A stretch of 64,000 nucleotides of DNA, taken from the sequence record ON286973. One strand, given 5' to 3'. A model generated the notes under the pieces. That model was not told where the DNA came from, made no database searches, and saw only the letters and a program-made list of their open reading frames with translations. Position 1 is the stretch's first letter. Each line of letters begins with the position of its first letter. The position numbers and the translations under genes were made by a program. Of this stretch, positions 1 through 64,000 are shown one piece after another. The stretch is from Escherichia phage A51.2.

Positions 1-139
1 TGCCCATAGTAAGTAATAAATTTAAAACATGGTACTTAGGATCTAGTATATTCTACATAAGTTAAGTATATGTACTTAGTACCATAAGTACTAGATCTTT
101 TATTTTTTATTATTTAGTTATTTTAGTTATATTCTTTAT

Positions 140-248
140 GTGTCCGTATCACGGACAGTTAGTGTCCGTATTACGGACAGATGTGTCCGCGTGACGGACA
201 GTAGTGTCCGTATCACGGACAGTTAATAGTATCCGTTCCATGGCGAAC
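140..248. repeat. Four tandem copies of a 19-bp palindromic unit GTGTCCGTATCACGGACAG (140-158, 162-180, 183-201, 204-222; period 21-22 bp) plus a degenerate fifth half-site; putative operator/iteron array
   Basis: Read directly; each unit carries the inverted repeat GTCCGT/ACGGAC; copies are separated by only 2-3 bp. Confidence 0.8.
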
Positions 249-296
249 ATAAAACATACGAATCCTTATAGTACAGATATTTAAGTTTTTACTGGT

Positions 297-647
297 CTAA
301 CCAGTTGTTGACATCCGAATAACTTCTTCTGGTGGCAAAACTTTGGAAAATGTGCATCTTTTACCTCTCCCTTGTGTGGATGTTTCAACCACCCCTGCAC
401 ACTCTAAAGTTTTAACGCACGCTGCTGCTTTTGTTTTCTTTATCCCAACATCTGCTGCAATTTTCCTTGTGCTGGGTGTGAAGCGTGAATTTCCTCCAAG
501 CTTATACCAGTTGTGCAGGTAGCAGTATACGATCTTGTCATACAAGTCAAGAACAACAACCTCTCCAGTTGTGTCATTCAAAACTTTTGACATAGACAGT
601 ATTTCAAGGGGGACTTTAAGATATAGCAGCTTATCCCCATCTTTCAT
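297..647 (-). CDS. Hypothetical protein, possible winged-HTH DNA-binding protein
   Basis: 116-aa ORF; basic C-terminal half resembles an HTH; no recognisable catalytic motif. Confidence 0.4.
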   Translation of the reverse strand: MKDGDKLLYLKVPLEILSMSKVLNDTTGEVVVLDLYDKIVYCYLHNWYKLGGNSRFTPSTRKIAADVGIKKTKAAACVKTLECAGVVETSTQGRGKRCTFSKVLPPEEVIRMSTTG

Positions 648-694
648 ATCTCCTGATTCTCCTTGTGTGGCAATTTTCTTTAAAATAGCAGGGA

Positions 695-1249
695 TTACTC
701 CCCGCTGTCAATAGCAAAACTCATTGCAATACGGTATGCCTCTTCTAATGGTAAGAGTCTCCCCCACACATCCCAACCGACATCAAGCTGCCTGCCAAAC
801 AACTGTTGTGTGGTTCCGTGAGCATGACCGAACAGTTGGACTGATCCGTGAGGCTTTCTGTTCCACTTTGCAAATTGGTAATGGCTCATACAGATCAAAT
901 TCTTGTTGTGGCGAAGCTCGTAATAATCTACAACCTCATGACCGAACTCTTTCATAATTCTGACAGTCGTCCTTGTGTCATGGTTGCCACGAACAAGAAT
1001 AATATGTCCGTTCAACATATTTAGAATATCTGGAAGTAAGTTGTTGATATTCTTATCATTAGTGCACGCAATATCTCCCAAGTGGAACACAGTGTCTGCA
1101 GGTGACACAACAGAGTTCCACTCGGCGATGATTCCCGCATTCATACTGTCAAGATTGTGATCATACTGAGATCTGTGTTTTTGACATGAATCGAACTCCA
1201 TGACCCGCTGGTGGAGAAAGTGTGTGTCGCTTGTTACAAAGTATTTCAT
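695..1249 (-). CDS. Calcineurin-like metallophosphoesterase (Ser/Thr phosphatase / polynucleotide 3'-phosphatase-like)
   Basis: Motifs MKYFVTSDTHF (D-x-H), HLGDI (GDxxD-like), VRGNHD (GNH[DE]); start refined to ATG at 1249, 8 nt after the upstream gene's stop. Confidence 0.8.
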   Translation of the reverse strand: MKYFVTSDTHFLHQRVMEFDSCQKHRSQYDHNLDSMNAGIIAEWNSVVSPADTVFHLGDIACTNDKNINNLLPDILNMLNGHIILVRGNHDTRTTVRIMKEFGHEVVDYYELRHNKNLICMSHYQFAKWNRKPHGSVQLFGHAHGTTQQLFGRQLDVGWDVWGRLLPLEEAYRIAMSFAIDSGE

Positions 1250-1256
1250 ACATTCC

Positions 1257-1664
1257 TCATTTAAGTTTAATGCAGTTTTTAAGTTGGCGTTCCATACGAT
1301 CCACAACCTCGTCTGAAGCATGAATGCTTTTATTACCGTGGCGGTTTTCAACCACGATTACGGTATAACTATACCCATAACTGATTGCCATGTCAATATA
1401 TTTTTGCACATATTTTTCTTTTGTAAACGTATTACTTACCACGATACGGTCGTATCCCATACGCATCATATCTTCTACGTTATCTTTGCACCATTTTGCT
1501 GCAAGTGTGACTTTACTTGCATCCCAGTTGTAATTTCCATCATCGTCGTACCAGAACATGTCGTTCTCAAAATGTGGATACAGACCCTCTAAAGATAGCG
1601 CATTTGCCAGTGTTGATTTGCCAGACCCTGGTAGACCACGCACGATATATAGCATTTTAGACAT
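1257..1664 (-). CDS. P-loop polynucleotide 5'-kinase-like protein (T4 Pnk kinase-domain-like)
   Basis: Walker A GLPGSGKST near the N-terminus, then IVVSNTF resembling the T4 Pnk kinase core; start refined to ATG at 1664 preceded by GGAGGG. Confidence 0.6.
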   Translation of the reverse strand: MSKMLYIVRGLPGSGKSTLANALSLEGLYPHFENDMFWYDDDGNYNWDASKVTLAAKWCKDNVEDMMRMGYDRIVVSNTFTKEKYVQKYIDMAISYGYSYTVIVVENRHGNKSIHASDEVVDRMERQLKNCIKLK

Positions 1665-1724
1665 AGTGACCCTCCGTTTTAATTTCAACGATAGTATACC
1701 TAACTGTTTTGTTAATTTCAAGTG

Positions 1725-1730
1725 TTGACA
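1725..1730 (+). promoter_or_regulatory. TTGACA -35-like hexamer in the divergent intergenic region between the minus kinase gene and the plus ligase gene
   Basis: Read directly; the -10 element is weak, so the promoter call is tentative. Confidence 0.3.
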
Positions 1731-1764
1731 CTAGGTTATTTGTGTGGCAGGATAGACTGACAAA

Positions 1765-2700
1765 ATGACAAATGAGGAACGTATGATGAAGTATTTTAAT
1801 GCAGACGACCTAGTTGACAAAGGTCTTGTAACCAGTAGGTATTACCCAGATCTCGGGTTAAAGATCTATAAATATGCTAGAAAAGTATTTTACAACAATT
1901 TATGGCATTTGTCCCCTCGTTTACTGGAGTGCCGAGGCATTGTTGTAGGTAATGAAGGAAATGTTGTGGCATGGCCCTTCACAAAAGTGTTTAACTTGGG
2001 AGAAAACTCCACCAACCTGCCTGACAATAAGCTTGTGACTGCGGTAGAGAAAAAGAACGGATTCCTTGGTGTGGTATCATCTCATAAAGGTGACCTATTG
2101 TTCTCAACAACCGGGTCTCTTGATTCTCCATATTGTAACCTTGCAAAGGAAACCATCCAAGAGCAATGTGGTAATTTAGATCTTATCAAGAAGGTTATGG
2201 GCAATGAAAACATGACATTCATGTTTGAAATTTGTCACCCTTCAGATCCGCATATTGTTCAAGAAGACCATGGCGCATATTTGATAGGTTGCAGATATAA
2301 TGATTCTGGAATAATGCTACCAGAAGCAGCTTTAGATGGGATTGCCAAATACCTTGGTGCAAAACGTCCTCACACTGTGCGTGAAATCCCGTTCAGCTAT
2401 GCAAAAGAATTAGCCGCAGAAACAAGGGGCGAAGGGTATATGATCCGTAAGCCTTACTACCCTTATGACCTGCAGCTGAAGATCAAGTCTCCATACTACC
2501 TGGCACGGAAGGCCGTAATGAGGGGTAAAGCTTGGAAGATTTGGGATGATGATATCTTTAAACGTGTTGACGAAGAGTTTTACGGCATGGTAAACTTCAT
2601 TCGTAACAATTACACAGAAGATGTGTGGAACTGCCTCCTGGAGCAGGAACGCCGTGAGATACTTGATTACTATTTCCACAACGAGAACTATATGCAATGA
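1765..2700 (+). CDS. Putative RNA ligase / nucleotidyltransferase (K-x-[DN]-G motif I)
   Basis: 311-aa ORF with VEKKNGFLG resembling the covalent nucleotidyltransferase lysine motif; divergent from the kinase/phosphoesterase pair. Confidence 0.45.
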   Translation: MTNEERMMKYFNADDLVDKGLVTSRYYPDLGLKIYKYARKVFYNNLWHLSPRLLECRGIVVGNEGNVVAWPFTKVFNLGENSTNLPDNKLVTAVEKKNGFLGVVSSHKGDLLFSTTGSLDSPYCNLAKETIQEQCGNLDLIKKVMGNENMTFMFEICHPSDPHIVQEDHGAYLIGCRYNDSGIMLPEAALDGIAKYLGAKRPHTVREIPFSYAKELAAETRGEGYMIRKPYYPYDLQLKIKSPYYLARKAVMRGKAWKIWDDDIFKRVDEEFYGMVNFIRNNYTEDVWNCLLEQERREILDYYFHNENYMQ

Positions 2701-3047
2701 AGAAGTTGATTGTGTGGCTGGATGACTTGAGAGATCCGTCAAATTATGGGCTCCCAGACGCTATTTGGCTAAAGAATTCCTCCGAGTTTATAGATTTTAT
2801 TAACGATAGGGGAAAGCTCTACAGACGCGTTTCTGAGTGGCACATGGACAACGACCTTGGAGAGGTGTTCGAAGGGTACGATTGCCTATCTATGTTGGAG
2901 GAAAAATTTGTATTTGGTAAGCCCCCTGTAGTTGACAACGTGAAGATTTTCGTGCATACTTCTAACCCATCAGCGGCTCGTAAATTCATGCTTGCAGCTG
3001 ACTCGTTTAAAAAGTTTGGAATAGAGATTAAACAAAACATCTACTGA
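2697..3047 (+). CDS. Hypothetical protein
   Basis: 116-aa ORF overlapping the upstream stop (ATGA); sits immediately upstream of the Sir2-like gene. Confidence 0.45.
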   Translation: MKKLIVWLDDLRDPSNYGLPDAIWLKNSSEFIDFINDRGKLYRRVSEWHMDNDLGEVFEGYDCLSMLEEKFVFGKPPVVDNVKIFVHTSNPSAARKFMLAADSFKKFGIEIKQNIY

Positions 3048-3055
3048 GGACACTT

Positions 3056-3817
3056 ATGCGACGACTGATTATTATCTCCGGTGCTGGTTTGAGCGCTGAA
3101 TCTGGTATTCCCACTTTCCGATCTGGTAGCACTGCAATGTGGGAGAATTTCAGCATCGATGAGGTGTGCAACATCCACACCTTTGCCAAGAACTACTACA
3201 AGGTGCATGACTTTTACAATGCACGTCGTGTAGCTCTAGGCGGTGTTGAGCCTAACCTTGCACATCTTCGGATCGCTGAGTGGTATTCCCGCTGGTCTGG
3301 TCGTGTGATCAACCTTACCACCAATGTAGATGATTTGCTGGAGCGTGCGGGTGTAAAACATGAAGATATTTTACATGTTCACGGGTATTTGCCAGAAATA
3401 GTCTATGAGGACGATGAAGGAAGTGACGTCATTAAGGACATTGGATACTCTGAGGTAGATGCAGGAAAGTATACCTGGGTTAAACCTAATGTGGTGTTCT
3501 TCGGAGAAGTAGCTCCGAAGTATACAGACATGTATGACCTGTTGACTTCTCTTACAAGCAATGATATGGTTATCCTTGTAGGGTGTTCCAACACAGTTAT
3601 CAATTTTAACTGGGAGCTATTCCCTGCCTGCAATAAGGGAACCAAACTACTGATCGTTAATAAATACGACTCACAGCATCTAGAGGAGAATGGCATTTCA
3701 CGTAGTGATATTTACCAGTATGAGGATCGCGGCATCCCAGTTTGGTTTAACGGTGCGGTTGATGCCTTCTCTGATAAAACATTCATTGAGACCGTAGAAA
3801 ACTTTATGGAACTTTAA
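3056..3817 (+). CDS. Sir2-family (sirtuin-like) NAD-dependent protein
   Basis: N-terminal Rossmann motif GAGLSAESGIPTFR matches the canonical sirtuin GAG(I/V)SxxSGIPxFR; HG dipeptide at LHVHG; no Zn-ribbon cysteines. Confidence 0.8.
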   Translation: MRRLIIISGAGLSAESGIPTFRSGSTAMWENFSIDEVCNIHTFAKNYYKVHDFYNARRVALGGVEPNLAHLRIAEWYSRWSGRVINLTTNVDDLLERAGVKHEDILHVHGYLPEIVYEDDEGSDVIKDIGYSEVDAGKYTWVKPNVVFFGEVAPKYTDMYDLLTSLTSNDMVILVGCSNTVINFNWELFPACNKGTKLLIVNKYDSQHLEENGISRSDIYQYEDRGIPVWFNGAVDAFSDKTFIETVENFMEL

Positions 3818-3830
3818 AAGGAGACCTTTA

Positions 3831-4544
3831 ATGCTGAATACTAAATTAATTGACAACCTGGAAAAACTGTCCCAACCTGAAAACTACCTTTGGTCTGCCA
3901 ACTGGGTGGAAAACTGGAACCGTGTGGCAGCTAAAGTGAAAAAATCATACACACCGTTCGAATTACAGCTTAGCTTCATTGAGGAAGAGTTCAATGAAGT
4001 TTTGGAAGAGCTGGAAAAAGGGGATGGTGGAGATCACCTGCTAAAAGAGGCCTGCGATCTTCACGTTGTCACAAGTTATGCCGCTTATCTTGTTAATGAC
4101 AATCACGAAAAGTGGTCAAACCTGTTTGATAATCCACGAGGTCTTAAGTTCAAGATCGGTGAGTTCTATGATACACTGATCGCTGCGAAAAACACCTCTA
4201 AGCAAAGAGCATCCGCTTACCGCTTAGCAGAGTTGTCAACAGCTTTGCTGTTCCAGCTTCGCGGCGATGTGTGCGGGATGATGCGTAAGGTTATCAAATC
4301 GAATGACAGCAAGTTTGCACGGGTCAACCATCTACGGTATTCACACGGTGCCAGTGCAGATATGCCTGCTGAACAACTCATCGAGTTGGAGATTAAAGAT
4401 CTTGAGCGACGCTTTGATGGTCGATATGAAGGTTTTGTTGCTAAGGAAGAATTCTACAACGGTAATAAAGTTATCATATTCCTTGACAGTAAAGGTAAGA
4501 TCATGAAGCCTTCGAGCTTCAAGGATGTAACAGAGTATATTTAA
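3831..4544 (+). CDS. MazG-like nucleoside triphosphate pyrophosphohydrolase (putative)
   Basis: EEEFNEVLEELEKGD ... EACDL fits the MazG E-x-x-E ... E-x-x-D metal-binding pattern. Confidence 0.5.
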   Translation: MLNTKLIDNLEKLSQPENYLWSANWVENWNRVAAKVKKSYTPFELQLSFIEEEFNEVLEELEKGDGGDHLLKEACDLHVVTSYAAYLVNDNHEKWSNLFDNPRGLKFKIGEFYDTLIAAKNTSKQRASAYRLAELSTALLFQLRGDVCGMMRKVIKSNDSKFARVNHLRYSHGASADMPAEQLIELEIKDLERRFDGRYEGFVAKEEFYNGNKVIIFLDSKGKIMKPSSFKDVTEYI

Positions 4545-4550
4545 CAACAT

Positions 4551-4576
4551 AGCCGGGATTACCCGGCTTTACTTGT
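4551..4576 (+). terminator. Intrinsic terminator-like hairpin AGCCGGG-ATTA-CCCGGCT followed by TTTACTTGTTG
   Basis: Read directly, immediately after the stop at 4544. Confidence 0.5.
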
Positions 4577-4607
4577 TGTGGAAAGTATGCAAGTGAGGCA
4601 GATAGTT

Positions 4608-4916
4608 ATGTACAAGCACTCTAGAGATCTTGAAAACGATGCTGTGTTTGGGGATCAGATGAAAGAGTTGGTTAAACTCATAGGCAGGATAGAGGATAAG
4701 TTTGACACTAAGATCTACATCGACAGCAAAGTATTCAACCACAAAATATGGACAAATCTGTGTGTTGGACTACATGGAGATAAAGATGTGGTAAATTTAG
4801 TTGTAATTAAGTTCATAGTGTGGCAGAATAAAACTATAAATTATTACGATCCACATCTGCTTGTTTACCCGATAAAAGACCTATTAGATAAGGAGGACTG
4901 CAATGCCGTTATTTAA
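4608..4916 (+). CDS. Hypothetical protein
   Basis: ORF; start refined to ATG 4608 with GTGAGG upstream. Confidence 0.4.
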   Translation: MYKHSRDLENDAVFGDQMKELVKLIGRIEDKFDTKIYIDSKVFNHKIWTNLCVGLHGDKDVVNLVVIKFIVWQNKTINYYDPHLLVYPIKDLLDKEDCNAVI

Positions 4917-5172
4917 TCTTGCTAAACCTGTAGAAGCACACCAGTTTGACGGAAGCTCTTCATCAGTATCTGATCTGCAACGGTGGATTGATACAGGTGT
5001 GTTTACATCGTCACCTGTTCGGACCAGAGATCTTCGCCGTATGTGTGAGCTTGTAGAGCCGTTTGGTAACCTAGTCTTGCACCAGGGTGATTGGCTTGTT
5101 GATTTTATGGGGGACTGGTTGGTAATGAGTAAAGAAGAGATGTTTAAAATTTTTAAGGAAGAGGTAGAGTAA
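4903..5172 (+). CDS. Hypothetical protein
   Basis: 89-aa ORF, tightly packed with neighbours. Confidence 0.4.
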   Translation: MPLFNLAKPVEAHQFDGSSSSVSDLQRWIDTGVFTSSPVRTRDLRRMCELVEPFGNLVLHQGDWLVDFMGDWLVMSKEEMFKIFKEEVE

Positions 5173-6455
5173 TGCATCAAATCAAAACAACACTGTACGC
5201 ACTGAACAAAGATGGCAGCTACCAACAGTGGAAAGTATTCACGGATGGTGATAAGGTTATCGTAGAGTTTGGCAAGCTTGATGGTAAACTGCAATACAAA
5301 GAGACGATCTGCACACCTAAGAACGTGGGTCGCGCCAATGAGACTACAGCTGAGCAACAGGCCGAGCTGGAAGCGATCAGTAAGTGGGAAAAACAGGTCC
5401 GACTAGGGTACGTGGAGAGTATGGAAGATTGTGAGCAAGGTGTTGATCTTTTACCAATGTTAGTGCATGACTACCTGAAGCGTGGCAAGGCACTTAAATT
5501 ACCTTGCTGGATCTTGCGTAAGTTAGATGGCCTTCGTCTACTTGTTGTTTTCCAGAATGGTGAGCCTAAATTTATTTCCCGTGGTAATAAATCCTACCCT
5601 ATTCAAGGAAAGCTTCTGGAGCAACTTCGCTCTTTCCACCTAACCACCGGGATTAAACAGCTCGACGGAGAGCTCTATATTCATGGTCTGCCTCTGCAGA
5701 AAATAGTGTCTCTTGCTAAACGGTGGCGCACACAGGAAGAAATTCAGGCCGAGATCGATAAAGACTACGAGGCAGATAAAAAACGCCGTCAGGCTGCGAT
5801 TAAGGCAGGTTTAGCAACATACAAAAACTTCAACAAGATGGATATTCCTGTTGATGTTGATCCTGTTCGTGATGATTTGCGTTACGGAGGGTACTGCAGC
5901 TACGACCTAGAGTATCATATTTTCGATATCCCTAGCGATAAGGTGTGGTGGGATCCTGAAACAGAGTCTGGTCGCTGTAAGGATCTTATGGAGGCAAACG
6001 GTGCTATTACTTCTTTGATGCTTGATCATATTAAGGTTGTTGATGCAGAGCTTGCATATACGGTTGATCGGTGCGAAGAGTCTGTTGGTATATTTATGTC
6101 TGAAGGATATGAAGGTACCATTATGCGTAACTTCTGCGGTAAATATGAGTATGGTCAGCGAACATCTGAAGCATTGAAATGGAAAAAGTTCAACGACGCA
6201 GAGGTGAAAGTTATTGACGTTGAGAAAGATAAGAATGATGAAGGTGTTCTTATCTGTGTTGACAAGGAAGGTGTTGTTGTTAAAATGAAGATGAAAGGCA
6301 CGCACGAGGAGCGTAGCTATGACAGGATGCAGGAAATGATCGGCAAGTTTGTCACCTTCAAATATCAAGCAAGGACAGAAGACAACAACTACCAATTCCC
6401 TGTCGGTATCTGCGTCCGAAATGTTAACCCAGACACTTGGGAGGTTCTGGAATGA
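5172..6455 (+). CDS. ATP-dependent DNA ligase
   Basis: Motif I K-x-D-G-x-R present as RKLDGLR; size (427 aa) fits phage ATP-dependent ligases. Confidence 0.7.
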   Translation: MHQIKTTLYALNKDGSYQQWKVFTDGDKVIVEFGKLDGKLQYKETICTPKNVGRANETTAEQQAELEAISKWEKQVRLGYVESMEDCEQGVDLLPMLVHDYLKRGKALKLPCWILRKLDGLRLLVVFQNGEPKFISRGNKSYPIQGKLLEQLRSFHLTTGIKQLDGELYIHGLPLQKIVSLAKRWRTQEEIQAEIDKDYEADKKRRQAAIKAGLATYKNFNKMDIPVDVDPVRDDLRYGGYCSYDLEYHIFDIPSDKVWWDPETESGRCKDLMEANGAITSLMLDHIKVVDAELAYTVDRCEESVGIFMSEGYEGTIMRNFCGKYEYGQRTSEALKWKKFNDAEVKVIDVEKDKNDEGVLICVDKEGVVVKMKMKGTHEERSYDRMQEMIGKFVTFKYQARTEDNNYQFPVGICVRNVNPDTWEVLE

Positions 6456-6579
6456 TGTAGGATGGTTTAGTAGGTAACGGTAGCCAATTGAATGATGGTT
6501 TTTCAATTGGCACCTACATAACCACACTATGCAGTGTTGTTGATCGGGTTAGTTATGAGCAAACTGGAGAGTATGAAAA

Positions 6580-7050
6580 ATGAAACTTGATAAAAATGTT
6601 CAACGAAAAGCTTTCTTGGATATGATCGCATATTCGGAAGGAACAGATAATGGTAGACAACCTACCAAGGATCGGGGGTACGATGTCATAGTCGGCGGCA
6701 AGCTGTTCAGCGATTACAGCAAGCATCCAGGTGTTTACGTTAAGCTAAATGCTAAACTTACCTCCTCCGCTGCTGGTCGTTACCAGGTTTTGGAGAAGTT
6801 TGCTAAACACTACATGAAACAGTTAGGATTACCAGATTTTGGCCCTGCCAGTCAGGACAAGATTGCGTTGCAACTGATCCGTGAGTGCAAGGCTCTCGCC
6901 GACATTGACGAAGGGCGTATCCACGAAGCTATCCGCAAATGCCGTTCCCGCTGGGCTTCGTTACCCGGCGCTGGATATGGTCAGCATGAACAGAAGATCG
7001 AGAAGTTGATCGAGGTGTTTAAAAAGGCAGGCGGTGTTGCCCTGGATTGA
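6580..7050 (+). CDS. Endolysin, lambda R-like lytic transglycosylase
   Basis: NVQRKAFLDMIAYSEGTDNGRQPTKDRGYDVIVGG and ASLPGAGYGQHEQK closely parallel lambda R. Confidence 0.85.
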   Translation: MKLDKNVQRKAFLDMIAYSEGTDNGRQPTKDRGYDVIVGGKLFSDYSKHPGVYVKLNAKLTSSAAGRYQVLEKFAKHYMKQLGLPDFGPASQDKIALQLIRECKALADIDEGRIHEAIRKCRSRWASLPGAGYGQHEQKIEKLIEVFKKAGGVALD

Positions 7051-7113
7051 TCATTGACATAACCACACGGACGTGGTATTGTCACCTCATAAAATGTTTG
7101 AGAGGGTTTAACC

Positions 7114-7320
7114 ATGAAAGATTTTCTGTTGGCAATTTTGTTCATGGCGGCATGTCTGGCCTGTGGTGTAGTGTTTGCAGGTGAAACAGCGTATCTTGTC
7201 GATGTATATCGGGACAATGGTAAACGTATTTGCCTTTATGAGACAAGCCAAGGTGAGCTCTACGAACTTGTGAAACAAGGAGAGGCAGGTTCCTGCCCTC
7301 GCACCCATTTCTTTGAATGA
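7114..7320 (+). CDS. Small secreted protein with N-terminal signal peptide; possible lysis accessory protein
   Basis: Hydrophobic N-terminus MKDFLLAILFMAACLACGVVFAG; located directly after the endolysin; no canonical lipobox. Confidence 0.4.
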   Translation: MKDFLLAILFMAACLACGVVFAGETAYLVDVYRDNGKRICLYETSQGELYELVKQGEAGSCPRTHFFE

Positions 7321-7329
7321 GGAGGATAC

Positions 7330-7794
7330 GTGGAAGACGGACGTTTAATGAAGTCTGAACGCAGGCTTATTGTGCAACTGATCCCAGAAACAGCTTGGTA
7401 TAATAACCTCCGAAACGCTGTAAAGAAGAGTGAGTGGGATAAGATCCGCAAGAAGTGCTATAGAGAAGCCAACTACACCTGTGAGGTGTGCGGCGGTAAA
7501 GGCAGCAAACATCCAGTGGAGTGTCATGAACTTTACACTTTCGAAGAGGGAGTGATCCGGCTTGTCGGACTGATAGCGTTGTGCCCAGATTGTCACACAT
7601 CGGTGCATCCTGGGTTAGCAAATATTCGTGGAAAGTATGCTCAGGCAGTTAATCAGTTGGCTAAGGTGAATAAGATCACCAAAGGTATGGCAGAGGCGTA
7701 TTACCGAGACTGCTTTGCAGAGTGGCGTGAGCTTAGTAAAGTTCCAGAGTGGAAGACTGACTTTTCGTGGATAGAGGGTTACCTTGATGGCTAA
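7330..7794 (+). CDS. HNH endonuclease-like protein (putative)
   Basis: CEVCGG ... ECHELYTF ... CPDCHTSVH resembles an HNH / zinc-ribbon nuclease core. Confidence 0.45.
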   Translation: MEDGRLMKSERRLIVQLIPETAWYNNLRNAVKKSEWDKIRKKCYREANYTCEVCGGKGSKHPVECHELYTFEEGVIRLVGLIALCPDCHTSVHPGLANIRGKYAQAVNQLAKVNKITKGMAEAYYRDCFAEWRELSKVPEWKTDFSWIEGYLDG

Positions 7795-8077
7795 GAAACC
7801 TGTAAAAGAGAAATTCGATAAGACAGCTTTTGTATTCGATACACCTCTGGACGATATCATCAGAGGTATGCAAGCCTTGTATCGGAAGGCTGAATCTGAG
7901 CAGTTGTCTGAATCAGAACTTTACTGGCTTGGTTGGTGGGAGTTAAACCTGCCTAAAGCTGAAAGTTCTTGTCTGAGAACTGTTAAAACGTGCGCCCAAG
8001 AAAACGCTGCACTTGGAATCTACCACAAAAGGAAAAGATCAACAAAAAGCTCTCCAAGAAAGACTAAAAAGTCTTGA
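7784..8077 (+). CDS. Hypothetical protein with basic C-terminus
   Basis: ORF only. Confidence 0.35.
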   Translation: MMAKKPVKEKFDKTAFVFDTPLDDIIRGMQALYRKAESEQLSESELYWLGWWELNLPKAESSCLRTVKTCAQENAALGIYHKRKRSTKSSPRKTKKS

Positions 8078-8103
8078 CAAAAGTGTTATTAATCTGATAT
8101 TAT
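8075..8103 (+). promoter_or_regulatory. Sigma70-like promoter, TTGACA-17bp-TATTAT
   Basis: Read directly; preceded by the small palindrome AGACT-AAAA-AGTCT. Confidence 0.5.
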
Positions 8104-8136
8104 CGGTAAGATATCTATAAACTAGGAGAACTAGAT

Positions 8137-8445
8137 ATGCTTAAAATTTTTATTGTTGAAGATAAAGATATTGTCCAGTTGTATGCAAACGAGAATCATA
8201 AAGGTATGATTCTGAAGAAGGCAAGCAACCTTCATGAAAACACAATTCAACCTGGCGATGTAATTAAGATCTGTGGTTATATGATACCAGACTCCTTGAT
8301 GAAAATAACCCACCACTGGGGGTCTAATCCGTTCCTTTTTGAAAAGTATTGGGATGTTGAGTCACTTATTGCAGAGAGTGATGATGCCTTCCATTACAGC
8401 ATCCAACCATCTTGCAGAATAACTAACAGGAGGGTCTTTGAGTAG
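8137..8445 (+). CDS. Hypothetical protein
   Basis: ORF with AGGAGA upstream. Confidence 0.4.
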   Translation: MLKIFIVEDKDIVQLYANENHKGMILKKASNLHENTIQPGDVIKICGYMIPDSLMKITHHWGSNPFLFEKYWDVESLIAESDDAFHYSIQPSCRITNRRVFE

Positions 8446-9577
8446 AGAATATCCACTTATTGAGTCCATAGATTGTCTGGCTGATCTTCTTGAACCTGAC
8501 GCTATAGTTTATTATGACTTCGATCAGGTTGCATATCAAGCTGCAGCAAGTTGTGAAAAAAGGACAATTGAGGTAACACACAAAGCCTCCGGACGTAAGA
8601 AGATGTTTAAAACACGAACAGAGTTCTGGGGGCGGCAGAAGAACACCGTTGGTGGTTGGTTAAAAGCTGAGAATACCAACCGTGAAGCTGCATGTAAAAA
8701 GGCTGGCAAGGAGTTTATTCCGTGGACACGAGAAGATTTCGATGTCTTGGATATCCAAACCCCTGATCCTGTAGAGAACTGCTTGCACACAATTAAGTGT
8801 AAAGCTAATGCAGTCCTTAATTATCTCGGTATTCCGGAAGATCGGTGCGTGGGGGTACTTGGAGGCACAGGTAATTTCAGACTAGATCTTCCCATGCCGG
8901 AAAGATATAAAGCCAACCGTAACAATACTCTTCGACCACTGCTGCTTGGAGATGCAAGACAGTATCTCCAAAAGCAGTATAATGCTCAAGTGATCAACGG
9001 TATCGAGGCTGACGACTGGTTAGCTATCCAGCAATTTGAAGGTTGGAACCACTACCAAAAAACAGGTAAGTTCAACAAGTTTATTATCTCTATTGATAAG
9101 GACCAAAGAACACTACCGGGGCTTGTGTTCGATCCCATGCGAAACGATAAGGGAGATTTTGTAAGAGAAACCCCTATGCTGATCGATAACGGTATGGGGA
9201 ACATCTTCATGAAGCCTAATGGAGAGGTTGGTGGTTACGGAATGCTGTTCTTCGGATACCAAATGCTGTGTGGTGACTCTGCTGACAACATCAAGCCGTA
9301 TCAGGGACTTATCGGTAAGGGTAAGTTCGGAGATGCCTCAGCATTCTACCTACTGTCTCAGTGCAGCACTCCAAAGGAGATGTGGATGGCTATTATTGAT
9401 CAGTACAAGAAGTGGTTCCCGAAAGGTGTTGTTAAGTATACTGACTTCAATGATATTGATCGTAGAATTTCCGTAGGTCAATGGATGAGTATAATTTTTG
9501 ACTGTTTGTATATGAAGCGAACATTCAATGATCAAACAAAACTTGTTAACGTTCTTAGAAATGTTGGAGCAATTTGA
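8438..9577 (+). CDS. 5'-3' exonuclease / flap endonuclease (T4 RNase H-like)
   Basis: YKANRNN, INGIEADDWLA and ISIDKDQRTL/LCGDSADNIKP parallel the T4 RNase H motifs YKKNRG, YEADD, SSDGDF, KGDKKDN. Confidence 0.7.
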   Translation: MSREYPLIESIDCLADLLEPDAIVYYDFDQVAYQAAASCEKRTIEVTHKASGRKKMFKTRTEFWGRQKNTVGGWLKAENTNREAACKKAGKEFIPWTREDFDVLDIQTPDPVENCLHTIKCKANAVLNYLGIPEDRCVGVLGGTGNFRLDLPMPERYKANRNNTLRPLLLGDARQYLQKQYNAQVINGIEADDWLAIQQFEGWNHYQKTGKFNKFIISIDKDQRTLPGLVFDPMRNDKGDFVRETPMLIDNGMGNIFMKPNGEVGGYGMLFFGYQMLCGDSADNIKPYQGLIGKGKFGDASAFYLLSQCSTPKEMWMAIIDQYKKWFPKGVVKYTDFNDIDRRISVGQWMSIIFDCLYMKRTFNDQTKLVNVLRNVGAI

Positions 9578-9909
9578 TGACTAAAAATTCTGTAGATAAC
9601 GCAATTATGGAAGCTGTTTTTGAGGATGATCACACAACAGGGACACTTAAAACAAAAAATACATTCGTTGTTGCCACAGGTATGTGGCGGTTGTATGAAG
9701 ATGACACCATTTCATACATCCTGTACACGGATGATTACGCAGATGACCGTGTATGGTCTGCTGTTTTAAAAGAGGATTGTGAGCTGATTGAGGGCGAGCG
9801 GTTATGCATGTTCACCAGTGTGGAAACAGATGTTAAGCTTTGCTCTCTCGTATTGTTCAAAGATAAGGCTTATGCTCCTGATGAAGGAGAGGAGGATGAG
9901 GAAGCATGA
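9574..9909 (+). CDS. Hypothetical acidic protein
   Basis: ORF with acidic C-terminal tail. Confidence 0.4.
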   Translation: MMTKNSVDNAIMEAVFEDDHTTGTLKTKNTFVVATGMWRLYEDDTISYILYTDDYADDRVWSAVLKEDCELIEGERLCMFTSVETDVKLCSLVLFKDKAYAPDEGEEDEEA

Positions 9910-10535
9910 GAGAGCGTCTATTATCCATAGACCAGTCGTTGACACACACAGCTTGCGTTGTATGGGACGATGGAAAGCCTGTTCATAAGGTTGTGTTACG
10001 AACTCAAAGCTCATCTGCAAAAGAGAAGAAACCAGGGACGGTTTCTTTTGCAACAGCTGCTGAGCGTATTGACTGGATCTGCAAACAGGTCAGATATTAT
10101 ATCCACACGCACGGCGTTGACACCGTAGTTATGGAAGGGCTTTCCTTTGGATCACGCGGGGATGCCACACGTGAACTGGCTGGGTTGTTTTACGGTCTTG
10201 AAGTTATGCTTTGGGATGCCTTAGCTGATTGTGAAAATGACGGCCTGTTTAAGGTCCACACAGTGACACCAACAACTGTCAAAAAGTTTGCTCGTAGTCA
10301 TCTTCCTGAGGAACTTGCTTTCGAGGAGAAGAAAAAGCTTGACAAAAAGACAGGTAAAGAGCATACTGTGAAGAAACCTGTTACGATGGATAAAAAGTTG
10401 ATGGTTAAGGCCTGCGAAGTATCTGAACCTGGGTTCCTAGATGGGGTCAATTTGGTACAAGGTAAGGCCGATCTCGCAGATGCTTATTGGATAGGCAGGG
10501 CGCATCTGGAGGGATTATCGCAAAGCGTAAAATAA
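9906..10535 (+). CDS. Hypothetical protein, possibly RuvC-like nuclease fold
   Basis: Weak resemblance only (LSIDQSLTHTACVVWD ... MEGLSF); speculative. Confidence 0.3.
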   Translation: MRERLLSIDQSLTHTACVVWDDGKPVHKVVLRTQSSSAKEKKPGTVSFATAAERIDWICKQVRYYIHTHGVDTVVMEGLSFGSRGDATRELAGLFYGLEVMLWDALADCENDGLFKVHTVTPTTVKKFARSHLPEELAFEEKKKLDKKTGKEHTVKKPVTMDKKLMVKACEVSEPGFLDGVNLVQGKADLADAYWIGRAHLEGLSQSVK

Positions 10536-11092
10536 GAAAGAAAGCTGTCAAAGCCCCCGTTCATAACGGGTGGTTAAAAGATTCTAAGGACATAGCCAAC
10601 TTTCGAAAAGAATTGTCAGAGGAGCAGGATGGTCTTGATCCGATCTTGTGCGAGCCACTTCGTAAGCCTTGTTTGGATCATGACCATCTGACTGGTCGTT
10701 GCAGGGGTGTTTTGTCACAATGCACTAATACCTTTGAGGGGTATGTGCTTAAATACTGGATGAAATACTGTAACGAGTATACAGATTGCAGTTTATCAGA
10801 GGCGTTGCGCCGGATGGCTGACTATCTGGAGAAAGACTACAGCGACTTCCCGCTCCACAAAAACTACAGAGATGATATGACAAAGTTCTTGAGGAGATGC
10901 TCTAAAGCTACGGTTATTGCACGAGCAGAATCAGATCTCAATCTTGTCATTAATCCAGAGTGCACCAAGCATGAGGCTATTGAGTCCTACATGCAGGAGT
11001 TTATAAAGAAAACTGAGGAGAGAGACTTCTATGAGGATGAAAAAGGTATTCAATCCTTGCGACTCAGTCCTGATCAGGATGAAATACCGTAA
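10487..11092 (+). CDS. Endonuclease VII-like junction resolvase (T4 gp49-like)
   Basis: CEPLRKPCLDHDHLTGRCRGVLSQCTN matches the endo VII zinc/catalytic core; non-ATG start and 49-nt overlap with the upstream ORF leave the true start uncertain. Confidence 0.55.
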   Translation: MDRQGASGGIIAKRKIRKKAVKAPVHNGWLKDSKDIANFRKELSEEQDGLDPILCEPLRKPCLDHDHLTGRCRGVLSQCTNTFEGYVLKYWMKYCNEYTDCSLSEALRRMADYLEKDYSDFPLHKNYRDDMTKFLRRCSKATVIARAESDLNLVINPECTKHEAIESYMQEFIKKTEERDFYEDEKGIQSLRLSPDQDEIP

Positions 11093-11252
11093 CTGGAAAG
11101 GTGTTGTTGCAGATCGCTGCGTTACTGAGCCTAATTTATGGTTTGGATCTACAGAGTATCATAAAGAAGAGCAGTGGTTGATGCGTGCCTTCGATGTAGA
11201 CAAGGGCGAATATCGTGACTTCGCTTTAAAAGACATTCTTCAGTTTTACTAA
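11031..11252 (+). CDS. Hypothetical protein
   Basis: 73-aa ORF overlapping the endo VII-like 3' end in another frame; coding status uncertain. Confidence 0.25.
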   Translation: MRMKKVFNPCDSVLIRMKYRNWKGVVADRCVTEPNLWFGSTEYHKEEQWLMRAFDVDKGEYRDFALKDILQFY

Positions 11253-11264
11253 GGAATCTTGACG

Positions 11265-12248
11265 ATGATGACAAAGTTAACTCTTGAGCAAATTTTAACA
11301 CTAAAGCAGCAGGGATACACTAATAGACAAATTGCTCGTGAATTTTTAGGCCGTGAGTCACGTGAGAGCTGGATCCGACTACAGCTTAAACGTGCACAAG
11401 AGAATATGTCAGAGATTGTAGGAGAAGCAACGGAGCGCTTCCTTGAAGAACACAAAGGTGCTAAAGTTTGGGTGTATGATACAGAGACATCACCAACAAA
11501 CGGCTGGTTCTTTGGGCACTATAAGACCAACATTCAAACCTGCGGTATTGAAATTATGCCCTATATGCTAACTTTCGCAGGTAAGTGGTTAGACAGTCCT
11601 AGTGTGGTTGACTGCGCTCTTCCCGATTACAAAATGTGGGATGAGGATATTCACAATGACCTCGAATTGATTCAGGACTTGTGGTATTATCTGGATAAAT
11701 GTGATGTCGCAGTAGCCCACAATTCAGGTTTTGACTGTGGGTGGGCAAACCAACGATTTGCATTTCACGGGTTGCCGCCAACAAGCCCATACAAAGAGGT
11801 TGACACCCTTAAAATGATCAAGAAGGCATTCCGTTTGAATGCAAACACTTTGGAGTATGCATGCAAATACTTCCAACTTGCCCGACAGAAACTGATTGAC
11901 CACACATTTGAAATGTGGATCAAGTGTGTTCATGGTGATCTTGAGGCGTTTAAACAGATGCGGGAGTACAATGTTGGTGATATCCTATCTCTGGAAGGCC
12001 TGTATTTGCTGGCACGCCCGTTTGCTAAGCAGCACCCCAACATGTCATTGTACTACCAGGATGAGGAGCCAAAAGTTCGTTGCCCACGCTGTGGTGGAGA
12101 ACACCTTCACGAGGAAGAAGCTTTGGCGTATACTCAACTGAGTGCATTTAAAACATATCGCTGCGAAGGTTGTGGATCTGTTGTTCGTGACCGTAACAAC
12201 ATCCGTACCAGAGAAGAAATGAAAAACACCCTGATTCAGATAATCTAA
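11265..12248 (+). CDS. DnaQ-like 3'-5' exonuclease with N-terminal HTH and C-terminal zinc ribbon (putative)
   Basis: VWVYDTETSP (Exo I), HNSGFDCGW (Exo II), YNVGD (Exo III), CPRCGG ... CEGCG; start refined to ATG 11265 after AAGGAA. Confidence 0.5.
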   Translation: MMTKLTLEQILTLKQQGYTNRQIAREFLGRESRESWIRLQLKRAQENMSEIVGEATERFLEEHKGAKVWVYDTETSPTNGWFFGHYKTNIQTCGIEIMPYMLTFAGKWLDSPSVVDCALPDYKMWDEDIHNDLELIQDLWYYLDKCDVAVAHNSGFDCGWANQRFAFHGLPPTSPYKEVDTLKMIKKAFRLNANTLEYACKYFQLARQKLIDHTFEMWIKCVHGDLEAFKQMREYNVGDILSLEGLYLLARPFAKQHPNMSLYYQDEEPKVRCPRCGGEHLHEEEALAYTQLSAFKTYRCEGCGSVVRDRNNIRTREEMKNTLIQII

Positions 12249-12257
12249 TCAAGTATA

Positions 12258-12285
12258 GGGAGGCTTGCGCCTCCCTTTTCCTTTT
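12258..12285 (+). terminator. Intrinsic terminator GGGAGGC-TTGC-GCCTCCC followed by TTTTCCTTTT
   Basis: Read directly after the stop at 12248; overlaps the annotated ATG of the next ORF. Confidence 0.6.
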
Positions 12286-13113
12286 GGAGGCACTTTGAGC
12301 AAGAAAGAGTCCAACGACAAATATTACACAAACCCTGAGTATGCAGAATATCTTGTTGGTAAAGTAAAAGATAAGTATGGAAATTGTGCATACGTTGAGC
12401 CTTCTGCTGGAAGGGGTTCTTTTTCAAAACTATTTTCAGAGATACTGTCTTACGATCTGGTACCAGATCCTGAATTTGAAGGACCAACACCGTGCATTCA
12501 GGCAAACTTCTTGGAGGTGCATCCCAAGGCAGATGTCTTCATAGGTAACCCACCATTTGGCAAGAATTCATCTTTAGCTTGCAAATTCTTTAACCATTGT
12601 GCATCATTGCTAGAGCTTGGAGGGGCTATAGCCTTCATCTTGCCACGGACATTTGAAAAAATATTTTTTGCAAACAAACTGGACATGTCTATGCACCTTG
12701 TCTACAGTGAAAGGTGCCCTAAGAACTCGTTTCTACTTAATGGCAAACCTTATGACGTGCCATGTGTTTTCCAAATTTGGGAGAAAAAGGCGTGCAACAG
12801 GGATCCTGTAGAGATTGGAGAGAATAAGTTATTTTCTTTTAGCACACCAGATGACTACGACTTCTGTGTAAGACGTGTTGGGTATAATGCTGGAAAAGTA
12901 TTGGGGGATGATGACCCAAAATCTGAAGAATCAACATATTTCATAAAATCTTTAGTTGACGGTGTTGACAGAGTGTTTGCTGAATGCTATTCTTCTTTTC
13001 AAGAAGAAGCAGGTAAGACTGCTGGAATGAAGAGTATAGGTAAGAAAGAACTACAATACATTTTGGAGACCAGGTATGATCAAAAGCATAGACTTGACCA
13101 AAGAACTTACTGA
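12265..13113 (+). CDS. DNA N6-adenine methyltransferase (putative)
   Basis: IGNPPFG catalytic motif and EPSAGRGSF SAM-binding motif; the ATG at 12265 lies inside the terminator hairpin, so an in-frame TTG at 12295 after GGAGG is an alternative start. Confidence 0.65.
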   Translation: MRLPFPFGGTLSKKESNDKYYTNPEYAEYLVGKVKDKYGNCAYVEPSAGRGSFSKLFSEILSYDLVPDPEFEGPTPCIQANFLEVHPKADVFIGNPPFGKNSSLACKFFNHCASLLELGGAIAFILPRTFEKIFFANKLDMSMHLVYSERCPKNSFLLNGKPYDVPCVFQIWEKKACNRDPVEIGENKLFSFSTPDDYDFCVRRVGYNAGKVLGDDDPKSEESTYFIKSLVDGVDRVFAECYSSFQEEAGKTAGMKSIGKKELQYILETRYDQKHRLDQRTY

Positions 13114-13534
13114 TGCAAAAGCTTTTGGTGAGACAGCGGTACAAAGGGGGCAGGCGATGGGACTGGCACTACCTTTCGTATTAAAAGAGCACTTTACAGA
13201 TTTTCAACTTATCAAGGGTGATAAGGGAATGCTTATCCTGGAGCATAAGTTGAGTAAGAAACGCTATAAAGTTGTTTTTAATTCTAAAGCTCCAACAAAA
13301 CTGGGATTCAGAACTTACAATCTTAACCCATCCTACACTAAGGGTGTTGGAAGGGTAGAACAACAGCATTTCAGTGCCAGAGCTTCTTTAGCCCCTTTGA
13401 TGCTAAATTTCTCAGGGGTGGCTTTAGGATACCTTGATAAGAAAAGAGTTCTTCATGTCCGTTTCACAGACTTTGTAACGCTTCTAGCCAACAACGAGGT
13501 TGATGAAAAGGGACGTGTAAAAACAAACTTCTAA
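13076..13534 (+). CDS. Hypothetical protein
   Basis: 152-aa ORF. Confidence 0.4.
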   Translation: MIKSIDLTKELTDAKAFGETAVQRGQAMGLALPFVLKEHFTDFQLIKGDKGMLILEHKLSKKRYKVVFNSKAPTKLGFRTYNLNPSYTKGVGRVEQQHFSARASLAPLMLNFSGVALGYLDKKRVLHVRFTDFVTLLANNEVDEKGRVKTNF

Positions 13535-13561
13535 TAACGCATAGTATGATTGGAGAACGCA

Positions 13562-13753
13562 ATGACACTAAAGTTAACAATTCCAGACAGCTTTTCAGAA
13601 GACTTTATCCCAGAAATGATGGATAAGATGCGATCATTGCTTGATCAGATCGAGGAAGCTGTTTGGGAAGACGATGCTGTAGTGGCTAACGAGCTGGTAG
13701 ATAAGTGTAAAAGTATTATTGATGCAGTTGAAGAATACCACGGAGGTTTTTGA
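13562..13753 (+). CDS. Hypothetical small acidic protein
   Basis: ORF; start refined to ATG 13562 after GGAGAA. Confidence 0.4.
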   Translation: MTLKLTIPDSFSEDFIPEMMDKMRSLLDQIEEAVWEDDAVVANELVDKCKSIIDAVEEYHGGF

Positions 13754-14367
13754 TGGATATTATTGTTCTTAACGCCCCACCCAGCAGTGGTAAGGATCAC
13801 ATTGCAGATCTCTTGTTGGAAGCTATTCCTAACTCACACCACCGTGAGGTTAAGGAGATGCTCTTCAGTGTGGCAATTAAGGCAGCTGGTGTAACTCCTC
13901 AACTCTGGAATGCACTTTATGACCGCCACTACAAAGAAGAGCCTTGCCCTTTCTTAATGATAGACGGTAAGCATGTTTCTCCGCGAGAATGGATGATCCA
14001 TTGTAGTGAAAATCTGATTAAACCTATCTTTGGTGAAGATGCTTTCGGTAAAGCCGCAGTCGCATCTTTGAAGAAAGATTTCCCTAAAGGTAAAGGGGTT
14101 GTTGTTTACTCCGATGGTGGATTCAAAGAGGAGCTGGCATGCCTTAGCGAGTACGCGTACAGCACAGGTGGAGATCTGTTGTTGTTCCGTATTCACCGTG
14201 TCGGATATGACTGGGGAAATGATTCCAGAACCTATCTAAGTCTGGAAAAGAACGGAATAAAAGGAATTGAGTTCGATGTTGTAAACCCTGAAGGTGCACC
14301 TTGGGAATGTGCATCGGAGATTGTGTGCAAGTATATTGATGCTAAAGAGGCCCAAGAAGAATGTTAA
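13750..14367 (+). CDS. Deoxynucleoside monophosphate kinase-like protein (T4 gp1-like)
   Basis: P-loop variant PPSSGKD near the N-terminus as in T4 dNMP kinase (RSGKD). Confidence 0.5.
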   Translation: MMDIIVLNAPPSSGKDHIADLLLEAIPNSHHREVKEMLFSVAIKAAGVTPQLWNALYDRHYKEEPCPFLMIDGKHVSPREWMIHCSENLIKPIFGEDAFGKAAVASLKKDFPKGKGVVVYSDGGFKEELACLSEYAYSTGGDLLLFRIHRVGYDWGNDSRTYLSLEKNGIKGIEFDVVNPEGAPWECASEIVCKYIDAKEAQEEC

Positions 14368-14954
14368 TCGGTATTGATGTAGATTTGACACTGGTAGATT
14401 CAGGAACAGCATGGTGGGAGTGGTTGGAGCGTTTATATGGTCCAGCCAGTAAGACAGTCACTAAACCCTCTAATGGGTTAATGTATTACGATCTGTCAAA
14501 GTATTGGCCTGATCGCCCCAAAGAAAACATCATAGGGCCTTTTGATTTCTGGAGTGACCCGTTCCTCTACGACTTTCTTAAGCCTGAAGATGGGGCTATT
14601 GAGGTTATGAAAGATTTGGTGGCTCGTGGTCACAAGCTTGCATTTATCTCGGTATGCAAGAAAGGTCACCTTGCATCTAAATCAAGGTTCTTAAAGCGTT
14701 GGACTAGTGATTTTATGGATCTGGACGATCACACCCAGGGTCACGGCTTCTACGCCACGCATTTCAAGGGAAATGTGGCTGTAGATGTTATAATTGACGA
14801 CAGGCATGAATACCTGAACCAATTCGCTTCACGCCCTGAAGTTATTAAAATCCTAAAAGATACGCCTTATGAGCAATTTGAGGAGTTAAAGGTCAGTGTT
14901 GACTATACCGCTAATAGCTGGTATAAAATAGGAAAGTTTTTAGAAGGTATTTGA
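14361..14954 (+). CDS. HAD-superfamily hydrolase, putative 5'(3')-deoxyribonucleotidase
   Basis: N-terminal HAD motif I IGIDVDLTLVD (D-x-D-x-T). Confidence 0.5.
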   Translation: MLIGIDVDLTLVDSGTAWWEWLERLYGPASKTVTKPSNGLMYYDLSKYWPDRPKENIIGPFDFWSDPFLYDFLKPEDGAIEVMKDLVARGHKLAFISVCKKGHLASKSRFLKRWTSDFMDLDDHTQGHGFYATHFKGNVAVDVIIDDRHEYLNQFASRPEVIKILKDTPYEQFEELKVSVDYTANSWYKIGKFLEGI

Positions 14955-14955
14955 A

Positions 14956-15156
14956 ATGGGCAGATGTTCTAAAGGTGGCGATCCTGTAGTCAGATACGGT
15001 GACTGGCTAGAGGTGTATGATCTGGGAGGTAAGCTGGTGTATGCCTCCAGGATCACCCAAGACATGTGCTCCGATATGTTCAACAGATACCTTGCATTTA
15101 AGGCCAACATAAACCCAGACGAAATTTCCAAAATTAAAACAAGGAGAGCTAAATAA
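14956..15156 (+). CDS. Hypothetical protein
   Basis: 66-aa ORF. Confidence 0.35.
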   Translation: MGRCSKGGDPVVRYGDWLEVYDLGGKLVYASRITQDMCSDMFNRYLAFKANINPDEISKIKTRRAK

Positions 15157-16139
15157 TGCTAAAACTGTGCACTGCAAAGATCATTGCTGACAGCATTTCC
15201 GAGAAAGGTAAGCGCATCACCACTTTTGAGCTAGAGTATCCTCGAATTATTCACTCAGAGCTTATGACGCACCGAGTGTTCAGCCGAAACGCCATGTCTT
15301 CCCGTGCAGTGCCTGTCGGAAAGATGCTGCAACAGATTGTGGAGAATCCGGCAATGCCAGTTCGCTTCGGTGTAAATAAGCGAGGAATGGAAGATGGTGG
15401 GGAACACGATCAAAAGATCCGTGTAGAGTACACTGATATGGAGCTAACTCCGGAAGAGTTTTGGAAAGAAGCTGCAAAAAACGCCGCTTGGCATGCAGAG
15501 AAGTTTGCCCTTGCTGGTTACCATAAGCAAGTATGTAACCGCTTAGTGGAGCCTTTTCAGCGCATGAAAACAGTTGTAACAAGCACCGAGTGGAATAATT
15601 TTTTCCACCTCCGTTGCTGGCACGATGCGGATCCTACGATTCAGATGTTAGCTAATTGTATGTGGGAGGCTCTTGTGAATAGCACTCCTGAAATCCTTAA
15701 ACCGGGTCAATGGCACACTCCATATGTAGAGCACGTTTATTTGGACGGGGAGTTTAACTACGCTGTACGTGACACAGAAGGAAAGCTCTGCATTCTCGAT
15801 ACTAAAGAAGCTCTGTCTATCAGTGCTAGTTGCTGTGCACAAGTATCTTATCGAAATATTGACAGCACGTTTGAAAAGGCAGACAGTGTGGCTAAAAAAT
15901 TGATTGGTGGGGATCGTATTCATGCAAGCCCTTACGAGCACCAGGCAACACCTATGGATCACGATAACGCAATGGAACGTTTAAACTACTACCTGTCTTC
16001 ATGTGAAATCACACAAGACATCAGTACTTGGCAGGAAGGTGTAACCCATCAAGACCGTGATGGTAAATTCTGGTCTGCCAACTTTTGTGGGTGGGTTCAG
16101 CACAGACAACTGCTTAATAACCACTTCGTGAAAGGTTAA
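15156..16139 (+). CDS. thyX: Flavin-dependent thymidylate synthase ThyX-like
   Basis: HRVFSRNAMSSRA resembles the ThyX signature RHRxxxxxxxSxR. Confidence 0.6.
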   Translation: MLKLCTAKIIADSISEKGKRITTFELEYPRIIHSELMTHRVFSRNAMSSRAVPVGKMLQQIVENPAMPVRFGVNKRGMEDGGEHDQKIRVEYTDMELTPEEFWKEAAKNAAWHAEKFALAGYHKQVCNRLVEPFQRMKTVVTSTEWNNFFHLRCWHDADPTIQMLANCMWEALVNSTPEILKPGQWHTPYVEHVYLDGEFNYAVRDTEGKLCILDTKEALSISASCCAQVSYRNIDSTFEKADSVAKKLIGGDRIHASPYEHQATPMDHDNAMERLNYYLSSCEITQDISTWQEGVTHQDRDGKFWSANFCGWVQHRQLLNNHFVKG

Positions 16140-16168
16140 TCCTATCACAGCGATAGGTAACTTTTGTG

Positions 16169-16197
16169 TTGACTAATAGTATTAGATAATCTATAAT
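16169..16197 (+). promoter_or_regulatory. Strong sigma70-like promoter, TTGACT-17bp-TATAAT
   Basis: Read directly; followed by hairpin GGCTCAC-TTTGTTG-GTGAGCC at 16202-16222. Confidence 0.6.
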
Positions 16198-16237
16198 AAT
16201 GGCTCACTTTGTTGGTGAGCCAGAAATGGAGACAGAT

Positions 16238-16699
16238 ATGAGTAATGTTATGATTCCTAAAAAGACATTTATTTCAGTTACTTTGGATTTCCTATCTACC
16301 GTTCCCGGGTTTAACGTTCGCACACGAAACGGTCTCCGAGCTGCACTCTTTGCCGTAGGGTTTGATTTAAAAAGTATTGATGTTCTTCGTGGAAAAAACG
16401 TTCGATGCAAAAATAAGCCAACACATTATCGAAAGGCAGATGTATTTGCTGGTGTCATGCGTGCAGACTTTAGATACCCGCAAATGTATAACGGTGTAGA
16501 TATTTTAGATGTGGATAAAGCACCTGGTGAGGCAATGCTTGTTCAAGATCTTCCGTATGATATTCCTGTAGAGGATCGTGTTAATGTAAGAAAGTATACA
16601 AAACAATCTGAAAAGGCTGAAGATATTCATATTGTTGATGAACCTTTCAATTTTGAAGATCTGCATCGCCTGGAAAAATTATTCGGTATTGAAAGCTAA
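16238..16699 (+). CDS. Hypothetical protein
   Basis: ORF; start refined to ATG 16238 after GGAGA, because the ATG at 16199 abuts the -10 box. Confidence 0.45.
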   Translation: MSNVMIPKKTFISVTLDFLSTVPGFNVRTRNGLRAALFAVGFDLKSIDVLRGKNVRCKNKPTHYRKADVFAGVMRADFRYPQMYNGVDILDVDKAPGEAMLVQDLPYDIPVEDRVNVRKYTKQSEKAEDIHIVDEPFNFEDLHRLEKLFGIES

Positions 16700-16709
16700 G
16701 GTGGTGAAG

Positions 16710-16940
16710 ATGAGTCATAACTCCAAGTGGAAGGATCTTGGTTTTGCAAGTCGGTCAGAGTATGTTGGTTGGCTTTGGTTCAACGGCCTGACAAACGATA
16801 TTAAAATGTATGATGATGTTTATTATGACGAGTATACAGGCAAAATTATAAATATCTCTGTAGAAGAGGATACCTTTATCCAGCAAGATACTGATACCTG
16901 CCTTGATAAATACGTTGATGAAGTGGAGGAAGCAAATTGA
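16710..16940 (+). CDS. Hypothetical small acidic protein
   Basis: ORF; start refined to ATG 16710 after AAGGTGGTGA. Confidence 0.4.
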   Translation: MSHNSKWKDLGFASRSEYVGWLWFNGLTNDIKMYDDVYYDEYTGKIINISVEEDTFIQQDTDTCLDKYVDEVEEAN

Positions 16941-19252
16941 TCACCAAGGTAATTAAAAGCAACGGATGTGAAGTGGCATTCGATCCAGAACGTTTAAATA
17001 AGGCAGCTATTTTCGGTGACGACGGTAACGGCAATTGGTCACATATTGCACTGGATGCATACAAACGACTGTATGATGGATGTACAACCAAAGAAGTTAA
17101 CCAAGCTATCATAGACTCCTGTGTTAGCCGTAAAGACGAAGCACATTCCCGTATGGCTGGTCGTGTTCTTATTGGTCAGATTTATAAAGAGGCTTTTGGA
17201 GGGTTTACAAAGATCCCTTCCTTACCATCATTTTACAACGACATGGTTGAGAAAGGGTATTGGGAGGATATGGGATATAGCTTTACCGAGCTAAACACTT
17301 TAGACGCTGTTATTGACCACAGTAAAGATCTCGGTTATGGCTATGCAGTCCTTAAACAGTTTCGCGACAAATACGGGATCAAGGATACTCTTAAAGACAC
17401 CTTGTTTGAATCTCCCCAGATGATGTTTATGGGGATAGCAATGGCTGTCATGAAGAATATGCCGAAAGAACGTCGTATCAACGATGTTGTAAAATTATAC
17501 ACTTATCTGTCCGACTTAAAGATCAATGCCCCGACACCGTACTTAAACGGGCTGCGCACAGGTAAGACAGGGTATGCATCTTGTTGTGTAATAAAAGCTG
17601 ACGATACAGCAAAATCTATTGGTGTGGCACGTGAAGTTGCGTACACAATGACGGTTAACCAAGCAGGTATCGGCTACTATTTATCATCAAGATCTGCAGG
17701 TGATGGTGTTCGCGGTAACACTATTAAACACATGGGTAAGATTCCATATTATCGAGGTATTGATGCTGGTGTTAAGGAGAACAGACAACAATCACGTGGC
17801 GGTTCTGCAACAGTATCATTCCTTGCACTGGACCCGCAGATTGATGAGCTAATCCGTTTGAGAAACCCTATGACTGTTGCTTCAAAAAGAATCAACACCA
17901 TGGACTACTCCATCGGTATTAATAGGTCGTTTATCAACCGTGTGGCTAAGAATTTAGATTGGATGCTTGTTTCTTATAAGCACGCTCCTCAACTGCATGA
18001 GGGTATCTTCACCATGTCTATGGAGGAGTTCGATGCAGAGGTTGAGCGTATTGCTAAAGATGACAGTATTCCTAAGACATGGATCCGGGCTAGAGATCTT
18101 GCTGTTGAGCTGATCACGCAGCGTACTGAGGTGGGAAGGCTGTACGTATACTGGACAGATGAGATGAATAGACATACACCTTTTAAAGATGTGATCTATT
18201 CAAGCAACCTGTGTGCAGAAATAGCCCTCCCGACAAAAGGCTATTCAGATATGCGTAATATCTTCAAGTACGATGTTGATGATGGTGAGGTTGCATTGTG
18301 CTTCCTGTCATCTCTTGTAGCTGGAAGGGTTACCCCAGAGGAGTATGAGGATGTTGCATACTACACGGTACTTATGATTGACAATGTTATGGAAATCATG
18401 ACATATCCGTATGAAAACATGGAGAGTACTGTTAAAAAACGCAGATCCATCGGGGTTGGCCTTACCAATGTTGCACATTTTATTGCCAGCCACAAGGTTA
18501 CTTACGGATCTCCTGAAAGTAAACAGCTTGTTCACGATCTTGCAGAACTTCACAGCTACAGCTTGCATAAGGCAAGTTTACGGTTGGCAAAAGAGCGTGG
18601 TGTCTGCGAGTGGATGTATAAAACAAAATATCCAGAAGGTTGGTTACCAATCGACACTTATAACAAAGAGGTCGATAGTGTGGTGAAAGATCCTTCTCTT
18701 AAACAGGATTGGGAAGGGTTACGTAAAGAAATCATTGAAAATGGTGGGCTACGTAATAGCGTTCTTGAAGCATATATGCCTAATGAAAGCTCTTCGCTGG
18801 CAACAAACACCACTAACGGGGTTTATCCTGTCCGTGAGCACATTATCTTTAAAAAGTCGCCACAAGGGCAGGTGCTGTTTATCGTTCCTGAATACGATGA
18901 GTTGAAAGAGTATTACACTTCGGCTTGGGACGTTGATACTAACGACATGATCGATATGTATGCTGTGATTCAAAAATTCACAGGTCAGGCAATCAGCGCG
19001 GATTTATACATAGACTACACCAAGTTGAAAGATGGTAAAATTTCAATGAAGGAGCAGCTAGGGTACCTTATCCGTGCCACTAAATTCGGGATGAAGACAT
19101 GGTATTATTTAAACTCTAGGGTTGGTGCTGGTGACTCCTTGGCAGAGGAACTTCATGCCAAGAAACAGGCTGAAGATGAAACCAGAAAGAACTATCCTTT
19201 GATTGCAGATAGTTCAGTTGAAGATCCGTATTGCGAAAGCTGTGCACTATAA
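16937..19252 (+). CDS. nrdA: Ribonucleoside-diphosphate reductase large subunit (class Ia, NrdA)
   Basis: 771 aa; active-site motif NLCAEI; TTG start at 16937 after AGGAGG. Confidence 0.9.
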   Translation: MITKVIKSNGCEVAFDPERLNKAAIFGDDGNGNWSHIALDAYKRLYDGCTTKEVNQAIIDSCVSRKDEAHSRMAGRVLIGQIYKEAFGGFTKIPSLPSFYNDMVEKGYWEDMGYSFTELNTLDAVIDHSKDLGYGYAVLKQFRDKYGIKDTLKDTLFESPQMMFMGIAMAVMKNMPKERRINDVVKLYTYLSDLKINAPTPYLNGLRTGKTGYASCCVIKADDTAKSIGVAREVAYTMTVNQAGIGYYLSSRSAGDGVRGNTIKHMGKIPYYRGIDAGVKENRQQSRGGSATVSFLALDPQIDELIRLRNPMTVASKRINTMDYSIGINRSFINRVAKNLDWMLVSYKHAPQLHEGIFTMSMEEFDAEVERIAKDDSIPKTWIRARDLAVELITQRTEVGRLYVYWTDEMNRHTPFKDVIYSSNLCAEIALPTKGYSDMRNIFKYDVDDGEVALCFLSSLVAGRVTPEEYEDVAYYTVLMIDNVMEIMTYPYENMESTVKKRRSIGVGLTNVAHFIASHKVTYGSPESKQLVHDLAELHSYSLHKASLRLAKERGVCEWMYKTKYPEGWLPIDTYNKEVDSVVKDPSLKQDWEGLRKEIIENGGLRNSVLEAYMPNESSSLATNTTNGVYPVREHIIFKKSPQGQVLFIVPEYDELKEYYTSAWDVDTNDMIDMYAVIQKFTGQAISADLYIDYTKLKDGKISMKEQLGYLIRATKFGMKTWYYLNSRVGAGDSLAEELHAKKQAEDETRKNYPLIADSSVEDPYCESCAL

Positions 19253-19259
19253 TTTTAAA

Positions 19260-19279
19260 GGGGCTTCGGCCCCATTTTA
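19260..19279 (+). other. Intergenic stem-loop GGGGC-TTCG-GCCCC between nrdA and nrdB
   Basis: Read directly; followed only by ATTTTA, so more likely a stabiliser or attenuator than a full terminator. Confidence 0.5.
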
Positions 19280-19290
19280 GAGGTAGAATA

Positions 19291-20379
19291 ATGGCTGTAT
19301 TTAATGCTGAGAACACCGCTCATAAAACTGGTGACTATCCGCTGTTTCTGGGACAGCAAATGGGTATGTACGACTCTATCAACAAAAAATATCCACAACT
19401 GTTTGAACTATACAAAAAACAAAAAGAGCAAGATTGGGCAGAGGATGAAGTGGATTTGTCGCAATCTATTTCAGATTTTGTAACATGCTCAAAGTCAACT
19501 TATGACGTGATGGTGCAGACCTTGATGTGGCAATGGGAGGCTGATAGCGTTGCGGCAAGATCGATCATCTGCCTCTTTTCACCATTCATCACTAATAGTG
19601 AGCTTTTCACTCTATTGATGAAACAGTCAGAGATTGAAGTTCTTCACGCACTAACTTACTCAGAGATTGTTAGACAATGCCTCCCCAATGCCCGTGAGAT
19701 TATAGAAGAGATTCAGGAAAACCAAAACGTTCTGAGCAGATCCGGCGTTATTGTCAAATACATGCAAGAGCTTGAGGTTATTGGTGCAAAATACCGCCTG
19801 GATCCTTCTAGTGTTGAAGAAGATATTGTGCGGAAATGCATTCTTAGAGCGCTTTTTGCGCTTTTAGCTCTGGAAAGTATTGAGTTTATTGCAAGTTTTG
19901 CATGCACTTTCGCAGTAGCTGAACAGGGTATCTTTGTTCAGGTGGCGCAGCTTGTTCAAAAAATCATGCTTGACGAAATGCTACATTCGAAAGGTGATTT
20001 TGCCATCATTGATATCTTGCTTAATGATCCCGCATGGGAGAAAAGCTTCCTTGAGATAAAGGGGGAGTTAAAAGAGATTCTTGATGAAGTACGAACCAAA
20101 GAGTACGGTTGGAGTGACTATATTTTCAGCGAAGGAAGAGCGATTATAGGTCTTAACTCACCGTTGCTTAAAGAGTGGGTTGACTATAACTGCTCACCGA
20201 TTTATGATTACTACGACATCGACAAAGACTTTGTGCCGCCAACAAAGGACCCGCTACCGTTTATGCAGGTGTGGATGAAACCTTCATTACAACAGACGGC
20301 GAACCAAGAAATGTCGAACACTGACTACCGCGTCAACACAACTGTTAACGACGCTGAAGAAGAAATTTGGGAGTTTTAA
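19291..20379 (+). CDS. nrdB: Ribonucleoside-diphosphate reductase small subunit (NrdB)
   Basis: Position after nrdA, size about 360 aa, ferritin-like small-subunit character; start refined to ATG 19291. Confidence 0.85.
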   Translation: MAVFNAENTAHKTGDYPLFLGQQMGMYDSINKKYPQLFELYKKQKEQDWAEDEVDLSQSISDFVTCSKSTYDVMVQTLMWQWEADSVAARSIICLFSPFITNSELFTLLMKQSEIEVLHALTYSEIVRQCLPNAREIIEEIQENQNVLSRSGVIVKYMQELEVIGAKYRLDPSSVEEDIVRKCILRALFALLALESIEFIASFACTFAVAEQGIFVQVAQLVQKIMLDEMLHSKGDFAIIDILLNDPAWEKSFLEIKGELKEILDEVRTKEYGWSDYIFSEGRAIIGLNSPLLKEWVDYNCSPIYDYYDIDKDFVPPTKDPLPFMQVWMKPSLQQTANQEMSNTDYRVNTTVNDAEEEIWEF

Positions 20380-20382
20380 TAT

Positions 20383-20661
20383 ATGAGCTGCGAAAAATCT
20401 TTTTTCATCATCATTTACGGTAAGGATAACTGCCCACATTGTGTCAGAGCAAAAGAATTTGCAATCAGCAAAGGTCTGCCTTTTGTATATAAGACACTTG
20501 GCGAGGGCTACACAAAAGAAGAGCTTATTGAGAAGTGCAGTCCAATTGTCCCCAGAACGTTGCCGCAGATCTTCTTAGAAAGCGATCTTGACAGTGTCCA
20601 TATAGGCGGTGCCGACGATTTCATCTCTTTTGTTAAGAATGGTTTTGGAGAGAAAAAGTGA
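20383..20661 (+). CDS. Glutaredoxin/NrdH-like thiol-disulfide redoxin
   Basis: CPHC redox motif in IIIYGKDNCPHCVRAKEF. Confidence 0.8.
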   Translation: MSCEKSFFIIIYGKDNCPHCVRAKEFAISKGLPFVYKTLGEGYTKEELIEKCSPIVPRTLPQIFLESDLDSVHIGGADDFISFVKNGFGEKK

Positions 20662-22796
20662 AAGTTGTAAAACGGGACGGTAGAGAAGAGTTCTATAACG
20701 GAATTAAGGTGATCAAGGCGGCAGAGTCCGCCTTACTTGAGTCTGGACATACTGAAGAAGAAGCTTACCGGATCGCCTGCGCGGTTAATGAAGTTGTTGC
20801 TAACAATCTACCAACCGACCAGTGCACGATCTCTGTAAAAAATATCCATATCCTTGTTGAAGATGCTCTTATGGATATGGGTTTAAAATGTGCAGCCAGA
20901 GAATACATCCAGTATAGACAGACAAGAGATAATAACAGAGAGGCAGGTGGAAAACTGCTTGCAGATATTAGTGGCTTCTTGGATCGAACTTGTGATGAAT
21001 TTACAAAAGAAAACGCAAATAAGCCTACTAATCATGTACACACTCATCGCGACCTGCTTGCAGGTATTCTTAGCAAACACCTTGCATCAACACAGATCCT
21101 GCCAGACCGTGTCTCCGAAGAGCACAATAAAGGATTCATCCATGTGCATGATCTTGACTACTTGATCAGTCCGTTAACAAACTGTTGTTTGGTAAATTAT
21201 CCAGATATGTTGGAAAACGGATTCAACATTGGTAACGCCCATGTCAGTAAGCCGAAGTCAATAGGGGTTGCAACAACAATCCTTAGCCAAATCTCTAGTG
21301 CGGTAGCTAGTGCTCAATATGGTGGTCAGACTATGAGCCATATTGATCATTATCTGGCACAGTATGCTGAAGCAACCTATGAGAAGAACCTTAAATTTTG
21401 CCAGGAACATTGGTTGCCGGATGCTGAAACTGTTGCAATGCAAATGACAGATAAAGACGTATTTGACAGCATGCAGACTTTGCTCTATCAAATCAACACG
21501 TTAACTTCTGTCAACGGGCAAACTCCATTCATCACATTGAGTTTAGGACTGGATACCTCGGTCTTTGGTAGAATGATTACCAAAAACTACCTGAAAGTCC
21601 ACAAAATGGGTCTTGGTGAAGAACGTATCACACCTGTGTTCCCTAAAGTGCTGTTCTTCCTGGAAGAGGGTGTCAACATGAACCCTGGGGATCCTAACTA
21701 TGATTTGAAACGATTAGCTCTGGAATGCTGTGCAGAACGTATCTATCCTGACTTCGTATCTGTACCACTAAATAGAAAAGTGACAGGCTCGACAGATGGC
21801 AAAGTAACTAGCATGGGTTGCAGGAGTTTTCTTAGCAAATACAATGACTTGGAAACAGGCGAGGAGAAATACCTTGGCAGATTTAACTTAGGCGTTGTTA
21901 GCCTTAACCTGCCAATGATTGCGGCAAAAGCTAAGACGGAAGGTGTTGATTTCTTTGCAGTTCTTGACGAATACTTGGATCTTGCATACGAGGCTCACCT
22001 TGTAAGGGTTAACCGTCTAAAAGGAACAAAGGCAGGGCAGAACCCCATCATGTGGTGTGAAGGCGCTCTTGCTCGCCTGGATCCTGAAGAAAGTATTGAT
22101 AAACTCTTCTATGACGGGTACGCTTCCATCAGCATTGGGTACATTGGTGTGTATGAAACCTGTCAGATTTTGGGCAGAGAAGGTGACAAGGCTTTAGCTC
22201 TTGGAATCCTTCAGCACATGAGAGATGCTTGTGAGCGATACAAGAAGGAAAGTAGACTAGCATTTAGCTTGTACGGCACTCCTTCTGAGAGTCTATGCTA
22301 TAAAGCTGCAACCTGTCTGGATCGTGAATATCCAGAAGTGTTAAAGCACGAGCATGAATATCTCACCAACAGTTTCCATCAGCCAGTATGGATCAATAGC
22401 TCTCCTTTTGATAAGTGGGAGTATGAGGAAGGTTTTGCTATGATCTCCTCCGGTGGCAACATCGGATACGTAGAGACACCTAACCTGAAAAACAACCTTG
22501 ATGCTTTAGAGGCTCTTGTTGACTTCGGGTATAAACACATTATGTATTTTGGTATTAACCAACCTGTGGATAAATGTCTCAAGTGTGGTTTCTCTGGTGA
22601 GTTCAGTGCAACAGCTAAAGGGTTCTGCTGCCCTGCGTGCGGATGCCACGATGAACAATATATCTCAGTGATCCGAAGAGTGTCTGGCTATCTCTCCAGC
22701 CCGAACAGTAGGCCGTATAACACAGGTAAACAAGCAGAGGTTATCGAACGTGTTAAACATGTTGGGAATGTAGACTGTTGTCCGTTGAGTAAATAA
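20658..22796 (+). CDS. nrdD: Anaerobic ribonucleoside-triphosphate reductase (class III, NrdD)
   Basis: C-terminal glycyl-radical motif RRVSGYL and Zn ribbon CLKCGF ... CPACGC. Confidence 0.9.
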   Translation: MKVVKRDGREEFYNGIKVIKAAESALLESGHTEEEAYRIACAVNEVVANNLPTDQCTISVKNIHILVEDALMDMGLKCAAREYIQYRQTRDNNREAGGKLLADISGFLDRTCDEFTKENANKPTNHVHTHRDLLAGILSKHLASTQILPDRVSEEHNKGFIHVHDLDYLISPLTNCCLVNYPDMLENGFNIGNAHVSKPKSIGVATTILSQISSAVASAQYGGQTMSHIDHYLAQYAEATYEKNLKFCQEHWLPDAETVAMQMTDKDVFDSMQTLLYQINTLTSVNGQTPFITLSLGLDTSVFGRMITKNYLKVHKMGLGEERITPVFPKVLFFLEEGVNMNPGDPNYDLKRLALECCAERIYPDFVSVPLNRKVTGSTDGKVTSMGCRSFLSKYNDLETGEEKYLGRFNLGVVSLNLPMIAAKAKTEGVDFFAVLDEYLDLAYEAHLVRVNRLKGTKAGQNPIMWCEGALARLDPEESIDKLFYDGYASISIGYIGVYETCQILGREGDKALALGILQHMRDACERYKKESRLAFSLYGTPSESLCYKAATCLDREYPEVLKHEHEYLTNSFHQPVWINSSPFDKWEYEEGFAMISSGGNIGYVETPNLKNNLDALEALVDFGYKHIMYFGINQPVDKCLKCGFSGEFSATAKGFCCPACGCHDEQYISVIRRVSGYLSSPNSRPYNTGKQAEVIERVKHVGNVDCCPLSK

Positions 22797-22806
22797 GGAA
22801 AGAGGT

Positions 22807-22843
22807 GGAGAGCAAGGATGCTCTCATTTTTTTTTTTGTTTTT
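22807..22843 (+). terminator. Rho-independent terminator GGAGAGCA-AGGA-TGCTCTC plus an 11-T tract
   Basis: Read directly after the nrdD stop. Confidence 0.8.
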
Positions 22844-22844
22844 A

Positions 22845-22873
22845 TTGACTTCTATTCCTCTTTTCTATAGTAT
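22845..22873 (+). promoter_or_regulatory. Sigma70-like promoter, TTGACT-17bp-TAGTAT
   Basis: Read directly, immediately downstream of the terminator. Confidence 0.5.
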
Positions 22874-22911
22874 GCAATATAAAGTGAATAGCGGAAGGGT
22901 CTGGTCTGGTA

Positions 22912-23844
22912 ATGAGAAGACTAACAACCGAAGAGTTTATAGAAAAAGCTCAGACTATACATGGTGACAAATATGATTACTTCAAAGTGGAGTATAAAAA
23001 CAACAAGACACCTGTGTGTATAATTTGTCCTGAGCACGGTGAGTTCTGGCAAACCCCTGTGGCACATGCTTTCAAGAATCATGGTTGTCCAAGGTGTGGT
23101 GGGTCAGCGAAAAAGAACACTGAAGAGTTCATAAAAGAGGCTATGGCTGTTCATGGGGACAAGTACGATTACTCATTAGTCAAATATGCGAACATGAGAA
23201 CGCCTGTAAAAATTGTTTGCCCTGAACACGGTGTGTTTGAACAATACCCTGAAAACCACTTATACCAAAGAAACGGCTGCCCAGAGTGCTATGACTTAAG
23301 ACGTGGGCAAAGTCAAGCGTTAACCCATAAGGAGCACGCTGCAATTATCCACAAAGCCAACCCAGACATAGAAATATTAGAGAAAATTGCCAATGATAAC
23401 ACAAAAGTGCAATGTAGGTGCAAAATTTGTGGGTATAAGTGGTCTGCTAAACCTAATAACCTAAAAAGTGGTCGTGGCTGCTGTAAATGCGCACAAAATG
23501 GATTCTTATCTCATGAGTACGGTAAACTCTACATTATGGTTGATGACTTAGAAGTGCCAACACTTATGAAAATCGGTGTATGCGTTAAAATGCACAGGAG
23601 GAAAAATGAGGTGCTTAACAGTGCTCGTAAATCTGGCGCAGGTGTCCACACTCTTCACGTAGTAAAAACATGGAGCGGATCAACTCAAAACATGGTAGAT
23701 TTAGAAAAATCTGTGCATAAGGCCTTGAGCAAGTATAAAATAAACTTTCCTGTAAAATTTGACGGTAGCACTGAGTTTTTCTACTACAGGCCTGAAGTGT
23801 TTGACACGGTAGAAGAGGTATACAAGAAGATTTGTGGTAAATGA
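22912..23844 (+). CDS. Putative free-standing homing-endonuclease-like protein
   Basis: Two N-terminal repeats HGDKYDY ... CPEHG ... GCP.C, and a C-terminal GKLYIMVDD ... KIGV segment resembling GIY-YIG-like (T5orf172-type) modules; inserted between nrdD and nrdG. Confidence 0.4.
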   Translation: MRRLTTEEFIEKAQTIHGDKYDYFKVEYKNNKTPVCIICPEHGEFWQTPVAHAFKNHGCPRCGGSAKKNTEEFIKEAMAVHGDKYDYSLVKYANMRTPVKIVCPEHGVFEQYPENHLYQRNGCPECYDLRRGQSQALTHKEHAAIIHKANPDIEILEKIANDNTKVQCRCKICGYKWSAKPNNLKSGRGCCKCAQNGFLSHEYGKLYIMVDDLEVPTLMKIGVCVKMHRRKNEVLNSARKSGAGVHTLHVVKTWSGSTQNMVDLEKSVHKALSKYKINFPVKFDGSTEFFYYRPEVFDTVEEVYKKICGK

Positions 23845-23896
23845 TTGTAGAAAGATATGCATATCTTAAACATGCTATTAACTAAGGAGGTGCAGT

Positions 23897-24013
23897 ATGT
23901 CATCAGGTATTTATAAAATTTGCAAGTGTGGTTGTCGTTGCAATCTTCGTTGGTGCAAGGCACTGGACGATTTTATTTGGCATTGCCCTGAATGCGATGC
24001 GGAGTACTTATAA
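23897..24013 (+). CDS. Small Cys-rich (zinc-ribbon-like) protein, 38 aa
   Basis: Strong RBS AAGGAGG then ATG; 9 Cys including CKCGC and CPEC; below the ORF-track length cutoff. Confidence 0.4.
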   Translation: MSSGIYKICKCGCRCNLRWCKALDDFIWHCPECDAEYL

Positions 24014-24164
24014 GCATAAGGGGTCGAAATGCGGAAATCTATCAAGAAAATCAAGATAAAATTGTTAGCACTGAAGCGTAAGTATAAAAAGTTATACGGC
24101 TTCATCAAATGGACTTTTATAGGTTTATCTTGAATAGAAGCACATCACAGAAGAGAGGTTCCTT

Positions 24165-24401
24165 ATGATAGGTGTCTGTGTAAAAGCTAACAGATGGTTT
24201 ACATTCGGTAAGGATTACGAAATTATCTTTCATTCGGACAGAGCCACAACAGTAGAAAGCGATGATGGGTGCCACTGGTTCGTTAGTTACCATGGTGATG
24301 GGTATTATAGATCTACTGATTCCAGAGGGGAAGAAGCTGTTTTCTTGGATAGAGCTTATTGTGGGCCTGAATATCCTTACCTAAAAGAGGATAAGGAATG
24401 A
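24165..24401 (+). CDS. Hypothetical protein
   Basis: 78-aa ORF, ATGA overlap with nrdG. Confidence 0.4.
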   Translation: MIGVCVKANRWFTFGKDYEIIFHSDRATTVESDDGCHWFVSYHGDGYYRSTDSRGEEAVFLDRAYCGPEYPYLKEDKE

Positions 24402-24871
24402 ATGTTGTTAATATTATAGAGTGTAGCATGGTTGACGGCCCAGGCATTAGGACAACGGTGTTCTGTTCTGGTTGCCCACATCACTGCGTCGGTTGCCAAA
24501 ACAAAAGTGTTTGGTCACCAGCTAAAGGGGAACCGTTAACAAATGACACTATTGAGAGTATACTTCACTCTATAGAGCCGAAACACATTACTGGCGTTAC
24601 ATTATGCGGTGGCGAACCTTTAGCGCCTTACAATATTGATGGTATGTACTCGATCATTCGCGCTATCCGTGAACACTTCGGCAACACAAAAACTATCTGG
24701 GTGTACACAGGGTATTTGTTTGAAGAAGTCCCCGATTACATTAAAGATAGTGTTGATTACATTATGGACGGTAAGTACGAAAAAGATAACCCCACCAAAA
24801 AACCCTTTAGAGGCAGTGATAACCAAAGAATGTTTAAAAAGGTAGCAGATGGTTGGGTTCAGGTTGACTAA
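24398..24871 (+). CDS. nrdG: Anaerobic ribonucleotide reductase activating protein (radical SAM, NrdG)
   Basis: VDGPGIRTTVFCSGCPHHCVGCQN, the radical-SAM cysteine cluster typical of NrdG. Confidence 0.9.
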   Translation: MNVVNIIECSMVDGPGIRTTVFCSGCPHHCVGCQNKSVWSPAKGEPLTNDTIESILHSIEPKHITGVTLCGGEPLAPYNIDGMYSIIRAIREHFGNTKTIWVYTGYLFEEVPDYIKDSVDYIMDGKYEKDNPTKKPFRGSDNQRMFKKVADGWVQVD

Positions 24872-24874
24872 TCG

Positions 24875-24904
24875 TTGACAAAGCTTTGTTAAGTCGGTTA
24901 TAAT
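24875..24904 (+). promoter_or_regulatory. Sigma70-like promoter, TTGACA-18bp-TATAAT
   Basis: Read directly after the nrdG stop. Confidence 0.5.
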
Positions 24905-24933
24905 TGTCGTAATGAAAGCAGAGGAGGTGCCAA

Positions 24934-25047
24934 ATGGCTAAAAAAGCCTTGAAGAAGGCGTACAAGAAAGAGATTGCGCTTGAGCTTAAGAAAAAACACA
25001 AGCGTGAAAAGAAACATCATGAAGATGAAGAGGGGGTGCAACAGTGA
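24934..25047 (+). CDS. Small lysine-rich basic protein, 37 aa
   Basis: GAGGAGG RBS then ATG; sequence MAKKALKKAYKKEIALELKKKHKREKKHHEDEEGVQQ; stop overlaps the GTG start of the next ORF. Confidence 0.35.
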   Translation: MAKKALKKAYKKEIALELKKKHKREKKHHEDEEGVQQ

Positions 25048-25394
25048 CACAAGAACGTATCGATTTGGCTAATAAGTTTGTAGATCTCATTTTGCCACGG
25101 TTAGTTACTCAACATGCAGATGCTATTTCTACTAATCTTGATGGCTTACGCCTAATGCTGAATCGCACAGATGACCCTCGTATTCGGGCTGATTTAGAAG
25201 CCTCTGCCAACAAACTGGAAAAGTTCTTGCAAGTAGACACGCAAGAAGCCTTGCACAAGATTATGGTGGAAGGTTTCTCTAAAGAATTTACCATTAAAGA
25301 GCTTAAGGAGCTGATCCACCAAGAAGAGATGAATATCCGAGTTCAGGCTGTTGCAAGCAGCATGGAAGCGGTTATTGAAAAACTGTTGCAGTAA
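25044..25394 (+). CDS. Hypothetical protein
   Basis: 116-aa ORF with GTG start after GAGGGGG. Confidence 0.4.
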   Translation: MTQERIDLANKFVDLILPRLVTQHADAISTNLDGLRLMLNRTDDPRIRADLEASANKLEKFLQVDTQEALHKIMVEGFSKEFTIKELKELIHQEEMNIRVQAVASSMEAVIEKLLQ

Positions 25395-25432
25395 AAGTAC
25401 TTGGCACATCTCAATCTGAAAGGAGTCCCAAC

Positions 25433-26221
25433 ATGGGTCGAGCTAAAGAAACAAAACGCATGCGTGATGAAGCTAGAGAGGCTCGCAAATCTGATCGCCT
25501 GCGTAAGGCTGCTGAGAAATTTGCTGACGAAAGAGAGCACACCGCTCCAGCTCTCCGACCAATGAATAAGAAGCAGCAAAAGTATCTTGATTATCTAGGG
25601 TCACGTAAGATTATTATTGTAAACGGTGTGTTTGGATCCGGTAAGACATTTATGGCATCTGCATATGCAGGTGATCTTCTGCGTAAGAACGAGATTGATA
25701 AGATCATTGTTGCACGTCCTTACGTCCAGACAGGAAAGACTTCAGGATTTAAACCCGGAAATGCAATGCAGAAACTGTGGCCCTATCTTCGAAGCATGAT
25801 GGACACGATTTGTCGTCGTGTTGGCAAAGGTGCTTTTACCGCAATGCTGGGAGACGGTCAGAACAGTCGTATCGAGATTTGTGAAGTTGAAAGCATTCGT
25901 GGTCGTAGTTTCGATGAGCGATGCTTTGTCCTGATTGACGAGGCACAGCAAACTAACCCTGAAGAAATGTTGTCAATTATCACAAGGATCTCTGATCAAG
26001 CCACCCTTGTAATTATGGGTGATAATAGCCAACGTGACATCCCTGGTAAATCTGGCCTCGCATGGGTGACGGATTTCTTTACTCGTCATCCAGATCCTGA
26101 GGTTGGAATGATTAGCTTTGATAGTCCAGACGATGTCGTTCGTTCCGGGTTGGGTCGTCAGATTGCACTCAATCTTATTGAAGATCGTGCAAATCATATT
26201 TGGACCCCTGTTTCCGAGTAA
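25433..26221 (+). CDS. phoH: PhoH-like ATPase
   Basis: Walker A GVFGSGKT and PhoH-like core. Confidence 0.8.
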   Translation: MGRAKETKRMRDEAREARKSDRLRKAAEKFADEREHTAPALRPMNKKQQKYLDYLGSRKIIIVNGVFGSGKTFMASAYAGDLLRKNEIDKIIVARPYVQTGKTSGFKPGNAMQKLWPYLRSMMDTICRRVGKGAFTAMLGDGQNSRIEICEVESIRGRSFDERCFVLIDEAQQTNPEEMLSIITRISDQATLVIMGDNSQRDIPGKSGLAWVTDFFTRHPDPEVGMISFDSPDDVVRSGLGRQIALNLIEDRANHIWTPVSE

Positions 26222-26226
26222 TACAG

Positions 26227-26247
26227 AAGGGTGGTTATTCCACCCTT
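26227..26247. other. Stem-loop AAGGGTGG-TTATT-CCACCCTT after phoH
   Basis: Read directly; no clear U-tract. Confidence 0.4.
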
Positions 26248-26266
26248 AAAATATCTAAAACAGTTG

Positions 26267-26295
26267 TTGACAAACAGGTAAGCTTTAGATATTAT
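26267..26295 (+). promoter_or_regulatory. Sigma70-like promoter, TTGACA-17bp-TATTAT
   Basis: Read directly. Confidence 0.55.
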
Positions 26296-26325
26296 CATCG
26301 GACAAAACAAGGAGAAGGAGATAGT

Positions 26326-26637
26326 ATGGCTACAATACAAGAGAGACTGAATAAAATATACTGCCTGTTCGTCTACAACGGTGAGACAATTTTGGCAAAT
26401 AAAGGATCCAAGAATGTGTGGATCAAGGACAGTGGTGGTAATATAATCAACTTAGCGTTGCTACGTGAGCGCCGACACAGATTCTTTATCGAGTCTCGAA
26501 TTATTGAAAGCAGCACCTGCTACAGAACAGGCGATAAAGTAATTGTTGACAATGATACGTGGTATGTGGTAGACTGGCAATCATTGAGTTGTGATGCTTC
26601 TGACAATCGTAAGTATTCCATAGTGATTGCTAAATAA
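26326..26637 (+). CDS. Hypothetical protein
   Basis: ORF; start refined to ATG 26326 after GGAGAAGGAG. Confidence 0.45.
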   Translation: MATIQERLNKIYCLFVYNGETILANKGSKNVWIKDSGGNIINLALLRERRHRFFIESRIIESSTCYRTGDKVIVDNDTWYVVDWQSLSCDASDNRKYSIVIAK

Positions 26638-26697
26638 AGGTAAATGTGAATCAGGTTTAAATAAATAGCTTTCAACTTCCAATATTAAGGATTTCTC

Positions 26698-27744
26698 ATG
26701 AATTTAACACCTCGCAGCACCATGGTACACGGCATGAAAGAAAAACAGAACGGTTTCGAACCTATGAGTAATAAAATGTTTGGTATGCCGGGCGGTATCA
26801 TGGAAACATACAGCTACCCAACACCTGTTGTTGACCACGTTCTTTATATCGACGATTTGGAAGACCTGCAGGATCATATGTCTCGTCTGCAGACGATCCG
26901 TATGGCTCAGCCGGAAGAAAGCATTCGGGTGATCATCAATAGCCCTGGTGGTTGCGTGCACATTGCAATGGCTTATCTACAGGCATTCCGCGAGTCTCAG
27001 GCAAGCGTTGTTGCACATGCTGAAGGGATGTGCTGCTCTGCGGGAACAATCTTATGGCTGGGTTGTAAAGAACGCACTGTGGCTCCGGACACAGAATTTA
27101 TGTTCCACTACTATCAAGGTGGCACTTATGGTAACGGTGTGAACATGAATACTCAGGTCAGCTACTGGAAAAAACGTTTTGAACGCCTGATCGAAAAATA
27201 CTACGGTGGGGTGCTGACAGAAGATGAGATCGCATCCATCACAGCTGGTGGTGAAGTGTGGTTGGACGGAGAGGAGCTGGCAGCTCGAACTGGAGCCATC
27301 ATTCTGGATGAAGGTAACATACAGCGCATCCAGAACGGACAAAAACCTAAAAAGCTTCTGGCAAAAGGTGATGAAGGCGTGTTAGGTGAAGCAGGTCTTC
27401 CTGAGATTCACCAGTGCACCTCTTTAGATGAGCTAGTTCATGCTGTTGAATCTGCGAAAGCGGTTGGTTCGAAAGGTGATGTTCACACTGTGTTCCTAAA
27501 TCTGCAGATGGAAAGTGGTGAGACCATTAAGATTGCCTTAGGTGAGATTACCTCAGAAGATCTGCAGCGATTCTCTGTCGTTGAACTTCAAGACATTCTG
27601 TCCCAATTGAAGACAACCCTGAACGGCGGTGAAGAGGTTAAGGTAAAAGATAAGACTCGCAAGCGTCTGGTGGACAATATTATTAAAACAGCAAAAGAGC
27701 TCAATGAAAAAATCCTGGGTGCAGGAATTGTCGAAGAAGCTTAA
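26698..27744 (+). CDS. ClpP-like serine protease (putative)
   Basis: INSPGG, MCCSAGT (Ser) and HYYQGG (His) parallel the ClpP triad region; long C-terminal extension. Confidence 0.6.
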   Translation: MNLTPRSTMVHGMKEKQNGFEPMSNKMFGMPGGIMETYSYPTPVVDHVLYIDDLEDLQDHMSRLQTIRMAQPEESIRVIINSPGGCVHIAMAYLQAFRESQASVVAHAEGMCCSAGTILWLGCKERTVAPDTEFMFHYYQGGTYGNGVNMNTQVSYWKKRFERLIEKYYGGVLTEDEIASITAGGEVWLDGEELAARTGAIILDEGNIQRIQNGQKPKKLLAKGDEGVLGEAGLPEIHQCTSLDELVHAVESAKAVGSKGDVHTVFLNLQMESGETIKIALGEITSEDLQRFSVVELQDILSQLKTTLNGGEEVKVKDKTRKRLVDNIIKTAKELNEKILGAGIVEEA

Positions 27745-27756
27745 ACATTAATTCTA

Positions 27757-27782
27757 AAGCCCTCTTCGGAGGGCTTTTATGA
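27757..27782 (+). terminator. Intrinsic terminator AAGCCCTC-TTCG-GAGGGCTT followed by TTTATGATC
   Basis: Read directly. Confidence 0.6.
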
Positions 27783-27795
27783 TCTGGAGATTTGC

Positions 27796-28329
27796 ATGAC
27801 TTGTGCTAGAAAACCTGATGAACAACGTAACGCTTACGATGAGTATGTGACACCGGAGTGGTGTGCAGAAGGGCTGTATGACCTTATTCCGTTCCCAGAA
27901 GACTGGACCTATTTAGAGCCTTGCAGGAATAGTGCCTCAGGTGTGTTCTACTCACGTATGCCGTTAGGATCTGCATGGGGAGAAATCCAAGAAGGTGTTG
28001 ACTATCTGAATACAGAATACAACCATGTTGACTGTATTATCACCAACCCACCATACAGTTTGGCTCGTGAGTTTGTAGACAAGGCGTTGAAAGATGCTGA
28101 CGTAGTTATTATGCTTTTGCGTCTTAATTTTCTGGAAAGCAAAGCCAGATTTGAATGGTGGCTTGATAATGCACCTACCACTGTGATCACAATATCTAAG
28201 CGTCCATCTTTTCAATCAAATGGCAGAACTGACGGGCAAGCATATGCATATTTTGTCTGGGATAAGAAAAACCGTTTAGACTTGCCGCCATTTATGTGGT
28301 TGGCACCTCCAGAGGTAGACCTGAAATGA
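27796..28329 (+). CDS. DNA methyltransferase (N6-adenine or N4-cytosine, NPPY type)
   Basis: IITNPPYS catalytic motif; small (177 aa). Confidence 0.6.
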   Translation: MTCARKPDEQRNAYDEYVTPEWCAEGLYDLIPFPEDWTYLEPCRNSASGVFYSRMPLGSAWGEIQEGVDYLNTEYNHVDCIITNPPYSLAREFVDKALKDADVVIMLLRLNFLESKARFEWWLDNAPTTVITISKRPSFQSNGRTDGQAYAYFVWDKKNRLDLPPFMWLAPPEVDLK

Positions 28330-28610
28330 AAATGAGTGCTAAGGACAAATTACACCAGTTAGCGCTAAAACGTCCTGTAACGCTTCCTGACGAGCTTAAC
28401 TCTATTTATGATGCGATTGTAGGGGAGATACAAAATAAAGCGTTAGCAGGCTTTCTGGGGTGCGGATTTTCGATAAATCTACCATCGCATCTCTCAGATT
28501 ACTTCCCGCACATTGTTGGAGATTTAAGGGCAGGAGGTCTGCAGGTAGATGTTGTTGGCATCTCCCCAGAGAAAAATAATACGGTTGCCTACTTGACAGT
28601 AACCTGGTAG
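28326..28610 (+). CDS. Hypothetical protein
   Basis: ORF; ATGA overlap with the methyltransferase stop. Confidence 0.4.
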   Translation: MKMSAKDKLHQLALKRPVTLPDELNSIYDAIVGEIQNKALAGFLGCGFSINLPSHLSDYFPHIVGDLRAGGLQVDVVGISPEKNNTVAYLTVTW

Positions 28611-28646
28611 TTGTGTATTGTTGTTTTCAACAAGAGGGGGTCATTT

Positions 28647-28886
28647 ATGTACAAGTCATTTTCAATCTACTCAAGACAGTCGAAACACTACACAGAGATC
28701 CTGATCACTCAGAAAAAATCTGTGGAAGGTGAGTGGGAATATCACCATAAAATGTTGCGTCCAGACTGGGTTTTTGATAGACTTATTGCTATGATCCCTC
28801 TCGGAGAAGTATACCCTCTGACAGCCCATCGCGATGCTTGGGATTTAATTGATTACATAGATTCATTTAAGGAGCCTAGATTATGA
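28647..28886 (+). CDS. Hypothetical protein
   Basis: ORF; start refined after AGAGGGGG. Confidence 0.4.
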   Translation: MYKSFSIYSRQSKHYTEILITQKKSVEGEWEYHHKMLRPDWVFDRLIAMIPLGEVYPLTAHRDAWDLIDYIDSFKEPRL

Positions 28887-29281
28887 AGATTGAGATTACT
28901 AAAGAAGGTAAGAAAGTGTCCGGCAACTATGCAACAGTAATTCGGGATTTAATGTTTGAAGCCACCAAGATCGGTACATCTAAAGTTGGTCAAACTGTTA
29001 GTGTGCAAAGTAATATCTCCACAGGAGAGAAGGTATTCATTGTGGTCAAAGGGCAGGATCCCGTGGAAGGAACAGTGGGCCGAGGTGGCTACCTGTGCAT
29101 TTCTGAAGAGCCGCGTATGTTAGTGGCTGACGCTACTATGGGTGGGAAACGTGTGTGCGAGGCGGATGAGGTAATGATTATCCAACCTGTTGATCCAGAT
29201 GACCCAGCAACTTGGGTGGTAGGAAATGAAATCTTCTCTTTAGAAGAGTTATCCTTCCCAGCACCGCGCTCTGTTCAGTAA
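28883..29281 (+). CDS. Small acidic protein, paralog family A (MKIEIT N-terminus)
   Basis: Shares N-terminal and acidic C-terminal features with other family A members. Confidence 0.45.
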   Translation: MKIEITKEGKKVSGNYATVIRDLMFEATKIGTSKVGQTVSVQSNISTGEKVFIVVKGQDPVEGTVGRGGYLCISEEPRMLVADATMGGKRVCEADEVMIIQPVDPDDPATWVVGNEIFSLEELSFPAPRSVQ

Positions 29282-29318
29282 TAATTTATCTTACCAGGGA
29301 CGGTAGGTAGGAGGTAGC

Positions 29319-29552
29319 ATGAAAGTTAAATTTCTTACAGATTTAGGGTACCCTTCCTTGGTTGACTGTGTTGGTAAAATTGTGGAAGCAAAACGGCTAT
29401 CTGCAAACGAGAATGTTGTCCTGGTTAAAGGGAAGGATTTACTAGCTGCAGGTGCAGAGTCTGGCAGGATCTCTCCTGATTATATGTATTACCTATCTTT
29501 AAGTAATCTGCCAGAGCGAGGCGGTAAAGGCCTTGAAGTTGTGGAGGAGTGA
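29319..29552 (+). CDS. Small acidic protein, paralog family A (MKVKFL ... LEVVEE)
   Basis: Family A N- and C-terminal signatures. Confidence 0.45.
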   Translation: MKVKFLTDLGYPSLVDCVGKIVEAKRLSANENVVLVKGKDLLAAGAESGRISPDYMYYLSLSNLPERGGKGLEVVEE

Positions 29553-30082
29553 CAGGTATGCTTCTGATTAACTGGGAAGACCTCTATGGGGACAAAGACC
29601 CTGTTGCGTTTGTTGATCGTAGGTGGAGATACACTGAAGAACAACTGGCGGCAAAAAATTTAACTGCAAAACGCAGAAAGATCATCCAGTGCAAGTACAA
29701 ATACGCACAGTTTGCTGCAAAAGTGTCTCCACAAATCGAGAGCTTTGTGCTTAAATTGTATGACGAGTACCTCAAATTCAAATTGGATTTTGTGCAGGTG
29801 TACCGTGCACAGGTACGACCAGATACCAACATATGTAGATGGAAGGTTGTTTGTGAAGGTAAAGATTTGCCGCTCAGCTTGACAATTGAGTGGCGTTATG
29901 GGTATCATGAGTGTGGTCTGTATGATATTTGGGATGTCATTGTAGATCCTGCTAAGCATCTGAACACAGAGGAGCTGGAATATATCAATAAGGTTATTCT
30001 CGATATGTTTTTCAGCTACACACATGAAAACTCTGAGAAAGAACGGGATAATTTTCTTGACACCCTCAGCGACCATTTGTAG
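29549..30082 (+). CDS. Hypothetical protein
   Basis: 177-aa ORF. Confidence 0.4.
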   Translation: MTGMLLINWEDLYGDKDPVAFVDRRWRYTEEQLAAKNLTAKRRKIIQCKYKYAQFAAKVSPQIESFVLKLYDEYLKFKLDFVQVYRAQVRPDTNICRWKVVCEGKDLPLSLTIEWRYGYHECGLYDIWDVIVDPAKHLNTEELEYINKVILDMFFSYTHENSEKERDNFLDTLSDHL

Positions 30083-30112
30083 TATACAATTTAACCTACA
30101 AAGGGAGGACCA

Positions 30113-30340
30113 ATGAGTATAAATGTTGTGCTAATAGGTTACCTGGTAATGTCCGTTATAACAGCGGTATTCTTGACAGGTGTATGCATCGTGTCCAGAC
30201 GAAGGGTGAAGTTTGATGATTTTATCACCATCATCACTGCTGCACCTTTTTGGCCTGTTGTTATCTTCATCGTAATAATGTGCCTAGTTGATTACTACAA
30301 GAATATCAGGAAGGAGAGTAGGGATGGAGACTGCACCTAA
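30113..30340 (+). CDS. Small membrane protein
   Basis: Two hydrophobic segments. Confidence 0.4.
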   Translation: MSINVVLIGYLVMSVITAVFLTGVCIVSRRRVKFDDFITIITAAPFWPVVIFIVIMCLVDYYKNIRKESRDGDCT

Positions 30341-30476
30341 AACTATCTATACTGTTCTTAAAGAGATTGCGTTCTACGCAGATCTTAGCCAGGCACCTTT
30401 ATGGGAAAAGAGCATGTATTTAAAATGGTGCGTTAATTTAGGGAGACCTTCCAGTGTTTCAAGCCATGTTTATTGA
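30324..30476 (+). CDS. Hypothetical small protein
   Basis: ORF; start refined after GGAAGGAGAG. Confidence 0.3.
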   Translation: METAPKTIYTVLKEIAFYADLSQAPLWEKSMYLKWCVNLGRPSSVSSHVY

Positions 30477-30576
30477 GATGCTATCTGGGATATTGTTACT
30501 GGTAGCCATCTTAGGTGGTGCAGTTCTGATGTATAACTATCTTGAAAAAGGAGACAGCAATGGTAAAAAATAAATC
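30469..30576 (+). CDS. Small membrane peptide, 35 aa (MFIEMLSGILLLVAILGGAVLMY...)
   Basis: Micro-ORF with one transmembrane segment; below track cutoff. Confidence 0.3.
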
Positions 30577-30745
30577 TTTAGAGCAGGCTGAAAACCTTCT
30601 CCACGAGCTGGTAAAGGAGTGGAAAGTTGAATACTCAGATTTTAATGCACGAGAGGGTGAAGAATATTGGCCTACGGAGCGCTCAGAGGGCGAATGGTAT
30701 CAAGATTTTATAGAGTGGTTATATCAGACGTGCGATGAGGGGTGA
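30560..30745 (+). CDS. Hypothetical protein
   Basis: ORF; start refined after AAGGAGACA. Confidence 0.4.
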   Translation: MVKNKSLEQAENLLHELVKEWKVEYSDFNAREGEEYWPTERSEGEWYQDFIEWLYQTCDEG

Positions 30746-31212
30746 CGATGTTTGTTAAATATGTAAAAACGTGCCTCAACAGTCTTGGCAGAGAGCATTG
30801 GTACACCTTGCTTGAAAAAGGGGAAATTTTAACAAAATCTGGAAAGATAACTTTGATACCTCTTGATAGTAAAGGTAAAGACCCGTCACGACTTGTTATA
30901 GATGATTACGTTACAGGTGTGACGTTCGAGGTCTCTGTGGAGAGGTTAATACGCAGAGCTGGCGGCCCTTATGACCGAAGAGAGTATGTTTTCGATTCCG
31001 TTACAGAGATGGGGGAGCATCCGTCTTTAATGTTCAGGATGGTAATCAGAGATATGAGGTCATCTATAGATAGGATCGTAAAGGACATTAAGGAACCTTT
31101 TAGAGTAAAAGTTAAGAAGTTTTTCGATTCTAAGATTAACATACTCGCCGTTGCACTAGGTGTAGTTCAACTTCTGTTAATTTTGCACTATTTTGAACTA
31201 CTATTTAAGTAG
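30742..31212 (+). CDS. Hypothetical protein with C-terminal hydrophobic segment
   Basis: ORF. Confidence 0.4.
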   Translation: MTMFVKYVKTCLNSLGREHWYTLLEKGEILTKSGKITLIPLDSKGKDPSRLVIDDYVTGVTFEVSVERLIRRAGGPYDRREYVFDSVTEMGEHPSLMFRMVIRDMRSSIDRIVKDIKEPFRVKVKKFFDSKINILAVALGVVQLLLILHYFELLFK

Positions 31213-31274
31213 TAGTTGAGATATGGCACAAAGGATGTGCCATAGTGAAATAAACTAAGAAAGAGGTAGAGAGA

Positions 31275-31622
31275 ATGCCAAAGATTAAAACGTTATTACT
31301 GTGGGTAGCTGTTTTAGCTTTTATAGGGTACTGGACTTGGGAAACTGAATTAAAAGATATCGGATATACCAGTCTTGAGAGCAAGGCGTGCATTGGCATA
31401 ACCGATGCGTTCAGGCAAAATGCTATGGATCACGAATGTGTTGATGCAGATATAGATGAGAAACTGTCTAAGGACAAAGATTTTTACCATGGGCATGCTT
31501 TACTTGATAGTGGTGACACTGTAGAGTTCTGGTCGTGGTTTCGTGAAGATGGAACAATAAAAACAGCAGTAAAGATCTCTAACAAAGAGTTAATGCTGTT
31601 GCAGCAAAAGGAGGCTCAATGA
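31275..31622 (+). CDS. Hypothetical protein with N-terminal transmembrane anchor
   Basis: ORF; LLLWVAVLAFIGYWTW. Confidence 0.4.
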   Translation: MPKIKTLLLWVAVLAFIGYWTWETELKDIGYTSLESKACIGITDAFRQNAMDHECVDADIDEKLSKDKDFYHGHALLDSGDTVEFWSWFREDGTIKTAVKISNKELMLLQQKEAQ

Positions 31623-31906
31623 TCTGGATATCCTATGCTGATGGCACCATGCTGTATACTGCAGGTACCAGATATGAAGTTCAGGAGAACGATAAAAAAT
31701 TTATCGTAAAAACATTTGACAAGGACGACAACCTTTTGCTAGAATTGACTTACAAAGTTGGAGAGGTATCCAATATCCAGTTGGATTGTGGTCATAAAGA
31801 TAATCCACTCAAAAAACCTGGAGTAGGTAAGGCTTCAGAAGAACGTCTGTCTCGTATTGCAGAAAGCGTTTCTCCCCAAAAATCTAAGAAGAGGACTAGA
31901 AAATGA
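31619..31906 (+). CDS. Hypothetical protein
   Basis: ORF. Confidence 0.4.
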   Translation: MIWISYADGTMLYTAGTRYEVQENDKKFIVKTFDKDDNLLLELTYKVGEVSNIQLDCGHKDNPLKKPGVGKASEERLSRIAESVSPQKSKKRTRK

Positions 31907-32097
31907 AAAACTTACGTTTTAACACTTATTACTACAACACATTGAATGATTTGTATTATATTGTTCGAAGTAAAAGTCCTGAAACAGTCCTATTCTGCCG
32001 CGAACCTTTCAAAGGGGAGGAAGTAGAGTCTGAGATGAATGTTAGCCAGATCACCTCTTTGTTGCTCTCAGGCGCAATGGAAGAAGCAATATTCTAA
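31903..32097 (+). CDS. Hypothetical protein
   Basis: ORF. Confidence 0.35.
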   Translation: MKNLRFNTYYYNTLNDLYYIVRSKSPETVLFCREPFKGEEVESEMNVSQITSLLLSGAMEEAIF

Positions 32098-32115
32098 ACC
32101 AGGCAGGAGGGTTTT

Positions 32116-32301
32116 ATGAAGCACTATTGCCTGTCTGGTAGAATGGGTGCAGATTGTGATTGGGTTTTCTTAAAACTTGTCAGCATTCGAGAGTTCATCC
32201 CAGAGGAAGAGCAAGAAAGCGAGCTGATGTCATGGATCAACCATTACGGTAACACTTTTCGGCATGTTAAGGTAGAAGAGTTGCCAAGCGAGGCTGATTG
32301 A
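32116..32301 (+). CDS. Hypothetical protein
   Basis: ORF. Confidence 0.35.
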   Translation: MKHYCLSGRMGADCDWVFLKLVSIREFIPEEEQESELMSWINHYGNTFRHVKVEELPSEAD

Positions 32302-32303
32302 CT

Positions 32304-32393
32304 ATGATTGCATCAATATTAACGTTTATGGGTGGCGTGGCATTCGGATTCATTGTTTGCCTGTTTATAGTGATTATGTCTATGCGAGGCTGA
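32304..32393 (+). CDS. Small membrane peptide, 29 aa (MIASILTFMGGVAFGFIVCLFIVIMSMRG)
   Basis: Micro-ORF, single transmembrane segment. Confidence 0.3.
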   Translation: MIASILTFMGGVAFGFIVCLFIVIMSMRG

Positions 32394-32396
32394 ATT

Positions 32397-32693
32397 ATGA
32401 AACTTTTTGAGTGGTTTAAAAAGTTTAAATATAAAGCTGTAGCCATCGTGCCGTGGTCCATTCAGTGGGTTGATGAAGGTGGTCTACCGATACCTGGTGA
32501 CAAAGATACTGGGTACTGGATTATGATGGAGAACGGGTTTGGAAAGCGAAAGTATACGTGCACAAACTCTACTCGATCTGCACTTAATAGAGTGCCTGGT
32601 TACAAACTTATGGTTGTGTGGAAAATGTCAGGCGTGCCTCCAGCCAATGCTCAATTTCTTACTGACAATCCGACCACGGTAGAGGGAGATTGA
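32397..32693 (+). CDS. Hypothetical protein
   Basis: ORF. Confidence 0.4.
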   Translation: MKLFEWFKKFKYKAVAIVPWSIQWVDEGGLPIPGDKDTGYWIMMENGFGKRKYTCTNSTRSALNRVPGYKLMVVWKMSGVPPANAQFLTDNPTTVEGD

Positions 32694-32977
32694 TAATGAA
32701 AAAGATTAACAGTAGTGAAGTAGAGTTTAAACTTGTCGGAAAAGGCACTTACTGGGAAGTTCGTCAAAAGGTATATTTGTTCGGTCTTATTCCCTACTGG
32801 TCTAAATTCTACTGGGGAGCTAACGAGTTGGGAAGATACGCCACCAAATCAATGGCACTTATTGGTATAGCAGAGTACATTGCAGCCCGAGACAGGGTTG
32901 GAACCACTTATTACTACACTGCTGACGATATTCGTAACAGTGTTTACGTCCCACAACCACCTGATGGAGACCGTTGA
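32690..32977 (+). CDS. Hypothetical protein
   Basis: ORF. Confidence 0.4.
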   Translation: MIMKKINSSEVEFKLVGKGTYWEVRQKVYLFGLIPYWSKFYWGANELGRYATKSMALIGIAEYIAARDRVGTTYYYTADDIRNSVYVPQPPDGDR

Positions 32978-33201
32978 TGAAAGTTAAAGTTTTAGATTCA
33001 AGCTTCTATATTGGTCAGGAGCCTTTAGTAGGAAAAGTGTTTACTGCTGTCCCTAACGAAGATTACCCTGACCTTTTAAAAATAAAAGGAGCAGATCTTA
33101 TTGCCGCTGGTGCATCTCAGGAATGCTTTGACAGTCAGTGGACCTATAACTTTGCCCTAGGTGAGGATGTAGAGGTAGTGGAGGACGATCATGAAGGTTA
33201 A
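32974..33201 (+). CDS. Small acidic protein, paralog family A (MMKVKVLDSSFYIGQ ... VEVVEDD)
   Basis: Clear paralog of 33191..33445. Confidence 0.5.
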   Translation: MMKVKVLDSSFYIGQEPLVGKVFTAVPNEDYPDLLKIKGADLIAAGASQECFDSQWTYNFALGEDVEVVEDDHEG

Positions 33202-33445
33202 AATTCTTGATTCTAACGTCTACTTGGGACAATCCTTCCTGAATGGAAAGGTCGTTCCTGCGGTATACTTTGAAGGGTTGCCGTGGGATGATCCTGTGCG
33301 GCAACATCACAGTTATGTAGGCCACAACGTGGTGTTTATCTTGGGATCAGACCTGATCACCGCTGGTGCACCTGAATATTATTTCGGGGAAGAGTCCTAC
33401 TATGCCTTTGGGGTAGGGTCAGATGCAGATATTGTAGAGCTGTGA
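33191..33445 (+). CDS. Small acidic protein, paralog family A (MKVKILDSNVYLGQ ... DIVEL)
   Basis: Clear paralog of 32974..33201. Confidence 0.5.
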   Translation: MKVKILDSNVYLGQSFLNGKVVPAVYFEGLPWDDPVRQHHSYVGHNVVFILGSDLITAGAPEYYFGEESYYAFGVGSDADIVEL

Positions 33446-33457
33446 TGGGTAACCGTT

Positions 33458-33856
33458 GTGAAAAATAAACTGTTTAAAGTTACAATGAAAATTCGCGGGG
33501 CTTGGAGCGTAAAGCAAGGGCGTATTCCAGAATTTGAGAAAGACTTCTACGTAGTCTCCACCTCGGAGGAGGCTGCATGCTGGCAGGCTGGCTATGCCTA
33601 TGCAAGAACCTGGTACGAAGGATACCAGACTGGGGGCTATGACGGAGAAATTATCAGCAAGGGTGTAGAAGAAATTAATGTGTTGACAAGTGAAAAAGTT
33701 TTTGTTATAGTGCATCCAGATTCCAGAGTGAAGCATTACTGGAATGCCAGAACAAAAACTTGGACACCGTTTGCAGATTCTGCTACGCCACTTTTAAACC
33801 AGAAAGCTCTTGACTCTGCCCCAAGTTATGGGGTTGTTGAAGAAAAGCTAAACTGA
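33458..33856 (+). CDS. Hypothetical protein, paralog family B (HPDS ... HYWN ... WTP)
   Basis: Paralog of 35668..36063. Confidence 0.45.
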   Translation: MKNKLFKVTMKIRGAWSVKQGRIPEFEKDFYVVSTSEEAACWQAGYAYARTWYEGYQTGGYDGEIISKGVEEINVLTSEKVFVIVHPDSRVKHYWNARTKTWTPFADSATPLLNQKALDSAPSYGVVEEKLN

Positions 33857-33873
33857 AACAGTGAGGTGTCACC

Positions 33874-34164
33874 ATGATGGATTTAATTCTAAATATTGAT
33901 AACGCAGGAGAGTTTAAAGACGATGGTGTAACAAGCATGGACAAACCCTGCTCTGCTAAGGTTGACTCAAAATGGACCTACAAGTTTGACGGAGAGATCT
34001 TCGCAAATGATGAGAAGGTTGTAGATGCTGCAGCCATTTTAAACGCTCTAGGGTACGACCCTGTGAATTCTTTGATCAAGGATCCTGTTGAGTTTGCAGA
34101 GTATGTTCGAAAAATGGCAGATCTTGCTGTGGATATTTTAAAAACTATCGACAACAAGCTGTAA
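33874..34164 (+). CDS. Hypothetical protein
   Basis: ORF. Confidence 0.4.
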   Translation: MMDLILNIDNAGEFKDDGVTSMDKPCSAKVDSKWTYKFDGEIFANDEKVVDAAAILNALGYDPVNSLIKDPVEFAEYVRKMADLAVDILKTIDNKL

Positions 34165-34170
34165 AAACTG

Positions 34171-34199
34171 TTGACACAACGCTTCAGATTTAGTATCAT
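34171..34199 (+). promoter_or_regulatory. Sigma70-like promoter, TTGACA-17bp-TATCAT, upstream of the HPF-like gene
   Basis: Read directly. Confidence 0.55.
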
Positions 34200-34248
34200 T
34201 GTTTTCAAAGAGAGATAGTTATTCCCTCTTCCTTAAAAGGAACACGTT

Positions 34249-34569
34249 ATGCAAATTGAAATCACTGGCAACAATGTAGAAATCACAGAAGGTATGGTAT
34301 CTTTTATTTCCCGCAAAATGTCCAAGCTGGAGCGTTTACATCCCTCTGTTAACTATGCACGTGTGAGTGTAAAAGTTGAAAATGATCACCAGGAAGTTAT
34401 GGCGTTCATTTTTGACAATTCTGGAAAAGAAGTTATTGCCAAGGCTAAAGGCAGTGATGCTTACGAGGCAACTGACCGTATGGTAGATGTTGCAGCACGT
34501 CAGCTGGCTAAATGCGGTGGAAAGAAAGGTAAGGGGAAAGGCAAAGTAAAGATTGACTTTGGAGAATGA
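34249..34569 (+). CDS. hpf: Ribosome hibernation promoting factor / RaiA (YfiA) family protein
   Basis: N-terminus MQIEITGNNVEITEGMVSFISRKMSKLE is near-identical in pattern to E. coli HPF MQLNITGNNVEITEALREFVTAKFAKLE; basic Lys/Gly-rich tail. Confidence 0.85.
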   Translation: MQIEITGNNVEITEGMVSFISRKMSKLERLHPSVNYARVSVKVENDHQEVMAFIFDNSGKEVIAKAKGSDAYEATDRMVDVAARQLAKCGGKKGKGKGKVKIDFGE

Positions 34570-34706
34570 GGTGCTACAATGGGTGTGATTAAGAAATTAG
34601 TCCCAAATGTAGAGATTGCATGCTTTGAAATTATGTTTGCAATCGCAGTTGTAGTTAATGTGTTAGGTTACGGCTATTAATATCAAATAATTGAGGAGAC
34701 CTCTAA

Positions 34707-34976
34707 ATGAAAATTAAATTATTCCAAACTGAGCTGGCAGACAAAAATTGTGGACTGGTTGAAGGCATGATTGTTGAAGCACAACCAGTGGACTATATGA
34801 AGGTGGTTCGTGATGCCCTAGGTGAAGGTTTTGATCTGATGGAGCCAGCTCTGCGAGAAGATGTTATCGAGATGGCTAAAAAGCACACACCTGAAGGTTT
34901 GGTGGTGTTTGTTGCACCGGGTAACGGAGAAGAGTTGATTGTAACTCCTGATGTGTATGAGATTGTAGAGGAATAA
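34707..34976 (+). CDS. Small acidic protein, paralog family A (MKIKLF ... EIVEE)
   Basis: Family A signatures. Confidence 0.45.
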   Translation: MKIKLFQTELADKNCGLVEGMIVEAQPVDYMKVVRDALGEGFDLMEPALREDVIEMAKKHTPEGLVVFVAPGNGEELIVTPDVYEIVEE

Positions 34977-35067
34977 TCCTGCTTGGATTAGCATACTTCC
35001 TCGCTAAGGAAGATTTGTAATTATTTGTGGGAAAGGAGTCCCAATCTCTTACCAGAGGTGATACTAT

Positions 35068-35331
35068 ATGATTGTTTATTTTAAAACTTCAGGTGGATAC
35101 CCTGATTCTCAAAGCTTGATCGGAAAAACGTGCACAGCATACTCACCTCTTGATGAGGAGGTAAGCGATATTTTACGAAATATGTATCGGATTGACCCCC
35201 AAGAAGCCTTTGATCAAAACCTTGTATTTGTCAAGGGCTCAGATATGAAGTCTTTGGGAGCATTCCCTGAAGCAGATGATGATGCCGTTTATTCGTTCAT
35301 GACTCCTTTTGAAGCTATGGTTGTTGGGTGA
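35068..35331 (+). CDS. Small acidic protein, paralog family A-like
   Basis: Similar size and composition; ends AMVVG. Confidence 0.4.
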   Translation: MIVYFKTSGGYPDSQSLIGKTCTAYSPLDEEVSDILRNMYRIDPQEAFDQNLVFVKGSDMKSLGAFPEADDDAVYSFMTPFEAMVVG

Positions 35332-35335
35332 TAAT

Positions 35336-35668
35336 ATGAAAGTACGCTTTATTGGTGAAACAATTCCTGTGCATCTCCGGTCGCCTGAGGATTCTGCAGA
35401 TCTTGCATCTCAAAAGGCGAGAGGTTATGATAAGAAAGTAACCTCAACCGATGTAGTGCTTGAGGCTACTAGTCTACCTGACCCTGCTGCATTCTTTAAT
35501 CATTATGGGTACTATTTCAGCAATCTGATGAATATCGGTGAGCTTGTGTTTATTAGTGGTGGAGAAATTGTTAGCAAGCTTGGCGGCGATCCGGATGTCT
35601 TTCATGAAACCTGTCCTTTTGCATTTGTGGTGGGTTCAGATGTGGAAGTTATTGAGGAGGTGCGGTAA
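35336..35668 (+). CDS. Small acidic protein, paralog family A (MKVRFIG ... VEVIEEVR)
   Basis: Family A signatures; start refined to internal ATG 35336. Confidence 0.4.
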   Translation: MKVRFIGETIPVHLRSPEDSADLASQKARGYDKKVTSTDVVLEATSLPDPAAFFNHYGYYFSNLMNIGELVFISGGEIVSKLGGDPDVFHETCPFAFVVGSDVEVIEEVR

Positions 35669-36063
35669 TGGTAAGCCTATACCGTGTTGAGTATAGCTCA
35701 GATACTGTATACAACGTAAGAAGCAAAGATCGCAGCGACAGAGTGCAAGAAATGTATGTTCTTGCCGACAGTCCGTTATCTGCAGCGTTCAAGGCAGGGG
35801 CTCTTGCATCTCGTTGGAAATTTGAAGGCGGATCTTTCTATGAAGAAACCCTTGAAGATTCTGTTGTTATTTCTTCTGTAGAGGTTTCAGATGACTACGA
35901 AGGGAAAAAGTTCGTAATGCGGCACCCACACAGCAACATTGCGTACTACTGGGATGTTCTGAACAACGAGTGGACCCCAGATCTTCAGAAGGCTACTGTG
36001 CTAACACCGTTTTTGGCAGATAAGTTCCCACCAGAAGGTAATTTATCCGCACTGTTTCAGTAA
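35668..36063 (+). CDS. Hypothetical protein, paralog family B (HPHS ... YYWD ... WTP)
   Basis: Paralog of 33458..33856. Confidence 0.45.
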   Translation: MVSLYRVEYSSDTVYNVRSKDRSDRVQEMYVLADSPLSAAFKAGALASRWKFEGGSFYEETLEDSVVISSVEVSDDYEGKKFVMRHPHSNIAYYWDVLNNEWTPDLQKATVLTPFLADKFPPEGNLSALFQ

Positions 36064-36072
36064 TTTTCTTGC

Positions 36073-36110
36073 ACACAGGTGTTGACAACACCAACCCTGT
36101 GTGAAATAAT
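36073..36110 (+). promoter_or_regulatory. Promoter-like TTGACA-17bp-AATAAT with its -35 box inside an inverted repeat CACACAGG / CCTGTGTG
   Basis: Read directly. Confidence 0.45.
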
Positions 36111-36139
36111 ACCTTCATCTTAACAAGACGGGAGACTGA

Positions 36140-36400
36140 TTGATGAAGATTAAACTGAAAAACCTTGAAATGGCAGAGATTCAGGATGGTGTTGATTTCC
36201 GCTCTAAAGATGGTGACATCTTGGAGGTAAATCTTCCAACCTACGAGCTGATTAAAGGTTTTGGCAACGTTCAGGAAGAGGATATTCCAGAAACTCTTAT
36301 GATGTTGATTCTTGACGGAACTGTGTTTGTAGGTGAAGGTGAGAACGCTATTGCAATCCCCGGCCATTTTTATGAAGTAGTTGACGAAGAGGTGCTGTAA
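36140..36400 (+). CDS. Small acidic protein, paralog family A (MMKIKLKNL ... VVDEEVL)
   Basis: Family A signatures. Confidence 0.45.
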   Translation: MMKIKLKNLEMAEIQDGVDFRSKDGDILEVNLPTYELIKGFGNVQEEDIPETLMMLILDGTVFVGEGENAIAIPGHFYEVVDEEVL

Positions 36401-36751
36401 ATGAAAGTAGAAATTACTGGTTTTGATGTTAGTGTGGTTCCGGAAGATATTTTAGCTAACTTACCGGAAGGTTTTGGTAACGGTGTTGTGGTGGATGCTG
36501 TTCCTCCTACCAAAGACATTCTGCTGCAGTATGGTGTAGCAGAGGAAGATGTCGATAAAGTTCTTACAATGATGGCAATCGATCGTGTTGTCGTTGTTAA
36601 AGGTCTCGATAATTTTGAGAGTGATCCTCTGATTATTCGCGGAGATGACTACAAAATCATCGATAATGAAGGCCAAGAGTTCTATGAGCCTTGTGCAGAA
36701 GATATTCTTAACTTATTACTGGAAGCAGGCACCGAAGAGGAGGACGAATAA
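36401..36751 (+). CDS. Small acidic protein, paralog family A (MKVEITGF ... acidic tail)
   Basis: Family A signatures. Confidence 0.45.
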   Translation: MKVEITGFDVSVVPEDILANLPEGFGNGVVVDAVPPTKDILLQYGVAEEDVDKVLTMMAIDRVVVVKGLDNFESDPLIIRGDDYKIIDNEGQEFYEPCAEDILNLLLEAGTEEEDE

Positions 36752-37080
36752 TGAAGATTGACCCGTTACTGAAGGCTCGTGCAGAAAAAGCGTACACCAT
36801 TAAGCTGACCAACCTGGTTCCTACTTGTCATCCAGATGTAGGTTGGCCCGAAGGTTTGGTGGAGGGAACTGTAACAGCTGCATACCTTCCTAACATCAAA
36901 TACCTTATGGAAATCTTGGAGCTGGATGAGGAAACGGCAGAAGAGTTACAGTTGGACATGAAACAAAGTGGGACTCTGGTTATTCACGGGTGGTATAATA
37001 CTAAAGATGCAGAAGACCCTCTGGTAACTTCTAATCTGGCATATGAAATCTTAGGACCTTTGAACCTGGAGGAAGACTAA
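36751..37080 (+). CDS. Small acidic protein (family A-like)
   Basis: ORF, acidic. Confidence 0.4.
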   Translation: MKIDPLLKARAEKAYTIKLTNLVPTCHPDVGWPEGLVEGTVTAAYLPNIKYLMEILELDEETAEELQLDMKQSGTLVIHGWYNTKDAEDPLVTSNLAYEILGPLNLEED

Positions 37081-37367
37081 TGAAAGATTTGGTTAAGATT
37101 AAGATTAAAGATACCAATGGAGAACTCAGCCATTTTGGAATTAAGGATGGTGACGAGCTGATCGCACACTTGCCTACTAAGGAGGTTGTAAGCAAAGCAG
37201 TTGCCGGAGAAGAAGCTGCAATGCAGGCTGCAGGTGTGGATGAAAACTATGTAGCTATGTGCATGTGCCGAGATCAGGTTGTTCTGTATAAAGCGTATCG
37301 ACCAAACGGAGCCACGGAGTGGCTTGTATTCCGACCCGAAGGATATGAAATCTTAGAGGCACTATGA
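37080..37367 (+). CDS. Small acidic protein (family A-like; MKDLVKIKIKD ... EILEAL)
   Basis: ORF. Confidence 0.4.
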   Translation: MKDLVKIKIKDTNGELSHFGIKDGDELIAHLPTKEVVSKAVAGEEAAMQAAGVDENYVAMCMCRDQVVLYKAYRPNGATEWLVFRPEGYEILEAL

Positions 37368-37456
37368 TAAATCTTGCCAAGGTTGCAACGGCACTGTTAA
37401 TTATTTGCTGGTCTGTAACCTTAACACTGTGTCTTGTATTTCAGTGAGGTGCTTGT

Positions 37457-37720
37457 ATGAACATCCTGATGTGGGTTATAGCAGTGGCGTTTGTTGCATG
37501 TTTTTGCTGCTGGGTTGCGGTGAGGATTTCTGTAGCTACCCTTCGGAAGTTGGGGTTCTCAGAATGGGATATTAATATCCTTTCTTTTCGCAATGAAACA
37601 ATCTCAGCCGCCCTGCTTTGTAAGAAATTCAAGTGGGAACCTTGTGAGGTCATGAGCTATCTAAGAACAGGCGATATCCCTGAAAGATTTAAAAAAGTTC
37701 TTGACGGCAAGGATAAATGA
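37457..37720 (+). CDS. Small membrane protein
   Basis: N-terminal transmembrane segment ILMWVIAVAFVACFCCWVAV. Confidence 0.4.
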   Translation: MNILMWVIAVAFVACFCCWVAVRISVATLRKLGFSEWDINILSFRNETISAALLCKKFKWEPCEVMSYLRTGDIPERFKKVLDGKDK

Positions 37721-37875
37721 CAGTATAGTGACTAACAAGAGGTGAGGAGTGACTGATTTTACTGAAGCTTTAATGATGGCCTTGTCTGTTTTAGCGCTAT
37801 CGGTGTGTTTTGGGGCGTTATTCACATCTCTGGTTAAAGTTTTACATACAGTATTATTACCCAAGGAGCGCAGTA

Positions 37876-38127
37876 ATGACGAAGATTGACTTGAATGCTG
37901 GTGATCATGTTGTTGTCAAATGCATTGGAGATTATCTTGGATTCACAATCGGCAATACTTACGAGGCGGTAGTGGCGAAGGTTTATCATGATAAAGTCCT
38001 CAGTCTTGTATTTGACTGCGATGATGATGGGGATGACCGATACGTCTGTGAGGTGCTGGCACGAGACGATAGTGAAGACCAGAAATTCCTGGTTATTGAA
38101 CTGAACGGTATTTTTGTAGAACGTTAA
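37876..38127 (+). CDS. Hypothetical protein
   Basis: ORF; start refined to ATG 37876 after AAGGAG. Confidence 0.4.
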   Translation: MTKIDLNAGDHVVVKCIGDYLGFTIGNTYEAVVAKVYHDKVLSLVFDCDDDGDDRYVCEVLARDDSEDQKFLVIELNGIFVER

Positions 38128-38155
38128 TTTAAAACAACATAAGGAGACTCTTACT

Positions 38156-38461
38156 ATGGCTAAATCTAAAGTTGAACTGTTCACCTCTCTTCCTTCTGAC
38201 ACTGCAGAACGTGATCGCCTTCGCAAAACAATTGAAGAACTGGTGGAACTCCAGCTTCAGATTAAAGATTTGAAAGATGCCATCAAGGATATCATTCTTG
38301 TTGAGAAGCAGGATCATCTGTATTCTCCTAAATTCATCAAATCTCTGGTGGCTACCGAGTTCGATATTCGATATGAGGCTGAAAAACGTCGAGCTAAAAT
38401 CGAAGAAGAGGTTGAGCACATGTCTGAGGCAGACATTCTGTTCAAACGCTCTGTAGAATAA
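38156..38461 (+). CDS. Hypothetical coiled-coil protein
   Basis: ORF. Confidence 0.4.
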   Translation: MAKSKVELFTSLPSDTAERDRLRKTIEELVELQLQIKDLKDAIKDIILVEKQDHLYSPKFIKSLVATEFDIRYEAEKRRAKIEEEVEHMSEADILFKRSVE

Positions 38462-38467
38462 TGACAA

Positions 38468-38495
38468 AGAGGGGGGCTTAGGCCCCTCTTTTTAC
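38468..38495 (+). terminator. Rho-independent terminator AGAGGGGGGC-TTA-GGCCCCTCT plus TTTTT
   Basis: Read directly. Confidence 0.7.
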
Positions 38496-38516
38496 TATCC
38501 ATGAAGGAGACTTGAG

Positions 38517-38849
38517 ATGGGTATACCGATCACTGTAAAAGAATTGAATGAACGTGATGCAGGTGGTCTATGGCCTGCACGAAAAATACACTGCATCCGT
38601 ATGAAAGAGAACCTTCAGCATCTTGAGCAACAGAAACGGATTGAGGTTGGTGATATTTTCGAAGTATTTTATTCTGATCGCCGTAACTGGGAAACCATTC
38701 AACCTTCCGGTTTTGTTCTTGCTAAGCTTGACACTGGAGAAGTGATTGTTCCTGGGTTGGATATTGTCTTCGAAATTATACAGGAGTGGGATCCGGACAA
38801 GATTAGATACGAAGAGCTATTCGGTGAAGGTATTATCAAACCTGTGTGA
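38517..38849 (+). CDS. Hypothetical protein
   Basis: ORF after AAGGAGA. Confidence 0.4.
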   Translation: MGIPITVKELNERDAGGLWPARKIHCIRMKENLQHLEQQKRIEVGDIFEVFYSDRRNWETIQPSGFVLAKLDTGEVIVPGLDIVFEIIQEWDPDKIRYEELFGEGIIKPV

Positions 38850-39157
38850 GGTGGATTATGTCTACAAAGGCGGCTAAATACTCCTATATGCCATCAACCT
38901 CTGCAGAGGTAGACTTTAGTTTCGATGTGTTTCCACTGTTTGAGGTGGTTCTGGCATACCCAACAATACTATCTACTCCTGAATCACTTGTGCCTGTTAA
39001 GTTGCAGAACGCTATGCATTCCATGCACTACAACAACAAATGTAGGCACAGATGGTGTCAGGACGAGGAAAAAGATTTGGATAGTTTGAGAGATTTTGAC
39101 AGTCACCTTTTGACACCTTTCAGCTACTCCAACCTTGATAAGCCCTCGTGGGTATAG
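38846..39157 (+). CDS. Hypothetical protein
   Basis: ORF. Confidence 0.4.
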   Translation: MRWIMSTKAAKYSYMPSTSAEVDFSFDVFPLFEVVLAYPTILSTPESLVPVKLQNAMHSMHYNNKCRHRWCQDEEKDLDSLRDFDSHLLTPFSYSNLDKPSWV

Positions 39158-39370
39158 CAAAATATCAAATTTAAGACACCTAGAACGCTCTGTGGCGTCC
39201 TTTTCTTTATCTGGTGCACGATTGCATACCTTGGGTAGTTAATTTCATTACAGAGCGTTTAAGAGCTCCCTACAAACAACCCCATATTTCGAGCGTAGCG
39301 AGAACGCACGTCCGTTTTGACCCAAATCACCATACGCTCGGATTTTAACCAAACCCTCGCGGCGTTTCTG

Positions 39371-39399
39371 TTGACACATTACCGATCCAGTGATAGTAT
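39371..39399 (+). promoter_or_regulatory. Sigma70-like promoter, TTGACA-17bp-TAGTAT
   Basis: Read directly. Confidence 0.45.
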
Positions 39400-39419
39400 C
39401 CACACATCGTTTGGAGAAT

Positions 39420-39521
39420 ATGGGATACACAATGAAAACATTGTCAGAGGTTTTGGTGGTGATCCTGATGATCATTACGTCCATAGTGGCTGTTGCCGGA
39501 ATACTCACGGGTGGAACATGA
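39420..39521 (+). CDS. Small membrane peptide, 33 aa (MGYTMKTLSEVLVVILMIITSIVAVAGILTGGT)
   Basis: Promoter and GGAGA RBS upstream; the long track ORFs 39317..39730 (+) and 39248..39589 (-) overlap it in other frames. Confidence 0.3.
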   Translation: MGYTMKTLSEVLVVILMIITSIVAVAGILTGGT

Positions 39522-39851
39522 TAAACACACATGCATCTGAAGAGACATCCAAAGGAGTGACTATATGTCCCTTGACTGAGCCAGTGCAAGAGGAAAACTT
39601 CGATTCTGAAGATTCTTCATCTTCGCTCCAGGTAGATCCTGAGGCTGATGACCTGACGTGGGAAGACATCGTAGATATCTGGTTCTCTATTATGCCTGAG
39701 CACGAAGAGTTCAGGGGTGGTAGACTATGAAGCACCGAGCCCACACAGGTTCCTCATGCTGAAGCATGGCCTGAAGAGGCAAACGTGCATAATTCCTGTG
39801 CATCGGAACGTATAAAACCCTGTTCACACTCTCATTTCCAGAGGAGATTTC

Positions 39852-40067
39852 ATGAAGATAGAAATATTTGGTGGAGCTGACAACACTCGTGGCCTGATTT
39901 ACCTTGAATTCGATGAATCATACCTGCCAGAGGTGTTAAATATAGACTCTGTTGCTGATGCTTTGGGAGTAAGTCCTAAAGATCTCTACTCTGGTGCTGA
40001 GATTGATGGTTGGGAGGAGACCATGAACATTGATTTCAGTGAAGTAGAGGATGAACCGCTGGACTGA
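39852..40067 (+). CDS. Small acidic protein, paralog family A (MKIEIFGG ... VEDEPLD)
   Basis: AGAGGAG RBS; family A N-terminus. Confidence 0.45.
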   Translation: MKIEIFGGADNTRGLIYLEFDESYLPEVLNIDSVADALGVSPKDLYSGAEIDGWEETMNIDFSEVEDEPLD

Positions 40068-40194
40068 CGCACAATTAGCTGCCCGGCCAAAGTGCTGGAA
40101 GCACCTATAACACATCTTTCAACTAAATTTCCCACCACCACAATCACTTACCTTCCACACATGACTGTTTGCTTGTTTAGTGAGCAGTCATGCC

Positions 40195-40222
40195 TTGACA
40201 TTCTTGCCTATCCTGATAAAAT
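40195..40222 (+). promoter_or_regulatory. Sigma70-like promoter, TTGACA-16bp-TAAAAT, inside the ORF-free region
   Basis: Read directly; preceded by inverted repeat CATGACTG ... CAGTCATG. Confidence 0.4.
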
Positions 40223-41588
40223 TAAGTTCTTCTCTTTTCTTTTACCGAGTAATTCGGGTTTTCTGTTCTCTTCGGTTTGAAGGGGTATAGAGATACACCT
40301 GAGTGAACAGGGTGAACAACCGAACCATTAGCTATGGCATTAGCATGGCGAAGCGGACGGGTGACGAAAGAGGGGCCGGAGGACACCAGTCACTGCCATA
40401 TGATATATGGGTGATAACCTGAAGAGTCTGAATAAGTGTTTAAGTACCAGTCAGAGGAAAAGGTGAATGGTAGCCGAAGGGGGGAGGGGGGTTTCTTGTA
40501 TCTTTAATTTGTATATTATGTATACACTTGTAAACCAATCTAATCTGAATCTGTTTACCACACAAAGCGGATAGAGACAAATATTGCCTATTAAACTTGA
40601 ATTATTTATAGAAAATACCACAACACCCCTTAAGTCTTTGATTTTACACACAAATCCTACAGATATTCAACCTCCATATTTAACATACTTGTAACATATT
40701 CCATACTCTACCTGCCTGATCAATTTCCCCAACTACATTCTCATATTTCCCCTGTCTGTACTACCCTGCCCCACCGGGAGTCCCGTCATATCTGGCTTTC
40801 CAGCAAATATCACACCCACAAATATCATGCCTGAAGAGGGTTTCATCCCATAATACCTGCCTTGCCTGAAGAGCGCTTCATACACCACGTAAATTTTTTA
40901 ATTGACCTCCCCTGCCCCGCCGGAGAGGTTGGCTTTTCCCACACAGACCTGGAGAGTCAGCCAGAAATATCTGAATAGGCCCAGTTCTACCACGATTTTG
41001 ACCTGACCTACAGGAGCGCTGCCAGGCGGACGAAATGGGAATACTTCTCATTCTTATAACAATTCTCAAATATCGAGGCAGTGAGGCAAATTAATAGGCC
41101 AGGCCGTTCACACAGTGGCACAACATTTGCAACCTATCTTGTGGGGTGAATGAGAATACCTATCATTGTGAGAACCATTATCATTACGGGCAATTTAACA
41201 TAATACCCATTATGCGCACCACTGGCGATCCATACAGGGATTGATAACACGAGTTACAGTTTACGCATATAACAATCATATTTCTTACTATTTGTGTGGG
41301 ATATAGTTAGCAGCCGATAGATTAGATATTGACCTGTGGACTTCCAACCGTCTAGACGTCTAAGCGCCCACACAACAAGGCTTATACATACATTACTGAA
41401 TGTAAACAGGGCCGCAAAAATGCTACCATACCAGTTTGTAAATTTTTCATGCAGCACTTGACAAAGAGGAGGAAAACTTGTCTGACACAATGTCACACAA
41501 TATGACACAATAACGGCTGTTACCATTCCATATCTCACTGTTTACGCATAGACTGTTTACGCCTGGATAGTTTACACAGATATGATAA

Positions 41589-41885
41589 GCCATGCCATTC
41601 GTTTGCATGAAAACAATTAACAAGATAACAATCGACAAGTTAATAATCTTTCGCTGGCTATGCCAGGTGACTAGGTCACCCCTTCGGGCGTTCCTATGAC
41701 ATAATATAAAAGCAGGGCAACTATTAGCAGATCTATAGTTGCCTTGCTTGTTATGTCATGATTAACTAAATACAAGGCAACTATGATCTGATTAATAGTT
41801 TGCAGACAAACTATCACGGGGGTGATGGTTACTGCTTTTATATTATGTCGCGACTCCGTCGCGCCATGCCATTCGTTTGCATAGT
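41589..41885. repeat. Composite repeat: 20-bp direct repeats GCCATGCCATTCGTTTGCAT (41589 and 41865) flanking nested inverted repeats (CATAATATAAAAGCAG/CTGCTTTTATATTATG; GGCAACTAT/ATAGTTGCC; GGTGAC-TAG-GTCACC; CGCGAC/GTCGCG)
   Basis: Read directly. Confidence 0.7.
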
Positions 41886-42494
41886 TGCCTTATTGTTATG
41901 AATAAAACAATTGCATTGTTAATGATTTCTTATCTTTCTATTAGTCATCTAATGATTTCAGTCAGGATAGTAATGTACAGTAAACATTAGACGACTAAAG
42001 ATTTCTCTGTTTATGATAACCTATCGTGACAATTTCGGACTGTTTACGAAAAATGTTGACACCTGAGCTGATTTATGTTATGCAGTTTACACGAATAATT
42101 ATTTTATACAGGTATTGACTATTCTGTTATTCTATGGTTGGAATAAATACTTAGCAGACTATAGAATGGTGAGCGTACGTAAATTCTGAGATCTGGCGGC
42201 TATAGTTATACTCGATTTTTCACGTAGAACGCGCTTTTGTGGTTATGTAAGTGTATGACTTATAAGAATTTTTATTTGTTGACAAGATATTGAAGATGTG
42301 CATCAGGTTAAAATTTGTGCAATAGCGGCATTACGTGCAATTTTGAGGGAGAAAACGGGTAAAAATGGCCCTGCTACCACACAATGAAAAATTATGCAAT
42401 AGTTATTTTATATGTATGTTTGTACAGTGTGTGGGATTGATGGCTAGTCAATTATTCCACTTGCCAGGCTGGGCCGTTTGTGGTAGGGGGAAGA

Positions 42495-42523
42495 GCAGAC
42501 AAAAAGAAAGGGGCCTAAGCCCC
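42495..42523 (-). terminator. Rho-independent terminator for the minus-strand block: GGGGC-TTAG-GCCCC followed by UUUCUUUUUG (minus-strand sense)
   Basis: Read directly, just downstream of the minus gene ending at 42544. Confidence 0.7.
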
Positions 42524-42543
42524 TTGATAATTCAGTTAAAAAA

Positions 42544-42963
42544 TTATAATGATTCGTATATTTCATAGATTCGATTTGCCAGGTCGTTACGATAACGAAA
42601 TTTTTCATCACGTTTGATCATCAGATCCTTAAATCCATATTCTTTAAGCACTTCATTAACTTTATAGCGGCATACCTTCATATTATCCTGAGCGTCACCG
42701 ATAAACTTGTTGCTATGATGCATGGCTTTGATCTCTTCCTCCAGGACCAGGGCAACTATGCGGACCGGATCAAGCTGATAGGCGGTAACATCCATGCGGC
42801 ATTGCAAACGGCTTTTTACGTCTGCCACCGGATATACTGCAACCTCTTCCCCGTCAACATTGACAATAATTAGTTTACCATCAATTTCAAAACCTTTCGC
42901 CGCCGGACCGTGACAAAAAGCGTTATCAAAGCTATATGCCGGATTATTAGATTTAATGTTCAT
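42544..42963 (-). CDS. Hypothetical protein
   Basis: 139-aa ORF. Confidence 0.45.
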   Translation of the reverse strand: MNIKSNNPAYSFDNAFCHGPAAKGFEIDGKLIIVNVDGEEVAVYPVADVKSRLQCRMDVTAYQLDPVRIVALVLEEEIKAMHHSNKFIGDAQDNMKVCRYKVNEVLKEYGFKDLMIKRDEKFRYRNDLANRIYEIYESL

Positions 42964-43109
42964 GGTGTTTTTACCTCTTAGTTAATTTTCTTACAACTTC
43001 CCTTCAAAAAAGAATATAGCAAAACTGCCGATCCTTGTCAACCAAGGATAGCATAATTTTTTATGTGATCAAGGGGCTTTATTGCCCCCCTGATCGTGCA
43101 ACTTGTTTA

Positions 43110-43373
43110 TTATTTGTTGCTCATCCAGTTTTCCCAGGCTGCCTGATAATCTGCCTCACTGCGGCGGATCTCTTCTTGTTCTTCAAGGCGGATCTCTTCT
43201 TCCAGGTACCCCAGTATATCGGCTTTTTTGGTCTGGCGTAGCATCCAGTCATCTTTTTTGCGGGTAAAGATCTTATAAGCTTTCTCGCAAACCTCTTTTT
43301 TGCTACCTTTCTGGACTTCAAGAACACGATAAGCCATATATTGAACTAGTTTGAGCTGGTCAAGACGTTTCAT
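43110..43373 (-). CDS. Hypothetical protein
   Basis: ORF; start refined to ATG 43373 after AGAGG. Confidence 0.4.
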   Translation of the reverse strand: MKRLDQLKLVQYMAYRVLEVQKGSKKEVCEKAYKIFTRKKDDWMLRQTKKADILGYLEEEIRLEEQEEIRRSEADYQAAWENWMSNK

Positions 43374-43434
43374 GATGTTTACCTCTTTATGCGGTTCTGG
43401 TTTGGTGGGCCTTTTGGCCCGTGTCATTATCTTA

Positions 43435-43707
43435 TTACTTATGGCGGCAGAATTCAAGCGTTTTTAATTGATAATCTTCCTCAGCCTGGAGTACTACCGC
43501 CTCGATCATTTCGTTGGCATTGTTAAAGCCATAACCTTTAGCGAACTCATCCGCGCCACCTTCGTGATCATGTTCTGCGTTCATCGCTTCCACAAAATGG
43601 AATTCCAAATTGTTGAGGTAGGGGCTTGATGTTCCGTCCTCTTTTTCGATGAGATCCCAAATAGCATTAAAACGTGATTCGACTTCTTGATTAATCCAGC
43701 TTGACAT
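43435..43707 (-). CDS. Hypothetical acidic protein
   Basis: ORF. Confidence 0.4.
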   Translation of the reverse strand: MSSWINQEVESRFNAIWDLIEKEDGTSSPYLNNLEFHFVEAMNAEHDHEGGADEFAKGYGFNNANEMIEAVVLQAEEDYQLKTLEFCRHK

Positions 43708-43928
43708 AGTGTTTTCCTCTCTCCTGGTTGTTGTGTGGGCACCTTTGCCCCTTCAAGATAAATGTTACCTCACCCCCATGGCAGATGTCAACGGTTTTTA
43801 TAGTTCTTATATGACAGGCAGGCCCGGTGATTGTCTCCCCCCTGTTCCCAAGTGCCGCCCGTTTAATAAGAATAACAAAAGGGGCCGAACAAGTCAACCC
43901 CAAAATCAGTACCAAAAACACTTTTTAT

Positions 43929-44240
43929 TTATACGGTCCGATCATTGGCCTTTGTCCAGGACCTGGCGATCCGTTTCCCGGTCACCTGGAACGGAGACTG
44001 CATTGTGTGTAATGAGTCCAGCGTAAGGGAGGACCGTTTACGGCGTATCTTCAGGATCGCTAACGTATTGTCCATCTCACGGCCAGGCCCTGGGCGGTAT
44101 GGTGTGCCTCCAGCGTTAAGGTTGATGATCTCATGTATTGAGATCCGGCGTTGTTTTGCTTCCGCATCTTTGAAGATAGCCAGCGGAGGCGCTATGCGTT
44201 GCCGATACCAATCTAAAACGGTTGGCGTAATAGCGATCAT
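43929..44240 (-). CDS. Hypothetical protein
   Basis: ORF; ATGA overlap with the upstream minus gene supports co-translation. Confidence 0.3.
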   Translation of the reverse strand: MIAITPTVLDWYRQRIAPPLAIFKDAEAKQRRISIHEIINLNAGGTPYRPGPGREMDNTLAILKIRRKRSSLTLDSLHTMQSPFQVTGKRIARSWTKANDRTV

Positions 44241-44428
44241 ATTTTACCCCCTATGTAGTCCGGTCGGTTTTTCTCTGTCATGCGCTTTAGCAATTCTTGC
44301 ATGTTACTTATGGCTTGTAGTGTATCCCCTTCCAGGCTTGAATCAACATAATCAGGATCGTCTATGACCTTTCTATGATTATGATAACGCAGTACTGCTA
44401 ATACCTTTCTAACTTGTTCGATATTCAT
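44237..44428 (-). CDS. Hypothetical protein
   Basis: ORF. Confidence 0.35.
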   Translation of the reverse strand: MNIEQVRKVLAVLRYHNHRKVIDDPDYVDSSLEGDTLQAISNMQELLKRMTEKNRPDYIGGKI

Positions 44429-44577
44429 TTTTACCGCTCTTTAAAACAAGGTGCCAACCGTTTCCAATAGATCACTGACCATCAGGACAATACTGATCAG
44501 CACATGCCTAACCATAAGGGGAAAGAGCGCCAGCGATCCCGCCACAATCCCCAAGGTGATGATTATCTTTCTCATGG

Positions 44578-44862
44578 TTAACGGTTTACGTAAGCTTTAC
44601 CGTTTACGGTGATGGGCAGATCTTCCAGGTCTGGATCTTCCTTAAGGTCGCGAGCAAGCTCACCGCACCGGATACCCTCGAATCCGTAGTACTCTGTTGT
44701 GCCGTCATTAAAAGTTTTAGCGGCAAGGCATAAGCGATAAGTAACCCCGATTTGATTGACGGCATGAATATCCGTTAGATTAACCTCTTTTGCCAGCTCT
44801 TTAGCCATTACAGGCGCATTAAGTCCAACAACCAGGGCAACCACTGCGATCATCTTTTTCAT
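44578..44862 (-). CDS. Secreted/periplasmic small protein with signal peptide
   Basis: MKKMIAVVALVVGLNAPVMA signal-peptide-like N-terminus. Confidence 0.45.
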   Translation of the reverse strand: MKKMIAVVALVVGLNAPVMAKELAKEVNLTDIHAVNQIGVTYRLCLAAKTFNDGTTEYYGFEGIRCGELARDLKEDPDLEDLPITVNGKAYVNR

Positions 44863-44953
44863 TGTGTCTATCCTCTTTCTGCTACGTTTAAGGCGGCGGT
44901 AACCGCCTGTTTATGCTTTGTTGGTTAATTTTCGGGTATCGGTATAAATTAAA

Positions 44954-45178
44954 CTATGCTGTACGCTCAACTATAACAACGGTTTGAGGGATCTCACCTT
45001 CCACCACTATCAAGGCCTTTTTCTGCGTGATGGATATCTTTACCCGTTGCAGCGTGGCGGTGAAGTCTTTCATTTCGTCACGTGGTGTTTTAGTGCAATA
45101 CCAGATCTCAGGCTTGCCGACCTGCAAGCCGCGCAAGAATTCCGTTTTACCTGTTTTATTCGTGATCATTTGATTCAC
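44954..45178 (-). CDS. Hypothetical protein
   Basis: ORF. Confidence 0.35.
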   Translation of the reverse strand: MNQMITNKTGKTEFLRGLQVGKPEIWYCTKTPRDEMKDFTATLQRVKISITQKKALIVVEGEIPQTVVIVERTA

Positions 45179-45182
45179 CTTA

Positions 45183-45286
45183 ACCGATACCGTGGGAAGA
45201 TAGGATCATGTTAGCCATAGTTGCAACCCATCCAACCGATAATGCCAGGCCAACTACTACAACCGTGAAAATTTTCTCTAACATGA
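45183..45286 (-). CDS. Small membrane peptide, about 34 aa (MLEKIFTVVVVGLALSVGWVATMANMILSSHGIG)
   Basis: Micro-ORF with one transmembrane segment; coordinates approximate. Confidence 0.25.
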
Positions 45287-45361
45287 TTCTACCCTCATTA
45301 ATGGCGGGAAGTATTCCCGCGCTATGTAGTACACTTTACCAGATTGTTGACTGTTGTCAAA

Positions 45362-45589
45362 CTAATTTTTACAAGGGATCAGTAAACTTCTTGCTACTGC
45401 TTCGCGTAGTCCTTGACTTTTTATCAGATCTATTGTTGCAGGATGGCAAGTAAAAGCCTTTGACCATTTTTGATCCCCTGGTTTACGGGCAAAAATGTAA
45501 ACTTCCCCGTCGATTTCATCCCAACGAGTATTGCTTGTTAGTTTTTTAAGCGCCATGATGATCTCTCTTTTAGTTGTGAGCGGCATCAT
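45362..45589 (-). CDS. Hypothetical protein
   Basis: ORF. Confidence 0.4.
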   Translation of the reverse strand: MMPLTTKREIIMALKKLTSNTRWDEIDGEVYIFARKPGDQKWSKAFTCHPATIDLIKSQGLREAVARSLLIPCKN

Positions 45590-45641
45590 TGCCGCCCTAC
45601 GAAATACATTCTACCCGATTTACAATTGTTGTCAAACTATT

Positions 45642-45821
45642 TTAACGATAATCATCATATGCTTTATTGACCTGGCGAATATAACATTCAAAAGCTAGAT
45701 CAATAGATTTATATTCACGGATATATTCACCATAGGAAACCACATACATTTCTATAGCTTCCTCATATGCGAGGAGAATAGAATCTAAGCCTACGATCTC
45801 AGTCTTTGCAATAATAGCCAT
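45642..45821 (-). CDS. Hypothetical protein, 59 aa
   Basis: ORF below track cutoff; RBS AAAGAGGA. Confidence 0.3.
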   Translation of the reverse strand: MAIIAKTEIVGLDSILLAYEEAIEMYVVSYGEYIREYKSIDLAFECYIRQVNKAYDDYR

Positions 45822-45895
45822 GATTTTTATCCTCTTTGTGGTTGGTGGGGCTTGTTGCCCCTTTGATTTATATTCTACAGTCTTATAAGGTCATG

Positions 45896-46129
45896 TCAAC
45901 TATTTTCAAAAAATTTTTCTGCTGTAATATTTTTCCCGGTAGGGTTCGCTACTTTCAAAATTTTATCATGCACTGGACGCCCAAAAGAATAAGCGCCGTA
46001 CACAGTGCACCAATAATCGCCGTCAGGCTGTACTATTACAGCCGCATAGGGTACGCCTTTTTCGTTTTTGCTGACAAAATAGATCACGTTGCCATTAATA
46101 GCCTCGGCGCGTTTAATTTGTTCCATCAT
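45896..46129 (-). CDS. Hypothetical protein
   Basis: ORF; AAGAGAGG RBS. Confidence 0.4.
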   Translation of the reverse strand: MMEQIKRAEAINGNVIYFVSKNEKGVPYAAVIVQPDGDYWCTVYGAYSFGRPVHDKILKVANPTGKNITAEKFFENS

Positions 46130-46185
46130 GATGATTTGCCTCTCTTTATTTTCATAATTGGGGGGCCTTTTCGGCCCCGCCAGGT

Positions 46186-46470
46186 TTATTTATTGATAGC
46201 GTGCAGCGGGAAAGGTACGCCAGGTTGATAGATAACTTTTACAACCTCATCAGAGCAAAAGAAATTACAGAATTCGCCCTGATAAGCCTCATCCTCTTTT
46301 AATTCTTCATCAACATACTCAAAAAAGTAGTCAACACTTGGATAATCTTGCCCTGGGTTATAGTCAACCATTGTCAGGACCAGTTCAAGATCGTTGCGTA
46401 GGATATGCATACCCGCTTTTAAGTATTTTGCTTCCATTTCTACTACATCGCCAGCGGTAACAATAGCCAT
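46186..46470 (-). CDS. Hypothetical acidic protein
   Basis: ORF; AGGAG RBS. Confidence 0.4.
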   Translation of the reverse strand: MAIVTAGDVVEMEAKYLKAGMHILRNDLELVLTMVDYNPGQDYPSVDYFFEYVDEELKEDEAYQGEFCNFFCSDEVVKVIYQPGVPFPLHAINK

Positions 46471-46526
46471 GGTTTTAACTCCTATCTATCCGGTTAATGA
46501 TTGGGGGCCGCCCCCCGACACGTCCT

Positions 46527-46554
46527 ATTATCCATATTGTAGGGCTTGATGCAA
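46527..46554 (-). promoter_or_regulatory. Sigma70-like promoter on minus strand, TTGCAT-16bp-GATAAT, within the conserved element TATTATCCATATTG
   Basis: Read directly; second copy at 47694-47721. Confidence 0.5.
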
Positions 46555-46672
46555 GTACTTCTTTAAAAAATTTTTTAAGCGCCTTGGGGGTAGCTGTAAC
46601 GCTAAAATAATAAAGGCCATGCAACCGCATAGCCTTTATGTGATTATATCGCTGCAGGCCCTGCTAGGGGCC

Positions 46673-47023
46673 TTATTTTGCATTCTTGCTTGTATTGCCG
46701 CCACGGTACCAACGTTTGCGGTGAAAATGGTAATAATCACCCTCGGCATTGAACATCAGATGATTTTCAATAACCAGCTTACGAAGGTGGGCCGGATCTT
46801 GTTCCATTCTTGCCAGATTCCGGCTGTTGTTACGTAAGCGGATAAATTCCATATTCAGGCCGTTGATTGCAGCATGGATGTCAAAGTAACCACCTTTGAG
46901 ACGTTCACGCATGGCGTTAAGCTCAACACAATATACAGATTTCTCACAAATCAAGGTATTAGCCAGGGCGCGGACCTGGGCAAGGGGGTTAAGCTCATTA
47001 AGGTAATATAGTTTTACTTTCAT
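46673..47023 (-). CDS. Hypothetical protein
   Basis: ORF. Confidence 0.4.
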   Translation of the reverse strand: MKVKLYYLNELNPLAQVRALANTLICEKSVYCVELNAMRERLKGGYFDIHAAINGLNMEFIRLRNNSRNLARMEQDPAHLRKLVIENHLMFNAEGDYYHFHRKRWYRGGNTSKNAK

Positions 47024-47040
47024 AAAATCACCTGCTGAAA

Positions 47041-47349
47041 TTAGTTTGAGAAAACATCGTTCACAATAGCGATCACAATGCCGCCCACCTTGTCACGGTC
47101 AACAATGCACAAATCACCATAGATCATGTGGTAGTCTGGATGATCTTTCACAGAATAGTCAATAAGTGTTTTCTTGTCGTCCAGCTTCGTAACTTCCATT
47201 CTCATAACGATATGAGAATCATCAAAGGCATTATTCCGGAAAGTCATAGCCTGACCACCAGGGCACCCGGTGATCTCCACTTCCACACCATCTACGATCT
47301 GACCATCAAAGAAATAAAGATTATTAGCCTGGATAAACATGTCTATCAC
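47041..47349 (-). CDS. Hypothetical protein
   Basis: ORF. Confidence 0.4.
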   Translation of the reverse strand: MIDMFIQANNLYFFDGQIVDGVEVEITGCPGGQAMTFRNNAFDDSHIVMRMEVTKLDDKKTLIDYSVKDHPDYHMIYGDLCIVDRDKVGGIVIAIVNDVFSN

Positions 47350-47384
47350 TCCTTGTTAACTGCGTGGTATTTTAACAGGGTTTA

Positions 47385-47432
47385 AATTTACTTTATCGAT
47401 GGCCCTGAAGTCAAGGCCATCTAAAAATAAAT
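47385..47432 (-). promoter_or_regulatory. Conserved roughly 44-bp intergenic element TTTACTTTATCGATGGCCCTGAAGTCAAGGCCATCTAAAAATAA (copy 1 of 3); hairpin GATGGCC/GGCCATC; promoter-like on the minus strand
   Basis: Read directly; near-identical copies at 51125-51169 and 51746-51792. Confidence 0.55.
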
Positions 47433-47433
47433 T

Positions 47434-47634
47434 TTACAGGCCTACAATCTCTTTGATTCGTTTAACTGCTGCCTCAGCGCCTTGGGGGTAGAAATTATGA
47501 TAACCAATCACGCGAGTGATACTAATCGCCGTTTGATGATCTTCATAGTCGCCCTTGAAGATTTCTTGACCGTCAATCAGCACGGCAATTTTTTCTTCTT
47601 TTTTGAAGTTAATAACGCGGATATTGTTGCTCAT
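47434..47634 (-). CDS. Hypothetical protein
   Basis: ORF. Confidence 0.4.
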   Translation of the reverse strand: MSNNIRVINFKKEEKIAVLIDGQEIFKGDYEDHQTAISITRVIGYHNFYPQGAEAAVKRIKEIVGL

Positions 47635-47693
47635 CTTCTTTCTCCTCTTCGGGCTTTTGTTTGTGTGGTGGGGATGTTTCCCCGTTGATTGTT

Positions 47694-47721
47694 ATTATCC
47701 ATATTGCGGACCGGATTGCAA
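47694..47721 (-). promoter_or_regulatory. Sigma70-like promoter on minus strand, TTGCAA-16bp-GATAAT (second copy of the TATTATCCATATTG element)
   Basis: Read directly. Confidence 0.5.
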
Positions 47722-47778
47722 CACCCTGAAAGGGAAATTTTTTAAAAAGATAGGCCCCCATGATCGGGGGCCGTTCTT

Positions 47779-47892
47779 AGTTACTTACAGCGATAAAGTA
47801 CATCCCTACGCCTAGCAATATTTCAAGGGCGATGATCTCAAGCCATACCATAACCCGGCGCGCCTTATCGGTACGGGGCTTATCCTTGGTTG
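47779..47892 (-). CDS. Small membrane peptide, about 37 aa
   Basis: Micro-ORF with hydrophobic C-terminal half. Confidence 0.25.
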
Positions 47893-48138
47893 TCATCGTC
47901 TCCCCCTTTCTTCCTGGTAGTAGTGACGTGGTTTACAATGGCCCCCAGGAGTACCATCACCACGCACATCCCAAGAAAAATTATCTCCGCTGTTGTTCGG
48001 TCCATTGTTATAAAATTCCTCAAGATCAGGCTTGAAAATAAAGCGTTCGTTATTGAATCCATCACGCCAGGCGGCTGGATTCAAATCTTCACTAAAGGGA
48101 TTAATTAACGTGGCATTATTTAAACGGTTGGCCCACAT
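47893..48138 (-). CDS. Hypothetical protein
   Basis: ORF; start refined to ATG 48138 after GAGAGGAA; alternative overlapping frame 47880..48065 not excluded. Confidence 0.3.
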   Translation of the reverse strand: MWANRLNNATLINPFSEDLNPAAWRDGFNNERFIFKPDLEEFYNNGPNNSGDNFSWDVRGDGTPGGHCKPRHYYQEERGRR

Positions 48139-48487
48139 ATTTTCTATTCCTCTCAAATAGGCGATCCGCCTCAGTTAAACATATCTCATGGGCTTGATCT
48201 CTGGTTTTAGCCTCATCGAAAACTTGTTGTGCCAGGCTGCAGCGTAGGGAGACTGGAAGATCACTATAATAGGCGTTGACAAACGTTTGAGCGTCGTACA
48301 GGTCTGAAAATACTTTACCCTTTCTATTATTCCCCTTGTCAACAATTGCAAGGATAACCAATACAATAGTTGCAACCACTCCCAGGAAAATAGATATAAC
48401 AAACCATAGAAAAGCGGATCTACCCATCTTGCCAGCGATCCAGGCGTTGAACAAGGCAACTACTACAGCCAAAATAATAAATTCCAT
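48116..48487 (-). CDS. Membrane protein (two transmembrane segments)
   Basis: MEFIILAVVVALFNAWIAG ... FLWFVISIFLGVVATIVLVILAIV; start refined to ATG 48487. Confidence 0.45.
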   Translation of the reverse strand: MEFIILAVVVALFNAWIAGKMGRSAFLWFVISIFLGVVATIVLVILAIVDKGNNRKGKVFSDLYDAQTFVNAYYSDLPVSLRCSLAQQVFDEAKTRDQAHEICLTEADRLFERNRKYVGQPFK

Positions 48488-48551
48488 TCTATGTACCTCT
48501 TTTGCAGTTCTGTTTAACAATAAGGCGGCAAATATGCCGCCTGTTACCTGA

Positions 48552-48932
48552 TTAAAAATTATCGCCGTAAATCTTTCCGCTTTCTGCCCACACCACCACG
48601 CGGGGCATGTTATCCCATACGTCTTGTTTTAGATTTAACGCGTGCAATTCTTCTGTGGTGCTCATACCAGGCACGGGCTGATTGTATACTGCAAAACGAC
48701 CACCTGCATAATCATAAGCTAAAGTCAAATCGCACTGAATCATTTTCTTGATCATGGCGTTGAGCATAGCATTAGCCGCATATTGATCACGTTTTAAAGG
48801 CAACTCTTTGATTAGTTTGCGATAGTTTTCAATGTGATCGCACACTGTTTCACGTGGAAGATCTTTCATATCCTCGCGAAAGGTAACCAGGTTAAACATA
48901 ACGGTGTCAATAGCTTTAGTAGTGTTTTTCAT
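48552..48932 (-). CDS. Hypothetical protein
   Basis: ORF; start refined to ATG 48932. Confidence 0.4.
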   Translation of the reverse strand: MKNTTKAIDTVMFNLVTFREDMKDLPRETVCDHIENYRKLIKELPLKRDQYAANAMLNAMIKKMIQCDLTLAYDYAGGRFAVYNQPVPGMSTTEELHALNLKQDVWDNMPRVVVWAESGKIYGDNF

Positions 48933-49021
48933 GATGTTTTCCTCTTTGTTTTGTGTGGGGCAAGTCATCTCGCCCCTTGAGTTTTAATATAGCAGGTTTT
49001 TAAATTATTGCAACACTTTAT

Positions 49022-49645
49022 TTATGAAAAACTCATCTCACCATATTCATCTACATCAAACCGCCAATCATTGGCTTCAATAAGGCCGATCAGGTTTTCG
49101 GTAGTAAACTGTTCAAGATAGGCCTCCTCAAGGTCTACATAAACCTTGCGGGATAGCTCCCGTACCGTCTCGGTGATCAGCTCTTCCAGATCTTCCACTT
49201 TATTTTCTTGTTTTGCGGTCAGATCTAGCCAGGTAGTATCAATATATCCGCTTACAGTGTTTTCATGGCTGTAATGGCTGTACTTGTCGCGTTCAACACT
49301 GGCTGATAGTTCGCCATCGTGCATTGTGCCGAACAAGTGACGAATTGATCGGAACTTGGTCAGGGCCTTGACTTTACGCAAGAATTTCTCTAAGTCTACA
49401 TTTTCAGCACTAATTGACGCGCCATCGCCTTGACACCAAAAGCCGGACCAATGTACATCGGTATCTTCAAGGCCGTACTCTGGAAAAACCTGTTCTTTAT
49501 AGTATTCAATTACACTTTCTGCAAAAAAGTTATCCCCGCTGTGTTCTTCTCTTTCGCGGACCATTTCAATAGCTTTTTCTTTTTGTTCGTCGGTCAGCAC
49601 GTCGAAAGATAAATTGTAACCTGTGGTAATGTTAACGGTGGTCAT
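49022..49645 (-). CDS. Hypothetical acidic protein
   Basis: 207-aa ORF. Confidence 0.45.
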   Translation of the reverse strand: MTTVNITTGYNLSFDVLTDEQKEKAIEMVREREEHSGDNFFAESVIEYYKEQVFPEYGLEDTDVHWSGFWCQGDGASISAENVDLEKFLRKVKALTKFRSIRHLFGTMHDGELSASVERDKYSHYSHENTVSGYIDTTWLDLTAKQENKVEDLEELITETVRELSRKVYVDLEEAYLEQFTTENLIGLIEANDWRFDVDEYGEMSFS

Positions 49646-49719
49646 GATATTTTCTCCTATTTTCTTTGTTAGTGGCGGGAAAACTTCCCGCCTGTGTGTT
49701 TAAGTATACTTATTGAGAT

Positions 49720-49980
49720 TTACTTGTCAACACTATTTTTTAAATTATTGTGGCGTAAAATGTTCAAGATCTCTTCAACGTCATCAACACGGCGGCAATT
49801 TTTAAACGCTACCAGTTGCCCCAGTATTTTAATCACTGGACGGCCTTGCCAGTGCCCTTGGAGAAAGCGAGCTTTAACTTTATCGGTGGAACTATCACGC
49901 CACCAAATGGCCTTGTTGTTGCAGTAGTAAAAATTATTCAGGACAACATCAACTTTATCAAAATTTTTTAATTTACGCAT
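49720..49980 (-). CDS. Hypothetical protein
   Basis: ORF. Confidence 0.4.
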   Translation of the reverse strand: MRKLKNFDKVDVVLNNFYYCNNKAIWWRDSSTDKVKARFLQGHWQGRPVIKILGQLVAFKNCRRVDDVEEILNILRHNNLKNSVDK

Positions 49981-50179
49981 GGCGTTTACTCCTTTCTCTC
50001 TTTGATGTGGTTAGTATAGCTAACCTGTTTAAGATGTCAAGCTTTAAATAAAATCACTATCAATGATATTTTTAACGCCATAAAACGGCCCTAAGCGATG
50101 TTTTCAGGTTAAAGGGGGCGATTGCATAGGTGGGGCCTTTTTGGCGCTTACAGGGCCAACCGGGGGCGCTATTCGTAGG

Positions 50180-50212
50180 ATAGAAATAAAAAGCCCCGCA
50201 CAATGGCGGGGC
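50180..50212 (-). terminator. Rho-independent terminator (minus-strand sense GCCCCGC-CAUUGU-GCGGGGC followed by UUUUUUAUUUC)
   Basis: Read directly, just downstream of the minus gene ending at 50221. Confidence 0.75.
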
Positions 50213-50220
50213 GTTGGTTG

Positions 50221-50418
50221 TTATTTGCCTTTGTGGCGGTATCGTTCCGCCTGTCGTTCACGTTCCAAAAGCAGGCCCGGTAATTTGCGATCATAATGAT
50301 TCCGCCAGATCTTCCCAAATCTTTTTGGCTTATTCAGTTTATTGTTGCGCTGGCGGCGTTCCGGCAGCTCTTCGGAAGCATGAGATCGCTTTACAATCTT
50401 CTCAAAATTAATCTTCAT
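50221..50418 (-). CDS. Small highly basic protein (Arg/Lys-rich)
   Basis: ORF; start refined to ATG 50418; nucleic-acid-binding character is inferred from composition only. Confidence 0.4.
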   Translation of the reverse strand: MKINFEKIVKRSHASEELPERRQRNNKLNKPKRFGKIWRNHYDRKLPGLLLERERQAERYRHKGK

Positions 50419-50761
50419 ATATTCCCCCCTTGCTAACTTCAATATTGGCCTGAATAGCCCGGATACGGCGCTTTATAACTTCCTGATCTGTGTGATCGTA
50501 TCCCCAAAAGTCTACGATTTTTGCGCCTCCAGCCTTTAGGCGGTATAGTGTTTCTTGCATCTTGTAAGCCGGGATCGGTCGCGGTGTTACCTGGTCGCCC
50601 TTCTCATTCTTGTACTTGATAATATAGTCTTCATTGTCGTTGAATACCCAAAACGGGTATTCTGTAAGGGCGTTGCTATCTTTTTCGTTTTTAGATTGGA
50701 TCTTGTTTACAATTAAAGCCGTAGCAATAGCGCCAATAATAAAACTTGCCCCGCTGATCAT
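50408..50761 (-). CDS. Membrane-anchored protein
   Basis: N-terminal transmembrane segment ISGASFIIGAIATALIV; start refined to ATG 50761 after AGGAG. Confidence 0.4.
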   Translation of the reverse strand: MISGASFIIGAIATALIVNKIQSKNEKDSNALTEYPFWVFNDNEDYIIKYKNEKGDQVTPRPIPAYKMQETLYRLKAGGAKIVDFWGYDHTDQEVIKRRIRAIQANIEVSKGGIYED

Positions 50762-50836
50762 GTACTTTCTCCTTTCATTGTATTGATAAACTATCTTTAT
50801 AGATGGCCCTGCTACCAGGACCACCGAAAAAACAGC

Positions 50837-51082
50837 TTATTTGACGATACCGACAAAACAGATCCCGCCTTCCCCTATATAGGCAATATCGGTAATTTTA
50901 TAATTTGTCAAGATCCGCGTGTTCAGATCATTAATAAAATCGGTCATCGCGTTGGTGTAGTTGTCTTCCGTGTCTAAGGCATAATCCCAGGTGTAAACCT
51001 TTTTACGTCCGAAGCCTTTTACCATGATACGGGCGCTTTTGGTGTTGGTAGGGGCATAATATTTGGTGATTAGTGCTGCCAT
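50837..51082 (-). CDS. Hypothetical protein
   Basis: ORF. Confidence 0.4.
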   Translation of the reverse strand: MAALITKYYAPTNTKSARIMVKGFGRKKVYTWDYALDTEDNYTNAMTDFINDLNTRILTNYKITDIAYIGEGGICFVGIVK

Positions 51083-51124
51083 GGTTTTAACTCCTCTGAA
51101 TTAGTTCAGTGTTAACAGTATAAA

Positions 51125-51169
51125 GTTTACTTTATTGATGGCCCTGGAGTCAAGGCCATCTAAAAATAA
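51125..51169 (-). promoter_or_regulatory. Conserved roughly 44-bp intergenic element (copy 2 of 3)
   Basis: Read directly. Confidence 0.55.
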
Positions 51170-51171
51170 TC

Positions 51172-51513
51172 TTACTCGTTTTCTTCCAGCTCCGCAAGCT
51201 CTTCTTTTGCTTCTTCTAACTCTGTCTGTAGTTCCTGGTATTCTTCATCTTCCTCAATATCCAGGCTGTCGATGTAGTCGCTAAATCCGCAGCGGTAAGC
51301 GATAGGATCTAGCTCCTTGAGGATACGCGACGGAAGAAAAGAAATGTTTCCGATCATAATTTCGCCGTAGATCTCGTCTAACCATTCATCATAGTTTTCG
51401 TCGTACTTGTCCTCGTCGATTTCAAAGTTATCGATCTTGTTCTCAAGGTCTGCGATCTGTTTTTTCAGCGCGGCGATCTGCATAGCTTTTTCTGCGGCGG
51501 TCATAGTAGTCAT
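51172..51513 (-). CDS. Acidic coiled-coil protein
   Basis: ORF. Confidence 0.4.
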   Translation of the reverse strand: MTTMTAAEKAMQIAALKKQIADLENKIDNFEIDEDKYDENYDEWLDEIYGEIMIGNISFLPSRILKELDPIAYRCGFSDYIDSLDIEEDEEYQELQTELEEAKEELAELEENE

Positions 51514-51745
51514 GGTGTTTTCTCCTTTTGTGTGCTCTGGGAAGTTTTCCCGTTTACGTGTTTAAGTATATCGATCTAAGTTAGTTTGTCAATTAAAAAT
51601 TTAAGAAAAATTTTGCAAAACTGTTAGCGCTACTCATTAACATTTGCGCCAGGATGTAACCGACAACGCAAACGATAATAGTTACCTTTGTGTATTGGCG
51701 TGTAGTGCTCATCTTAAAGCCCCCTTTTTTCGCTTAGTTGAGATT

Positions 51746-51792
51746 AGTTTACTTTATTGATGGCCCTGAAGTCAAGGCCATCTAAAAATAAA
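51746..51792 (-). promoter_or_regulatory. Conserved roughly 44-bp intergenic element (copy 3 of 3)
   Basis: Read directly. Confidence 0.55.
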
Positions 51793-51793
51793 C

Positions 51794-52198
51794 TTAGTAA
51801 GTTTTCAGTACTTTACCGTCCAACCTGTCAAGCTGGATCTCGATAGCTGCAGAAAACCTATTGTAAACCACATCGCCCATAGAATCCAACCAGTCTATGA
51901 TATTATACACTTGCTCTTTGTTCTTGCAGGTCCGGATCCGTTTCATGATGTAAGCCGGATCAATATTGGTACTCTCGTTGGTGTTCCCCTGTACCTGGTT
52001 TGCCGTATTAGTTACATCTTTAATGGCCTTTACCACCACCTGGAATGGCTTTAAGGTGCCTTTTGCGTTCATCTCACGCGCTTTTGCGGCGCGGTTGTTA
52101 TATGTTACACAACGGCGGCAAATGTTGATCAAATGCATGTCAATAATTTTTTCATCGTTTGCCAACTCGTTCATGATGCGGCGTACGTTCTTATTCAT
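51794..52198 (-). CDS. Hypothetical protein
   Basis: ORF. Confidence 0.4.
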   Translation of the reverse strand: MNKNVRRIMNELANDEKIIDMHLINICRRCVTYNNRAAKAREMNAKGTLKPFQVVVKAIKDVTNTANQVQGNTNESTNIDPAYIMKRIRTCKNKEQVYNIIDWLDSMGDVVYNRFSAAIEIQLDRLDGKVLKTY

Positions 52199-52286
52199 GA
52201 TCTTTTTCCTTTGTGCTGGCGGGAAACATTCCCGCCTTTTGTGTCTAGTTTACTTGAATTTTGCAGCGTGTCAATAATTTTTTTTT

Positions 52287-52685
52287 TTATTCGTGGGCAC
52301 ATGTTACAATGTGCTTTTTATAGCCTAGGTGGTCAGCAAGTGCTGACAAAAACTCTTCTTCGTAGATCCAGCCGTTGGCAGTGATCCCCATAGCATTTAA
52401 TGCGCTCTCAAGTGCTGCGTTAGCTTTATCATAACCGTGACCGCTCGCCTTGCCGCCAGTATAGCCGTACTTATTGTTCTTGTTGTCGTGTATCCAAAAA
52501 ACGCAGTAGTAAGTGTTCCCGCTGTCGGCGGCATAATACCGGATCTCAGCTACTTCGTGCAAATTATTGTCATCGTCCAGGCCCACCAGATTATAAGCCT
52601 TGTAAAATCCACGATCACGGCGGCAGTTCTTGACATCAGAAAAAGAAAAGTCTGCATTATCAAAATTAAAGGTAGTGGTTTTCAT
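52287..52685 (-). CDS. Hypothetical protein
   Basis: ORF. Confidence 0.4.
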   Translation of the reverse strand: MKTTTFNFDNADFSFSDVKNCRRDRGFYKAYNLVGLDDDNNLHEVAEIRYYAADSGNTYYCVFWIHDNKNNKYGYTGGKASGHGYDKANAALESALNAMGITANGWIYEEEFLSALADHLGYKKHIVTCAHE

Positions 52686-52749
52686 GATTTTATCCTCTTA
52701 GTGTCTTTTGTGCTTTTAGTGTATTTGGTGTCGGACTATATGTCAATAC

Positions 52750-52947
52750 TTATTTTTTATTAAACCAGTGGTTGATCTGACCTTTTGTCAGGGCGCAACG
52801 ATTAAGCTGTTGCAGGGTATAGCTATGACCGCGACGAAATTTATAAAGGCCTTGCCCGTTGTTGATGGTTACATCCACCCGGCAAATCACTTGATTGGTG
52901 ACCACCTGGCGAGTGTTGCGACGTACTTTGATCCCGTATGCGTTCAT
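52750..52947 (-). CDS. Small basic protein
   Basis: ORF; start refined to ATG 52947 after AGAGGA. Confidence 0.35.
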   Translation of the reverse strand: MNAYGIKVRRNTRQVVTNQVICRVDVTINNGQGLYKFRRGHSYTLQQLNRCALTKGQINHWFNKK

Positions 52948-53623
52948 AAATTTATCCTCTTTACTGGTTAGTGCGGTGTTGTTCACCTTGTAGGGTAATA
53001 ATACCATGATTAACCTTGTTGTCAACGACTATTTTAAATTATTTTTATGATAGAATCCACCTGCCGCCGCCCTGCCAGGTTAACCATCATTTTTTCGTAC
53101 TCTTCTTTATGTTCCAACGCTCCCGCCATGGCCTTTTCAACCAGGGCGATAGCCTCAGCGTCATTAATAGCTACATTTTCCAGGCTGGCCCCGCCAGGTT
53201 GCAGCGGTTAGCGCATCAGGTTAGAAAAATTTTTTGAAAAGTGTTGACAGCGGCCCCGCCAGGTGGCACAATATACCTATCGAAAGGACGGCAGGCACCG
53301 GTGACGGGGGAGACAACCACCGGGGATGGGCGCTGCATAAAATGAGAACGGTTATCATTATCATTTAAAAATTTATGCAAAAAATCCTTGCTTTCTTTGT
53401 CCTGTGTGATACTATAATAACAAGCCGGGGCAACAGGGGCCGGGAGACAATCACCGGGCCTGCCCGTTATTCTGCAAACGAGAATGATTATCATTCAAAA
53501 TTCTAAATGAGAACTCCTCGCATTTAATAAATTTAATTAGCACGCTAATTACCCTCCGTAACAATTTCCTATAAAACAGTATCCCATAAAATATTCCCGT
53601 ATAGAAATTTTAAAAATCCATTT

Positions 53624-53793
53624 CTGAAAACGAAAAATCGATTTCGTCCCCAAAAATTTTAGGCCAAGAGCCGGAGCGATTTCCAGAAAATCCGATTCAG
53701 AAAACGAAAAACAGATCGAGTACTGAGAAATTTATCGAGAAAAATTTTCAGAAAATTCAATCTTTGAAACGAAAAACAGATCGAGTACCTGGA
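53624..53793. repeat. Three tandem repeat units of about 70 bp, each containing GAAAACGAAAAA(C/T)(A/C)GAT ... (starts near 53624, 53696, 53764)
   Basis: Read directly; lies in an ORF-free island. Confidence 0.65.
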
Positions 53794-54099
53794 AAGCTGC
53801 ACCGCAACTTCAAGATAGTGGTTGGATTATTGCTATAAAAGGTCAAGGGTAAGTGGAGGAAGTTCTAGTAGCGAGATGTAAGCATGTGCGGGAAATCTAT
53901 AATGGTGGTCTGGAATATGGTGCAAACGGTAGGATGAGTGATTCAGCTTGTCGCGCCTACTCTGAAAAATCCATTTTAGTTTTCGATCCATTTTCTGATT
54001 TTCTAAGGATTTTAAAATATCCTGGCAGGTAAAATATCAAAAGGAGGAAATCCATTTTAGAAATCCTCCTGATCTCTGGCAACCTGATAACTTAAAATA

Positions 54100-54432
54100 T
54101 CAGGCTCCCAGTGTGTTCTTTCCTTTGTACAACCTTAAGGGTATAGTTTTTGTAACAGTCCATCTCCCCAGCCCTTCCCAGTTCCAGTTGTAGGCATGGT
54201 ACCCGGTTACGCATGCACTGCTAGAGTGGTCATAGGCATAAGAGAACGCTATACGCACCAAATGGAACCAGTCTTTCCACGGTTGTGGTCCGTAAGCTTT
54301 TCTCCAACACCGACACAAACTAAATGTCTCAAGAATAGGCAGGATAACAAATCCATACACCGCCACCAGAATAGCCAGCGCAATGATTGTCAGGAATACA
54401 TACCCTGCAGTTGAAACGATGATCTCTGTCAT
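54100..54432 (-). CDS. Membrane protein
   Basis: N-terminal transmembrane segment IVSTAGYVFLTIIALAILVAVYGFVILPIL. Confidence 0.4.
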   Translation of the reverse strand: MTEIIVSTAGYVFLTIIALAILVAVYGFVILPILETFSLCRCWRKAYGPQPWKDWFHLVRIAFSYAYDHSSSACVTGYHAYNWNWEGLGRWTVTKTIPLRLYKGKNTLGA

Positions 54433-54632
54433 TTGTCGTCCCCTTTCTTACGGATATAGATGTGAGAACCTGCCTGTATATAAATTTCTCGACCATCTTC
54501 TGCGAAGATGTGGAATACACGGTCACCTTCGTACTCAATACGAGATATCTTCATAATGGTCTTTCCACCTGGGATACGGATCTCGTCCCCCACAGCGATG
54601 TTCCATGCAGATTTAAGCTTAAACATCTGCAC
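54429..54632 (-). CDS. Hypothetical protein
   Basis: ORF. Confidence 0.4.
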   Translation of the reverse strand: MQMFKLKSAWNIAVGDEIRIPGGKTIMKISRIEYEGDRVFHIFAEDGREIYIQAGSHIYIRKKGDDK

Positions 54633-54864
54633 CCTCCTTTGGGAACTTGAACTCTGGCATAGCCATATACGCTACAACAGGGTTGTGATCAAAGTAGAAC
54701 TGACCGTTAATTATCCCGGTTTTGTCCACATAGTTACCAGATCCTGCAAGAACAACCTCGCAAGCTCCGAAATCTACATTGCCATCCTCATCAGCCATGG
54801 CTACGATATACTTTCCAAGAGGCATGTTTTTAACGCCGTCTACAAATGTCCACCCTTTGCTCAT
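54619..54864 (-). CDS. Hypothetical protein
   Basis: ORF. Confidence 0.4.
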   Translation of the reverse strand: MSKGWTFVDGVKNMPLGKYIVAMADEDGNVDFGACEVVLAGSGNYVDKTGIINGQFYFDHNPVVAYMAMPEFKFPKEGADV

Positions 54865-54884
54865 ACTTTATCTCCTGCGCTTTC

Positions 54885-55217
54885 TTAAGGTAACCAGTAA
54901 ACAATCTCGCCTTTCAGCTTCATGTCGTTTCCAACATAAATTTCCCAGCCATCCATCTTAGCAACTGTAGGCCCAAAGTCATCCGCACCCCTTACCTCTT
55001 TCCAGGCTCCGTAGTCAGGTTGCCAGATATAGAATCCACCTTCTTTGTCCCATGCTCCGTACACTACGTTTAACAGGTTTCCCATTGCAACAATGGTGGG
55101 CCGTGGGAATAATACATCTACAGATGCGCCACAATTTCGAGTATCTTTTAAGTTGCAATCCCAAAAGATGTCTGCCAGTGTGGCGGCGATAGCTTTACGT
55201 CTTTCCAATGTTACCAT
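54885..55217 (-). CDS. Hypothetical protein
   Basis: ORF. Confidence 0.4.
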   Translation of the reverse strand: MVTLERRKAIAATLADIFWDCNLKDTRNCGASVDVLFPRPTIVAMGNLLNVVYGAWDKEGGFYIWQPDYGAWKEVRGADDFGPTVAKMDGWEIYVGNDMKLKGEIVYWLP

Positions 55218-55227
55218 GGCACGATAC

Positions 55228-55419
55228 TCACTTGTTGTTAATAAGTTCTAAAACTTTCTGTCTTACTTTGTCAAGGTCTGTTGATTCAAAAACTGTGCGA
55301 TATCCCCAACTTTGCCCATAAGAGTGACTGCAATCCCCGTAGCACCATTGCTCAATTTGATAGTATTCAAGGAACGGGTGCTGTCTAACTATGATACCAT
55401 CCCGGTTAAAAATTACCAT
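55228..55419 (-). CDS. Hypothetical protein
   Basis: ORF. Confidence 0.35.
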   Translation of the reverse strand: MVIFNRDGIIVRQHPFLEYYQIEQWCYGDCSHSYGQSWGYRTVFESTDLDKVRQKVLELINNK

Positions 55420-55482
55420 AATACATCACTCTCTGTTAGTTTATGCATATATTATACACTGCAGTTTTCAGATGTCAATCTT

Positions 55483-55734
55483 TTACAGGTTACTCCAGTA
55501 TAATCGGCATTTACATTTTGGGCAATGAGGTTCTTTTATGTAATAACCATCAGTCTTTGGAACACTTTTTGGTGCAGTTTTAAGATTGTACCTGGTAAAA
55601 CATCGGAAGCAGGTTACCTCTCCAACCTGTTGATCGTTGATCCACTCACCAGAGTAAAGCTCTTTCTTGTTTCTCATAATTCTCTCCCAAATCCTCTGCA
55701 ATCTTATACCAAAATCTCCAGCCAGAAAGCACAC
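55483..55734 (-). CDS. Small zinc-ribbon protein
   Basis: CFRCF ... CPKCKC cysteine pairs. Confidence 0.4.
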   Translation of the reverse strand: MCFLAGDFGIRLQRIWERIMRNKKELYSGEWINDQQVGEVTCFRCFTRYNLKTAPKSVPKTDGYYIKEPHCPKCKCRLYWSNL

Positions 55735-55928
55735 GGGAACACTTTGAGGATTGAATCTTTACTTGGCTCGGAAGTTCTTTTTCCGTATGGTAGGTAGAAA
55801 TACCCTCCTGCAGATTCGAATATAGCTCCTTCGGTTGTATCTACCACAGCAAGAATTAAGATTTTAGTCTCCACAGTGCTCTCCTCTCTTAGTTGTTGTG
55901 GAGACTATATCACCTCAGAAGATGGTCG

Positions 55929-56468
55929 TCAACACTTTTTGTACTCTACTACAACCACATCAATATCTGTGGTTGCAAGATTAATTACATCTTCTACATG
56001 TTCCCACTTTAGACCGCCAATACCGCATCCAATTTTAGGAATGTAGAACGGCAATGACACACCTTTGAATACCTCGTTGACTCGCTCAAAACCTTTCATG
56101 ATTGAGAAGTATTCAGCATTGGGCCCTGGGTAGAACTGGGTATACAGGTTGATTCCATATACGACCCTGTTCTTGGCAAAATGCTCCCAACAAGAAAACA
56201 TACCCAGCTTGTCTAGATTACCATAAGCAGTTTCTTTGTCGGCTGCCAGTGCTTGAGGGAACTCACGGGCAATATCTTTCGCTATACCTGCACCCATTGT
56301 GTGAAAGCAGTTACAACCGTGGATCATGTGGCCTGACCCTTTCTTGAAAATGGAGATTAGATCTCCACCTACAGTATCAATAATCACGGTATGCCAGCTC
56401 CTCTTCCGCAATTTCAAAAAACTCAGTCCAGCACTGTGGCATATTGGAGTTGCCGAAGTGGCTTTCAT
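55929..56468 (-). CDS. Macro-domain protein (DarG-like ADP-ribosyl hydrolase fold, putative)
   Basis: GDLISIF ... HMIHGCNCFHTMGAGIAKDIAREFP fits the macro-domain GD ... H-x-C-N ... G-x-G-(I/V)-A pattern; start uncertain (ATG 56468 or GTG 56486) and overlaps the upstream ORF by over 90 nt. Confidence 0.55.
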   Translation of the reverse strand: MKATSATPICHSAGLSFLKLRKRSWHTVIIDTVGGDLISIFKKGSGHMIHGCNCFHTMGAGIAKDIAREFPQALAADKETAYGNLDKLGMFSCWEHFAKNRVVYGINLYTQFYPGPNAEYFSIMKGFERVNEVFKGVSLPFYIPKIGCGIGGLKWEHVEDVINLATTDIDVVVVEYKKC

Positions 56469-56802
56469 AGTAAAGGTTCTCACCACTTGGAAGATAGAAA
56501 TCTGTTACCTCATAGAATCCACAATCGTCGCACTCACCTTCTTCAAACTTGGCCTCAACCTTAATACCGAGGAAGGTGAAAAGTTTATGGATATCTTCAG
56601 TTTCGAACTCCCAGTGAATGTTGTTTTCCGCATCGGTGTAGAACTGGATCAGCAGACCCTTGTCCAGTTTACCAAAATACTCTGTGAAGTAACTTCCTTC
56701 CCAGAAATCTTTATGACAAATAATATCCATGCGTTTGCCCATAATAATGGTGTGAGCGTTTTGGGCATCGTCACGAATCAGTTTTGGCATTTCATAGATC
56801 AT
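56377..56802 (-). CDS. Hypothetical acidic protein
   Basis: 141-aa ORF; 3' end overlaps the macro-domain ORF in another frame. Confidence 0.4.
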   Translation of the reverse strand: MIYEMPKLIRDDAQNAHTIIMGKRMDIICHKDFWEGSYFTEYFGKLDKGLLIQFYTDAENNIHWEFETEDIHKLFTFLGIKVEAKFEEGECDDCGFYEVTDFYLPSGENLYYESHFGNSNMPQCWTEFFEIAEEELAYRDY

Positions 56803-56870
56803 CTTAGTTCTCCTGGTTCAACAGGTGGTGGCGCTACAGGAAGATCATAAAACATAGCTATCACAGTCTC

Positions 56871-57068
56871 TTACACAGGAATTGCTTCAAACAGGCCGTT
56901 ATCTATACCGTCCTTCAGATAGAGATTATATTCTATGTCGGTATCTGTGTAAAGGGCAGCATCCAGCATTCTATCTGTGAGTCCATCCATTGGGTGGATA
57001 AACCACCACCCACGCCAGTCAAAGTAACAGCCTGGTGCATCTTCTCTTACACGGATTCGATAAATCAT
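56871..57068 (-). CDS. Hypothetical protein
   Basis: ORF. Confidence 0.35.
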   Translation of the reverse strand: MIYRIRVREDAPGCYFDWRGWWFIHPMDGLTDRMLDAALYTDTDIEYNLYLKDGIDNGLFEAIPV

Positions 57069-57164
57069 GGGCAGTGGCCTCCTGTTAGTTATACATCCCA
57101 GTTTTCTTCGTTCATCACGTCCTCCCGTTCTATGAAGTTATAATTGCACACCTTTCAATCTGTG

Positions 57165-57581
57165 TCAACAGAAAACTTCAACAAATTCTTCCACAGTTTT
57201 AATGTCGTGGGAAAAAGGTTTACGGCTATAACGGGCAATAGCACTATCAACCACCGCCCGGTACTCCAAATCTTCAGAATATTTCATGAAGCATTGTAGC
57301 GTCTCTGGACAGATAGCTAAATAGCTCCACCACCCCTCTTCAGATTGGTAGTCGAATCCCATACTATCCAACCATGAAGCATATACGCCTGCACCCTCAA
57401 GCCAGTGAGTATTTTCATCCAGAAACTTGTTAATAGACATGTGAGCTTCTAAGCATTTATCCAGCTCTTTTCCGTTAACCAGCCACGCACTGACCGTGGC
57501 GCATCCAAGGTCTACAGATTGAGTTGACAGGTTGTATTGGTCATAGTTCTCAGGCTTAACAATGATATCTTCTAATGTCAT
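57165..57581 (-). CDS. Hypothetical protein
   Basis: ORF. Confidence 0.4.
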   Translation of the reverse strand: MTLEDIIVKPENYDQYNLSTQSVDLGCATVSAWLVNGKELDKCLEAHMSINKFLDENTHWLEGAGVYASWLDSMGFDYQSEEGWWSYLAICPETLQCFMKYSEDLEYRAVVDSAIARYSRKPFSHDIKTVEEFVEVFC

Positions 57582-57643
57582 TTTTCAGATCTCCTTATAC
57601 AAAAATGCCCCACCCTTTCGGGCAGGGCTATGTTAACTAGATG

Positions 57644-58870
57644 TTAAAAAGGGATGTCATCATCAAAGGTATACTGTGCTGGATTCTGATCCATTGGGTC
57701 ATCTTCCTCATCATTTACAGGAGGAGCGTCTACAGTGTTTTGCTGTGGAGCTGCTTCCTGTTTGGCAGCCTGGGGTTCTTGATAGTCAGTTGACCCAGCA
57801 CCGTTCTTGATCCAATCGTACAACGGTTCAGCCAGATTAGTCAAGACATCTTTTGCTTCTGCAGTAATTGCCGCTGCAAAATCATCAACTTTCGTTTTCT
57901 TGTCAATACGGCGACAAGCGTTCAACACCGCATTACCGACACTGGCACCTACTTCATCTTCAGTTCGGTTGGTGGCTTGAGCATACTCTTTCTTAAGCTC
58001 AATGGTGACTACGTGCAGTGTTTTAGCCACGCCCAGTGGGTCGTCTACCTTAAACCCGCGATCCAGGATGATCTGCAACGCATTGATGCTATGCCCCGTT
58101 TCCACACCGATAGGGTCGTAAGAGGATTTACGCTTGCCACCGGAGCCTTGAGTGCCGTTCTCTGCCTTAGGGGGATAGGCTTTGAAACCGCTGATAATGT
58201 TTCCGGTGTCTTTGTCAACAATGGCTGCAACACGACCACCTACCACCAGGTCTTTAAGCTGCTCATCAGTTACAACCATAGCACCTTCGCCAATCTTGTG
58301 GTCATTAACAGTAACCACGTTGCCAACAATCTGAGTCACATCGCCATAGATGCGTAAAACGTCCTGATTGGCATTCTGCTGAGGTTTCTGCTTCTGGCCT
58401 TGTGATTGTGCACCTTGTTGCTGTTTTTGCTGCTGAGTCGCTGCTGGAGCCTCTCCTGCACCCAGCTTGACCATCTTAGCCAGTGAGCCTTTGTAATAGG
58501 TCTTACCGTTATGCTCGTTTGCCTTCAAAGGGATATTTACGATCCATCCCGGCGTTACGGTTTCCCACTTGTCATCAATTTTAACAGAGACAGAGTCTTG
58601 ATGACCAGGTTTAAGCAGCTTATCACCCATGCTGATCCAAACTTCTTCACCACCTTGAAGCAGGTTATCAGAGGAATCCAGTTCAGAAATCAGTAAAGAG
58701 ATGGTGTGGCTGGATTCAATTTTCTTACCTTGCCACACAGTGGTTTTAATACCTGTTGTAGGATCAGCACCTTTGATAGGCTTGATGCTGACACGTTTAA
58801 TCATGCCGTGAGCCAGTAAAACAGTTTCACGCGGATTCATCGGGTTAGCGAATTGTTGAATAACGCTCAT
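57644..58870 (-). CDS. SSB-like protein with canonical C-terminal acidic tip DDDIPF (putative ssDNA-binding protein)
   Basis: C-terminus ends ...AQYTFDDDIPF, matching the bacterial SSB tail; Gln-rich low-complexity linker mid-protein; AAGGAGA RBS. Confidence 0.5.
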   Translation of the reverse strand: MSVIQQFANPMNPRETVLLAHGMIKRVSIKPIKGADPTTGIKTTVWQGKKIESSHTISLLISELDSSDNLLQGGEEVWISMGDKLLKPGHQDSVSVKIDDKWETVTPGWIVNIPLKANEHNGKTYYKGSLAKMVKLGAGEAPAATQQQKQQQGAQSQGQKQKPQQNANQDVLRIYGDVTQIVGNVVTVNDHKIGEGAMVVTDEQLKDLVVGGRVAAIVDKDTGNIISGFKAYPPKAENGTQGSGGKRKSSYDPIGVETGHSINALQIILDRGFKVDDPLGVAKTLHVVTIELKKEYAQATNRTEDEVGASVGNAVLNACRRIDKKTKVDDFAAAITAEAKDVLTNLAEPLYDWIKNGAGSTDYQEPQAAKQEAAPQQNTVDAPPVNDEEDDPMDQNPAQYTFDDDIPF

Positions 58871-59235
58871 TATTTGTCTCCTTGTTCTTCGTTAGTGTTT
58901 GCCGTGTGTGCAAACCCTGCTTGAATTAATTTGTCCTGAACTTGAGCCAACAGCCCCATTGCAAAACTTGTGGTCCCAGAGAGGGCCATCAGCATATCTC
59001 GTTGTTGAGCTACCCAACCTAAGGCATAGTCCAAACGACGATATTTTTCTTCTTCACGCAGAGCTTGAAATAATTGTTCAGCCTCTGGTTGTTGTGTGAG
59101 CTCCTGAAGTCTTCCCATGAAAGAAGAAAGCACTAGCAGAAGAGACACTTGATCTTTACTTAACCCTAAGAAAAATTCTTGAGGTTGTTCTTGCTCGTTC
59201 ATCGCAACCGACGCTTGATCGTTCATTTGTTCCAT
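58870..59235 (-). CDS. Hypothetical protein
   Basis: ORF; stop overlaps the downstream start. Confidence 0.4.
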   Translation of the reverse strand: MEQMNDQASVAMNEQEQPQEFFLGLSKDQVSLLLVLSSFMGRLQELTQQPEAEQLFQALREEEKYRRLDYALGWVAQQRDMLMALSGTTSFAMGLLAQVQDKLIQAGFAHTANTNEEQGDK

Positions 59236-59318
59236 TATGGAATCTCCGATTTTATTTGAACAACATAGAAGGAGACACTATTTTAGCATCCCCTTCTGCA
59301 AATTACAATAGGTATTTG

Positions 59319-59564
59319 TTAGCCAATCACTTCGAAAGTTCCCCAATTCCCGTCCAGCAGGCAGGTGATCGGATCCCCATCGTCGTCAAAGATTTCAAAG
59401 TTTTCAGCATCCAGGATGTGGCCCTCAAACACAATACTTTCGTCGCCACCACCAGAAATAACAGCGTATTCCTTACCTTGAGTCAAGTTTTGACACCCTT
59501 TGCCACCAAAACCTACTTCAACACAACGTACTTTCTGTCCTGCGCGAGCAACTACTTCAGTCAT
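59319..59564 (-). CDS. Hypothetical protein
   Basis: ORF. Confidence 0.4.
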   Translation of the reverse strand: MTEVVARAGQKVRCVEVGFGGKGCQNLTQGKEYAVISGGGDESIVFEGHILDAENFEIFDDDGDPITCLLDGNWGTFEVIG

Positions 59565-59581
59565 CTTAAGGTCTCCTGATA

Positions 59582-59902
59582 TTAATCGTCAAGTTCAAAA
59601 TAGATTTTAACAGCTTCATCAAAGATTGGAATCCCGATGTTGTTAATAAGCTGCCAAACTACCATATCTTTACCTGGGTCGGGGAGAATGTCAACCTTTC
59701 TCCATGCGCTGTATATCCAGTTCGGACCACCTTCTGCACTAACTGGCAGATTTTCACCAGCCTCCTGCAGATACTTATACAGCAAAAGATATTCTGGATA
59801 CTCTAGAACACTGTCCTCTGTAGTATATAGCAGTTCACGGTATACTTTTAAGAACCCTGCGGGGGTGATGTTTTCAGTCTTCATTTGCTGCTTCTCCTGC
59901 AT
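59582..59902 (-). CDS. Hypothetical protein
   Basis: ORF; alternative start ATG 59884 has the better RBS (GGAGAAG). Confidence 0.4.
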   Translation of the reverse strand: MQEKQQMKTENITPAGFLKVYRELLYTTEDSVLEYPEYLLLYKYLQEAGENLPVSAEGGPNWIYSAWRKVDILPDPGKDMVVWQLINNIGIPIFDEAVKIYFELDD

Positions 59903-60263
59903 TCATCAGATCTGCCATAGCGTCACCCACGAAGAGAACAACCACATCGTTGACAGCGTCAGCATCATCTTTGTTGACGTTGCTGAATTTAGGACACACA
60001 GCAATGATCATATAGACACCGTTACCAACTTGAACTGTCCGTGTGGTGCACATCATGGCGGTATTTGTGCCTTCTTTGAAGGCGAAGCCTTGAAGACGCT
60101 CCTCTAAAGTGTTACCGGTAGATTTCAGAAGCGCCAGCTCGTCCAAGGCATAGATGATATCTCCGGAAGTTAGTGTTGCCTTGCCATCAGACACCATAAT
60201 CACTCCATCAGCACCATCAAGCTTAGAGGCTTCAAAGATATCGATATCCCAAATATTTTTCAT
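59874..60263 (-). CDS. Hypothetical protein
   Basis: ORF; ATGA overlap with the upstream gene. Confidence 0.4.
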   Translation of the reverse strand: MKNIWDIDIFEASKLDGADGVIMVSDGKATLTSGDIIYALDELALLKSTGNTLEERLQGFAFKEGTNTAMMCTTRTVQVGNGVYMIIAVCPKFSNVNKDDADAVNDVVVLFVGDAMADLMNAGEAANED

Positions 60264-60535
60264 CACGCTTCCTCATCATCTAAGTAATCATCAAGAGAGG
60301 TGAAGATTTCACCGAAGTATTCTAAGATTTCTAGCTCACGTGTGGTGCAGCAAACATAATCGCCTTGGTCGTCCTTAATAGTGGCCTCTTTACCCAGAAT
60401 ATCTACTTCAAGTTCATCGTTCAACAGGACGGCCCCTGTGTAAACTTTGTCAGCTGTGCAGTCCCGAAAAGCAGAGTCCTTCTCCAGATAGTCTGGCTTA
60501 ACCTTGGCTTTAATTCGTTGATATTGTTTGGTCAT
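60263..60535 (-). CDS. Small Cys-containing acidic protein, paralog of 60599..60853
   Basis: KPDYLEKDSAFRDCT ... IKDDQGDYVCCT versus KPECVENDRAFKDCT ... FKDDEGDSVWCT; start refined to ATG 60535. Confidence 0.45.
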   Translation of the reverse strand: MTKQYQRIKAKVKPDYLEKDSAFRDCTADKVYTGAVLLNDELEVDILGKEATIKDDQGDYVCCTTRELEILEYFGEIFTSLDDYLDDEEA

Positions 60536-60598
60536 TGCTGTGGTCCCCTTTCGTTTTGATAGGGCCATTATAGTAGGCCCTATGACTGTTGTCAAGCA

Positions 60599-60853
60599 TT
60601 AATGTTCAGGTTTTACAAAAACTACTTCATTAACAGTGCACCAGACAGAGTCTCCTTCATCATCTTTAAAGGTAAGGCACTGTGCTGAGTTTTCCAACTC
60701 ATCAAGCTCTTCCTGTGATAGAGGAGCTCCTTCTTCCAGAAGGGCTTTTACCAAAGGGTTCTCACAAAACTCTGCTTCATAAATTGCACCGATTGTGCAA
60801 TCTTTAAAAGCTCGGTCATTTTCAACGCATTCTGGCTTCAGAGTAATTTTCAT
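60599..60853 (-). CDS. Small Cys-containing acidic protein, paralog of 60263..60535
   Basis: See paralog; AAGGAGA RBS. Confidence 0.45.
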   Translation of the reverse strand: MKITLKPECVENDRAFKDCTIGAIYEAEFCENPLVKALLEEGAPLSQEELDELENSAQCLTFKDDEGDSVWCTVNEVVFVKPEH

Positions 60854-60929
60854 CTTAGCGGTCTCCTTAAGTGTTAAACAATCAACGCTCTGTTTGTGTG
60901 AAGCATCTTATATCTAATCTTACTTCCTG

Positions 60930-61301
60930 TCAACGACTATTTTCGATCATCCACCAAGGATCAAGATAAGTTTGTTGACTTTTTGCCCACTGACAAACTT
61001 CATTGTACATCTGAACCTCGTTGTCCGTCAATTCACGAATAGGTTCATCTATACCCTCATTTTTATGGTAATCCCATTCTGCGTCTATCTCCCACAGCCA
61101 TGACTTGTTGTCACCACGCTTACGCACACAAAAATCACCAGGGCGGCCTGCCAGTGCATTTAAGAACTCGTTCTCCGCTCGCTCCTGGAGAATACTAAGG
61201 AGCAAAACGTTGGAGCATGACCGTAAAATATGCTTCAGCTCACAATCATCAATCTCAACTTCAATACGTTGTTTGACTGTGTGGGTACCTTTTACTAACA
61301 T
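60930..61301 (-). CDS. Hypothetical protein
   Basis: ORF; start refined to ATG 61301 after GAGGAGG. Confidence 0.4.
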   Translation of the reverse strand: MLVKGTHTVKQRIEVEIDDCELKHILRSCSNVLLLSILQERAENEFLNALAGRPGDFCVRKRGDNKSWLWEIDAEWDYHKNEGIDEPIRELTDNEVQMYNEVCQWAKSQQTYLDPWWMIENSR

Positions 61302-61311
61302 CCTGCCTCCT

Positions 61312-61506
61312 CTAAACGAACTCTGCAAGAGTTGTGTTGTTCACTGCACCGCAGTAAATGGAGTATCCCAGCCCATTAGAGTGCAGAAACCACGGCGTGC
61401 CGAAATTATCTTTCACGTAGACATCACCGTTGTTTGTAAAGGGCCAATATTCTTCACCAAGGGTAAAATACCTATTCATACCTTCAGCAAGATACTTTAC
61501 TTTCAT
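61312..61506 (-). CDS. Hypothetical protein
   Basis: ORF. Confidence 0.4.
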   Translation of the reverse strand: MKVKYLAEGMNRYFTLGEEYWPFTNNGDVYVKDNFGTPWFLHSNGLGYSIYCGAVNNTTLAEFV

Positions 61507-61730
61507 AGGTCCTCTTCAACAACTACAAACTTGGCAAGCAAAGTGGTTCCGTAGATATGATACTCACCGTTTGCCAGGTGAGAGATATACCAGGCAACCC
61601 CTTCCTCGTCTTTAATCATTTTGTTTGCACGAGCTTTATCGTAATAAACCTCGTAGGTCTTTCCTTCTTTAAAGAATGACAGGTCTGTCATCTTTTCTTC
61701 TACAAAGGTAGCTTTAACCAAAGTCGTCAT
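61503..61730 (-). CDS. Hypothetical protein
   Basis: ORF; AAGGAGA RBS. Confidence 0.4.
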   Translation of the reverse strand: MTTLVKATFVEEKMTDLSFFKEGKTYEVYYDKARANKMIKDEEGVAWYISHLANGEYHIYGTTLLAKFVVVEEDL

Positions 61731-62011
61731 TGATCGGTCTCCTTCTTGTTAAGTCTGAATACTGCAATAATAGCATTCCCAAGGTGCAGTGTCAAGTCAT
61801 TTCCAAGATACCACAGCATCCCACGGTCATCTTTAATGAAAGGGTAACAATCTGGTGCCTTCCAGACATTGTACACTTTCCCAACCTGAAAGAAATCAGG
61901 CCCTGTTGGGATTTTGGTGCCAGGCCACACTTGAGATACCTGAACACACTCCACCTGCATAATAACAGGAATGGTCATGGATGTAAATGTTTTTGTTGGC
62001 TCTACTACCAT
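61727..62011 (-). CDS. Hypothetical protein
   Basis: ORF; start refined to ATG 62011 after AAAGAGGAGA. Confidence 0.4.
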   Translation of the reverse strand: MVVEPTKTFTSMTIPVIMQVECVQVSQVWPGTKIPTGPDFFQVGKVYNVWKAPDCYPFIKDDRGMLWYLGNDLTLHLGNAIIAVFRLNKKETDQ

Positions 62012-62060
62012 AAAAGTCTCCTCTTTGCTCAACAGCACCTCCCTGTGCTGATAGTTTACA

Positions 62061-64000
62061 TTAGTGACAATCACCCCAGTTACGACCGCACAAGTATTCA
62101 CCTGTGATCTGGAATGGAACGCCCATCATTTTAGAAGCTTGCCAGAAGCAATGCACCACCATTTCACCCACAGGGCTCCAGATAAGTTCAAGCTTTCCGT
62201 CATCGTTCAGGATAGGATCGTACACCGTGTTTCCGTCTCTGTCAACCACTTCGTTTCCGTTTTCATCCTTGCGTGCCTTTTTGTACTTATGACCGTCGAA
62301 CACATGAAGTTTGGCTTCCTGCTCTGCCTTAAATGCTTCCAATTCTTCAATTGTGTCGAAGGTGTACACAGTCTTATACTTAGGTGTGTCAGGGACCTGA
62401 AGTTGGTACTCATCATGGTAATAAATAATACGACGGACACCTTCATCGTACCACCCACGCTTCACCATTTGGTGGTGCATGAGTATCCCAACTAAGTCAC
62501 ACAGCGATGCACCACCATTTTGTTGGTATGCATTAAGTAAAGAGTGTTTAGATCGGGTCCAGATAGCATGACCATCAAAAGAGTAGATAAACTTCTTACC
62601 TGTTGCTTCCCAGAATTTCTCCAGATCCTCTTTGCGCCCCTTAAGACCGGGGTTGGCATCCCAAAGTGCATCGATCACCCTTTGCCCCAACTCTGGGGAG
62701 ATATCCAGCATATCTGCGACTTTATCTTTTTGTGCCCCGTACATAACCCCATACGTGATAGGTTTACCGTCGTTACGAGACACCTCTCTGCCTGCTACTT
62801 TTGTATATGCCTCAGCATTGTTTTGGTGTGCGTCTCCGTTACTTACAACATCATAGTACAAGCCGTTGTCGAACTCAAAGGCACCCCAAGCCCCGATAAG
62901 CTGCTCTAAGTTGGACCCGTCAATACCGATCTCAAAATATCCAGGAGGAACACCCCACAAGCTACGCATCTCTTTACCCATAACCACTTTAGGAGATGGT
63001 TTAGGCATGTTTGCACAAATACTGTGTTTCTGTCGGGAAGTGTTTGTTAATCCAGAGCTTTTAGCAGGAAGCTTATGGTCAATCTTCAAACGTGGGTGAT
63101 TAAGAAGACCAGTATCAACCTTATCCTCCTTGATTGGATCAAGGACCGATCTGCGGTTTCGCAATGATAACCACAAGACGATATCTTTAGCCATCTCTCC
63201 GTTCAATTTTTCAAGATTCGGACATAGGTGTCCAAACGTATCTTTCAGTTGCGGAGAAGTAATAAGTGCCCTGGCTTTTCTGCGTATTTTCCCGAACACT
63301 TCCTTTTTAATCCTTTCGGAGTTAGGAAAGCTTCGGAACTTGTGCACTGTTGTCTGAAACTTAGCATCAGTTTTGTTCCAGAAGTTGATAATTAGGTCAC
63401 AATACTCTGACTCTAAAAGCTCGTCCATGTATGCATATACTCGTGCATCAACATCTGCATCAGGTAGAGCTTTCTTCTTGCTGTCCTTAGTTACATCCTT
63501 AGTTCTCCACATTGTCGGAAGCCAACCAGCACTGATCAGGTATCGCTTAATGTCGTCCTGATTGCTGATTTTCATAGGTATCTTGCAGTCAGGCATTCGC
63601 TTCTGCTGCAGATCACTTATTGCCTGATCCATCAGCTCTTTAGGTAAAGGTTGTGGTGTGGAGGTGCCCTTAATATAACCTCTCAAGAAATCAGCCATCT
63701 TGTCGGGGTCTTTGCAGCCCATCTCTTCGCACCATTTTATCCCCATCTTGCTGACATCTCCTGTGGAGGTAAATGCTCGCTTAGGCGGGGCTTTGAATTC
63801 TAAGGCGCTCATGTCTACAGGATAGCCAAGCTTATCTTTTAACCATTTCCAACCATTATTGGAGATTGTCCCATCTTGGTTAAACGGCTTTTCAGGGAAC
63901 TTGGGCCGCTGAGACATTGACAACTCTTTTAAAGGAAGTTGAGGTTCAACACGATCAGCGATCTCTTTCATCCACGCATCGCAACGGTCACGTAAAGCAA
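62061..64000 (-). CDS. DNA polymerase, family A (Pol I-like), C-terminal polymerase domain; 5' end lies beyond the window
   Basis: Motif B-like KPITYGVMYG and motif C-like YYHDEYQ; the ORF stays open to the window edge. Confidence 0.75.
   Translation of the reverse strand, partial: ALRDRCDAWMKEIADRVEPQLPLKELSMSQRPKFPEKPFNQDGTISNNGWKWLKDKLGYPVDMSALEFKAPPKRAFTSTGDVSKMGIKWCEEMGCKDPDKMADFLRGYIKGTSTPQPLPKELMDQAISDLQQKRMPDCKIPMKISNQDDIKRYLISAGWLPTMWRTKDVTKDSKKKALPDADVDARVYAYMDELLESEYCDLIINFWNKTDAKFQTTVHKFRSFPNSERIKKEVFGKIRRKARALITSPQLKDTFGHLCPNLEKLNGEMAKDIVLWLSLRNRRSVLDPIKEDKVDTGLLNHPRLKIDHKLPAKSSGLTNTSRQKHSICANMPKPSPKVVMGKEMRSLWGVPPGYFEIGIDGSNLEQLIGAWGAFEFDNGLYYDVVSNGDAHQNNAEAYTKVAGREVSRNDGKPITYGVMYGAQKDKVADMLDISPELGQRVIDALWDANPGLKGRKEDLEKFWEATGKKFIYSFDGHAIWTRSKHSLLNAYQQNGGASLCDLVGILMHHQMVKRGWYDEGVRRIIYYHDEYQLQVPDTPKYKTVYTFDTIEELEAFKAEQEAKLHVFDGHKYKKARKDENGNEVVDRDGNTVYDPILNDDGKLELIWSPVGEMVVHCFWQASKMMGVPFQITGEYLCGRNWGDCH

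Follow-up and report, generated by a model that had tools for sequence, protein, structure and literature searches.

Seven conserved single-helix micro-genes within the small-gene arrays of an rV5-like coliphage

The window, the whole 64,000-nt stretch of Escherichia phage A51.2 analysed here (record ON286973), belongs to an rV5-like E. coli myophage (Vequintavirus) and shares about 96% identity with published genomes. The seven micro-ORFs listed in a preliminary description were all found within a few bases of the coordinates given there, inside two dense, converging arrays of small genes, and are called c1 to c7 below. Each encodes a peptide of 29–46 residues with one hydrophobic helix and short tails; every peptide contains a single uncharged core of 18–27 residues, with a mean Kyte-Doolittle value of 2.35–2.97 over 17 residues. 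The coordinates of c2 had been given exactly, those of c1 (30469..30576) were in frame, with a 3-nt shift and a start at an internal Met, and the others were slightly corrected. The genes and their flanking signals are as follows.

30454..30573, + strand: c1, 39 aa, MFQAMFIEMLSGILLLVAILGGAVLMYNYLEKGDSNGKK, GTG start; orthologue of rv5_gp126 / ORF131
32304..32393, + strand: c2, 29 aa, MIASILTFMGGVAFGFIVCLFIVIMSMRG, inside a 96-nt cassette
37701..37729, + strand: sigma-70-like promoter motif TTGACG-17-TATAGT shortly before c3, a consensus match only
37749..37889, + strand: c3, 46 aa, GTG start here and ATG in most relatives; orthologue of rv5_gp151 / ORF156
39371..39399, + strand: sigma-70-like promoter TTGACA-17-TAGTAT with TG extension, preceding c4, a consensus match
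39432..39521, + strand: c4, 29 aa, MKTLSEVLVVILMIITSIVAVAGILTGGT; orthologue of Murica gp132
45180..45284, − strand: c5, 34 aa, MLEKIFTVVVVGLALSVGWVATMANMILSSHGIG, first cistron behind a promoter-like site at 45360..45333 (−)
47753..47772, − strand: intrinsic-terminator-like hairpin GGCCCCCGATCATGGGGGCC with T-rich tail, 4 nt past the c6 stop codon
47777..47896, − strand: c6, 39 aa, VWLEIIALEILLGVGMYFIAVSN; orthologue of rv5_gp176 / ORF181
51593..51712, − strand: c7, 39 aa, MSTTRQYTKVTIIVCVVGYILAQMLMSSANSFAKFFLNF; orthologue of rv5_gp188 / ORF193

A GGAG-, GAGG- or GGGGG-type motif 3–10 nt upstream, or an overlap of 4–23 nt with a neighbouring gene, was found for each of c1 to c7, in agreement with the ribosome binding sites or overlap coupling that had been considered plausible. 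Four of them (c3, c4, c5 and c7) are first cistrons behind sigma-70-like promoter motifs recognised by consensus match.

The start codon of c1 is GTG in the window and ATG in B9-1, FV3 and HMD-6, and the gene overlaps its upstream neighbour by 23 nt and its downstream neighbour by 14 nt. It was intact in 11 of 11 relatives, with 25 synonymous and 7 nonsynonymous changes (omega 0.08, p 3e-11), and the other frames were not significant. c1 matched phrog_15251 over its full length, and tblastn found it in 117 phage records, all rV5-like, in matches that span no less than 80% of the peptide. c3 has the Shine-Dalgarno (SD) sequence AAGAGGTGAGGA, shares 14 nt at its 3' end with the next gene and was intact in 12 of 12 relatives (omega 0.29, p 5e-4; phrog_16755). 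The −10 element of the promoter-like site that it follows was conserved in the alignment of relatives.

For c4, the start at 39432 (29 aa) is the most likely one. The alternative ATG at 39420 (33 aa), used in the preliminary description, is possible, but it is absent in one relative, UViG 3300010279. The maximal GTG start at 39390 is less likely, as it lies inside the promoter and the frame is interrupted by TAG codons in four relatives. From the 39432 start, omega was 0.31 (p 6e-4; phrog_34195), and an ATGA overlap joins the stop codon to the start of the following gene. In the c4 promoter, TTGACA and the −10-containing stretch GTGATAGTAT were conserved in 12 of 12 aligned relatives. An antisense ORF over c4 (39248..39589) showed no sign of coding: omega was 0.74, and 8 of 12 relatives kept it intact.

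On the opposite strand, c5 occurred as two alleles whose N-terminal halves differed heavily, with the length, the helix and the tail ATM(A/S)NMILSS(H/N)GIG kept (omega 0.40, p 2e-4; phrog_14631). The window carries the phi92/phAPEC8-type allele and not that of rV5 (ORF173); phi92 and phAPEC8 themselves have copies of 94% identity in stretches left without annotation. c6 has a basic N-terminus and a C-terminal helix with two invariant Glu residues, and it is joined to the upstream gene by an ATGA overlap. It was intact in 11 of 11 relatives, two of them with an in-frame 3-nt indel (omega 0.23, p 4e-5; phrog_13629), and the Murica annotation also places a terminator directly 3' of the c6 orthologue. 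c7 ends in the conserved tail SSANSFAKFFLNF and was intact in 10 of 10 relatives (omega 0.28, p 8e-6; phrog_16391); it was present in 112 phage records, with at least 80% of the peptide covered in every one. A repeated palindrome of 51 nt (51746-51796) that contains a promoter-like motif lies upstream of c7, and a promoter consensus match, TTGACA-16-TATACT (51592..51565), follows the gene immediately.

The cassette that holds c2 is bounded by a 10-nt direct repeat, GCGAGGCTGA, at 32288-32297 and 32384-32393, and each copy provides a stop codon and the SD of the next gene. In Murica, c2 is missing precisely between the repeats, and HMD-6 and UViG 3300010279 are also without it. The 29 codons were kept in 12 sequences, four of them alleles from E. 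coli prophages with as much as 22% divergence; with these prophage alleles added, omega was 0.36 (p 0.0015), against 0.86 and 1.72 in the other frames. c2 has no PHROG of its own (best match E 0.004). In temperate coliphages of the mEp021 type, homologues of c2 stand at the head of tandem arrays of 7–10 micro-genes that each encode a single helix. The leading gene of such arrays in mEp021-group (mEpimmI) coliphages and E. coli prophages is 73–86% identical to c2, and the stop/SD junction ...CGAGGCTGA is common to both. The arrays differ in lying between the lysis and packaging modules, whereas c2 here is a solitary cassette in a small-gene array of a virulent myophage. They contained no relative of the other six window peptides, and nothing was found in the literature on the micro-ORF arrays of this group. 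The link between the c2 cassette and these arrays is a new lead.

The ORFs had been described as unannotated, which was wrong: the seven are already listed in the rV5 group as membrane or hypothetical proteins. Table S3 of the rV5 genome paper lists ORF131 (gp126), ORF156 (gp151), ORF173 (gp168), ORF181 (gp176) and ORF193 (gp188) as 'membrane protein, 1 TMD', with transmembrane domains called by TMHMM/Phobius (Kropinski et al. 2013, PMC3606486); these correspond to c1, c3, c5 (as the other allele), c6 and c7. rV5 itself has no call for c2 or c4, which are annotated only in later genomes, namely BASEL phages (c2 as, for example, bas50_0160), Murica and JES2013, and all seven are annotated in MiataMamis. 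Exact copies of the peptides are present in GenBank as hypothetical proteins. The window genes were one-to-one orthologues of annotated genes in rV5, FV3 and Murica, with synteny seen in flanking alignments and annotation tables. c1 and c3 to c7 matched PHROGs from the first to the last residue of both peptide and profile (E 1e-19 to 4e-36). The rV5 ORFs and PHROGs 15251, 16755, 34195, 14631, 13629 and 16391 thus represent the same genes, being syntenic with 85–100% identical peptides.

The preliminary description had held that lack of frame conservation among relatives would speak against these ORFs as real single-pass peptide genes. Instead, frame, length, start and stop were kept in 8–12 relatives for each ORF, down to about 78% nucleotide identity, and GTG/ATG start switches and in-frame indels were seen among them. 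In a test that counts alleles and not phylogenetic events, omega was 0.08–0.40 in the claimed frames of c1 to c7 and 0.5–3.3 in the other two, so that the synonymous bias was confined to the claimed frame; c5 and c2 reached p<0.01 only in dedicated alignments and not in the uniform scan. In the uniform scan of 29.5-52.5 kb, every sense-strand ORF shorter than 50 aa with p<0.01 was hydrophobic. An antisense frame that shares wobble positions can mimic a selection signal, and this was excluded for c1 to c7 because no competing antisense gene is present. From these comparisons, there is little doubt that the seven are real coding genes, as had been proposed.

We consider, with a probability of roughly 0.6, that the seven ORFs and two or three similar ones are genuine, already catalogued small genes of the rV5-like coliphage that encode host-directed inner-membrane accessory microproteins. 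The peptides would be translated from ordinary SD sites or by coupling to neighbouring genes, would enter the E. coli inner membrane during infection and would there bind or perturb host envelope proteins, possibly for takeover, exclusion of competing phages or counter-defence. Membrane insertion, the timing of expression and the host target are what we infer from these features, and the host-directed mechanism itself is proposed tentatively, at slightly less than even odds. c2 and c5 are common to unrelated phages (mEp021-type phages for c2, phi92 and phAPEC8 for c5) and would therefore work without a partner specific to one phage, which suggests that the target is in the host. The conserved features apart from the hydrophobic stretch itself, namely the tails of c5 and c7 and the Glu pair of the c6 helix, argue for specific interactions. 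Something other than a specific target could in part account for the maintained hydrophobic composition.

Bacteria possess comparable small membrane-protein regulators, including MgrB acting on PhoQ, AcrZ acting on AcrB, and MgtS (reviewed in PMC12648545). Like these, c1 to c7 are peptides of no more than 50 aa with one transmembrane helix and no enzymatic domain, and by analogy they might act by binding a larger membrane protein. They differ in having no sequence similarity to these regulators and in being encoded by a phage. In Pfam, NCBIfam and PHROGs, c1 to c7 had no homology to any characterised protein, and no experimental report on the translation, localisation or phenotype of any of the seven was found in the literature. 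Among the three roles suggested for them earlier, modulation of host membrane proteins is the most plausible. For superinfection exclusion, of which T4 Imm and Sp are examples, c1 to c7 had no exclusion-annotated PHROG and no Pfam match.

The peptides might instead depolarise the inner membrane non-specifically and so shut down the host, as type I toxins do. All seven are hydrophobic, shorter than 60 aa and built of one helix with short tails, and so equal TisB, Ibs (IbsC), ShoB, Ldr (LdrD) and Hok (HokB) in size and architecture (PMC12648545), and the charged residues of the c6 helix could line a pore. However, the toxin families (Hok, Ldr, Ibs, TisB, ShoB, Zor and others) were unmatched in Pfam and NCBIfam, and no Rfam family reached its gathering score anywhere in the window, so that no known antitoxin or antisense RNA was detected. 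Such toxins are stand-alone genes with a sequestered SD, translation being blocked until mRNA processing, whereas c1 to c7 all lie in operons with accessible SDs and translational coupling. The omega of c1 also indicates constraint beyond the need of a generic pore former. We regard a toxin-like action as unlikely.

It is quite improbable that the act of translation is what matters, with functionless peptides serving as leader or coupling ORFs that set the translation of a downstream gene. The promoter-proximal position of c3, c4, c5 and c7 and the overlaps of c1, c3, c4 and c6 with their neighbours would fit this, but the amino acid sequences are conserved beyond the mere open frames. The two c5 alleles retain helix and tail despite extensive nucleotide divergence, c2 retains its 29 hydrophobic codons where the genomic surroundings are entirely different, and c6 is the last gene before the terminator, so nothing lies downstream for it to regulate.

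A role in lysis timing, as holins, antiholins or holin partners, is very improbable, and the earlier suggestion of holins or antiholins is disfavoured. Holins have at least one transmembrane domain, and each of c1 to c7 contains a core of that kind in a small phage-encoded membrane protein. Two genes upstream of c1 is rV5 ORF129, a 78-aa two-TMD putative holin that was proposed without experiment, and the two in-frame ATGs of c4, four codons apart, are reminiscent of dual-start holins. Against this, the upstream ATG of c4 is not conserved, and the holin families of Pfam, NCBIfam and PHROGs were unmatched (best score 12.6 bits against a cut-off of 39.7 bits). Holins are usually about 60 aa upward, and the window peptides are shorter. 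In rV5, the lysin gene gp89 lies at 71.5 kb and the micro-ORF orthologues at 94–115 kb (PMC3606486). The lysin is thus about 22 kb away; c2 to c7 are near neither it nor ORF129, and none of the neighbours of c1 to c7 has a lysis annotation, apart from the putative holin near c1. The promoters are of host type and not of the late motif described for rV5. Membership of the lysis machinery is unlikely for c1 to c7.

The recurrence of the class had been taken as a sign that the ORFs are real. Between 29.5 and 52.5 kb, 19 ORFs of 25–50 aa contained a TM-like segment, compared with 6.4 ± 2.2 in shuffled sequence (n=100). Recurrence alone proves nothing, because about half of the 19 were antisense or out-of-frame ORFs in which a coding signature was absent; the seven are confirmed by the comparative evidence. 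That permissive gene finders have over-called ORFs arising by chance in AT-rich spacers between genes would agree with the approximately six hydrophobic small ORFs per 23 kb of shuffled sequence, with nine other such ORFs in the real sequence that lack a coding signature and with the many dubious tiny ORFs in MiataMamis-style annotation, but this barely credible reading is already largely refuted by purifying selection confined to the claimed frame, conservation of start and stop codons, indels that keep the frame and carriage by 112–117 genomes.

Three further hydrophobic ORFs had been missed in the preliminary description.

34579..34680, + strand: x8, 33 aa; orthologue of rv5_gp140 / ORF145
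37364..37447, + strand: x9, 27 aa, between two genes, with an ATGA overlap with the upstream stop
44441..44575, − strand: x10, 44 aa; orthologue of rv5_gp165 / ORF170

The rV5 orthologues of x8 and x10 are both listed as 'membrane protein, 1 TMD' (PMC3606486). A promoter-like motif overlaps the start of x8, which was intact in 11 of 12 relatives (TAG in Mangalyan; phrog_15151); its omega of 0.67 was not significant, the substitutions being too few for a synonymous/nonsynonymous signal. x9 was intact in 11 of 11 relatives with 8 synonymous and 7 nonsynonymous changes (omega 0.29, p 0.016) and is a weaker case for a further member. x10 starts 2 nt past the upstream stop codon, was intact in 10 of 10 relatives (omega 0.44, p 9e-5) and has a 75% identical copy in phAPEC8.

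All seven micro-ORFs for single-helix hydrophobic peptides (c1 to c7) that the preliminary description had named from the sequence alone were present in the window, with small corrections to their coordinates:

c1, 30454..30573, + strand: 39 aa; earlier placed in frame, 3 nt off and from an internal Met start
c2, 32304..32393, + strand: 29 aa; coordinates identical to the earlier ones
c3, 37749..37889, + strand: 46 aa
c4, 39432..39521, + strand: 29 aa, the most likely form
c5, 45180..45284, - strand: 34 aa
c6, 47777..47896, - strand: 39 aa
c7, 51593..51712, - strand: 39 aa

In each peptide a single stretch of 18-27 uncharged residues forms the core (mean Kyte-Doolittle value 2.35-2.97 over 17 residues), matching the one hydrophobic helix described earlier. 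Every ORF was preceded at 3-10 nt by a GGAG/GAGG/GGGGG-type motif or overlapped one of its neighbours. The maximal GTG start of c4 was rejected because it falls within a promoter, TTGACA-17-TAGTAT, that is itself conserved, and because the frame opened by it contains TAG in four relatives, and the ATG at 39420, the start proposed earlier, was missing in one relative. No lipobox was seen by inspection in any of the peptides, and a lipoprotein or spanin reading was rejected. Paralogy among c1 to c7 was rejected as well, since only the two alleles of c5 were related to each other.

The window belongs to an rV5-like myophage of the genus Vequintavirus, since Escherichia phages A6-1, rV5_ev158 and Murica and Shigella phage CM1 were the best of 275 phage records matching positions 30000-52000, covering 97-98% of that segment at about 96% identity. 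To compare the reading frames, each ORF with its flanks was aligned to up to 12 relatives with nucleotide identities from 78% to 99% (Murica, MiataMamis, I29, FV3, HMD-6, rV5, B9-1, phiWec193, Mangalyan and three IMG/VR contigs). When IMG/VR was scanned with two proteins encoded nearby, only three close relatives were returned, and GenBank phage records were used instead. Every ORF kept its frame, length and stop codon in the aligned relatives. The start codons of c1 and c3 alternated between GTG and ATG, c6 showed a one-codon indel that stayed in frame, and the relative furthest from the window had the c7 start displaced by a single codon.

Purifying selection on the peptides was assessed with a synonymous/nonsynonymous test value (omega) for each reading frame, counting distinct alleles per codon column. 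In the claimed frames of c1, c3, c4, c6 and c7, omega was 0.08, 0.29, 0.31, 0.23 and 0.28 (p = 3e-11, 5e-4, 6e-4, 4e-5 and 8e-6), respectively, and a dedicated alignment of c5 gave 0.40 (p = 2e-4). The two other frames of these six ORFs gave values of 0.5-3.3, none of them significant. The same test was run uniformly on every ORF of 25 aa or more in 29.5-52.5 kb (276 in all), a scan in which antisense frames sharing wobble positions with real genes score too. The only sense-strand ORFs below 50 aa that reached p < 0.01 were c1, c3, c4, c6, c7 and x10 (44441..44575, - strand, a further hydrophobic small ORF); c5 reached p = 0.03, and a non-hydrophobic 50-aa gene upstream of c1 scored only as a 62-aa maximal ORF. 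In this calibration, all sense-strand ORFs below 50 aa with a coding signature in the 23-kb small-gene region were single-pass hydrophobic, and length cut-offs therefore systematically drop one functional class.

The preliminary description had taken the recurrence of this class as a sign that the ORFs are real. The excess itself was confirmed, with 19 hydrophobic small ORFs in 23 kb versus 6.4 +/- 2.2 in shuffles, but about half of the 19 were antisense or out-of-frame ORFs without a coding signature, so recurrence alone is no evidence. Four other ORFs were rejected: antisense ORF 39248..39589, an alternative to c4, showed no coding signature; antisense ORF 32267..32461, an alternative to c2, shares the wobble positions of c2 and is disrupted in every genome that lacks c2; and hydrophobic ORFs 41134..41250 and 41671..41817 were intact in only one or two relatives. 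Together with the evidence for c2 presented below, c1 to c7 are real genes, and the earlier observation is correct.

They are not unannotated, as had been claimed, but belong to known families and carry annotations in a phage genus that has been well sequenced. In the rV5 record, c1 is annotated as gp126, c3 as gp151, c6 as gp176 and c7 as gp188, and c5 appears there in its other allele and in extended form (gp168). Table S3 of the rV5 paper lists ORF131, 156, 173, 181 and 193 as "membrane protein, 1 TMD", and likewise ORF145 and ORF170, which were both absent from the preliminary description. The annotation of Murica covers c1, c4, c5 and c6, that of FV3 covers c3, c5, c6 and c7, and that of MiataMamis covers all seven. 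NCBI hypothetical proteins include the exact sequences of c1-c3 and c5-c7 and a 33-aa form of c4, and for c1 and for each of c3-c7 there is a PHROG of exactly the same length, all without assigned function. By tblastn, c1 was found in 117 phage records and c7 in 112, all of them rV5-like, with every match spanning >=80% of the peptide. An ORF-length cut-off had thus concealed genes already present in public annotations of the same phage group, and as genes c1 to c7 are already known and of little significance in themselves.

The sole part that may be new is the c2 cassette together with arrays of similar genes in prophages. Among rV5-like phages c2 is nearly invariant and occurs in about 88 records, and it is missing from Murica, HMD-6 and one IMG/VR genome. 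The cassette is bracketed by a 10-nt direct repeat, GCGAGGCTGA, at 32288-32297 and 32384-32393, each copy of which comprises a stop codon and the Shine-Dalgarno (SD) sequence for the next gene. Murica carries exactly one copy of GCGAGGCTGA and no c2, the deletion falling precisely between the repeat copies, and the cassette ends in the stop-plus-SD junction (...CGAGGCTGA). Recombination between the two copies can therefore add or remove the cassette while translational coupling stays undisturbed. When complete E. coli genomes were searched at the DNA level, it was present in ten chromosomes at 77-89% identity. With four prophage alleles included, the 29 codons were kept in 12 of 12 sequences, all amino-acid changes in the helix exchanged one hydrophobic residue for another, and omega was 0.36 in the claimed frame (p = 0.0015) and 0.86 and 1.72 in the others; c2 is therefore coding.

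Tandem arrays of 7-10 ORFs of 22-35 aa, variable in composition, were found in E. coli prophages, in mEp010 and in temperate phages of the mEp021 group. They are flanked on one side by the lysis genes and a 180-aa ORF and on the other by the small terminase. A single hydrophobic helix and a separate SD were predicted for every ORF; overlaps of the ATGA type link many of them, and spacing is -14 to +17 nt where the run is uninterrupted. The five arrays were located as follows:

L022, 6015-6966: array
L023, 6015-6754: array
L024, 715-1471: array
L025, 706-1465: array
L026, 1416-2240: array

A homologue of c2 stands at the head of four of the five, and a replacement peptide at the head of the other. 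When the frames of seven peptide families (three to four loci each) were pooled, omega was 0.24 (p = 3e-11), and the non-predicted frames gave 0.8 and 1.5. By megablast, an array was present in 34 of 5426 complete E. coli genomes. Most of the ORFs were left unannotated by PGAP, and a 2025 paper on the mEp021-type phage group nowhere uses the words "transmembrane" or "small ORFs". We tentatively propose, with a probability of roughly 0.3, that c2 is part of a family, so far undescribed, of micro-gene cassettes for single-helix peptides that move horizontally; the family would include the temperate arrays, one member of which would have been taken up by virulent rV5-like phages. The arrays could represent a diversifying repertoire of host-membrane-directed peptides serving exclusion, anti-defence or lysogenic conversion.

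Regarding function, c1 to c7 would act as host-directed inner-membrane accessory microproteins, for which we take the bacterial small membrane-protein regulators reviewed in PMC12648545 as a model. This role is suggested by constraint exceeding mere hydrophobicity, by ordinary, open translation signals inside operons and by sharing with unrelated phages. Besides the low omega of c1, the tail of c5 is invariant, the helix of c6 has two invariant Glu residues and c7 has an invariant amphipathic tail. A peptide 94% identical to c5 lies in unannotated gaps of two phages from another subfamily, phi92 and phAPEC8, and c2 is shared with temperate phages of the mEp021 type; because of this sharing, c5 and c2 would act without a phage-specific partner.

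Three other roles were ranked below the host-directed one. Lysis control is less probable: some 22 kb separate the genes from the lysin, only c1 lies near ORF129, proposed as a holin by the rV5 authors solely on its two TMDs, and searches of c1 to c7 against Pfam and NCBIfam gave no match to holins, type I toxins or named small membrane proteins. Membrane depolarisation also ranks lower; the open translation signals of c1 to c7 differ from those of type I toxins, and an Rfam search matched no antitoxin RNA family. A pure coupling-ORF role would suit the overlaps of c1 with both neighbours and the ATGA overlap of c6 with its upstream gene; it ranks lower given the constraint on the peptides and given the strong hairpin terminator 4 nt past the end of c6, which leaves c6 no downstream gene to regulate. 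PHROGs and Pfam gave the ten neighbouring genes no functional annotation except one 'virion structural protein', and a tRNA scan found nothing. Literature searches on the small genes of rV5-like phages turned up no data from transcriptomics, Ribo-seq, knock-down or toxicity work; in the CRISPRi-ART paper, the only EdH4 targets were capsid and rII. If targets are found, the peptides would offer small tools to probe or inhibit the inner-membrane machinery of E. coli, and they might account for host-range or exclusion traits of a biocontrol and therapy phage group.

Several further features were observed near these genes. The ORF129 orthologue (30113-30340, 78 aa, two TMD) belongs to PHROG 10061, without assigned function, and lies about 22 kb from the lysin. 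Sigma-70-like promoter motifs, by consensus match (10/12 each), were located 20-50 nt upstream of c3, c4 and c5. A promoter directly follows the c7 stop codon and is annotated as P192 in rV5, and c7 is preceded by a palindromic repeat element of 51 nt within which a weaker promoter motif lies. This element occurs in four copies (47385-47435, 50789-50839, 51124-51174 and 51746-51796), each upstream of a - strand gene, one of which is c7. It contains the near-palindrome GATGGCCtTGActTCAgGGCCATC (- strand), overlapped by a TTGACT-18-TAAACT promoter-like motif, and looks like an operator-controlled promoter.

The c5 gene is a mosaic (45180-45284 in the window; L020, 3341-3442; L021, 11933-12034). 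Two strongly divergent alleles are seen for its N-terminal half and the promoter region upstream, and both share the last 14 codons and the gene that follows, which places a recombination breakpoint within the 34-codon ORF; the allele in the window is the one present in phi92 and phAPEC8. The hydrophobic ORF x8 (34579-34680, + strand, 33 aa, rV5 ORF145) is nearly invariant in nucleotides over its 3' two-thirds, even in a relative of 80% identity, has a premature TAG in Mangalyan, and its start is overlapped by a TTGACT-16-TACAAT promoter-like motif. The constraint on x8 may act partly on DNA or RNA and not on the peptide.

Genes left of about 40.1 kb lie on the + strand and those right of about 42.5 kb on the - strand, converging on a 2.4-kb stretch (40100-42540) without any ORF with a coding signature, which the rV5 authors term 'non-coding'. 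In this stretch there are at least seven copies of a ACTGTTTACGC-like motif, two identical 20-nt repeats separated by 274 nt and palindromes near 41700-41900, and the GenBank records of several relatives start or stop within it; an origin or a terminus may lie here. At 53605-53795, three 52-nt direct repeats with a AAAACGAAAAA core, spaced 74 and 65 nt apart, are iteron-like. Among the matches to the window were 24 MG0656xx records (e.g. MG065659, MG065653 and MG065647) labelled 'Campylobacter phage' with C. jejuni as host; they are 95-96% identical to the present E. coli phage across 22 kb and are probably mislabelled or contaminant assemblies.

What the first reader, a model, noticed from the sequence alone, without database searches (positions are those of the whole stretch)
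34171..34569. Phage-encoded ribosome hibernation promoting factor (HPF/RaiA) with its own promoter
The ORF 34249..34569 matches the HPF/YfiA family along its N-terminal half (MQIEITGNNVEITE ... KLE), and a TTGACA-17-TATCAT promoter lies just upstream. HPF/RaiA proteins bind the ribosome and inhibit or hibernate it, so a phage copy suggests deliberate manipulation of host translation, for example shutting down host translation or protecting ribosomes. This copy has an unusual Lys/Gly-rich tail (GGKKGKGKGKVKIDFGE).
Basis: partly seen in the sequence, partly recalled or inferred. Interest (0 to 1): 0.75.

Follow-up and report, generated by a model that had tools for sequence, protein, structure and literature searches.

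The report
Known rV5 phage ribosome-hibernation-factor homolog
This is a real, conserved phage gene for a homolog of the bacterial ribosome hibernation factor HPF with its own host-type promoter, but gene, promoter and idea were already annotated in phage rV5 and published in 2019, and its role in infection is still unproven.

Summary
ORF 34249..34569 (+) encodes a 106-aa protein that matches the HPF/YfiA family (Pfam PF02482, E=4e-15) over the whole domain, residues 1-90, not only the N-terminal half. [quoted passage not shown] The TTGACA-17-TATCAT promoter (34171-34199) is one of 23 near-consensus sigma-70 sites in the window (about 0.7 per strand expected) and is kept in a 64%-identical ortholog.

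It is not new. The window is an rV5-like Vequintavirus, 100% identical to slur16 here. The rV5 reference record annotates both the gene (ORF144) and the promoter (P144). Mizuno et al. 2019 described rV5 HPF, expressed it in E. coli, and found no stable association with salt-washed 70S/100S ribosomes and no change in 100S.

What I add:
- The core is under strong purifying selection (dN/dS about 0.05).
- The clade occurs only in rV5-like phages.
- It lacks 2 of 5 canonical alpha-2 rRNA-contact lysines, plus R17.
- It carries a disordered, indel-prone, basic tail.

Most likely it binds the 30S decoding channel of vacant host ribosomes early in infection. Function is unproven. Interest is low.

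The parts
34171..34199 (+). Sigma-70-type promoter: TTGACA (34171-34176), 17-nt spacer, TATCAT (34194-34199). It is the equivalent of rV5 promoter P144.
   Evidence: 11 of 12 consensus match in the intergenic gap. It is one of 23 such sites, against about 0.7 per strand expected. The -35 block AAACTGTTGACAca, a 17-nt spacer and a TG-extended -10 are kept in the 64%-identical ortholog locus L002. The element is nearly invariant in 6 other Vequintavirus alleles. It is annotated in NC_011041. The transcription start has not been mapped.
34209..34241 (+). 5' leader with two small predicted hairpins and the Shine-Dalgarno AAGGA (34237-34241).
   Evidence: Sequence. The fold energy is not better than shuffled sequence (z = -0.6 for the window, -0.7 to -1.7 for other alleles). 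No comparable hairpin is predicted in the divergent ortholog's shorter leader. I make no regulatory claim.
34249..34518 (+). [quoted passage not shown]
   Evidence: Pfam and NCBIfam hits. PDB sequence hits. AlphaFold2 model. Foldseek against the PDB. dN/dS of 0.04-0.08 within the genus.
34519..34569 (+). Basic Lys/Gly-rich C-terminal tail (residues 91-106, GKKGKGKGKVKIDFGE) plus the stop codon. Predicted disordered.
   Evidence: pLDDT is below 50 for residues 92-104. Measured from residue 89, the tail has net charge +4, against +2 for E. coli HPF and -4 for YfiA. It is indel-prone: Murica has 99 aa, APECc02 101 aa, YN3 103 aa. The divergent lineage has a different sequence that is still basic.
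34553..34580 (+). Second promoter-like site: TTGACT, 16-nt spacer, TGcTACAAT. It overlaps the last hpf codons (ATT GAC TTT = I-D-F) and the start of the next small ORF.
   Evidence: 10 of 12 match plus a TG. The DNA is conserved in all alleles, including the frameshifted ones, and the -10 is TATAAT in EcoIv14a. An analogous TTTACA-17-TACACT site follows hpf in L002. It is not annotated in rV5. Function is untested.
34579..34680 (+). 33-aa hydrophobic small ORF immediately downstream (rV5 ORF145, annotated hypothetical).
   Evidence: Sequence. Annotated in slur16 and rV5. It is absent from the divergent lineage, where the hpf-to-next-gene gap has no called gene. Whether it is a real gene is uncertain.

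Best explanation
This is the Vequintavirus (rV5-type) ortholog of rV5 ORF144/gp139. It is a short-form HPF-family protein that the phage lineage acquired long ago from a gammaproteobacterial hpf-like gene and has kept under purifying selection.

Shown here:
- It is a genuine S30AE-domain protein with the HPF fold.
- It sits in a block of small ORFs driven by many near-consensus host sigma-70 promoters. One of these lies directly upstream of it.

Inferred:
- It is made early, by unmodified host RNA polymerase.
- Like HPF and YfiA, its core binds the channel between the head and body of the 30S subunit on vacant host ribosomes, overlapping the A- and P-site tRNA and mRNA positions.
- The disordered polylysine tail adds non-specific rRNA affinity. 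Like YfiA's longer tail, it is likely to run toward the RMF/anti-Shine-Dalgarno site.
- The expected outcome is therefore RaiA-like occupation or protection of 70S ribosomes, or competition with host RMF/HPF, rather than RMF-dependent 100S formation.

The benefit to the phage is not established. It could be parking and protecting idle ribosomes, damping host translation, or pre-empting the host's own hibernation response.
For: - Family and fold.
- Closer to HPF than to RaiA: PDB E. coli HPF E=4e-15 against YfiA E=0.02. NCBIfam HPF model 65 bits against RaiA model 23 bits.
- Most family-conserved positions are kept: G7, T13, K23, K26, E44, G59, D70, Y72, D76, R84, Q85, K88.
- Purifying selection: omega 0.04-0.08 over the core in four within-genus comparisons with dS 0.2-0.7.
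- An ortholog at 64% identity sits in a syntenic position in a divergent rV5-like lineage.
- Promoter.
- Kropinski 2013 predicted 33 E. coli-type promoters across rV5.
- YfiA's tail heads toward the RMF site and YfiA blocks RMF binding.
- No increase in 100S when rV5 HPF was expressed in E. coli, which fits a factor that does not promote 100S.
Against: - Mizuno et al. 2019 found no rV5 HPF peptides in purified 70S or 100S fractions although the protein was present in the crude extract. They used stringent salt washes and list dissociation, growth phase, or genuine loss of binding as possible causes.
- Both phage lineages lack basic residues at three positions that are 87-90% basic in cellular homologs: R17 to V, K80 to V/T, K89 to G/S.
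- Only 3 of 5 (window) or 2 of 5 (divergent ortholog) alpha-2 rRNA-contact positions are K/R, whereas 79 of 92 cellular homologs have at least 4.
- The score is far below the NCBIfam equivalog cut-offs for HPF (65 against 125) and RaiA (23 against 158).
- No transcript, timing or phenotype data exist for any rV5-like phage in the searched literature.
Confidence: 0.55

Rival explanations
1. Anti-hibernation competitor, as suggested by Mizuno et al. 2019. The protein binds the HPF/YfiA site only weakly or transiently. It displaces or excludes host HPF, YfiA and, through its tail, RMF. Ribosomes of starved or stressed hosts then stay in, or return to, the translatable pool for phage mRNAs.
For: - Fewer canonical rRNA contacts, 3 of 5 on alpha-2 plus loss of R17, would give weaker, reversible binding.
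- The protein was not retained on salt-washed ribosomes and caused no rise in 100S.
- The extended tail is analogous in length to YfiA's, which antagonises RMF.
- The hypothesis is stated in PMC6375957.
Against: - Any occupant of the decoding channel also blocks tRNA and mRNA, so a net stimulation of translation needs fast off-rates that have not been shown.
- The added polylysine tail (net +4) should raise ribosome affinity, not lower it.
- There are no data from stationary-phase infections.
Confidence: 0.2
2. Exapted fold. The protein no longer acts at the ribosomal decoding site. [quoted passage not shown]
For: - Negative ribosome association in the only experiment.
- Systematic loss of three highly conserved basic contact residues in both phage lineages.
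- An isolated clade: the next relatives are at most 44% identical, with E of 6e-10 or weaker.
- Weaker fold matches beyond the HPF family include dsRBDs and small phage inhibitor proteins (ranks 37-46).
Against: - Most other family-conserved residues are retained, including K23, K26, R84, Q85 and K88.
- The core superposes at 1.1-1.6 A on ribosome-bound HPFs.
- 12 of 92 cellular homologs also lack K/R at position 80, so that loss is not unique.
- HPF and YfiA are themselves peripheral factors that salt washing may remove. Mizuno et al. list dissociation during the washes as one possible cause.
Confidence: 0.15
3. Neutral passenger or decaying gene. This would be a recently captured host hpf copy with no role in the phage.
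For: - C-terminal frameshift alleles exist in Murica, APECc02 and P0003.
- Overexpression in E. coli produced no discernible change in ribosome profiles.
Against: - dN/dS is 0.04-0.08 over the core.
- The gene is intact in 117 phage records and in a lineage only 64% identical, at the same genomic position.
- At only 42-43% identity to E. coli HPF, the capture is old, not recent.
- The frameshifts affect only the tail beyond residue 90-97 and could be homopolymer sequencing errors.
Confidence: 0.03

Closest known systems
rV5 ORF144 / gp139 (YP_002003641, ABI79209), the 'HPF' of Escherichia phage rV5 in Mizuno et al. 2019 (Nat Commun 10:752)
   Same: It is the same gene: 97% identical protein (P0001), the same genomic position, and the same upstream sigma-70 promoter, annotated P144. 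It is present in 117 phage records.
   Different: The window allele, which is identical to slur16, slur12 and navn, has one extra Asn (GNNVEIT, as in E. coli HPF, against GNVEIT) and two substitutions. There is no functional difference to claim.
E. coli short HPF (YhbH, 95 aa; PDB 2RQL, 4V8H, 6H4N)
   Same: [quoted passage not shown] K23, K26, R83, K87 and K91 equivalents are retained.
   Different: - It lacks the R17, K80 and K89 equivalents.
- It is 11 residues longer, with a Lys/Gly-rich disordered tail. pI is 9.0 against 6.5.
- It scores 65 bits against the 125-bit equivalog cut-off.
- It is driven by a constitutive-type sigma-70 promoter in a phage early block rather than the host rpoN operon (the host operon context is general knowledge, not tested here).
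- It had no effect on 100S when expressed in E. coli.
E. coli YfiA / RaiA / protein Y (113 aa; PDB 1N3G, 4V8I)
   Same: It has the same fold and ribosomal site family. It has a C-terminal extension beyond the short-HPF end. In YfiA this tail is flexible, heads toward the RMF site and prevents RMF binding and 100S formation. The phage protein likewise did not raise 100S.
   Different: Only about 22% identical. NCBIfam RaiA model gives 23 bits against a cut-off of 158. YfiA's tail is net acidic (-4) and the phage tail net basic (+4). The RefSeq product name 'RaiA' for the phage gene is therefore a family-level label, not a specific assignment.
Other phage-encoded S30AE proteins (PHROG 8990; Cronobacter phage GAP32 HPF)
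   Same: They have the same Pfam domain and show that phages have captured this domain repeatedly.
   Different: They form a separate family. The rV5-type protein has its own PHROG 12469 (E=1e-69, labelled 'unknown function') and matches phrog_8990 only at 1e-7. No other phage in the 50,697-record collection matches at E<=1e-3.

Membership tests
HPF/YfiA family (Pfam PF02482 Ribosomal_S30AE; TIGR00741) | Profile match over the full domain above the curated cut-off | tested here: met
   PF02482: 56.7 bits against 23.7, profile positions 1-83 of 88. TIGR00741: 56.8 bits against 40.9.
HPF/YfiA family (Pfam PF02482 Ribosomal_S30AE; TIGR00741) | [quoted passage not shown] | tested here: met
   AlphaFold2 model, mean pLDDT 84.4, pTM 0.73, elements E-H-E-E-E-H. 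Foldseek top 36 hits are all HPF/YfiA/pY, rmsd 1.1-1.6 A to the best matches.
HPF/YfiA family (Pfam PF02482 Ribosomal_S30AE; TIGR00741) | Conserved basic residues that contact 16S rRNA (alpha-1 K23/K26; alpha-2 track K80, R83, K87, K89, K91) | tested here: inconclusive
   K23, K26, R84, K88 and K92 are present. The K80 equivalent is V81 and the K89 equivalent is G90. The R17 equivalent is V17. That gives 3 of 5 on the alpha-2 track, where 79 of 92 cellular homologs have at least 4.
HPF/YfiA family (Pfam PF02482 Ribosomal_S30AE; TIGR00741) | Binding to the 30S decoding channel of vacant ribosomes | not testable with these tools
   The published test on rV5 HPF found no peptides in salt-washed 70S/100S fractions. 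The authors consider this inconclusive.
Gammaproteobacterial short HPF (NCBIfam NF007780 / PRK10470 equivalog) | Score above the equivalog cut-off | tested here: not met
   65.2 bits against a cut-off of 125. This is the best-scoring subfamily, but the protein is not an equivalog.
Gammaproteobacterial short HPF (NCBIfam NF007780 / PRK10470 equivalog) | Promotes conversion of RMF-induced dimers to 100S | not testable with these tools
RaiA / YfiA (NCBIfam NF007654 / PRK10324 equivalog) | Score above the equivalog cut-off | tested here: not met
   22.8 bits against a cut-off of 158. PDB YfiA E=0.02, against 4e-15 for HPF.
Long HPF (Gram-positive type) | C-terminal dimerisation domain after a linker (total about 180-190 aa) | tested here: not met
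   The protein is 106 aa. The only other Pfam hit at E<=1 is a sub-threshold RRM_9 match inside the core. Residues 92-104 are predicted disordered.
Sigma-70 (housekeeping) promoter | -35 and -10 hexamers near consensus with a 16-18 nt spacer, located upstream of a gene | tested here: met
   TTGACA-17-TATCAT, 11 of 12, ending 50 nt before the ATG.
Sigma-70 (housekeeping) promoter | Conservation beyond the background, and enrichment over chance | tested here: met
   23 sites observed against about 0.7 per strand expected. The -35 block and spacing are kept in the ortholog with 64% protein identity, while the spacer sequence diverged.
Sigma-70 (housekeeping) promoter | Mapped transcription start or activity | not testable with these tools
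   No transcript data were found. rV5 P144 is itself a sequence-based prediction.

The most novel reading that the evidence does not exclude
The rV5-type protein is an HPF fold that the phage has re-engineered. It has shed three of the most conserved rRNA-contact basic residues (R17, K80, K89) and gained a flexible polylysine tail. It may therefore engage ribosomes in a non-canonical or transient way, or engage another RNA target. For example, it could act as an early-expressed anti-hibernation factor that blocks RMF/HPF/YfiA loading during infection of starved cells. That would explain why it was absent from salt-washed ribosomes.
Probability: 0.2. Interest if true: 0.6.

Novelty: already known. 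Interest (0 to 1): 0.2.

Why it matters
Phage-encoded hibernation-factor homologs bear on an open question: how lytic phages deal with the translation state of slow-growing or starved hosts. This gene is conserved, strongly constrained and limited to one lineage, so it is a reasonable handle on that question. The existence of the gene, its family assignment, its promoter and the translation-manipulation hypothesis are all already in the public record: the rV5 GenBank annotation, Kropinski 2013, Mizuno 2019 and Mathieu 2020. The scan therefore adds no discovery. Two items remain to test: the remodelled basic contact surface together with the tail, and the unresolved negative ribosome-binding result.

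Tried and rejected
- **Regulatory leader RNA.** The leader has small predicted hairpins, one of which pairs with the Shine-Dalgarno. Their energies are not better than shuffled sequence (z = -0.6 to -1.7), and no comparable hairpin is predicted in the divergent ortholog's shorter leader. I dropped this.
- **Rfam scan of the whole window.** No family reached its gathering score.
- **Word-indexed homolog search.** It returned only 5 proteins, all phage-type. The exhaustive search was needed to reach cellular relatives.
- **The search for related loci with the 93-sequence alignment.** It failed because the alignment has no sufficiently conserved stretch. The single-protein scan of IMG/VR found only two loci, both 93-96% identical to the query.
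- **Recent host capture** (Mizuno's 'relatively recent past'). Not supported here. Identity to E. coli HPF is only 42-43%, and there is a large gap between the phage clade and all cellular clusters.
- **Pseudogene or passenger.** Rejected on dN/dS.
- **RaiA-specific or long-HPF assignment.** Rejected on NCBIfam scores and on length.
- **Literature searches** for Vequintavirus/Vequintavirinae plus hibernation, phage-encoded HPF, and sigma-54 modulation plus rV5. They found nothing beyond Mizuno 2019 and Mathieu 2020.

Full report
**Observation**

The ORF 34249..34569 (+) is real. An AAGGA Shine-Dalgarno lies 7 nt upstream of the ATG. The 84-nt gap to the previous gene holds TTGACA (34171-34176), a 17-nt spacer and TATCAT (34194-34199).

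**Family and fold**

The protein matches Pfam PF02482 (Ribosomal_S30AE) at E=4.2e-15, 56.7 bits against a gathering score of 23.7. The match covers residues 3-89 on profile positions 1-83 of 88. It passes the NCBIfam HPF/YfiA family model TIGR00741 (56.8 bits against 40.9). It falls below the equivalog cut-offs for E. coli-type HPF (65 against 125) and RaiA (23 against 158).

Against solved structures, the best sequence match is E. coli HPF, at E=4e-15 over residues 1-90. YfiA scores only E=0.02.

An AlphaFold2 model built on a 93-sequence alignment has mean pLDDT 84.4, with block means of 85-95 up to residue 90. Its secondary structure is E2-8, H14-30, E34-43, E48-56, E61-68, H71-90. [quoted passage not shown]

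Foldseek against the PDB returns only HPF/YfiA/pY entries in the top 36. The best matches are:

| Structure | rmsd | Note |
|---|---|---|
| V. cholerae HPF (4HEI) | 1.1 A | |
| E. coli HPF in the 100S ribosome (6H4N) | 1.2 A | TM 0.90 |
| E. coli HPF, NMR (2RQL) | 1.6 A | |

**Promoter**

Sites matching at least 11 of 12 consensus positions occur 23 times in the window. First-order Markov simulations give about 0.68 per strand. The + strand sites lie between 6 and 40 kb. All but one of the - strand sites lie between 43 and 62 kb. This matches gene orientation and indicates two divergent blocks driven by host RNA polymerase.

In a divergent ortholog locus (below), the -35 block AAACTGTTGACAca, the 17-nt spacing and a TG-extended -10 (TGcAATTAT) are retained, while the spacer sequence has changed. 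Six other Vequintavirus alleles keep the element almost unchanged.

**Identity of the genome, and prior knowledge**

The 2-kb region is 100% identical to Escherichia phages slur16, slur12 and navn. It is 90-100% identical to 118 records, mostly Vequintavirus, the rV5-like myoviruses. The protein is found in 117 phage records at 93-100% identity. It is variously annotated 'sigma 54 modulation factor', 'hpf: ribosome hibernation promoting factor' and 'ribosome-associated translation inhibitor RaiA'.

The rV5 reference record annotates ORF 144 as similar to the Klebsiella sigma-54 modulation protein. It also carries a regulatory feature 'Sigma70-type promoter; P144' at the position equivalent to 34171-34199. 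Kropinski et al. 2013 described 33 E. coli-type promoters and the block of about 88 small ORFs in rV5.

Mizuno et al. 2019 (PMC6375957) list rV5 HPF (ABI79209) among virus-encoded ribosomal proteins and propose that viral HPF might compete with cellular homologs. They expressed it from pBAD24 in E. coli. The protein was detected in crude extract but not in salt-washed 70S or 100S fractions, and 100S formation did not change. They name three possible causes: growth phase, genuine loss of binding, or dissociation during the stringent washes. Mathieu et al. 2020 again note hpf in their rV5-like isolates.

I found no later functional work. The finding is therefore already known.

**What the analysis adds**

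1. **Distribution.**
   - An exhaustive HMMER search of 1.84 billion representatives finds only one sister cluster, P0004 (103 aa, 64-66% identity). After that there is a gap to cellular HPFs at no more than 44% identity and E of 6e-10 or weaker.
   - P0004 lies in a syntenic small-ORF block on rV5-sized uncultivated contigs and has no closer match among isolate phages.
   - IMG/VR holds only two further loci, both 93-96% identical to the query.
   - The closest cellular sequences are enterobacterial short HPFs.
   - The gene was therefore captured once, long ago, and kept in this lineage.

2. **Selection.** Nei-Gojobori dN/dS over the core is 0.04-0.08 in four within-genus comparisons, with dS of 0.2-0.7. 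Between the two phage lineages, pN is 0.21 in the core and 0.43 in the tail.

3. **Contact residues.**
   - A 2025 cryo-EM preprint identifies Lys80, Arg83, Lys87, Lys89 and Lys91 on helix alpha-2 as the conserved 16S rRNA contacts of Gram-negative HPF. The first, second, third and fifth are shared with YfiA.
   - In my alignment the phage protein has V81, R84, K88, G90 and K92. P0004 has T, R, K, S and S.
   - That gives 3 of 5 and 2 of 5 basic residues, where 79 of 92 cellular homologs have at least 4.
   - The R17 equivalent (89% basic in cellular homologs) is Val in both phage lineages.
   - Other conserved positions are kept: G7, T13, K23, K26, E44, G59, D70, Y72, D76, Q85.

4. **Tail.**
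   - Residues 92-104 are predicted disordered.
   - Measured from residue 89, the tail is net +4, against +2 for HPF and -4 for YfiA. Whole-protein pI is 9.0 against 6.5 for HPF.
   - No sampled cellular homolog of comparable tail length is as K/G-rich.
   - It is encoded by a purine-rich, slippage-prone run and varies by indels: Murica 99 aa, APECc02 and P0003 101 aa with a frameshifted end, YN3 103 aa.
   - The divergent lineage has a different but still basic tail, SKSKGIDKRTAKWDY.

**Mechanism**

Shown here:
- The protein is a constrained HPF-fold protein.
- It lies behind a host-type promoter, within a promoter-dense block of small ORFs.

Inferred:
- It is expressed early.
- It binds the 30S head-body channel of vacant ribosomes, as HPF and YfiA do.
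- The basic tail adds rRNA affinity and extends toward the RMF/anti-SD region, as YfiA's tail does.
- The expected effect is 70S-type occupation or competition with host factors, not RMF-dependent 100S formation. This agrees with the unchanged 100S level reported by Mizuno et al..

Two things count against firm ribosome binding: the negative mass-spectrometry result and the depleted basic track. I put about 0.55 on canonical-site binding with a RaiA-like outcome. I put 0.2 on a weak-binding anti-hibernation competitor, 0.15 on exaptation to another target, and 0.03 on a neutral passenger.

**Verdict**

The work is already in the annotation and the literature, and the biological role is still open. 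Interest is low (0.2). The remaining value is a specific, testable question: does the remodelled contact surface plus polylysine tail change how, or whether, this protein engages ribosomes?

Noticed in passing
window 34553-34580 (+); L002 about 4313-4350: A second promoter-like site, TTGACT-16-TGcTACAAT, is built into the last hpf codons (ATT GAC TTT = I-D-F) and the start codon of the next small ORF. The DNA is conserved even in alleles where a frameshift puts it out of the hpf reading frame, and the -10 is TATAAT in EcoIv14a. The divergent lineage has an analogous TTTACA-17-TACACT site just after hpf. The conserved 'IDFGE' end of the tail may therefore be constrained at the DNA level. It is not annotated in rV5.
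   Followed up: partly
window 29319-29552, 32977-33201, 33191-33445, 35336-35668; and 33485-33856, 35668-36063: hpf is embedded among paralogous small ORFs. One family has four BLASTP-linked members (E down to 3e-14). A second family has two 131-132-aa members (E=3e-9) that lie on either side of hpf. By eye, several more neighbours share an 'MKIK...' start and a '...YEIVEE'-like end. This suggests tandem duplication in the block.
   Followed up: partly
window, whole: + strand sites 6259-40222; - strand sites 43013-61795 and 1368-1396: 23 near-consensus sigma-70 promoters (at least 11 of 12) are arranged in two divergently oriented blocks that switch at about 40-43 kb. This is far above chance.
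   Followed up: partly
phage records MG065635, MG065653-MG065684 and others: 18 unannotated GenBank records named 'Campylobacter phage' with host Campylobacter jejuni are 96-100% identical to this E. coli rV5-like region. They look like mislabelled or contaminating coliphage genomes.
   Followed up: no
records OR062528, MT884009, MT884011; KR698074 (L006 857-1064): There are annotation errors for this gene. Three records call it 'ATP-dependent protease La type I'. In APECc02 the hpf gene is 'hypothetical protein' and the label 'sigma 54 modulation factor' sits on the unrelated downstream gene. Some records (navn, SophiaRose) carry the label twice.
   Followed up: no
window 34519-34550; L005, L006, L008: The purine-rich run that encodes the K/G repeats is an indel hotspot. 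Murica has a 1-nt deletion giving a 99-aa protein. APECc02 and the metagenomic P0003 have a frameshifted 101-aa protein. YN3 has an in-frame 6-nt deletion. These could be real slippage or homopolymer sequencing errors.
   Followed up: partly
window 34270-34275 (codons 8-9): The slur16/Murica/window allele has GNNVEIT, as in E. coli HPF. rV5 and most other alleles, and the divergent lineage, have GNVEIT. This is a one-codon indel in the beta1-alpha1 loop.
   Followed up: no
protein P0007: A 1160-aa protein in the representative library matches the phage HPF in 8 separate stretches (E=5e-9, best stretch query 36-82). It looks like a tandem array of partial S30AE-like repeats, which is an unusual architecture for this domain.
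   Followed up: no
window 38466-38491 (both strands): A strong GC-rich palindromic hairpin, AAAGAGGGG-cctaagcc-CCCCTCTTT, scores as a terminator on both strands inside the otherwise + strand small-ORF block.
   Followed up: no

What the first reader, a model, noticed from the sequence alone, without database searches (positions are those of the whole stretch)
40068..42543. Roughly 2.5-kb ORF-poor, repeat-rich region at the convergence of the plus and minus gene blocks: candidate origin or ncRNA locus
No convincing protein-coding ORF spans this region. It contains: a good promoter (TTGACA-16-TAAAAT at 40195-40222) followed by GC-rich structured sequence ending in a G-tract (GGGGGGAGGGGGG, near 40480); a C-rich repeat zone (CCTGCCCCACCGGGAG / CCCCTGCCCCGCCGGAGAGG, and CCTGAAGAG twice) at 40700-40960; about eight copies of a CTGTTTAC(G/A)C motif (near 40552, 41258, 41541, 41561, 41572, 42007, 42041, 42083); three tandem GACACAAT octamers (41491-41518); and a composite element at 41589-41885 with 20-bp direct repeats flanking nested inverted repeats. 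These are hallmarks of a replication origin or protein-binding regulatory hub, or of structured non-coding RNA.
Basis: seen in the sequence. Interest (0 to 1): 0.7.

Follow-up and report, generated by a model that had tools for sequence, protein, structure and literature searches.

The report
Terminal-repeat genome ends of rV5-like phage
The gene-free 2.5 kb is where the two physical ends of this rV5-like E. coli phage chromosome meet in a circular assembly (a 458-bp terminal repeat plus flanking repeat-rich signal DNA), which is ordinary and already on record, although it also contains one unusually conserved, promoter-driven unit of about 270 nt that looks like an undescribed non-coding RNA.

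Summary
The window is an rV5-like Vequintavirus. The ORF-free stretch is real and is the 'non-coding' box of the 2013 rV5 paper. Four records from other groups (EdH4, ECP2309, Gotham, bov10K2) start at window 41025. Three of them end at 41482 with identical 459-bp repeats at both ends. CM1 carries a tandem duplicate starting at 41025. Korf et al. 2019 report '458 bp terminal redundancies'.

So the region is right-end non-coding DNA (40068-41024), the direct terminal repeat (41025-41482) and left-end non-coding DNA (41483-42543). The 'convergence' of gene blocks comes from circular assembly.

The repeats are real and enriched, and they sit at the repeat boundaries: a 10-bp x3 tandem at the first base after the repeat, a hypervariable TGTT(T/C)AC array, CTGRAGAG repeats, and a long inverted repeat whose arms co-vary with a sister lineage. 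I read them as end-recognition and processing signals (inferred). An origin is not supported: no DnaA boxes, and GC skew peaks here.

One part stands out. A consensus sigma-70 promoter (40195) drives a ~270-nt unit ending in G6AG6-TTTCTT. It is 96-99.5% identical in 118 genomes, has no ORF and no Rfam match, and is a candidate new ncRNA.

The parts
40195..40222 (+). Near-consensus sigma-70 promoter (TTGACA-16-TAAAAT, with TG). It is the last of 11 such promoters on the + strand, all of which lie in the + gene block.
   Evidence: nearly invariant in 20 genomes
40229..40498 (+). Ultra-conserved unit of about 270 nt, a candidate non-coding RNA. It contains a 5' 30-bp hairpin (40240-40320), the hairpin CCATAT-GAT-ATATGG (40396-40410), and a 3' 16-nt all-purine tract GAAGGGGGGAGGGGGG (40476-40491) followed by TTTCTT.
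   Evidence: pi = 0.010 against 0.033-0.073 in flanking ORFs. 96-99.5% identical in 118 records. 5' hairpin z = -4.6 on the + strand against -2.5 on the - strand. No conserved ORF and no codon periodicity. No Rfam match.
40499..40710 (.). AT-rich spacer (28-34% GC). Conservation drops sharply here.
40750..41024 (+). Right-end repeat zone that is C-rich on the + strand. It holds CTGRAGAG-type motifs (40831, 40866, 40949, with a related site at 40920), C-rich direct repeats (40761-40777, 40907-40923), and ends in the boundary motif GCTGCCA.
   Evidence: The boundary motif GCTGCCAGGC is shared with the A73 lineage.
41025..41482 (.). Direct terminal repeat (458 bp here). The left genome end starts at 41025 (GGCGGACG...) and the right genome end stops at 41482 (...AACTTGTC).
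   Evidence: EdH4 and ECP2309 carry 459-bp repeats, 100% identical, at both record ends, mapping to 41025-41482. bov10K2 starts at 41025. Gotham annotates repeat_region 1-459 and 136567-137025. CM1 has a tandem duplicate starting at 41025. PMC6563267.
41483..41512 (+). Three tandem 10-bp units T(G/C)ACACAAT(G/A), beginning at the first base after the terminal repeat.
   Evidence: copy number varies among relatives
41513..41588 (+). Hypervariable iteron array (TGTT(T/C)AC units, 15-bp period at 41540-41575). Copy number and content differ in every relative.
   Evidence: pi = 0.22
41589..41882 (.). Composite element bounded by 20-bp perfect direct repeats. It contains a long inverted repeat (41698-41715/41832-41849), two GGCAACTAT-N10-ATAGTTGCC-type palindromes, and small GC hairpins. 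FV3 lacks the 274 bp between the direct repeats (41589-41862), keeping one repeat copy.
   Evidence: The inverted-repeat arms co-vary with the A73 lineage.
41883..42507 (.). Left-end non-coding DNA, AT-rich (27-35% GC at 41900-42100), with further GTTTAC sites (41980 on the - strand, 42042, 42085).
42508..42525 (-). Intrinsic terminator (AAGGGGCTTAGGCCCCTT followed by a T-run) that closes the minus-strand gene block.

Best explanation
The region is the genome-end, or concatemer-junction, region of a Vequintavirus. The virion DNA is linear with a short exact direct terminal repeat, at window 41025-41482 (458 bp). A circular or collapsed assembly shows one repeat copy with the right-end unique DNA (40068-41024) on its left and the left-end unique DNA (41483-42543) on its right. 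That is why two gene blocks appear to converge on a gene-free gap. In the particle the two blocks sit at opposite ends, and each is transcribed toward its own end.

Shown here: the position and boundaries of the repeat, the absence of genes, the enrichment of the repeats and where they lie, and the conservation pattern.

Inferred, by analogy with T7-type phages: replication produces concatemers with one repeat per junction. The terminase or an end-processing machinery recognises motifs next to the two boundaries, namely GCTGCCA|GGC on the left, and TTGACAAAGA-N15|(TGACACAATG)x3 plus the iteron array on the right. It cuts at both boundaries, and the repeat is duplicated by DNA synthesis. The long, covarying inverted repeat just inside the left end is a candidate hairpin or paired binding site in that process.

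Separately, a genuine phage promoter at 40195 drives an ORF-less, nearly invariant unit of about 270 nt. It is most likely an early non-coding RNA specific to this genus. Its function is unknown.
For: Identity of the phage: 121 phage records match the region at 88-99% identity. The rV5 paper states there are no ORFs in the homologous 104013-106618.

Ends: EdH4 and ECP2309 start at 41025 and end at 41482 with 459-bp identical terminal copies, and bov10K2 starts at the same base. Gotham annotates both 459-bp repeats, which map to 41025-41482. CM1 has a perfect 523-bp tandem duplicate starting at 41025. Korf et al. report 458-bp terminal redundancies in EdH4 and HdK5. The Vequintavirinae phage KPP-1 has a 514-bp repeat. 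In the EdH4 record, genes at the start are on the - strand and genes at the end are on the + strand.

Repeats sit at the boundaries and are enriched. The array next to the right boundary is hypervariable.

Sister lineage (A73 group): it has the same gene order and a 2.1-kb gap that BLAST cannot align, yet it keeps GCTGCCAGGC, a G-tract, TTGACAAAGA followed by GACAC(T/A)AT, and a long inverted repeat followed by GTCGCGCC. The inverted-repeat arms differ at 5 positions, and all 5 differences are mirrored on the other arm.

T7-type model: repeat duplication during concatemer cleavage, with a hairpin intermediate, is summarised in PMC4281155.

The conserved unit.
Against: The ends are inferred for this window by homology (92-95% identity). 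No reads or virion DNA for this isolate were available. The rV5 paper and some PhageTerm reports call these genomes circularly permuted or headful-packaged. CM1's duplicated unit is 523 bp rather than 459 bp, so the right boundary may not be fixed.

No experiment links any of the repeats to the terminase. FV3 lacks the inverted-repeat element and is viable, so that part is dispensable.

For the conserved unit there is no expression data, no canonical terminator and no covariation. The whole-unit folding z-score is only -1.7. The sister lineage lacks the unit entirely.
Confidence: 0.8

Rival explanations
1. Replication origin. This could be an R-loop type, in which the transcript from P40195 ends in a polypurine/G-tract, stays hybridised next to the AT-rich 40499-40710 and primes DNA synthesis. 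Alternatively it could be an iteron type, in which a phage initiator binds the TGTT(T/C)AC array. This rival could coexist with the end function.
For: There is a strong promoter, a 16-nt all-purine 3' tract and a 28-34% GC tract immediately downstream. Iterons are enriched 5- to 10-fold. The phage has T7-like replication genes: a family-A polymerase in the window and a gp4-like primase-helicase reported in PMC3606486.
Against: There are no consensus DnaA boxes. Cumulative GC skew peaks here, which is the pattern of converging rather than diverging strands, although skew is confounded by transcription direction (PMC3606486). The promoter-driven unit is missing from the A73 lineage. Iteron copy number is unconstrained. 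No initiator gene is adjacent. From 40490, rightward synthesis reaches the right end after only 1 kb.
Confidence: 0.2
2. Headful (pac) packaging with circular permutation. On this reading the region holds the pac site, and the shared record start at 41025 marks the first pac cut rather than a fixed end with an exact repeat.
For: rV5 was described as circularly permuted. PhageTerm calls of 'circular permutated' or 'headful (PAC)' exist for bov10K2 and BpE1AUH, and bov10K2 still starts at 41025.
Against: Three groups deposited identical 459-bp copies at both ends with the same two boundaries, and Korf et al. state this explicitly. Headful packaging would not give a fixed right boundary.
Confidence: 0.1
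3. The whole 2.5 kb is mainly a non-coding RNA locus, with one or more long structured transcripts.
For: P40195 and the conserved unit. Many hairpins lie in 41650-41870.
Against: Only 40195-40498 is unusually conserved. The rest evolves as fast as, or faster than, synonymous sites and carries many indels. There is no Rfam hit. No strong promoter lies in 40500-42500. The stretch is physically split in the virion.
Confidence: 0.1
4. Neutral junk: decayed genes and a dumping ground for small mobile hairpin modules, with no function.
For: GC-rich hairpin modules of 33-50 bp come and go at 41004, 41611 and 41750. FV3 tolerates a 274-bp deletion.
Against: The gap, its size and its ordered motifs are kept in 121 genomes and in a sister lineage. 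The boundaries are exact. The inverted-repeat arms co-vary. One block is under stronger constraint than the neighbouring genes.
Confidence: 0.05

Closest known systems
Terminal redundancy of Vequintavirus phages EdH4/HdK5 (Korf et al. 2019, PMC6563267) and the annotated 459-bp repeat_region of phage Gotham (MT682716)
   Same: It is the same element, homologous at 92-95% identity, with the same two boundaries (window 41025 and 41482) and the same length.
   Different: Nothing essential differs. The literature gives one sentence and no anatomy. It does not connect the repeat to rV5's 'non-coding' box, nor does it describe the flanking motifs or the conserved unit.
T7/T3-type short direct terminal repeats and the concatemer junction
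   Same: Both have a short, exact, non-coding repeat at both ends, and one copy per junction that must be duplicated during maturation. A hairpin intermediate is reported for T7 (PMC4281155). From memory, T7 also has arrays of short repeats adjoining the repeat and a rightward promoter near the right end.
   Different: This is a 137-kb myovirus. About 1 kb of gene-free DNA lies on each side. The promoter is a host sigma-70 type rather than a phage-RNA-polymerase type. Both flanking gene blocks point outward toward the ends. No sequence similarity was found. The terminase clade was not tested.
Klebsiella phage KPP-1 (Vequintavirinae), 514-bp direct terminal repeat found by PhageTerm (PMC9862379)
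   Same: It belongs to the same subfamily and has a short repeat of similar size.
   Different: It is a different genus. Its position relative to genes was not checked here, and BLAST detected no DNA similarity.
R-loop primer RNAs: ColE1 RNA II and the mitochondrial LSP transcript with the CSB II G-tract (comparison from memory)
   Same: Both have a strong promoter, a structured RNA a few hundred nt long, and a G-rich purine tract (here G6AG6) followed by T-rich or AT-rich DNA.
   Different: This is a resemblance only. No hybrid, RNase H site or initiation point is known. The location and orientation fit poorly with whole-genome replication. No Rfam match was found.
Phage P4 ori/crr iterons TGTTCACC bound by the alpha primase-helicase (comparison from memory)
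   Same: The core TGTT(T/C)AC resembles the P4 octamer and occurs in clustered, variable-number copies.
   Different: No P4 alpha-type (D5/SF3) protein is reported for rV5. Its primase-helicase is gp4-like. The idea was not tested further and is treated only as a lead.

Membership tests
Short exact direct terminal repeat (T7-type) genome ends | The same sequence is present at both ends of the linear virion DNA. | tested here: met
   EdH4 and ECP2309 have 459-bp copies, 100% identical, at record start and end. Gotham has both copies annotated. All map to window 41025-41482. This is shown in close relatives, not in reads from this isolate.
Short exact direct terminal repeat (T7-type) genome ends | Fixed boundaries are shared by independent isolates. 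| tested here: met
   The left boundary at 41025 is found in five records from different groups (EdH4, ECP2309, Gotham, bov10K2, CM1). The right boundary at 41482 is found in three. CM1 suggests a boundary 64 bp further on.
Short exact direct terminal repeat (T7-type) genome ends | Twofold read coverage over the repeat and sharp read-start peaks at both ends, for this isolate. | not testable with these tools
   No reads are available. The literature is mixed: 458-bp redundancy against 'circularly permuted' or 'headful'.
Short exact direct terminal repeat (T7-type) genome ends | The large terminase subunit belongs to the clade of short-repeat packagers. | not tested
   The terminase gene lies outside the 64-kb window.
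Replication origin | Clustered initiator-binding repeats (iterons). | tested here: met
   GTTTAC occurs 10 times in 1.56 kb against 44 in the other 62 kb. CTGTTTACGC-like sites are 5-fold enriched. The binding protein is unknown.
Replication origin | DnaA boxes, for a host-initiated origin. | tested here: not met
   There are 0 consensus TTATCCACA sites and 1 relaxed TTWTNCACA site in the region.
Replication origin | Strand-composition switch of the origin type (a cumulative GC-skew minimum). | tested here: not met
   Cumulative GC skew is at its maximum at about 40 kb. This is confounded by transcription direction, as the rV5 paper also notes.
Replication origin | Mapped initiation of DNA synthesis. 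| not testable with these tools
   This needs marker-frequency or 2D-gel data.
Any described RNA family (Rfam 15) | A covariance-model match at or near the gathering score. | tested here: not met
   0 hits at E<=1 over 38000-45000. The best hits on the unit alone have E = 4.7 and 6.3, at 10-13 bits against a cut-off of 45 bits. No tRNA or tmRNA was found.
Structured non-coding RNA (generic), for 40229-40498 | Its own promoter, and conservation above that of neighbouring genes, without an ORF. | tested here: met
   (promoter class). pi = 0.010 against 0.033-0.073. ORFs are frame-broken by G-run length and indels.
Structured non-coding RNA (generic), for 40229-40498 | Base-pair covariation, or a fold more stable than chance. 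| tested here: inconclusive
   5' hairpin: z = -4.6, with 8 G.U pairs that make it strand-specific. Whole unit: z = -1.7. The only stem polymorphism is U-A to U-G. Variation clusters in a hairpin loop. No compensatory changes are available in 24 sequences.
Structured non-coding RNA (generic), for 40229-40498 | A detected transcript with defined ends. | not testable with these tools
   No Vequintavirus transcriptome was found in the searchable literature.

The most novel reading that the evidence does not exclude
The promoter-driven unit of about 270 nt is a new, genus-specific phage RNA. Its 16-nt polypurine/G-tract 3' end would stay hybridised to the C-rich template as an R-loop about 530 bp upstream of the terminal repeat and prime rightward DNA synthesis through it. 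That would supply the second repeat copy needed when concatemers are cut. It would be a host-polymerase, RNA-primed solution to the repeat-duplication problem that T7 solves with its own polymerase.
Probability: 0.1. Interest if true: 0.7.

Novelty: already known. Interest (0 to 1): 0.3.

Why it matters
Practically, the result corrects how this genus is read. The 'non-coding box' and the 'convergent gene blocks' of rV5-type maps are the chromosome ends, and most of the ~120 deposited genomes are opened elsewhere, some with the repeat duplicated and annotated as genes (CM1). Knowing the ends and their flanking signals matters for engineering and rebooting these therapeutic O157 phages and for interpreting packaging predictions.

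Scientifically, the only piece that could be new is the invariant promoter-driven unit. If it is expressed, it is an undescribed early phage RNA under stronger constraint than any neighbouring gene.

Tried and rejected
1. Known RNA families. Rfam scans of 38000-45000 and of the unit alone found nothing. ARAGORN found nothing.

2. Divergent homologues of the unit for a covariation test.
- Distant BLAST in the phage collection found only Vequintavirus, at 96-99.5% identity.
- A viral-contig pattern scan gave 1 true hit among 14.
- The metagenome scan gave 4 contigs with the same few variants.
- A covariance model of the 5' domain found no homologue in the A73 group, best E = 0.61.
The test therefore has no power.

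3. Host mimicry or antisense. There is no match in 5,426 E. coli genomes.

4. Small protein in the unit. The candidates are 40303-40422 (GTG start, 39 aa) and 40467-40574 (ATG start, 35 aa, with a plausible GAGG ribosome-binding site). G-run length changes and indels break the reading frame among relatives, and substitutions show no codon periodicity. Rejected.

5. DnaA-type origin. No boxes are present.

6. Mobile element with a target-site duplication, for 41589-41882. A 20-bp repeat is too long for a target duplication, and the same layout (repeat, inverted repeat, GTCGCGCC, repeat) exists in the A73 lineage with different repeats. FV3's loss fits recombination between the repeats.

7. Shared-motif statistics between the two lineages. 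The excess over shuffles (31 against 7 shared 10-mers) is weakened by an opposite-orientation control of 22. I rely only on the collinear named motifs.

8. Literature. No transcriptome or ncRNA report for the subfamily was found.
Full report
**What the window is.** The 2.5-kb stretch matches 121 phage records at 88-99% identity. All are rV5-like Vequintavirus, including a set of 'UNVERIFIED Campylobacter phage' records. It is homologous to rV5 104013-106618. The 2013 genome paper described that stretch as having 'no observable ORFs' and drew it as a grey 'non-coding' box. It noted a GC/AT-skew change there that it attributed to transcription direction, and it offered no function.

**Checking the observation.**
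- ORFs: no ORF over 94 aa lies in 40068-42543.
- Promoter: it is exactly where stated, with 11 of 12 matches plus a TG.
- G-tract: at 40479-40491.
- Repeats: the C-rich repeats, the TGCCTGAAGAG repeats, the 20-bp perfect direct repeats and the nested inverted repeats are all present.
The family is still real, with GTTTAC 10 times in 1.56 kb against 44 times in the other 62 kb, and eight CTGTTTACGC-like sites at up to 2 mismatches.
- 'Octamers': these are three 10-bp units at 41483-41512.
- CCTGAAGAG: 4 occurrences against 0.47 expected.

So the description holds, with minor corrections.

**The decisive finding.** In the BLAST tables, many records begin or end inside this region. I fetched both ends of three such records.
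- EdH4 and ECP2309 start at window 41025 (GGCGGACG...) and end at window 41482 (...AACTTGTC). The first and last 459 bp of each record are 100% identical.
- bov10K2 starts at the same base.
- Gotham explicitly annotates repeat_region 1-459 and 136567-137025, and these map to 41025-41482.
- CM1 contains a perfect 523-bp tandem duplication whose unit starts at 41025. Both repeat copies were evidently kept in a circularised record, and two 'hypothetical proteins' were then called inside it.
- Korf et al. [quoted passage not shown]
- A Klebsiella member of the subfamily has a 514-bp repeat.

The region is therefore the genome-end region: right-end unique DNA (40068-41024), the direct terminal repeat (41025-41482), and left-end unique DNA (41483-42543). 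In EdH4's linear record, the first genes are on the minus strand and the last genes on the plus strand. The 'convergence' therefore exists only in circular assemblies.

**Anatomy and conservation.** I aligned 13 genomes over 5.5 kb.

| Segment | Nucleotide diversity (pi) |
|---|---|
| Flanking ORFs | 0.033-0.073, with substitutions mostly at third codon positions in three of the four tested |
| Terminal repeat (41025-41482) | 0.055 |
| 40499-41024 | 0.086 |
| Array just after the repeat (41483-41588) | 0.22 |
| Conserved unit (40138-40498) | 0.010 |

The array just after the repeat has copy-number changes of the 10-bp and TGTT(T/C)AC units in every genome.

FV3 lacks the 274 bp between the 20-bp direct repeats and keeps one repeat copy, so that element is dispensable.

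Small GC-rich hairpin modules of 33-50 bp are present or absent at 41004, 41611 and 41750 in different phages.

**A sister lineage.** A73, A5-4, A7_1, LTH01 and UPEC06 are unclassified Vequintavirinae. They share the flanking genes at 72% DNA identity and have a 2.1-kb gap at the same place, which BLAST cannot align. Reading the gap shows the same kinds of parts in nearly the same order:
- an array of CCAC(A/G)GAG repeats at about 20-bp spacing, where the window has CTGRAGAG;
- GCTGCCAGGC, the window's left boundary motif;
- a G5AG5AG5 tract;
- a conserved block of about 400 bp followed by a hypervariable zone;
- TTGACAAAGA, followed about 19 nt later by AGACACTAT;
- a long inverted repeat followed by GTCGCGCC and a lineage-specific repeat.

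The inverted-repeat arms are perfectly complementary in both lineages. They differ at five positions (T to C, a 2-nt indel, and a GC to CG swap), and every difference is mirrored on the partner arm. All 15 Vequintavirus genomes that carry the element keep both arms intact, while the interior varies from 115 to 149 nt. This is real covariation. It cannot distinguish a hairpin or cruciform from two inverted sites for one protein.

**The mechanism I commit to.** This is a T7-type life cycle for the ends. Concatemers carry one repeat per junction. Boundary-adjacent motifs recruit the packaging and processing machinery. Cuts occur at 41024|41025 and 41482|41483, and the repeat is duplicated by DNA synthesis. 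PMC4281155 summarises that model, including a hairpin intermediate seen in T7. The boundary positions are shown. The roles of the motifs are inferred.

**The origin hypothesis.** It gains little support.
- There are no DnaA boxes.
- Cumulative skew peaks here rather than reaching a minimum.
- Iteron numbers are unconstrained.

AT-rich tracts do exist at 40500-40700 and 41900-42100, so I cannot exclude an origin.

**The conserved unit.** P40195 belongs to the phage's genuine promoter class. The window has 23 near-consensus sigma-70 promoters. The 11 on the + strand all lie in the + gene block, and 11 of the 12 on the - strand lie in the - block.

Downstream of it, about 270 nt are 96-99.5% identical in 118 records and almost invariant in 24 sequences. 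The unit ends at G4-6AG5-6-TTTCTT, and conservation collapses immediately afterwards.

Candidate small ORFs are frame-broken among relatives.

The 5' 30-bp hairpin is much more stable than shuffled sequence on the + strand only (z = -4.6 against -2.5). It contains 8 G.U pairs.

The few variants sit in three places: a hairpin loop, one hypervariable spot (40326-40330), and a U-A to U-G change in a stem.

The unit has no Rfam match, no E. coli similarity and no homologue in the A73 group. No transcriptome is available.

I rate it about 0.55 likely to be a real early non-coding RNA. Its function is open. The polypurine 3' end invites an R-loop or primer idea, which I hold at low probability.

**Verdict.** The finding is a correct description of a feature that is already on record, namely rV5's non-coding box and the Vequintavirus terminal repeat. 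The residual novelty lies in the conserved promoter-driven unit and in the covarying inverted repeat beside the left end.

Noticed in passing
L003 (Shigella phage CM1, MK962749) 2530-3575; corresponds to window 41025 onward: There is a perfect 523-bp tandem duplication starting exactly at the left repeat boundary. Both terminal-repeat copies appear to have been retained in a circularised record. The two annotated 'hypothetical proteins' (CM1_00155 and CM1_00156) lie inside it and are probably spurious. The unit is 64 bp longer than the 459-bp repeat of EdH4 and Gotham.
   Followed up: yes
window 41004, 41611, 41750 (insertions in L001/L003/L012/L017-18; L007; L002/L008/L009): Small GC-rich hairpin modules of 33-50 bp (for example TTAACATCCTCGAGACGAAGGCTATGCCTGAGT and GACCTACAGGGAGGCCCGAAGGGTCTAGC...) are present or absent at different sites in different phages. 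A related module sits at two different positions. They may be miniature mobile hairpins.
   Followed up: partly
window 42531-43103: The 139-aa ORF164 homologue (42544-42963, - strand) and its promoter region are absent as a clean 573-bp deletion in FV3 and HMD-6, and also in EdH4. It is an accessory gene directly next to the left-end non-coding DNA.
   Followed up: partly
whole window (for example 6259, 24875, 40195 on the + strand; 43041, 55478, 60595 on the - strand): There are 23 near-consensus sigma-70 promoters (at least 11 of 12 matches). Their strand matches the local gene block in all but one case (1396, - strand, at the window edge where skew also flips). The phage appears to rely on host-type promoters throughout its early regions.
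   Followed up: partly
(MG0656xx records): 19 records named 'Campylobacter phage' (UNVERIFIED, unannotated) are ordinary E. coli-type Vequintavirus genomes at 89-95% identity. The host attribution looks wrong, or the phages were contaminants.
   Followed up: no
window 40326-40349: Inside the otherwise invariant unit there is a 12-bp tandem (CATTAGC(T)ATGG, 2.1 copies). The first copy holds the only hypervariable spot (40326-40330, with at least 7 variants among 20 genomes).
   Followed up: partly
L034 (phage A73) 7258-7463 and 8078-8240: In the A73 end region, the small ORF A73_2 has DNA-level homologues (68-77% identity) in jumbo phages of the PBECO4/121Q group, so it is probably a real gene. 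A73 alone also carries a ~100-bp duplication that contains a 57-bp repeat (CCCCGCCATACTCTGGCAATAAAAGCAAG...).
   Followed up: no
window 40548-40555: ATCTGTTT occurs just downstream of the G-tract. From memory it matches the core of the T7 RNA polymerase class II pause/termination signal found at the T7 concatemer junction. It is probably coincidental, since no phage RNA polymerase is known for rV5.
   Followed up: no
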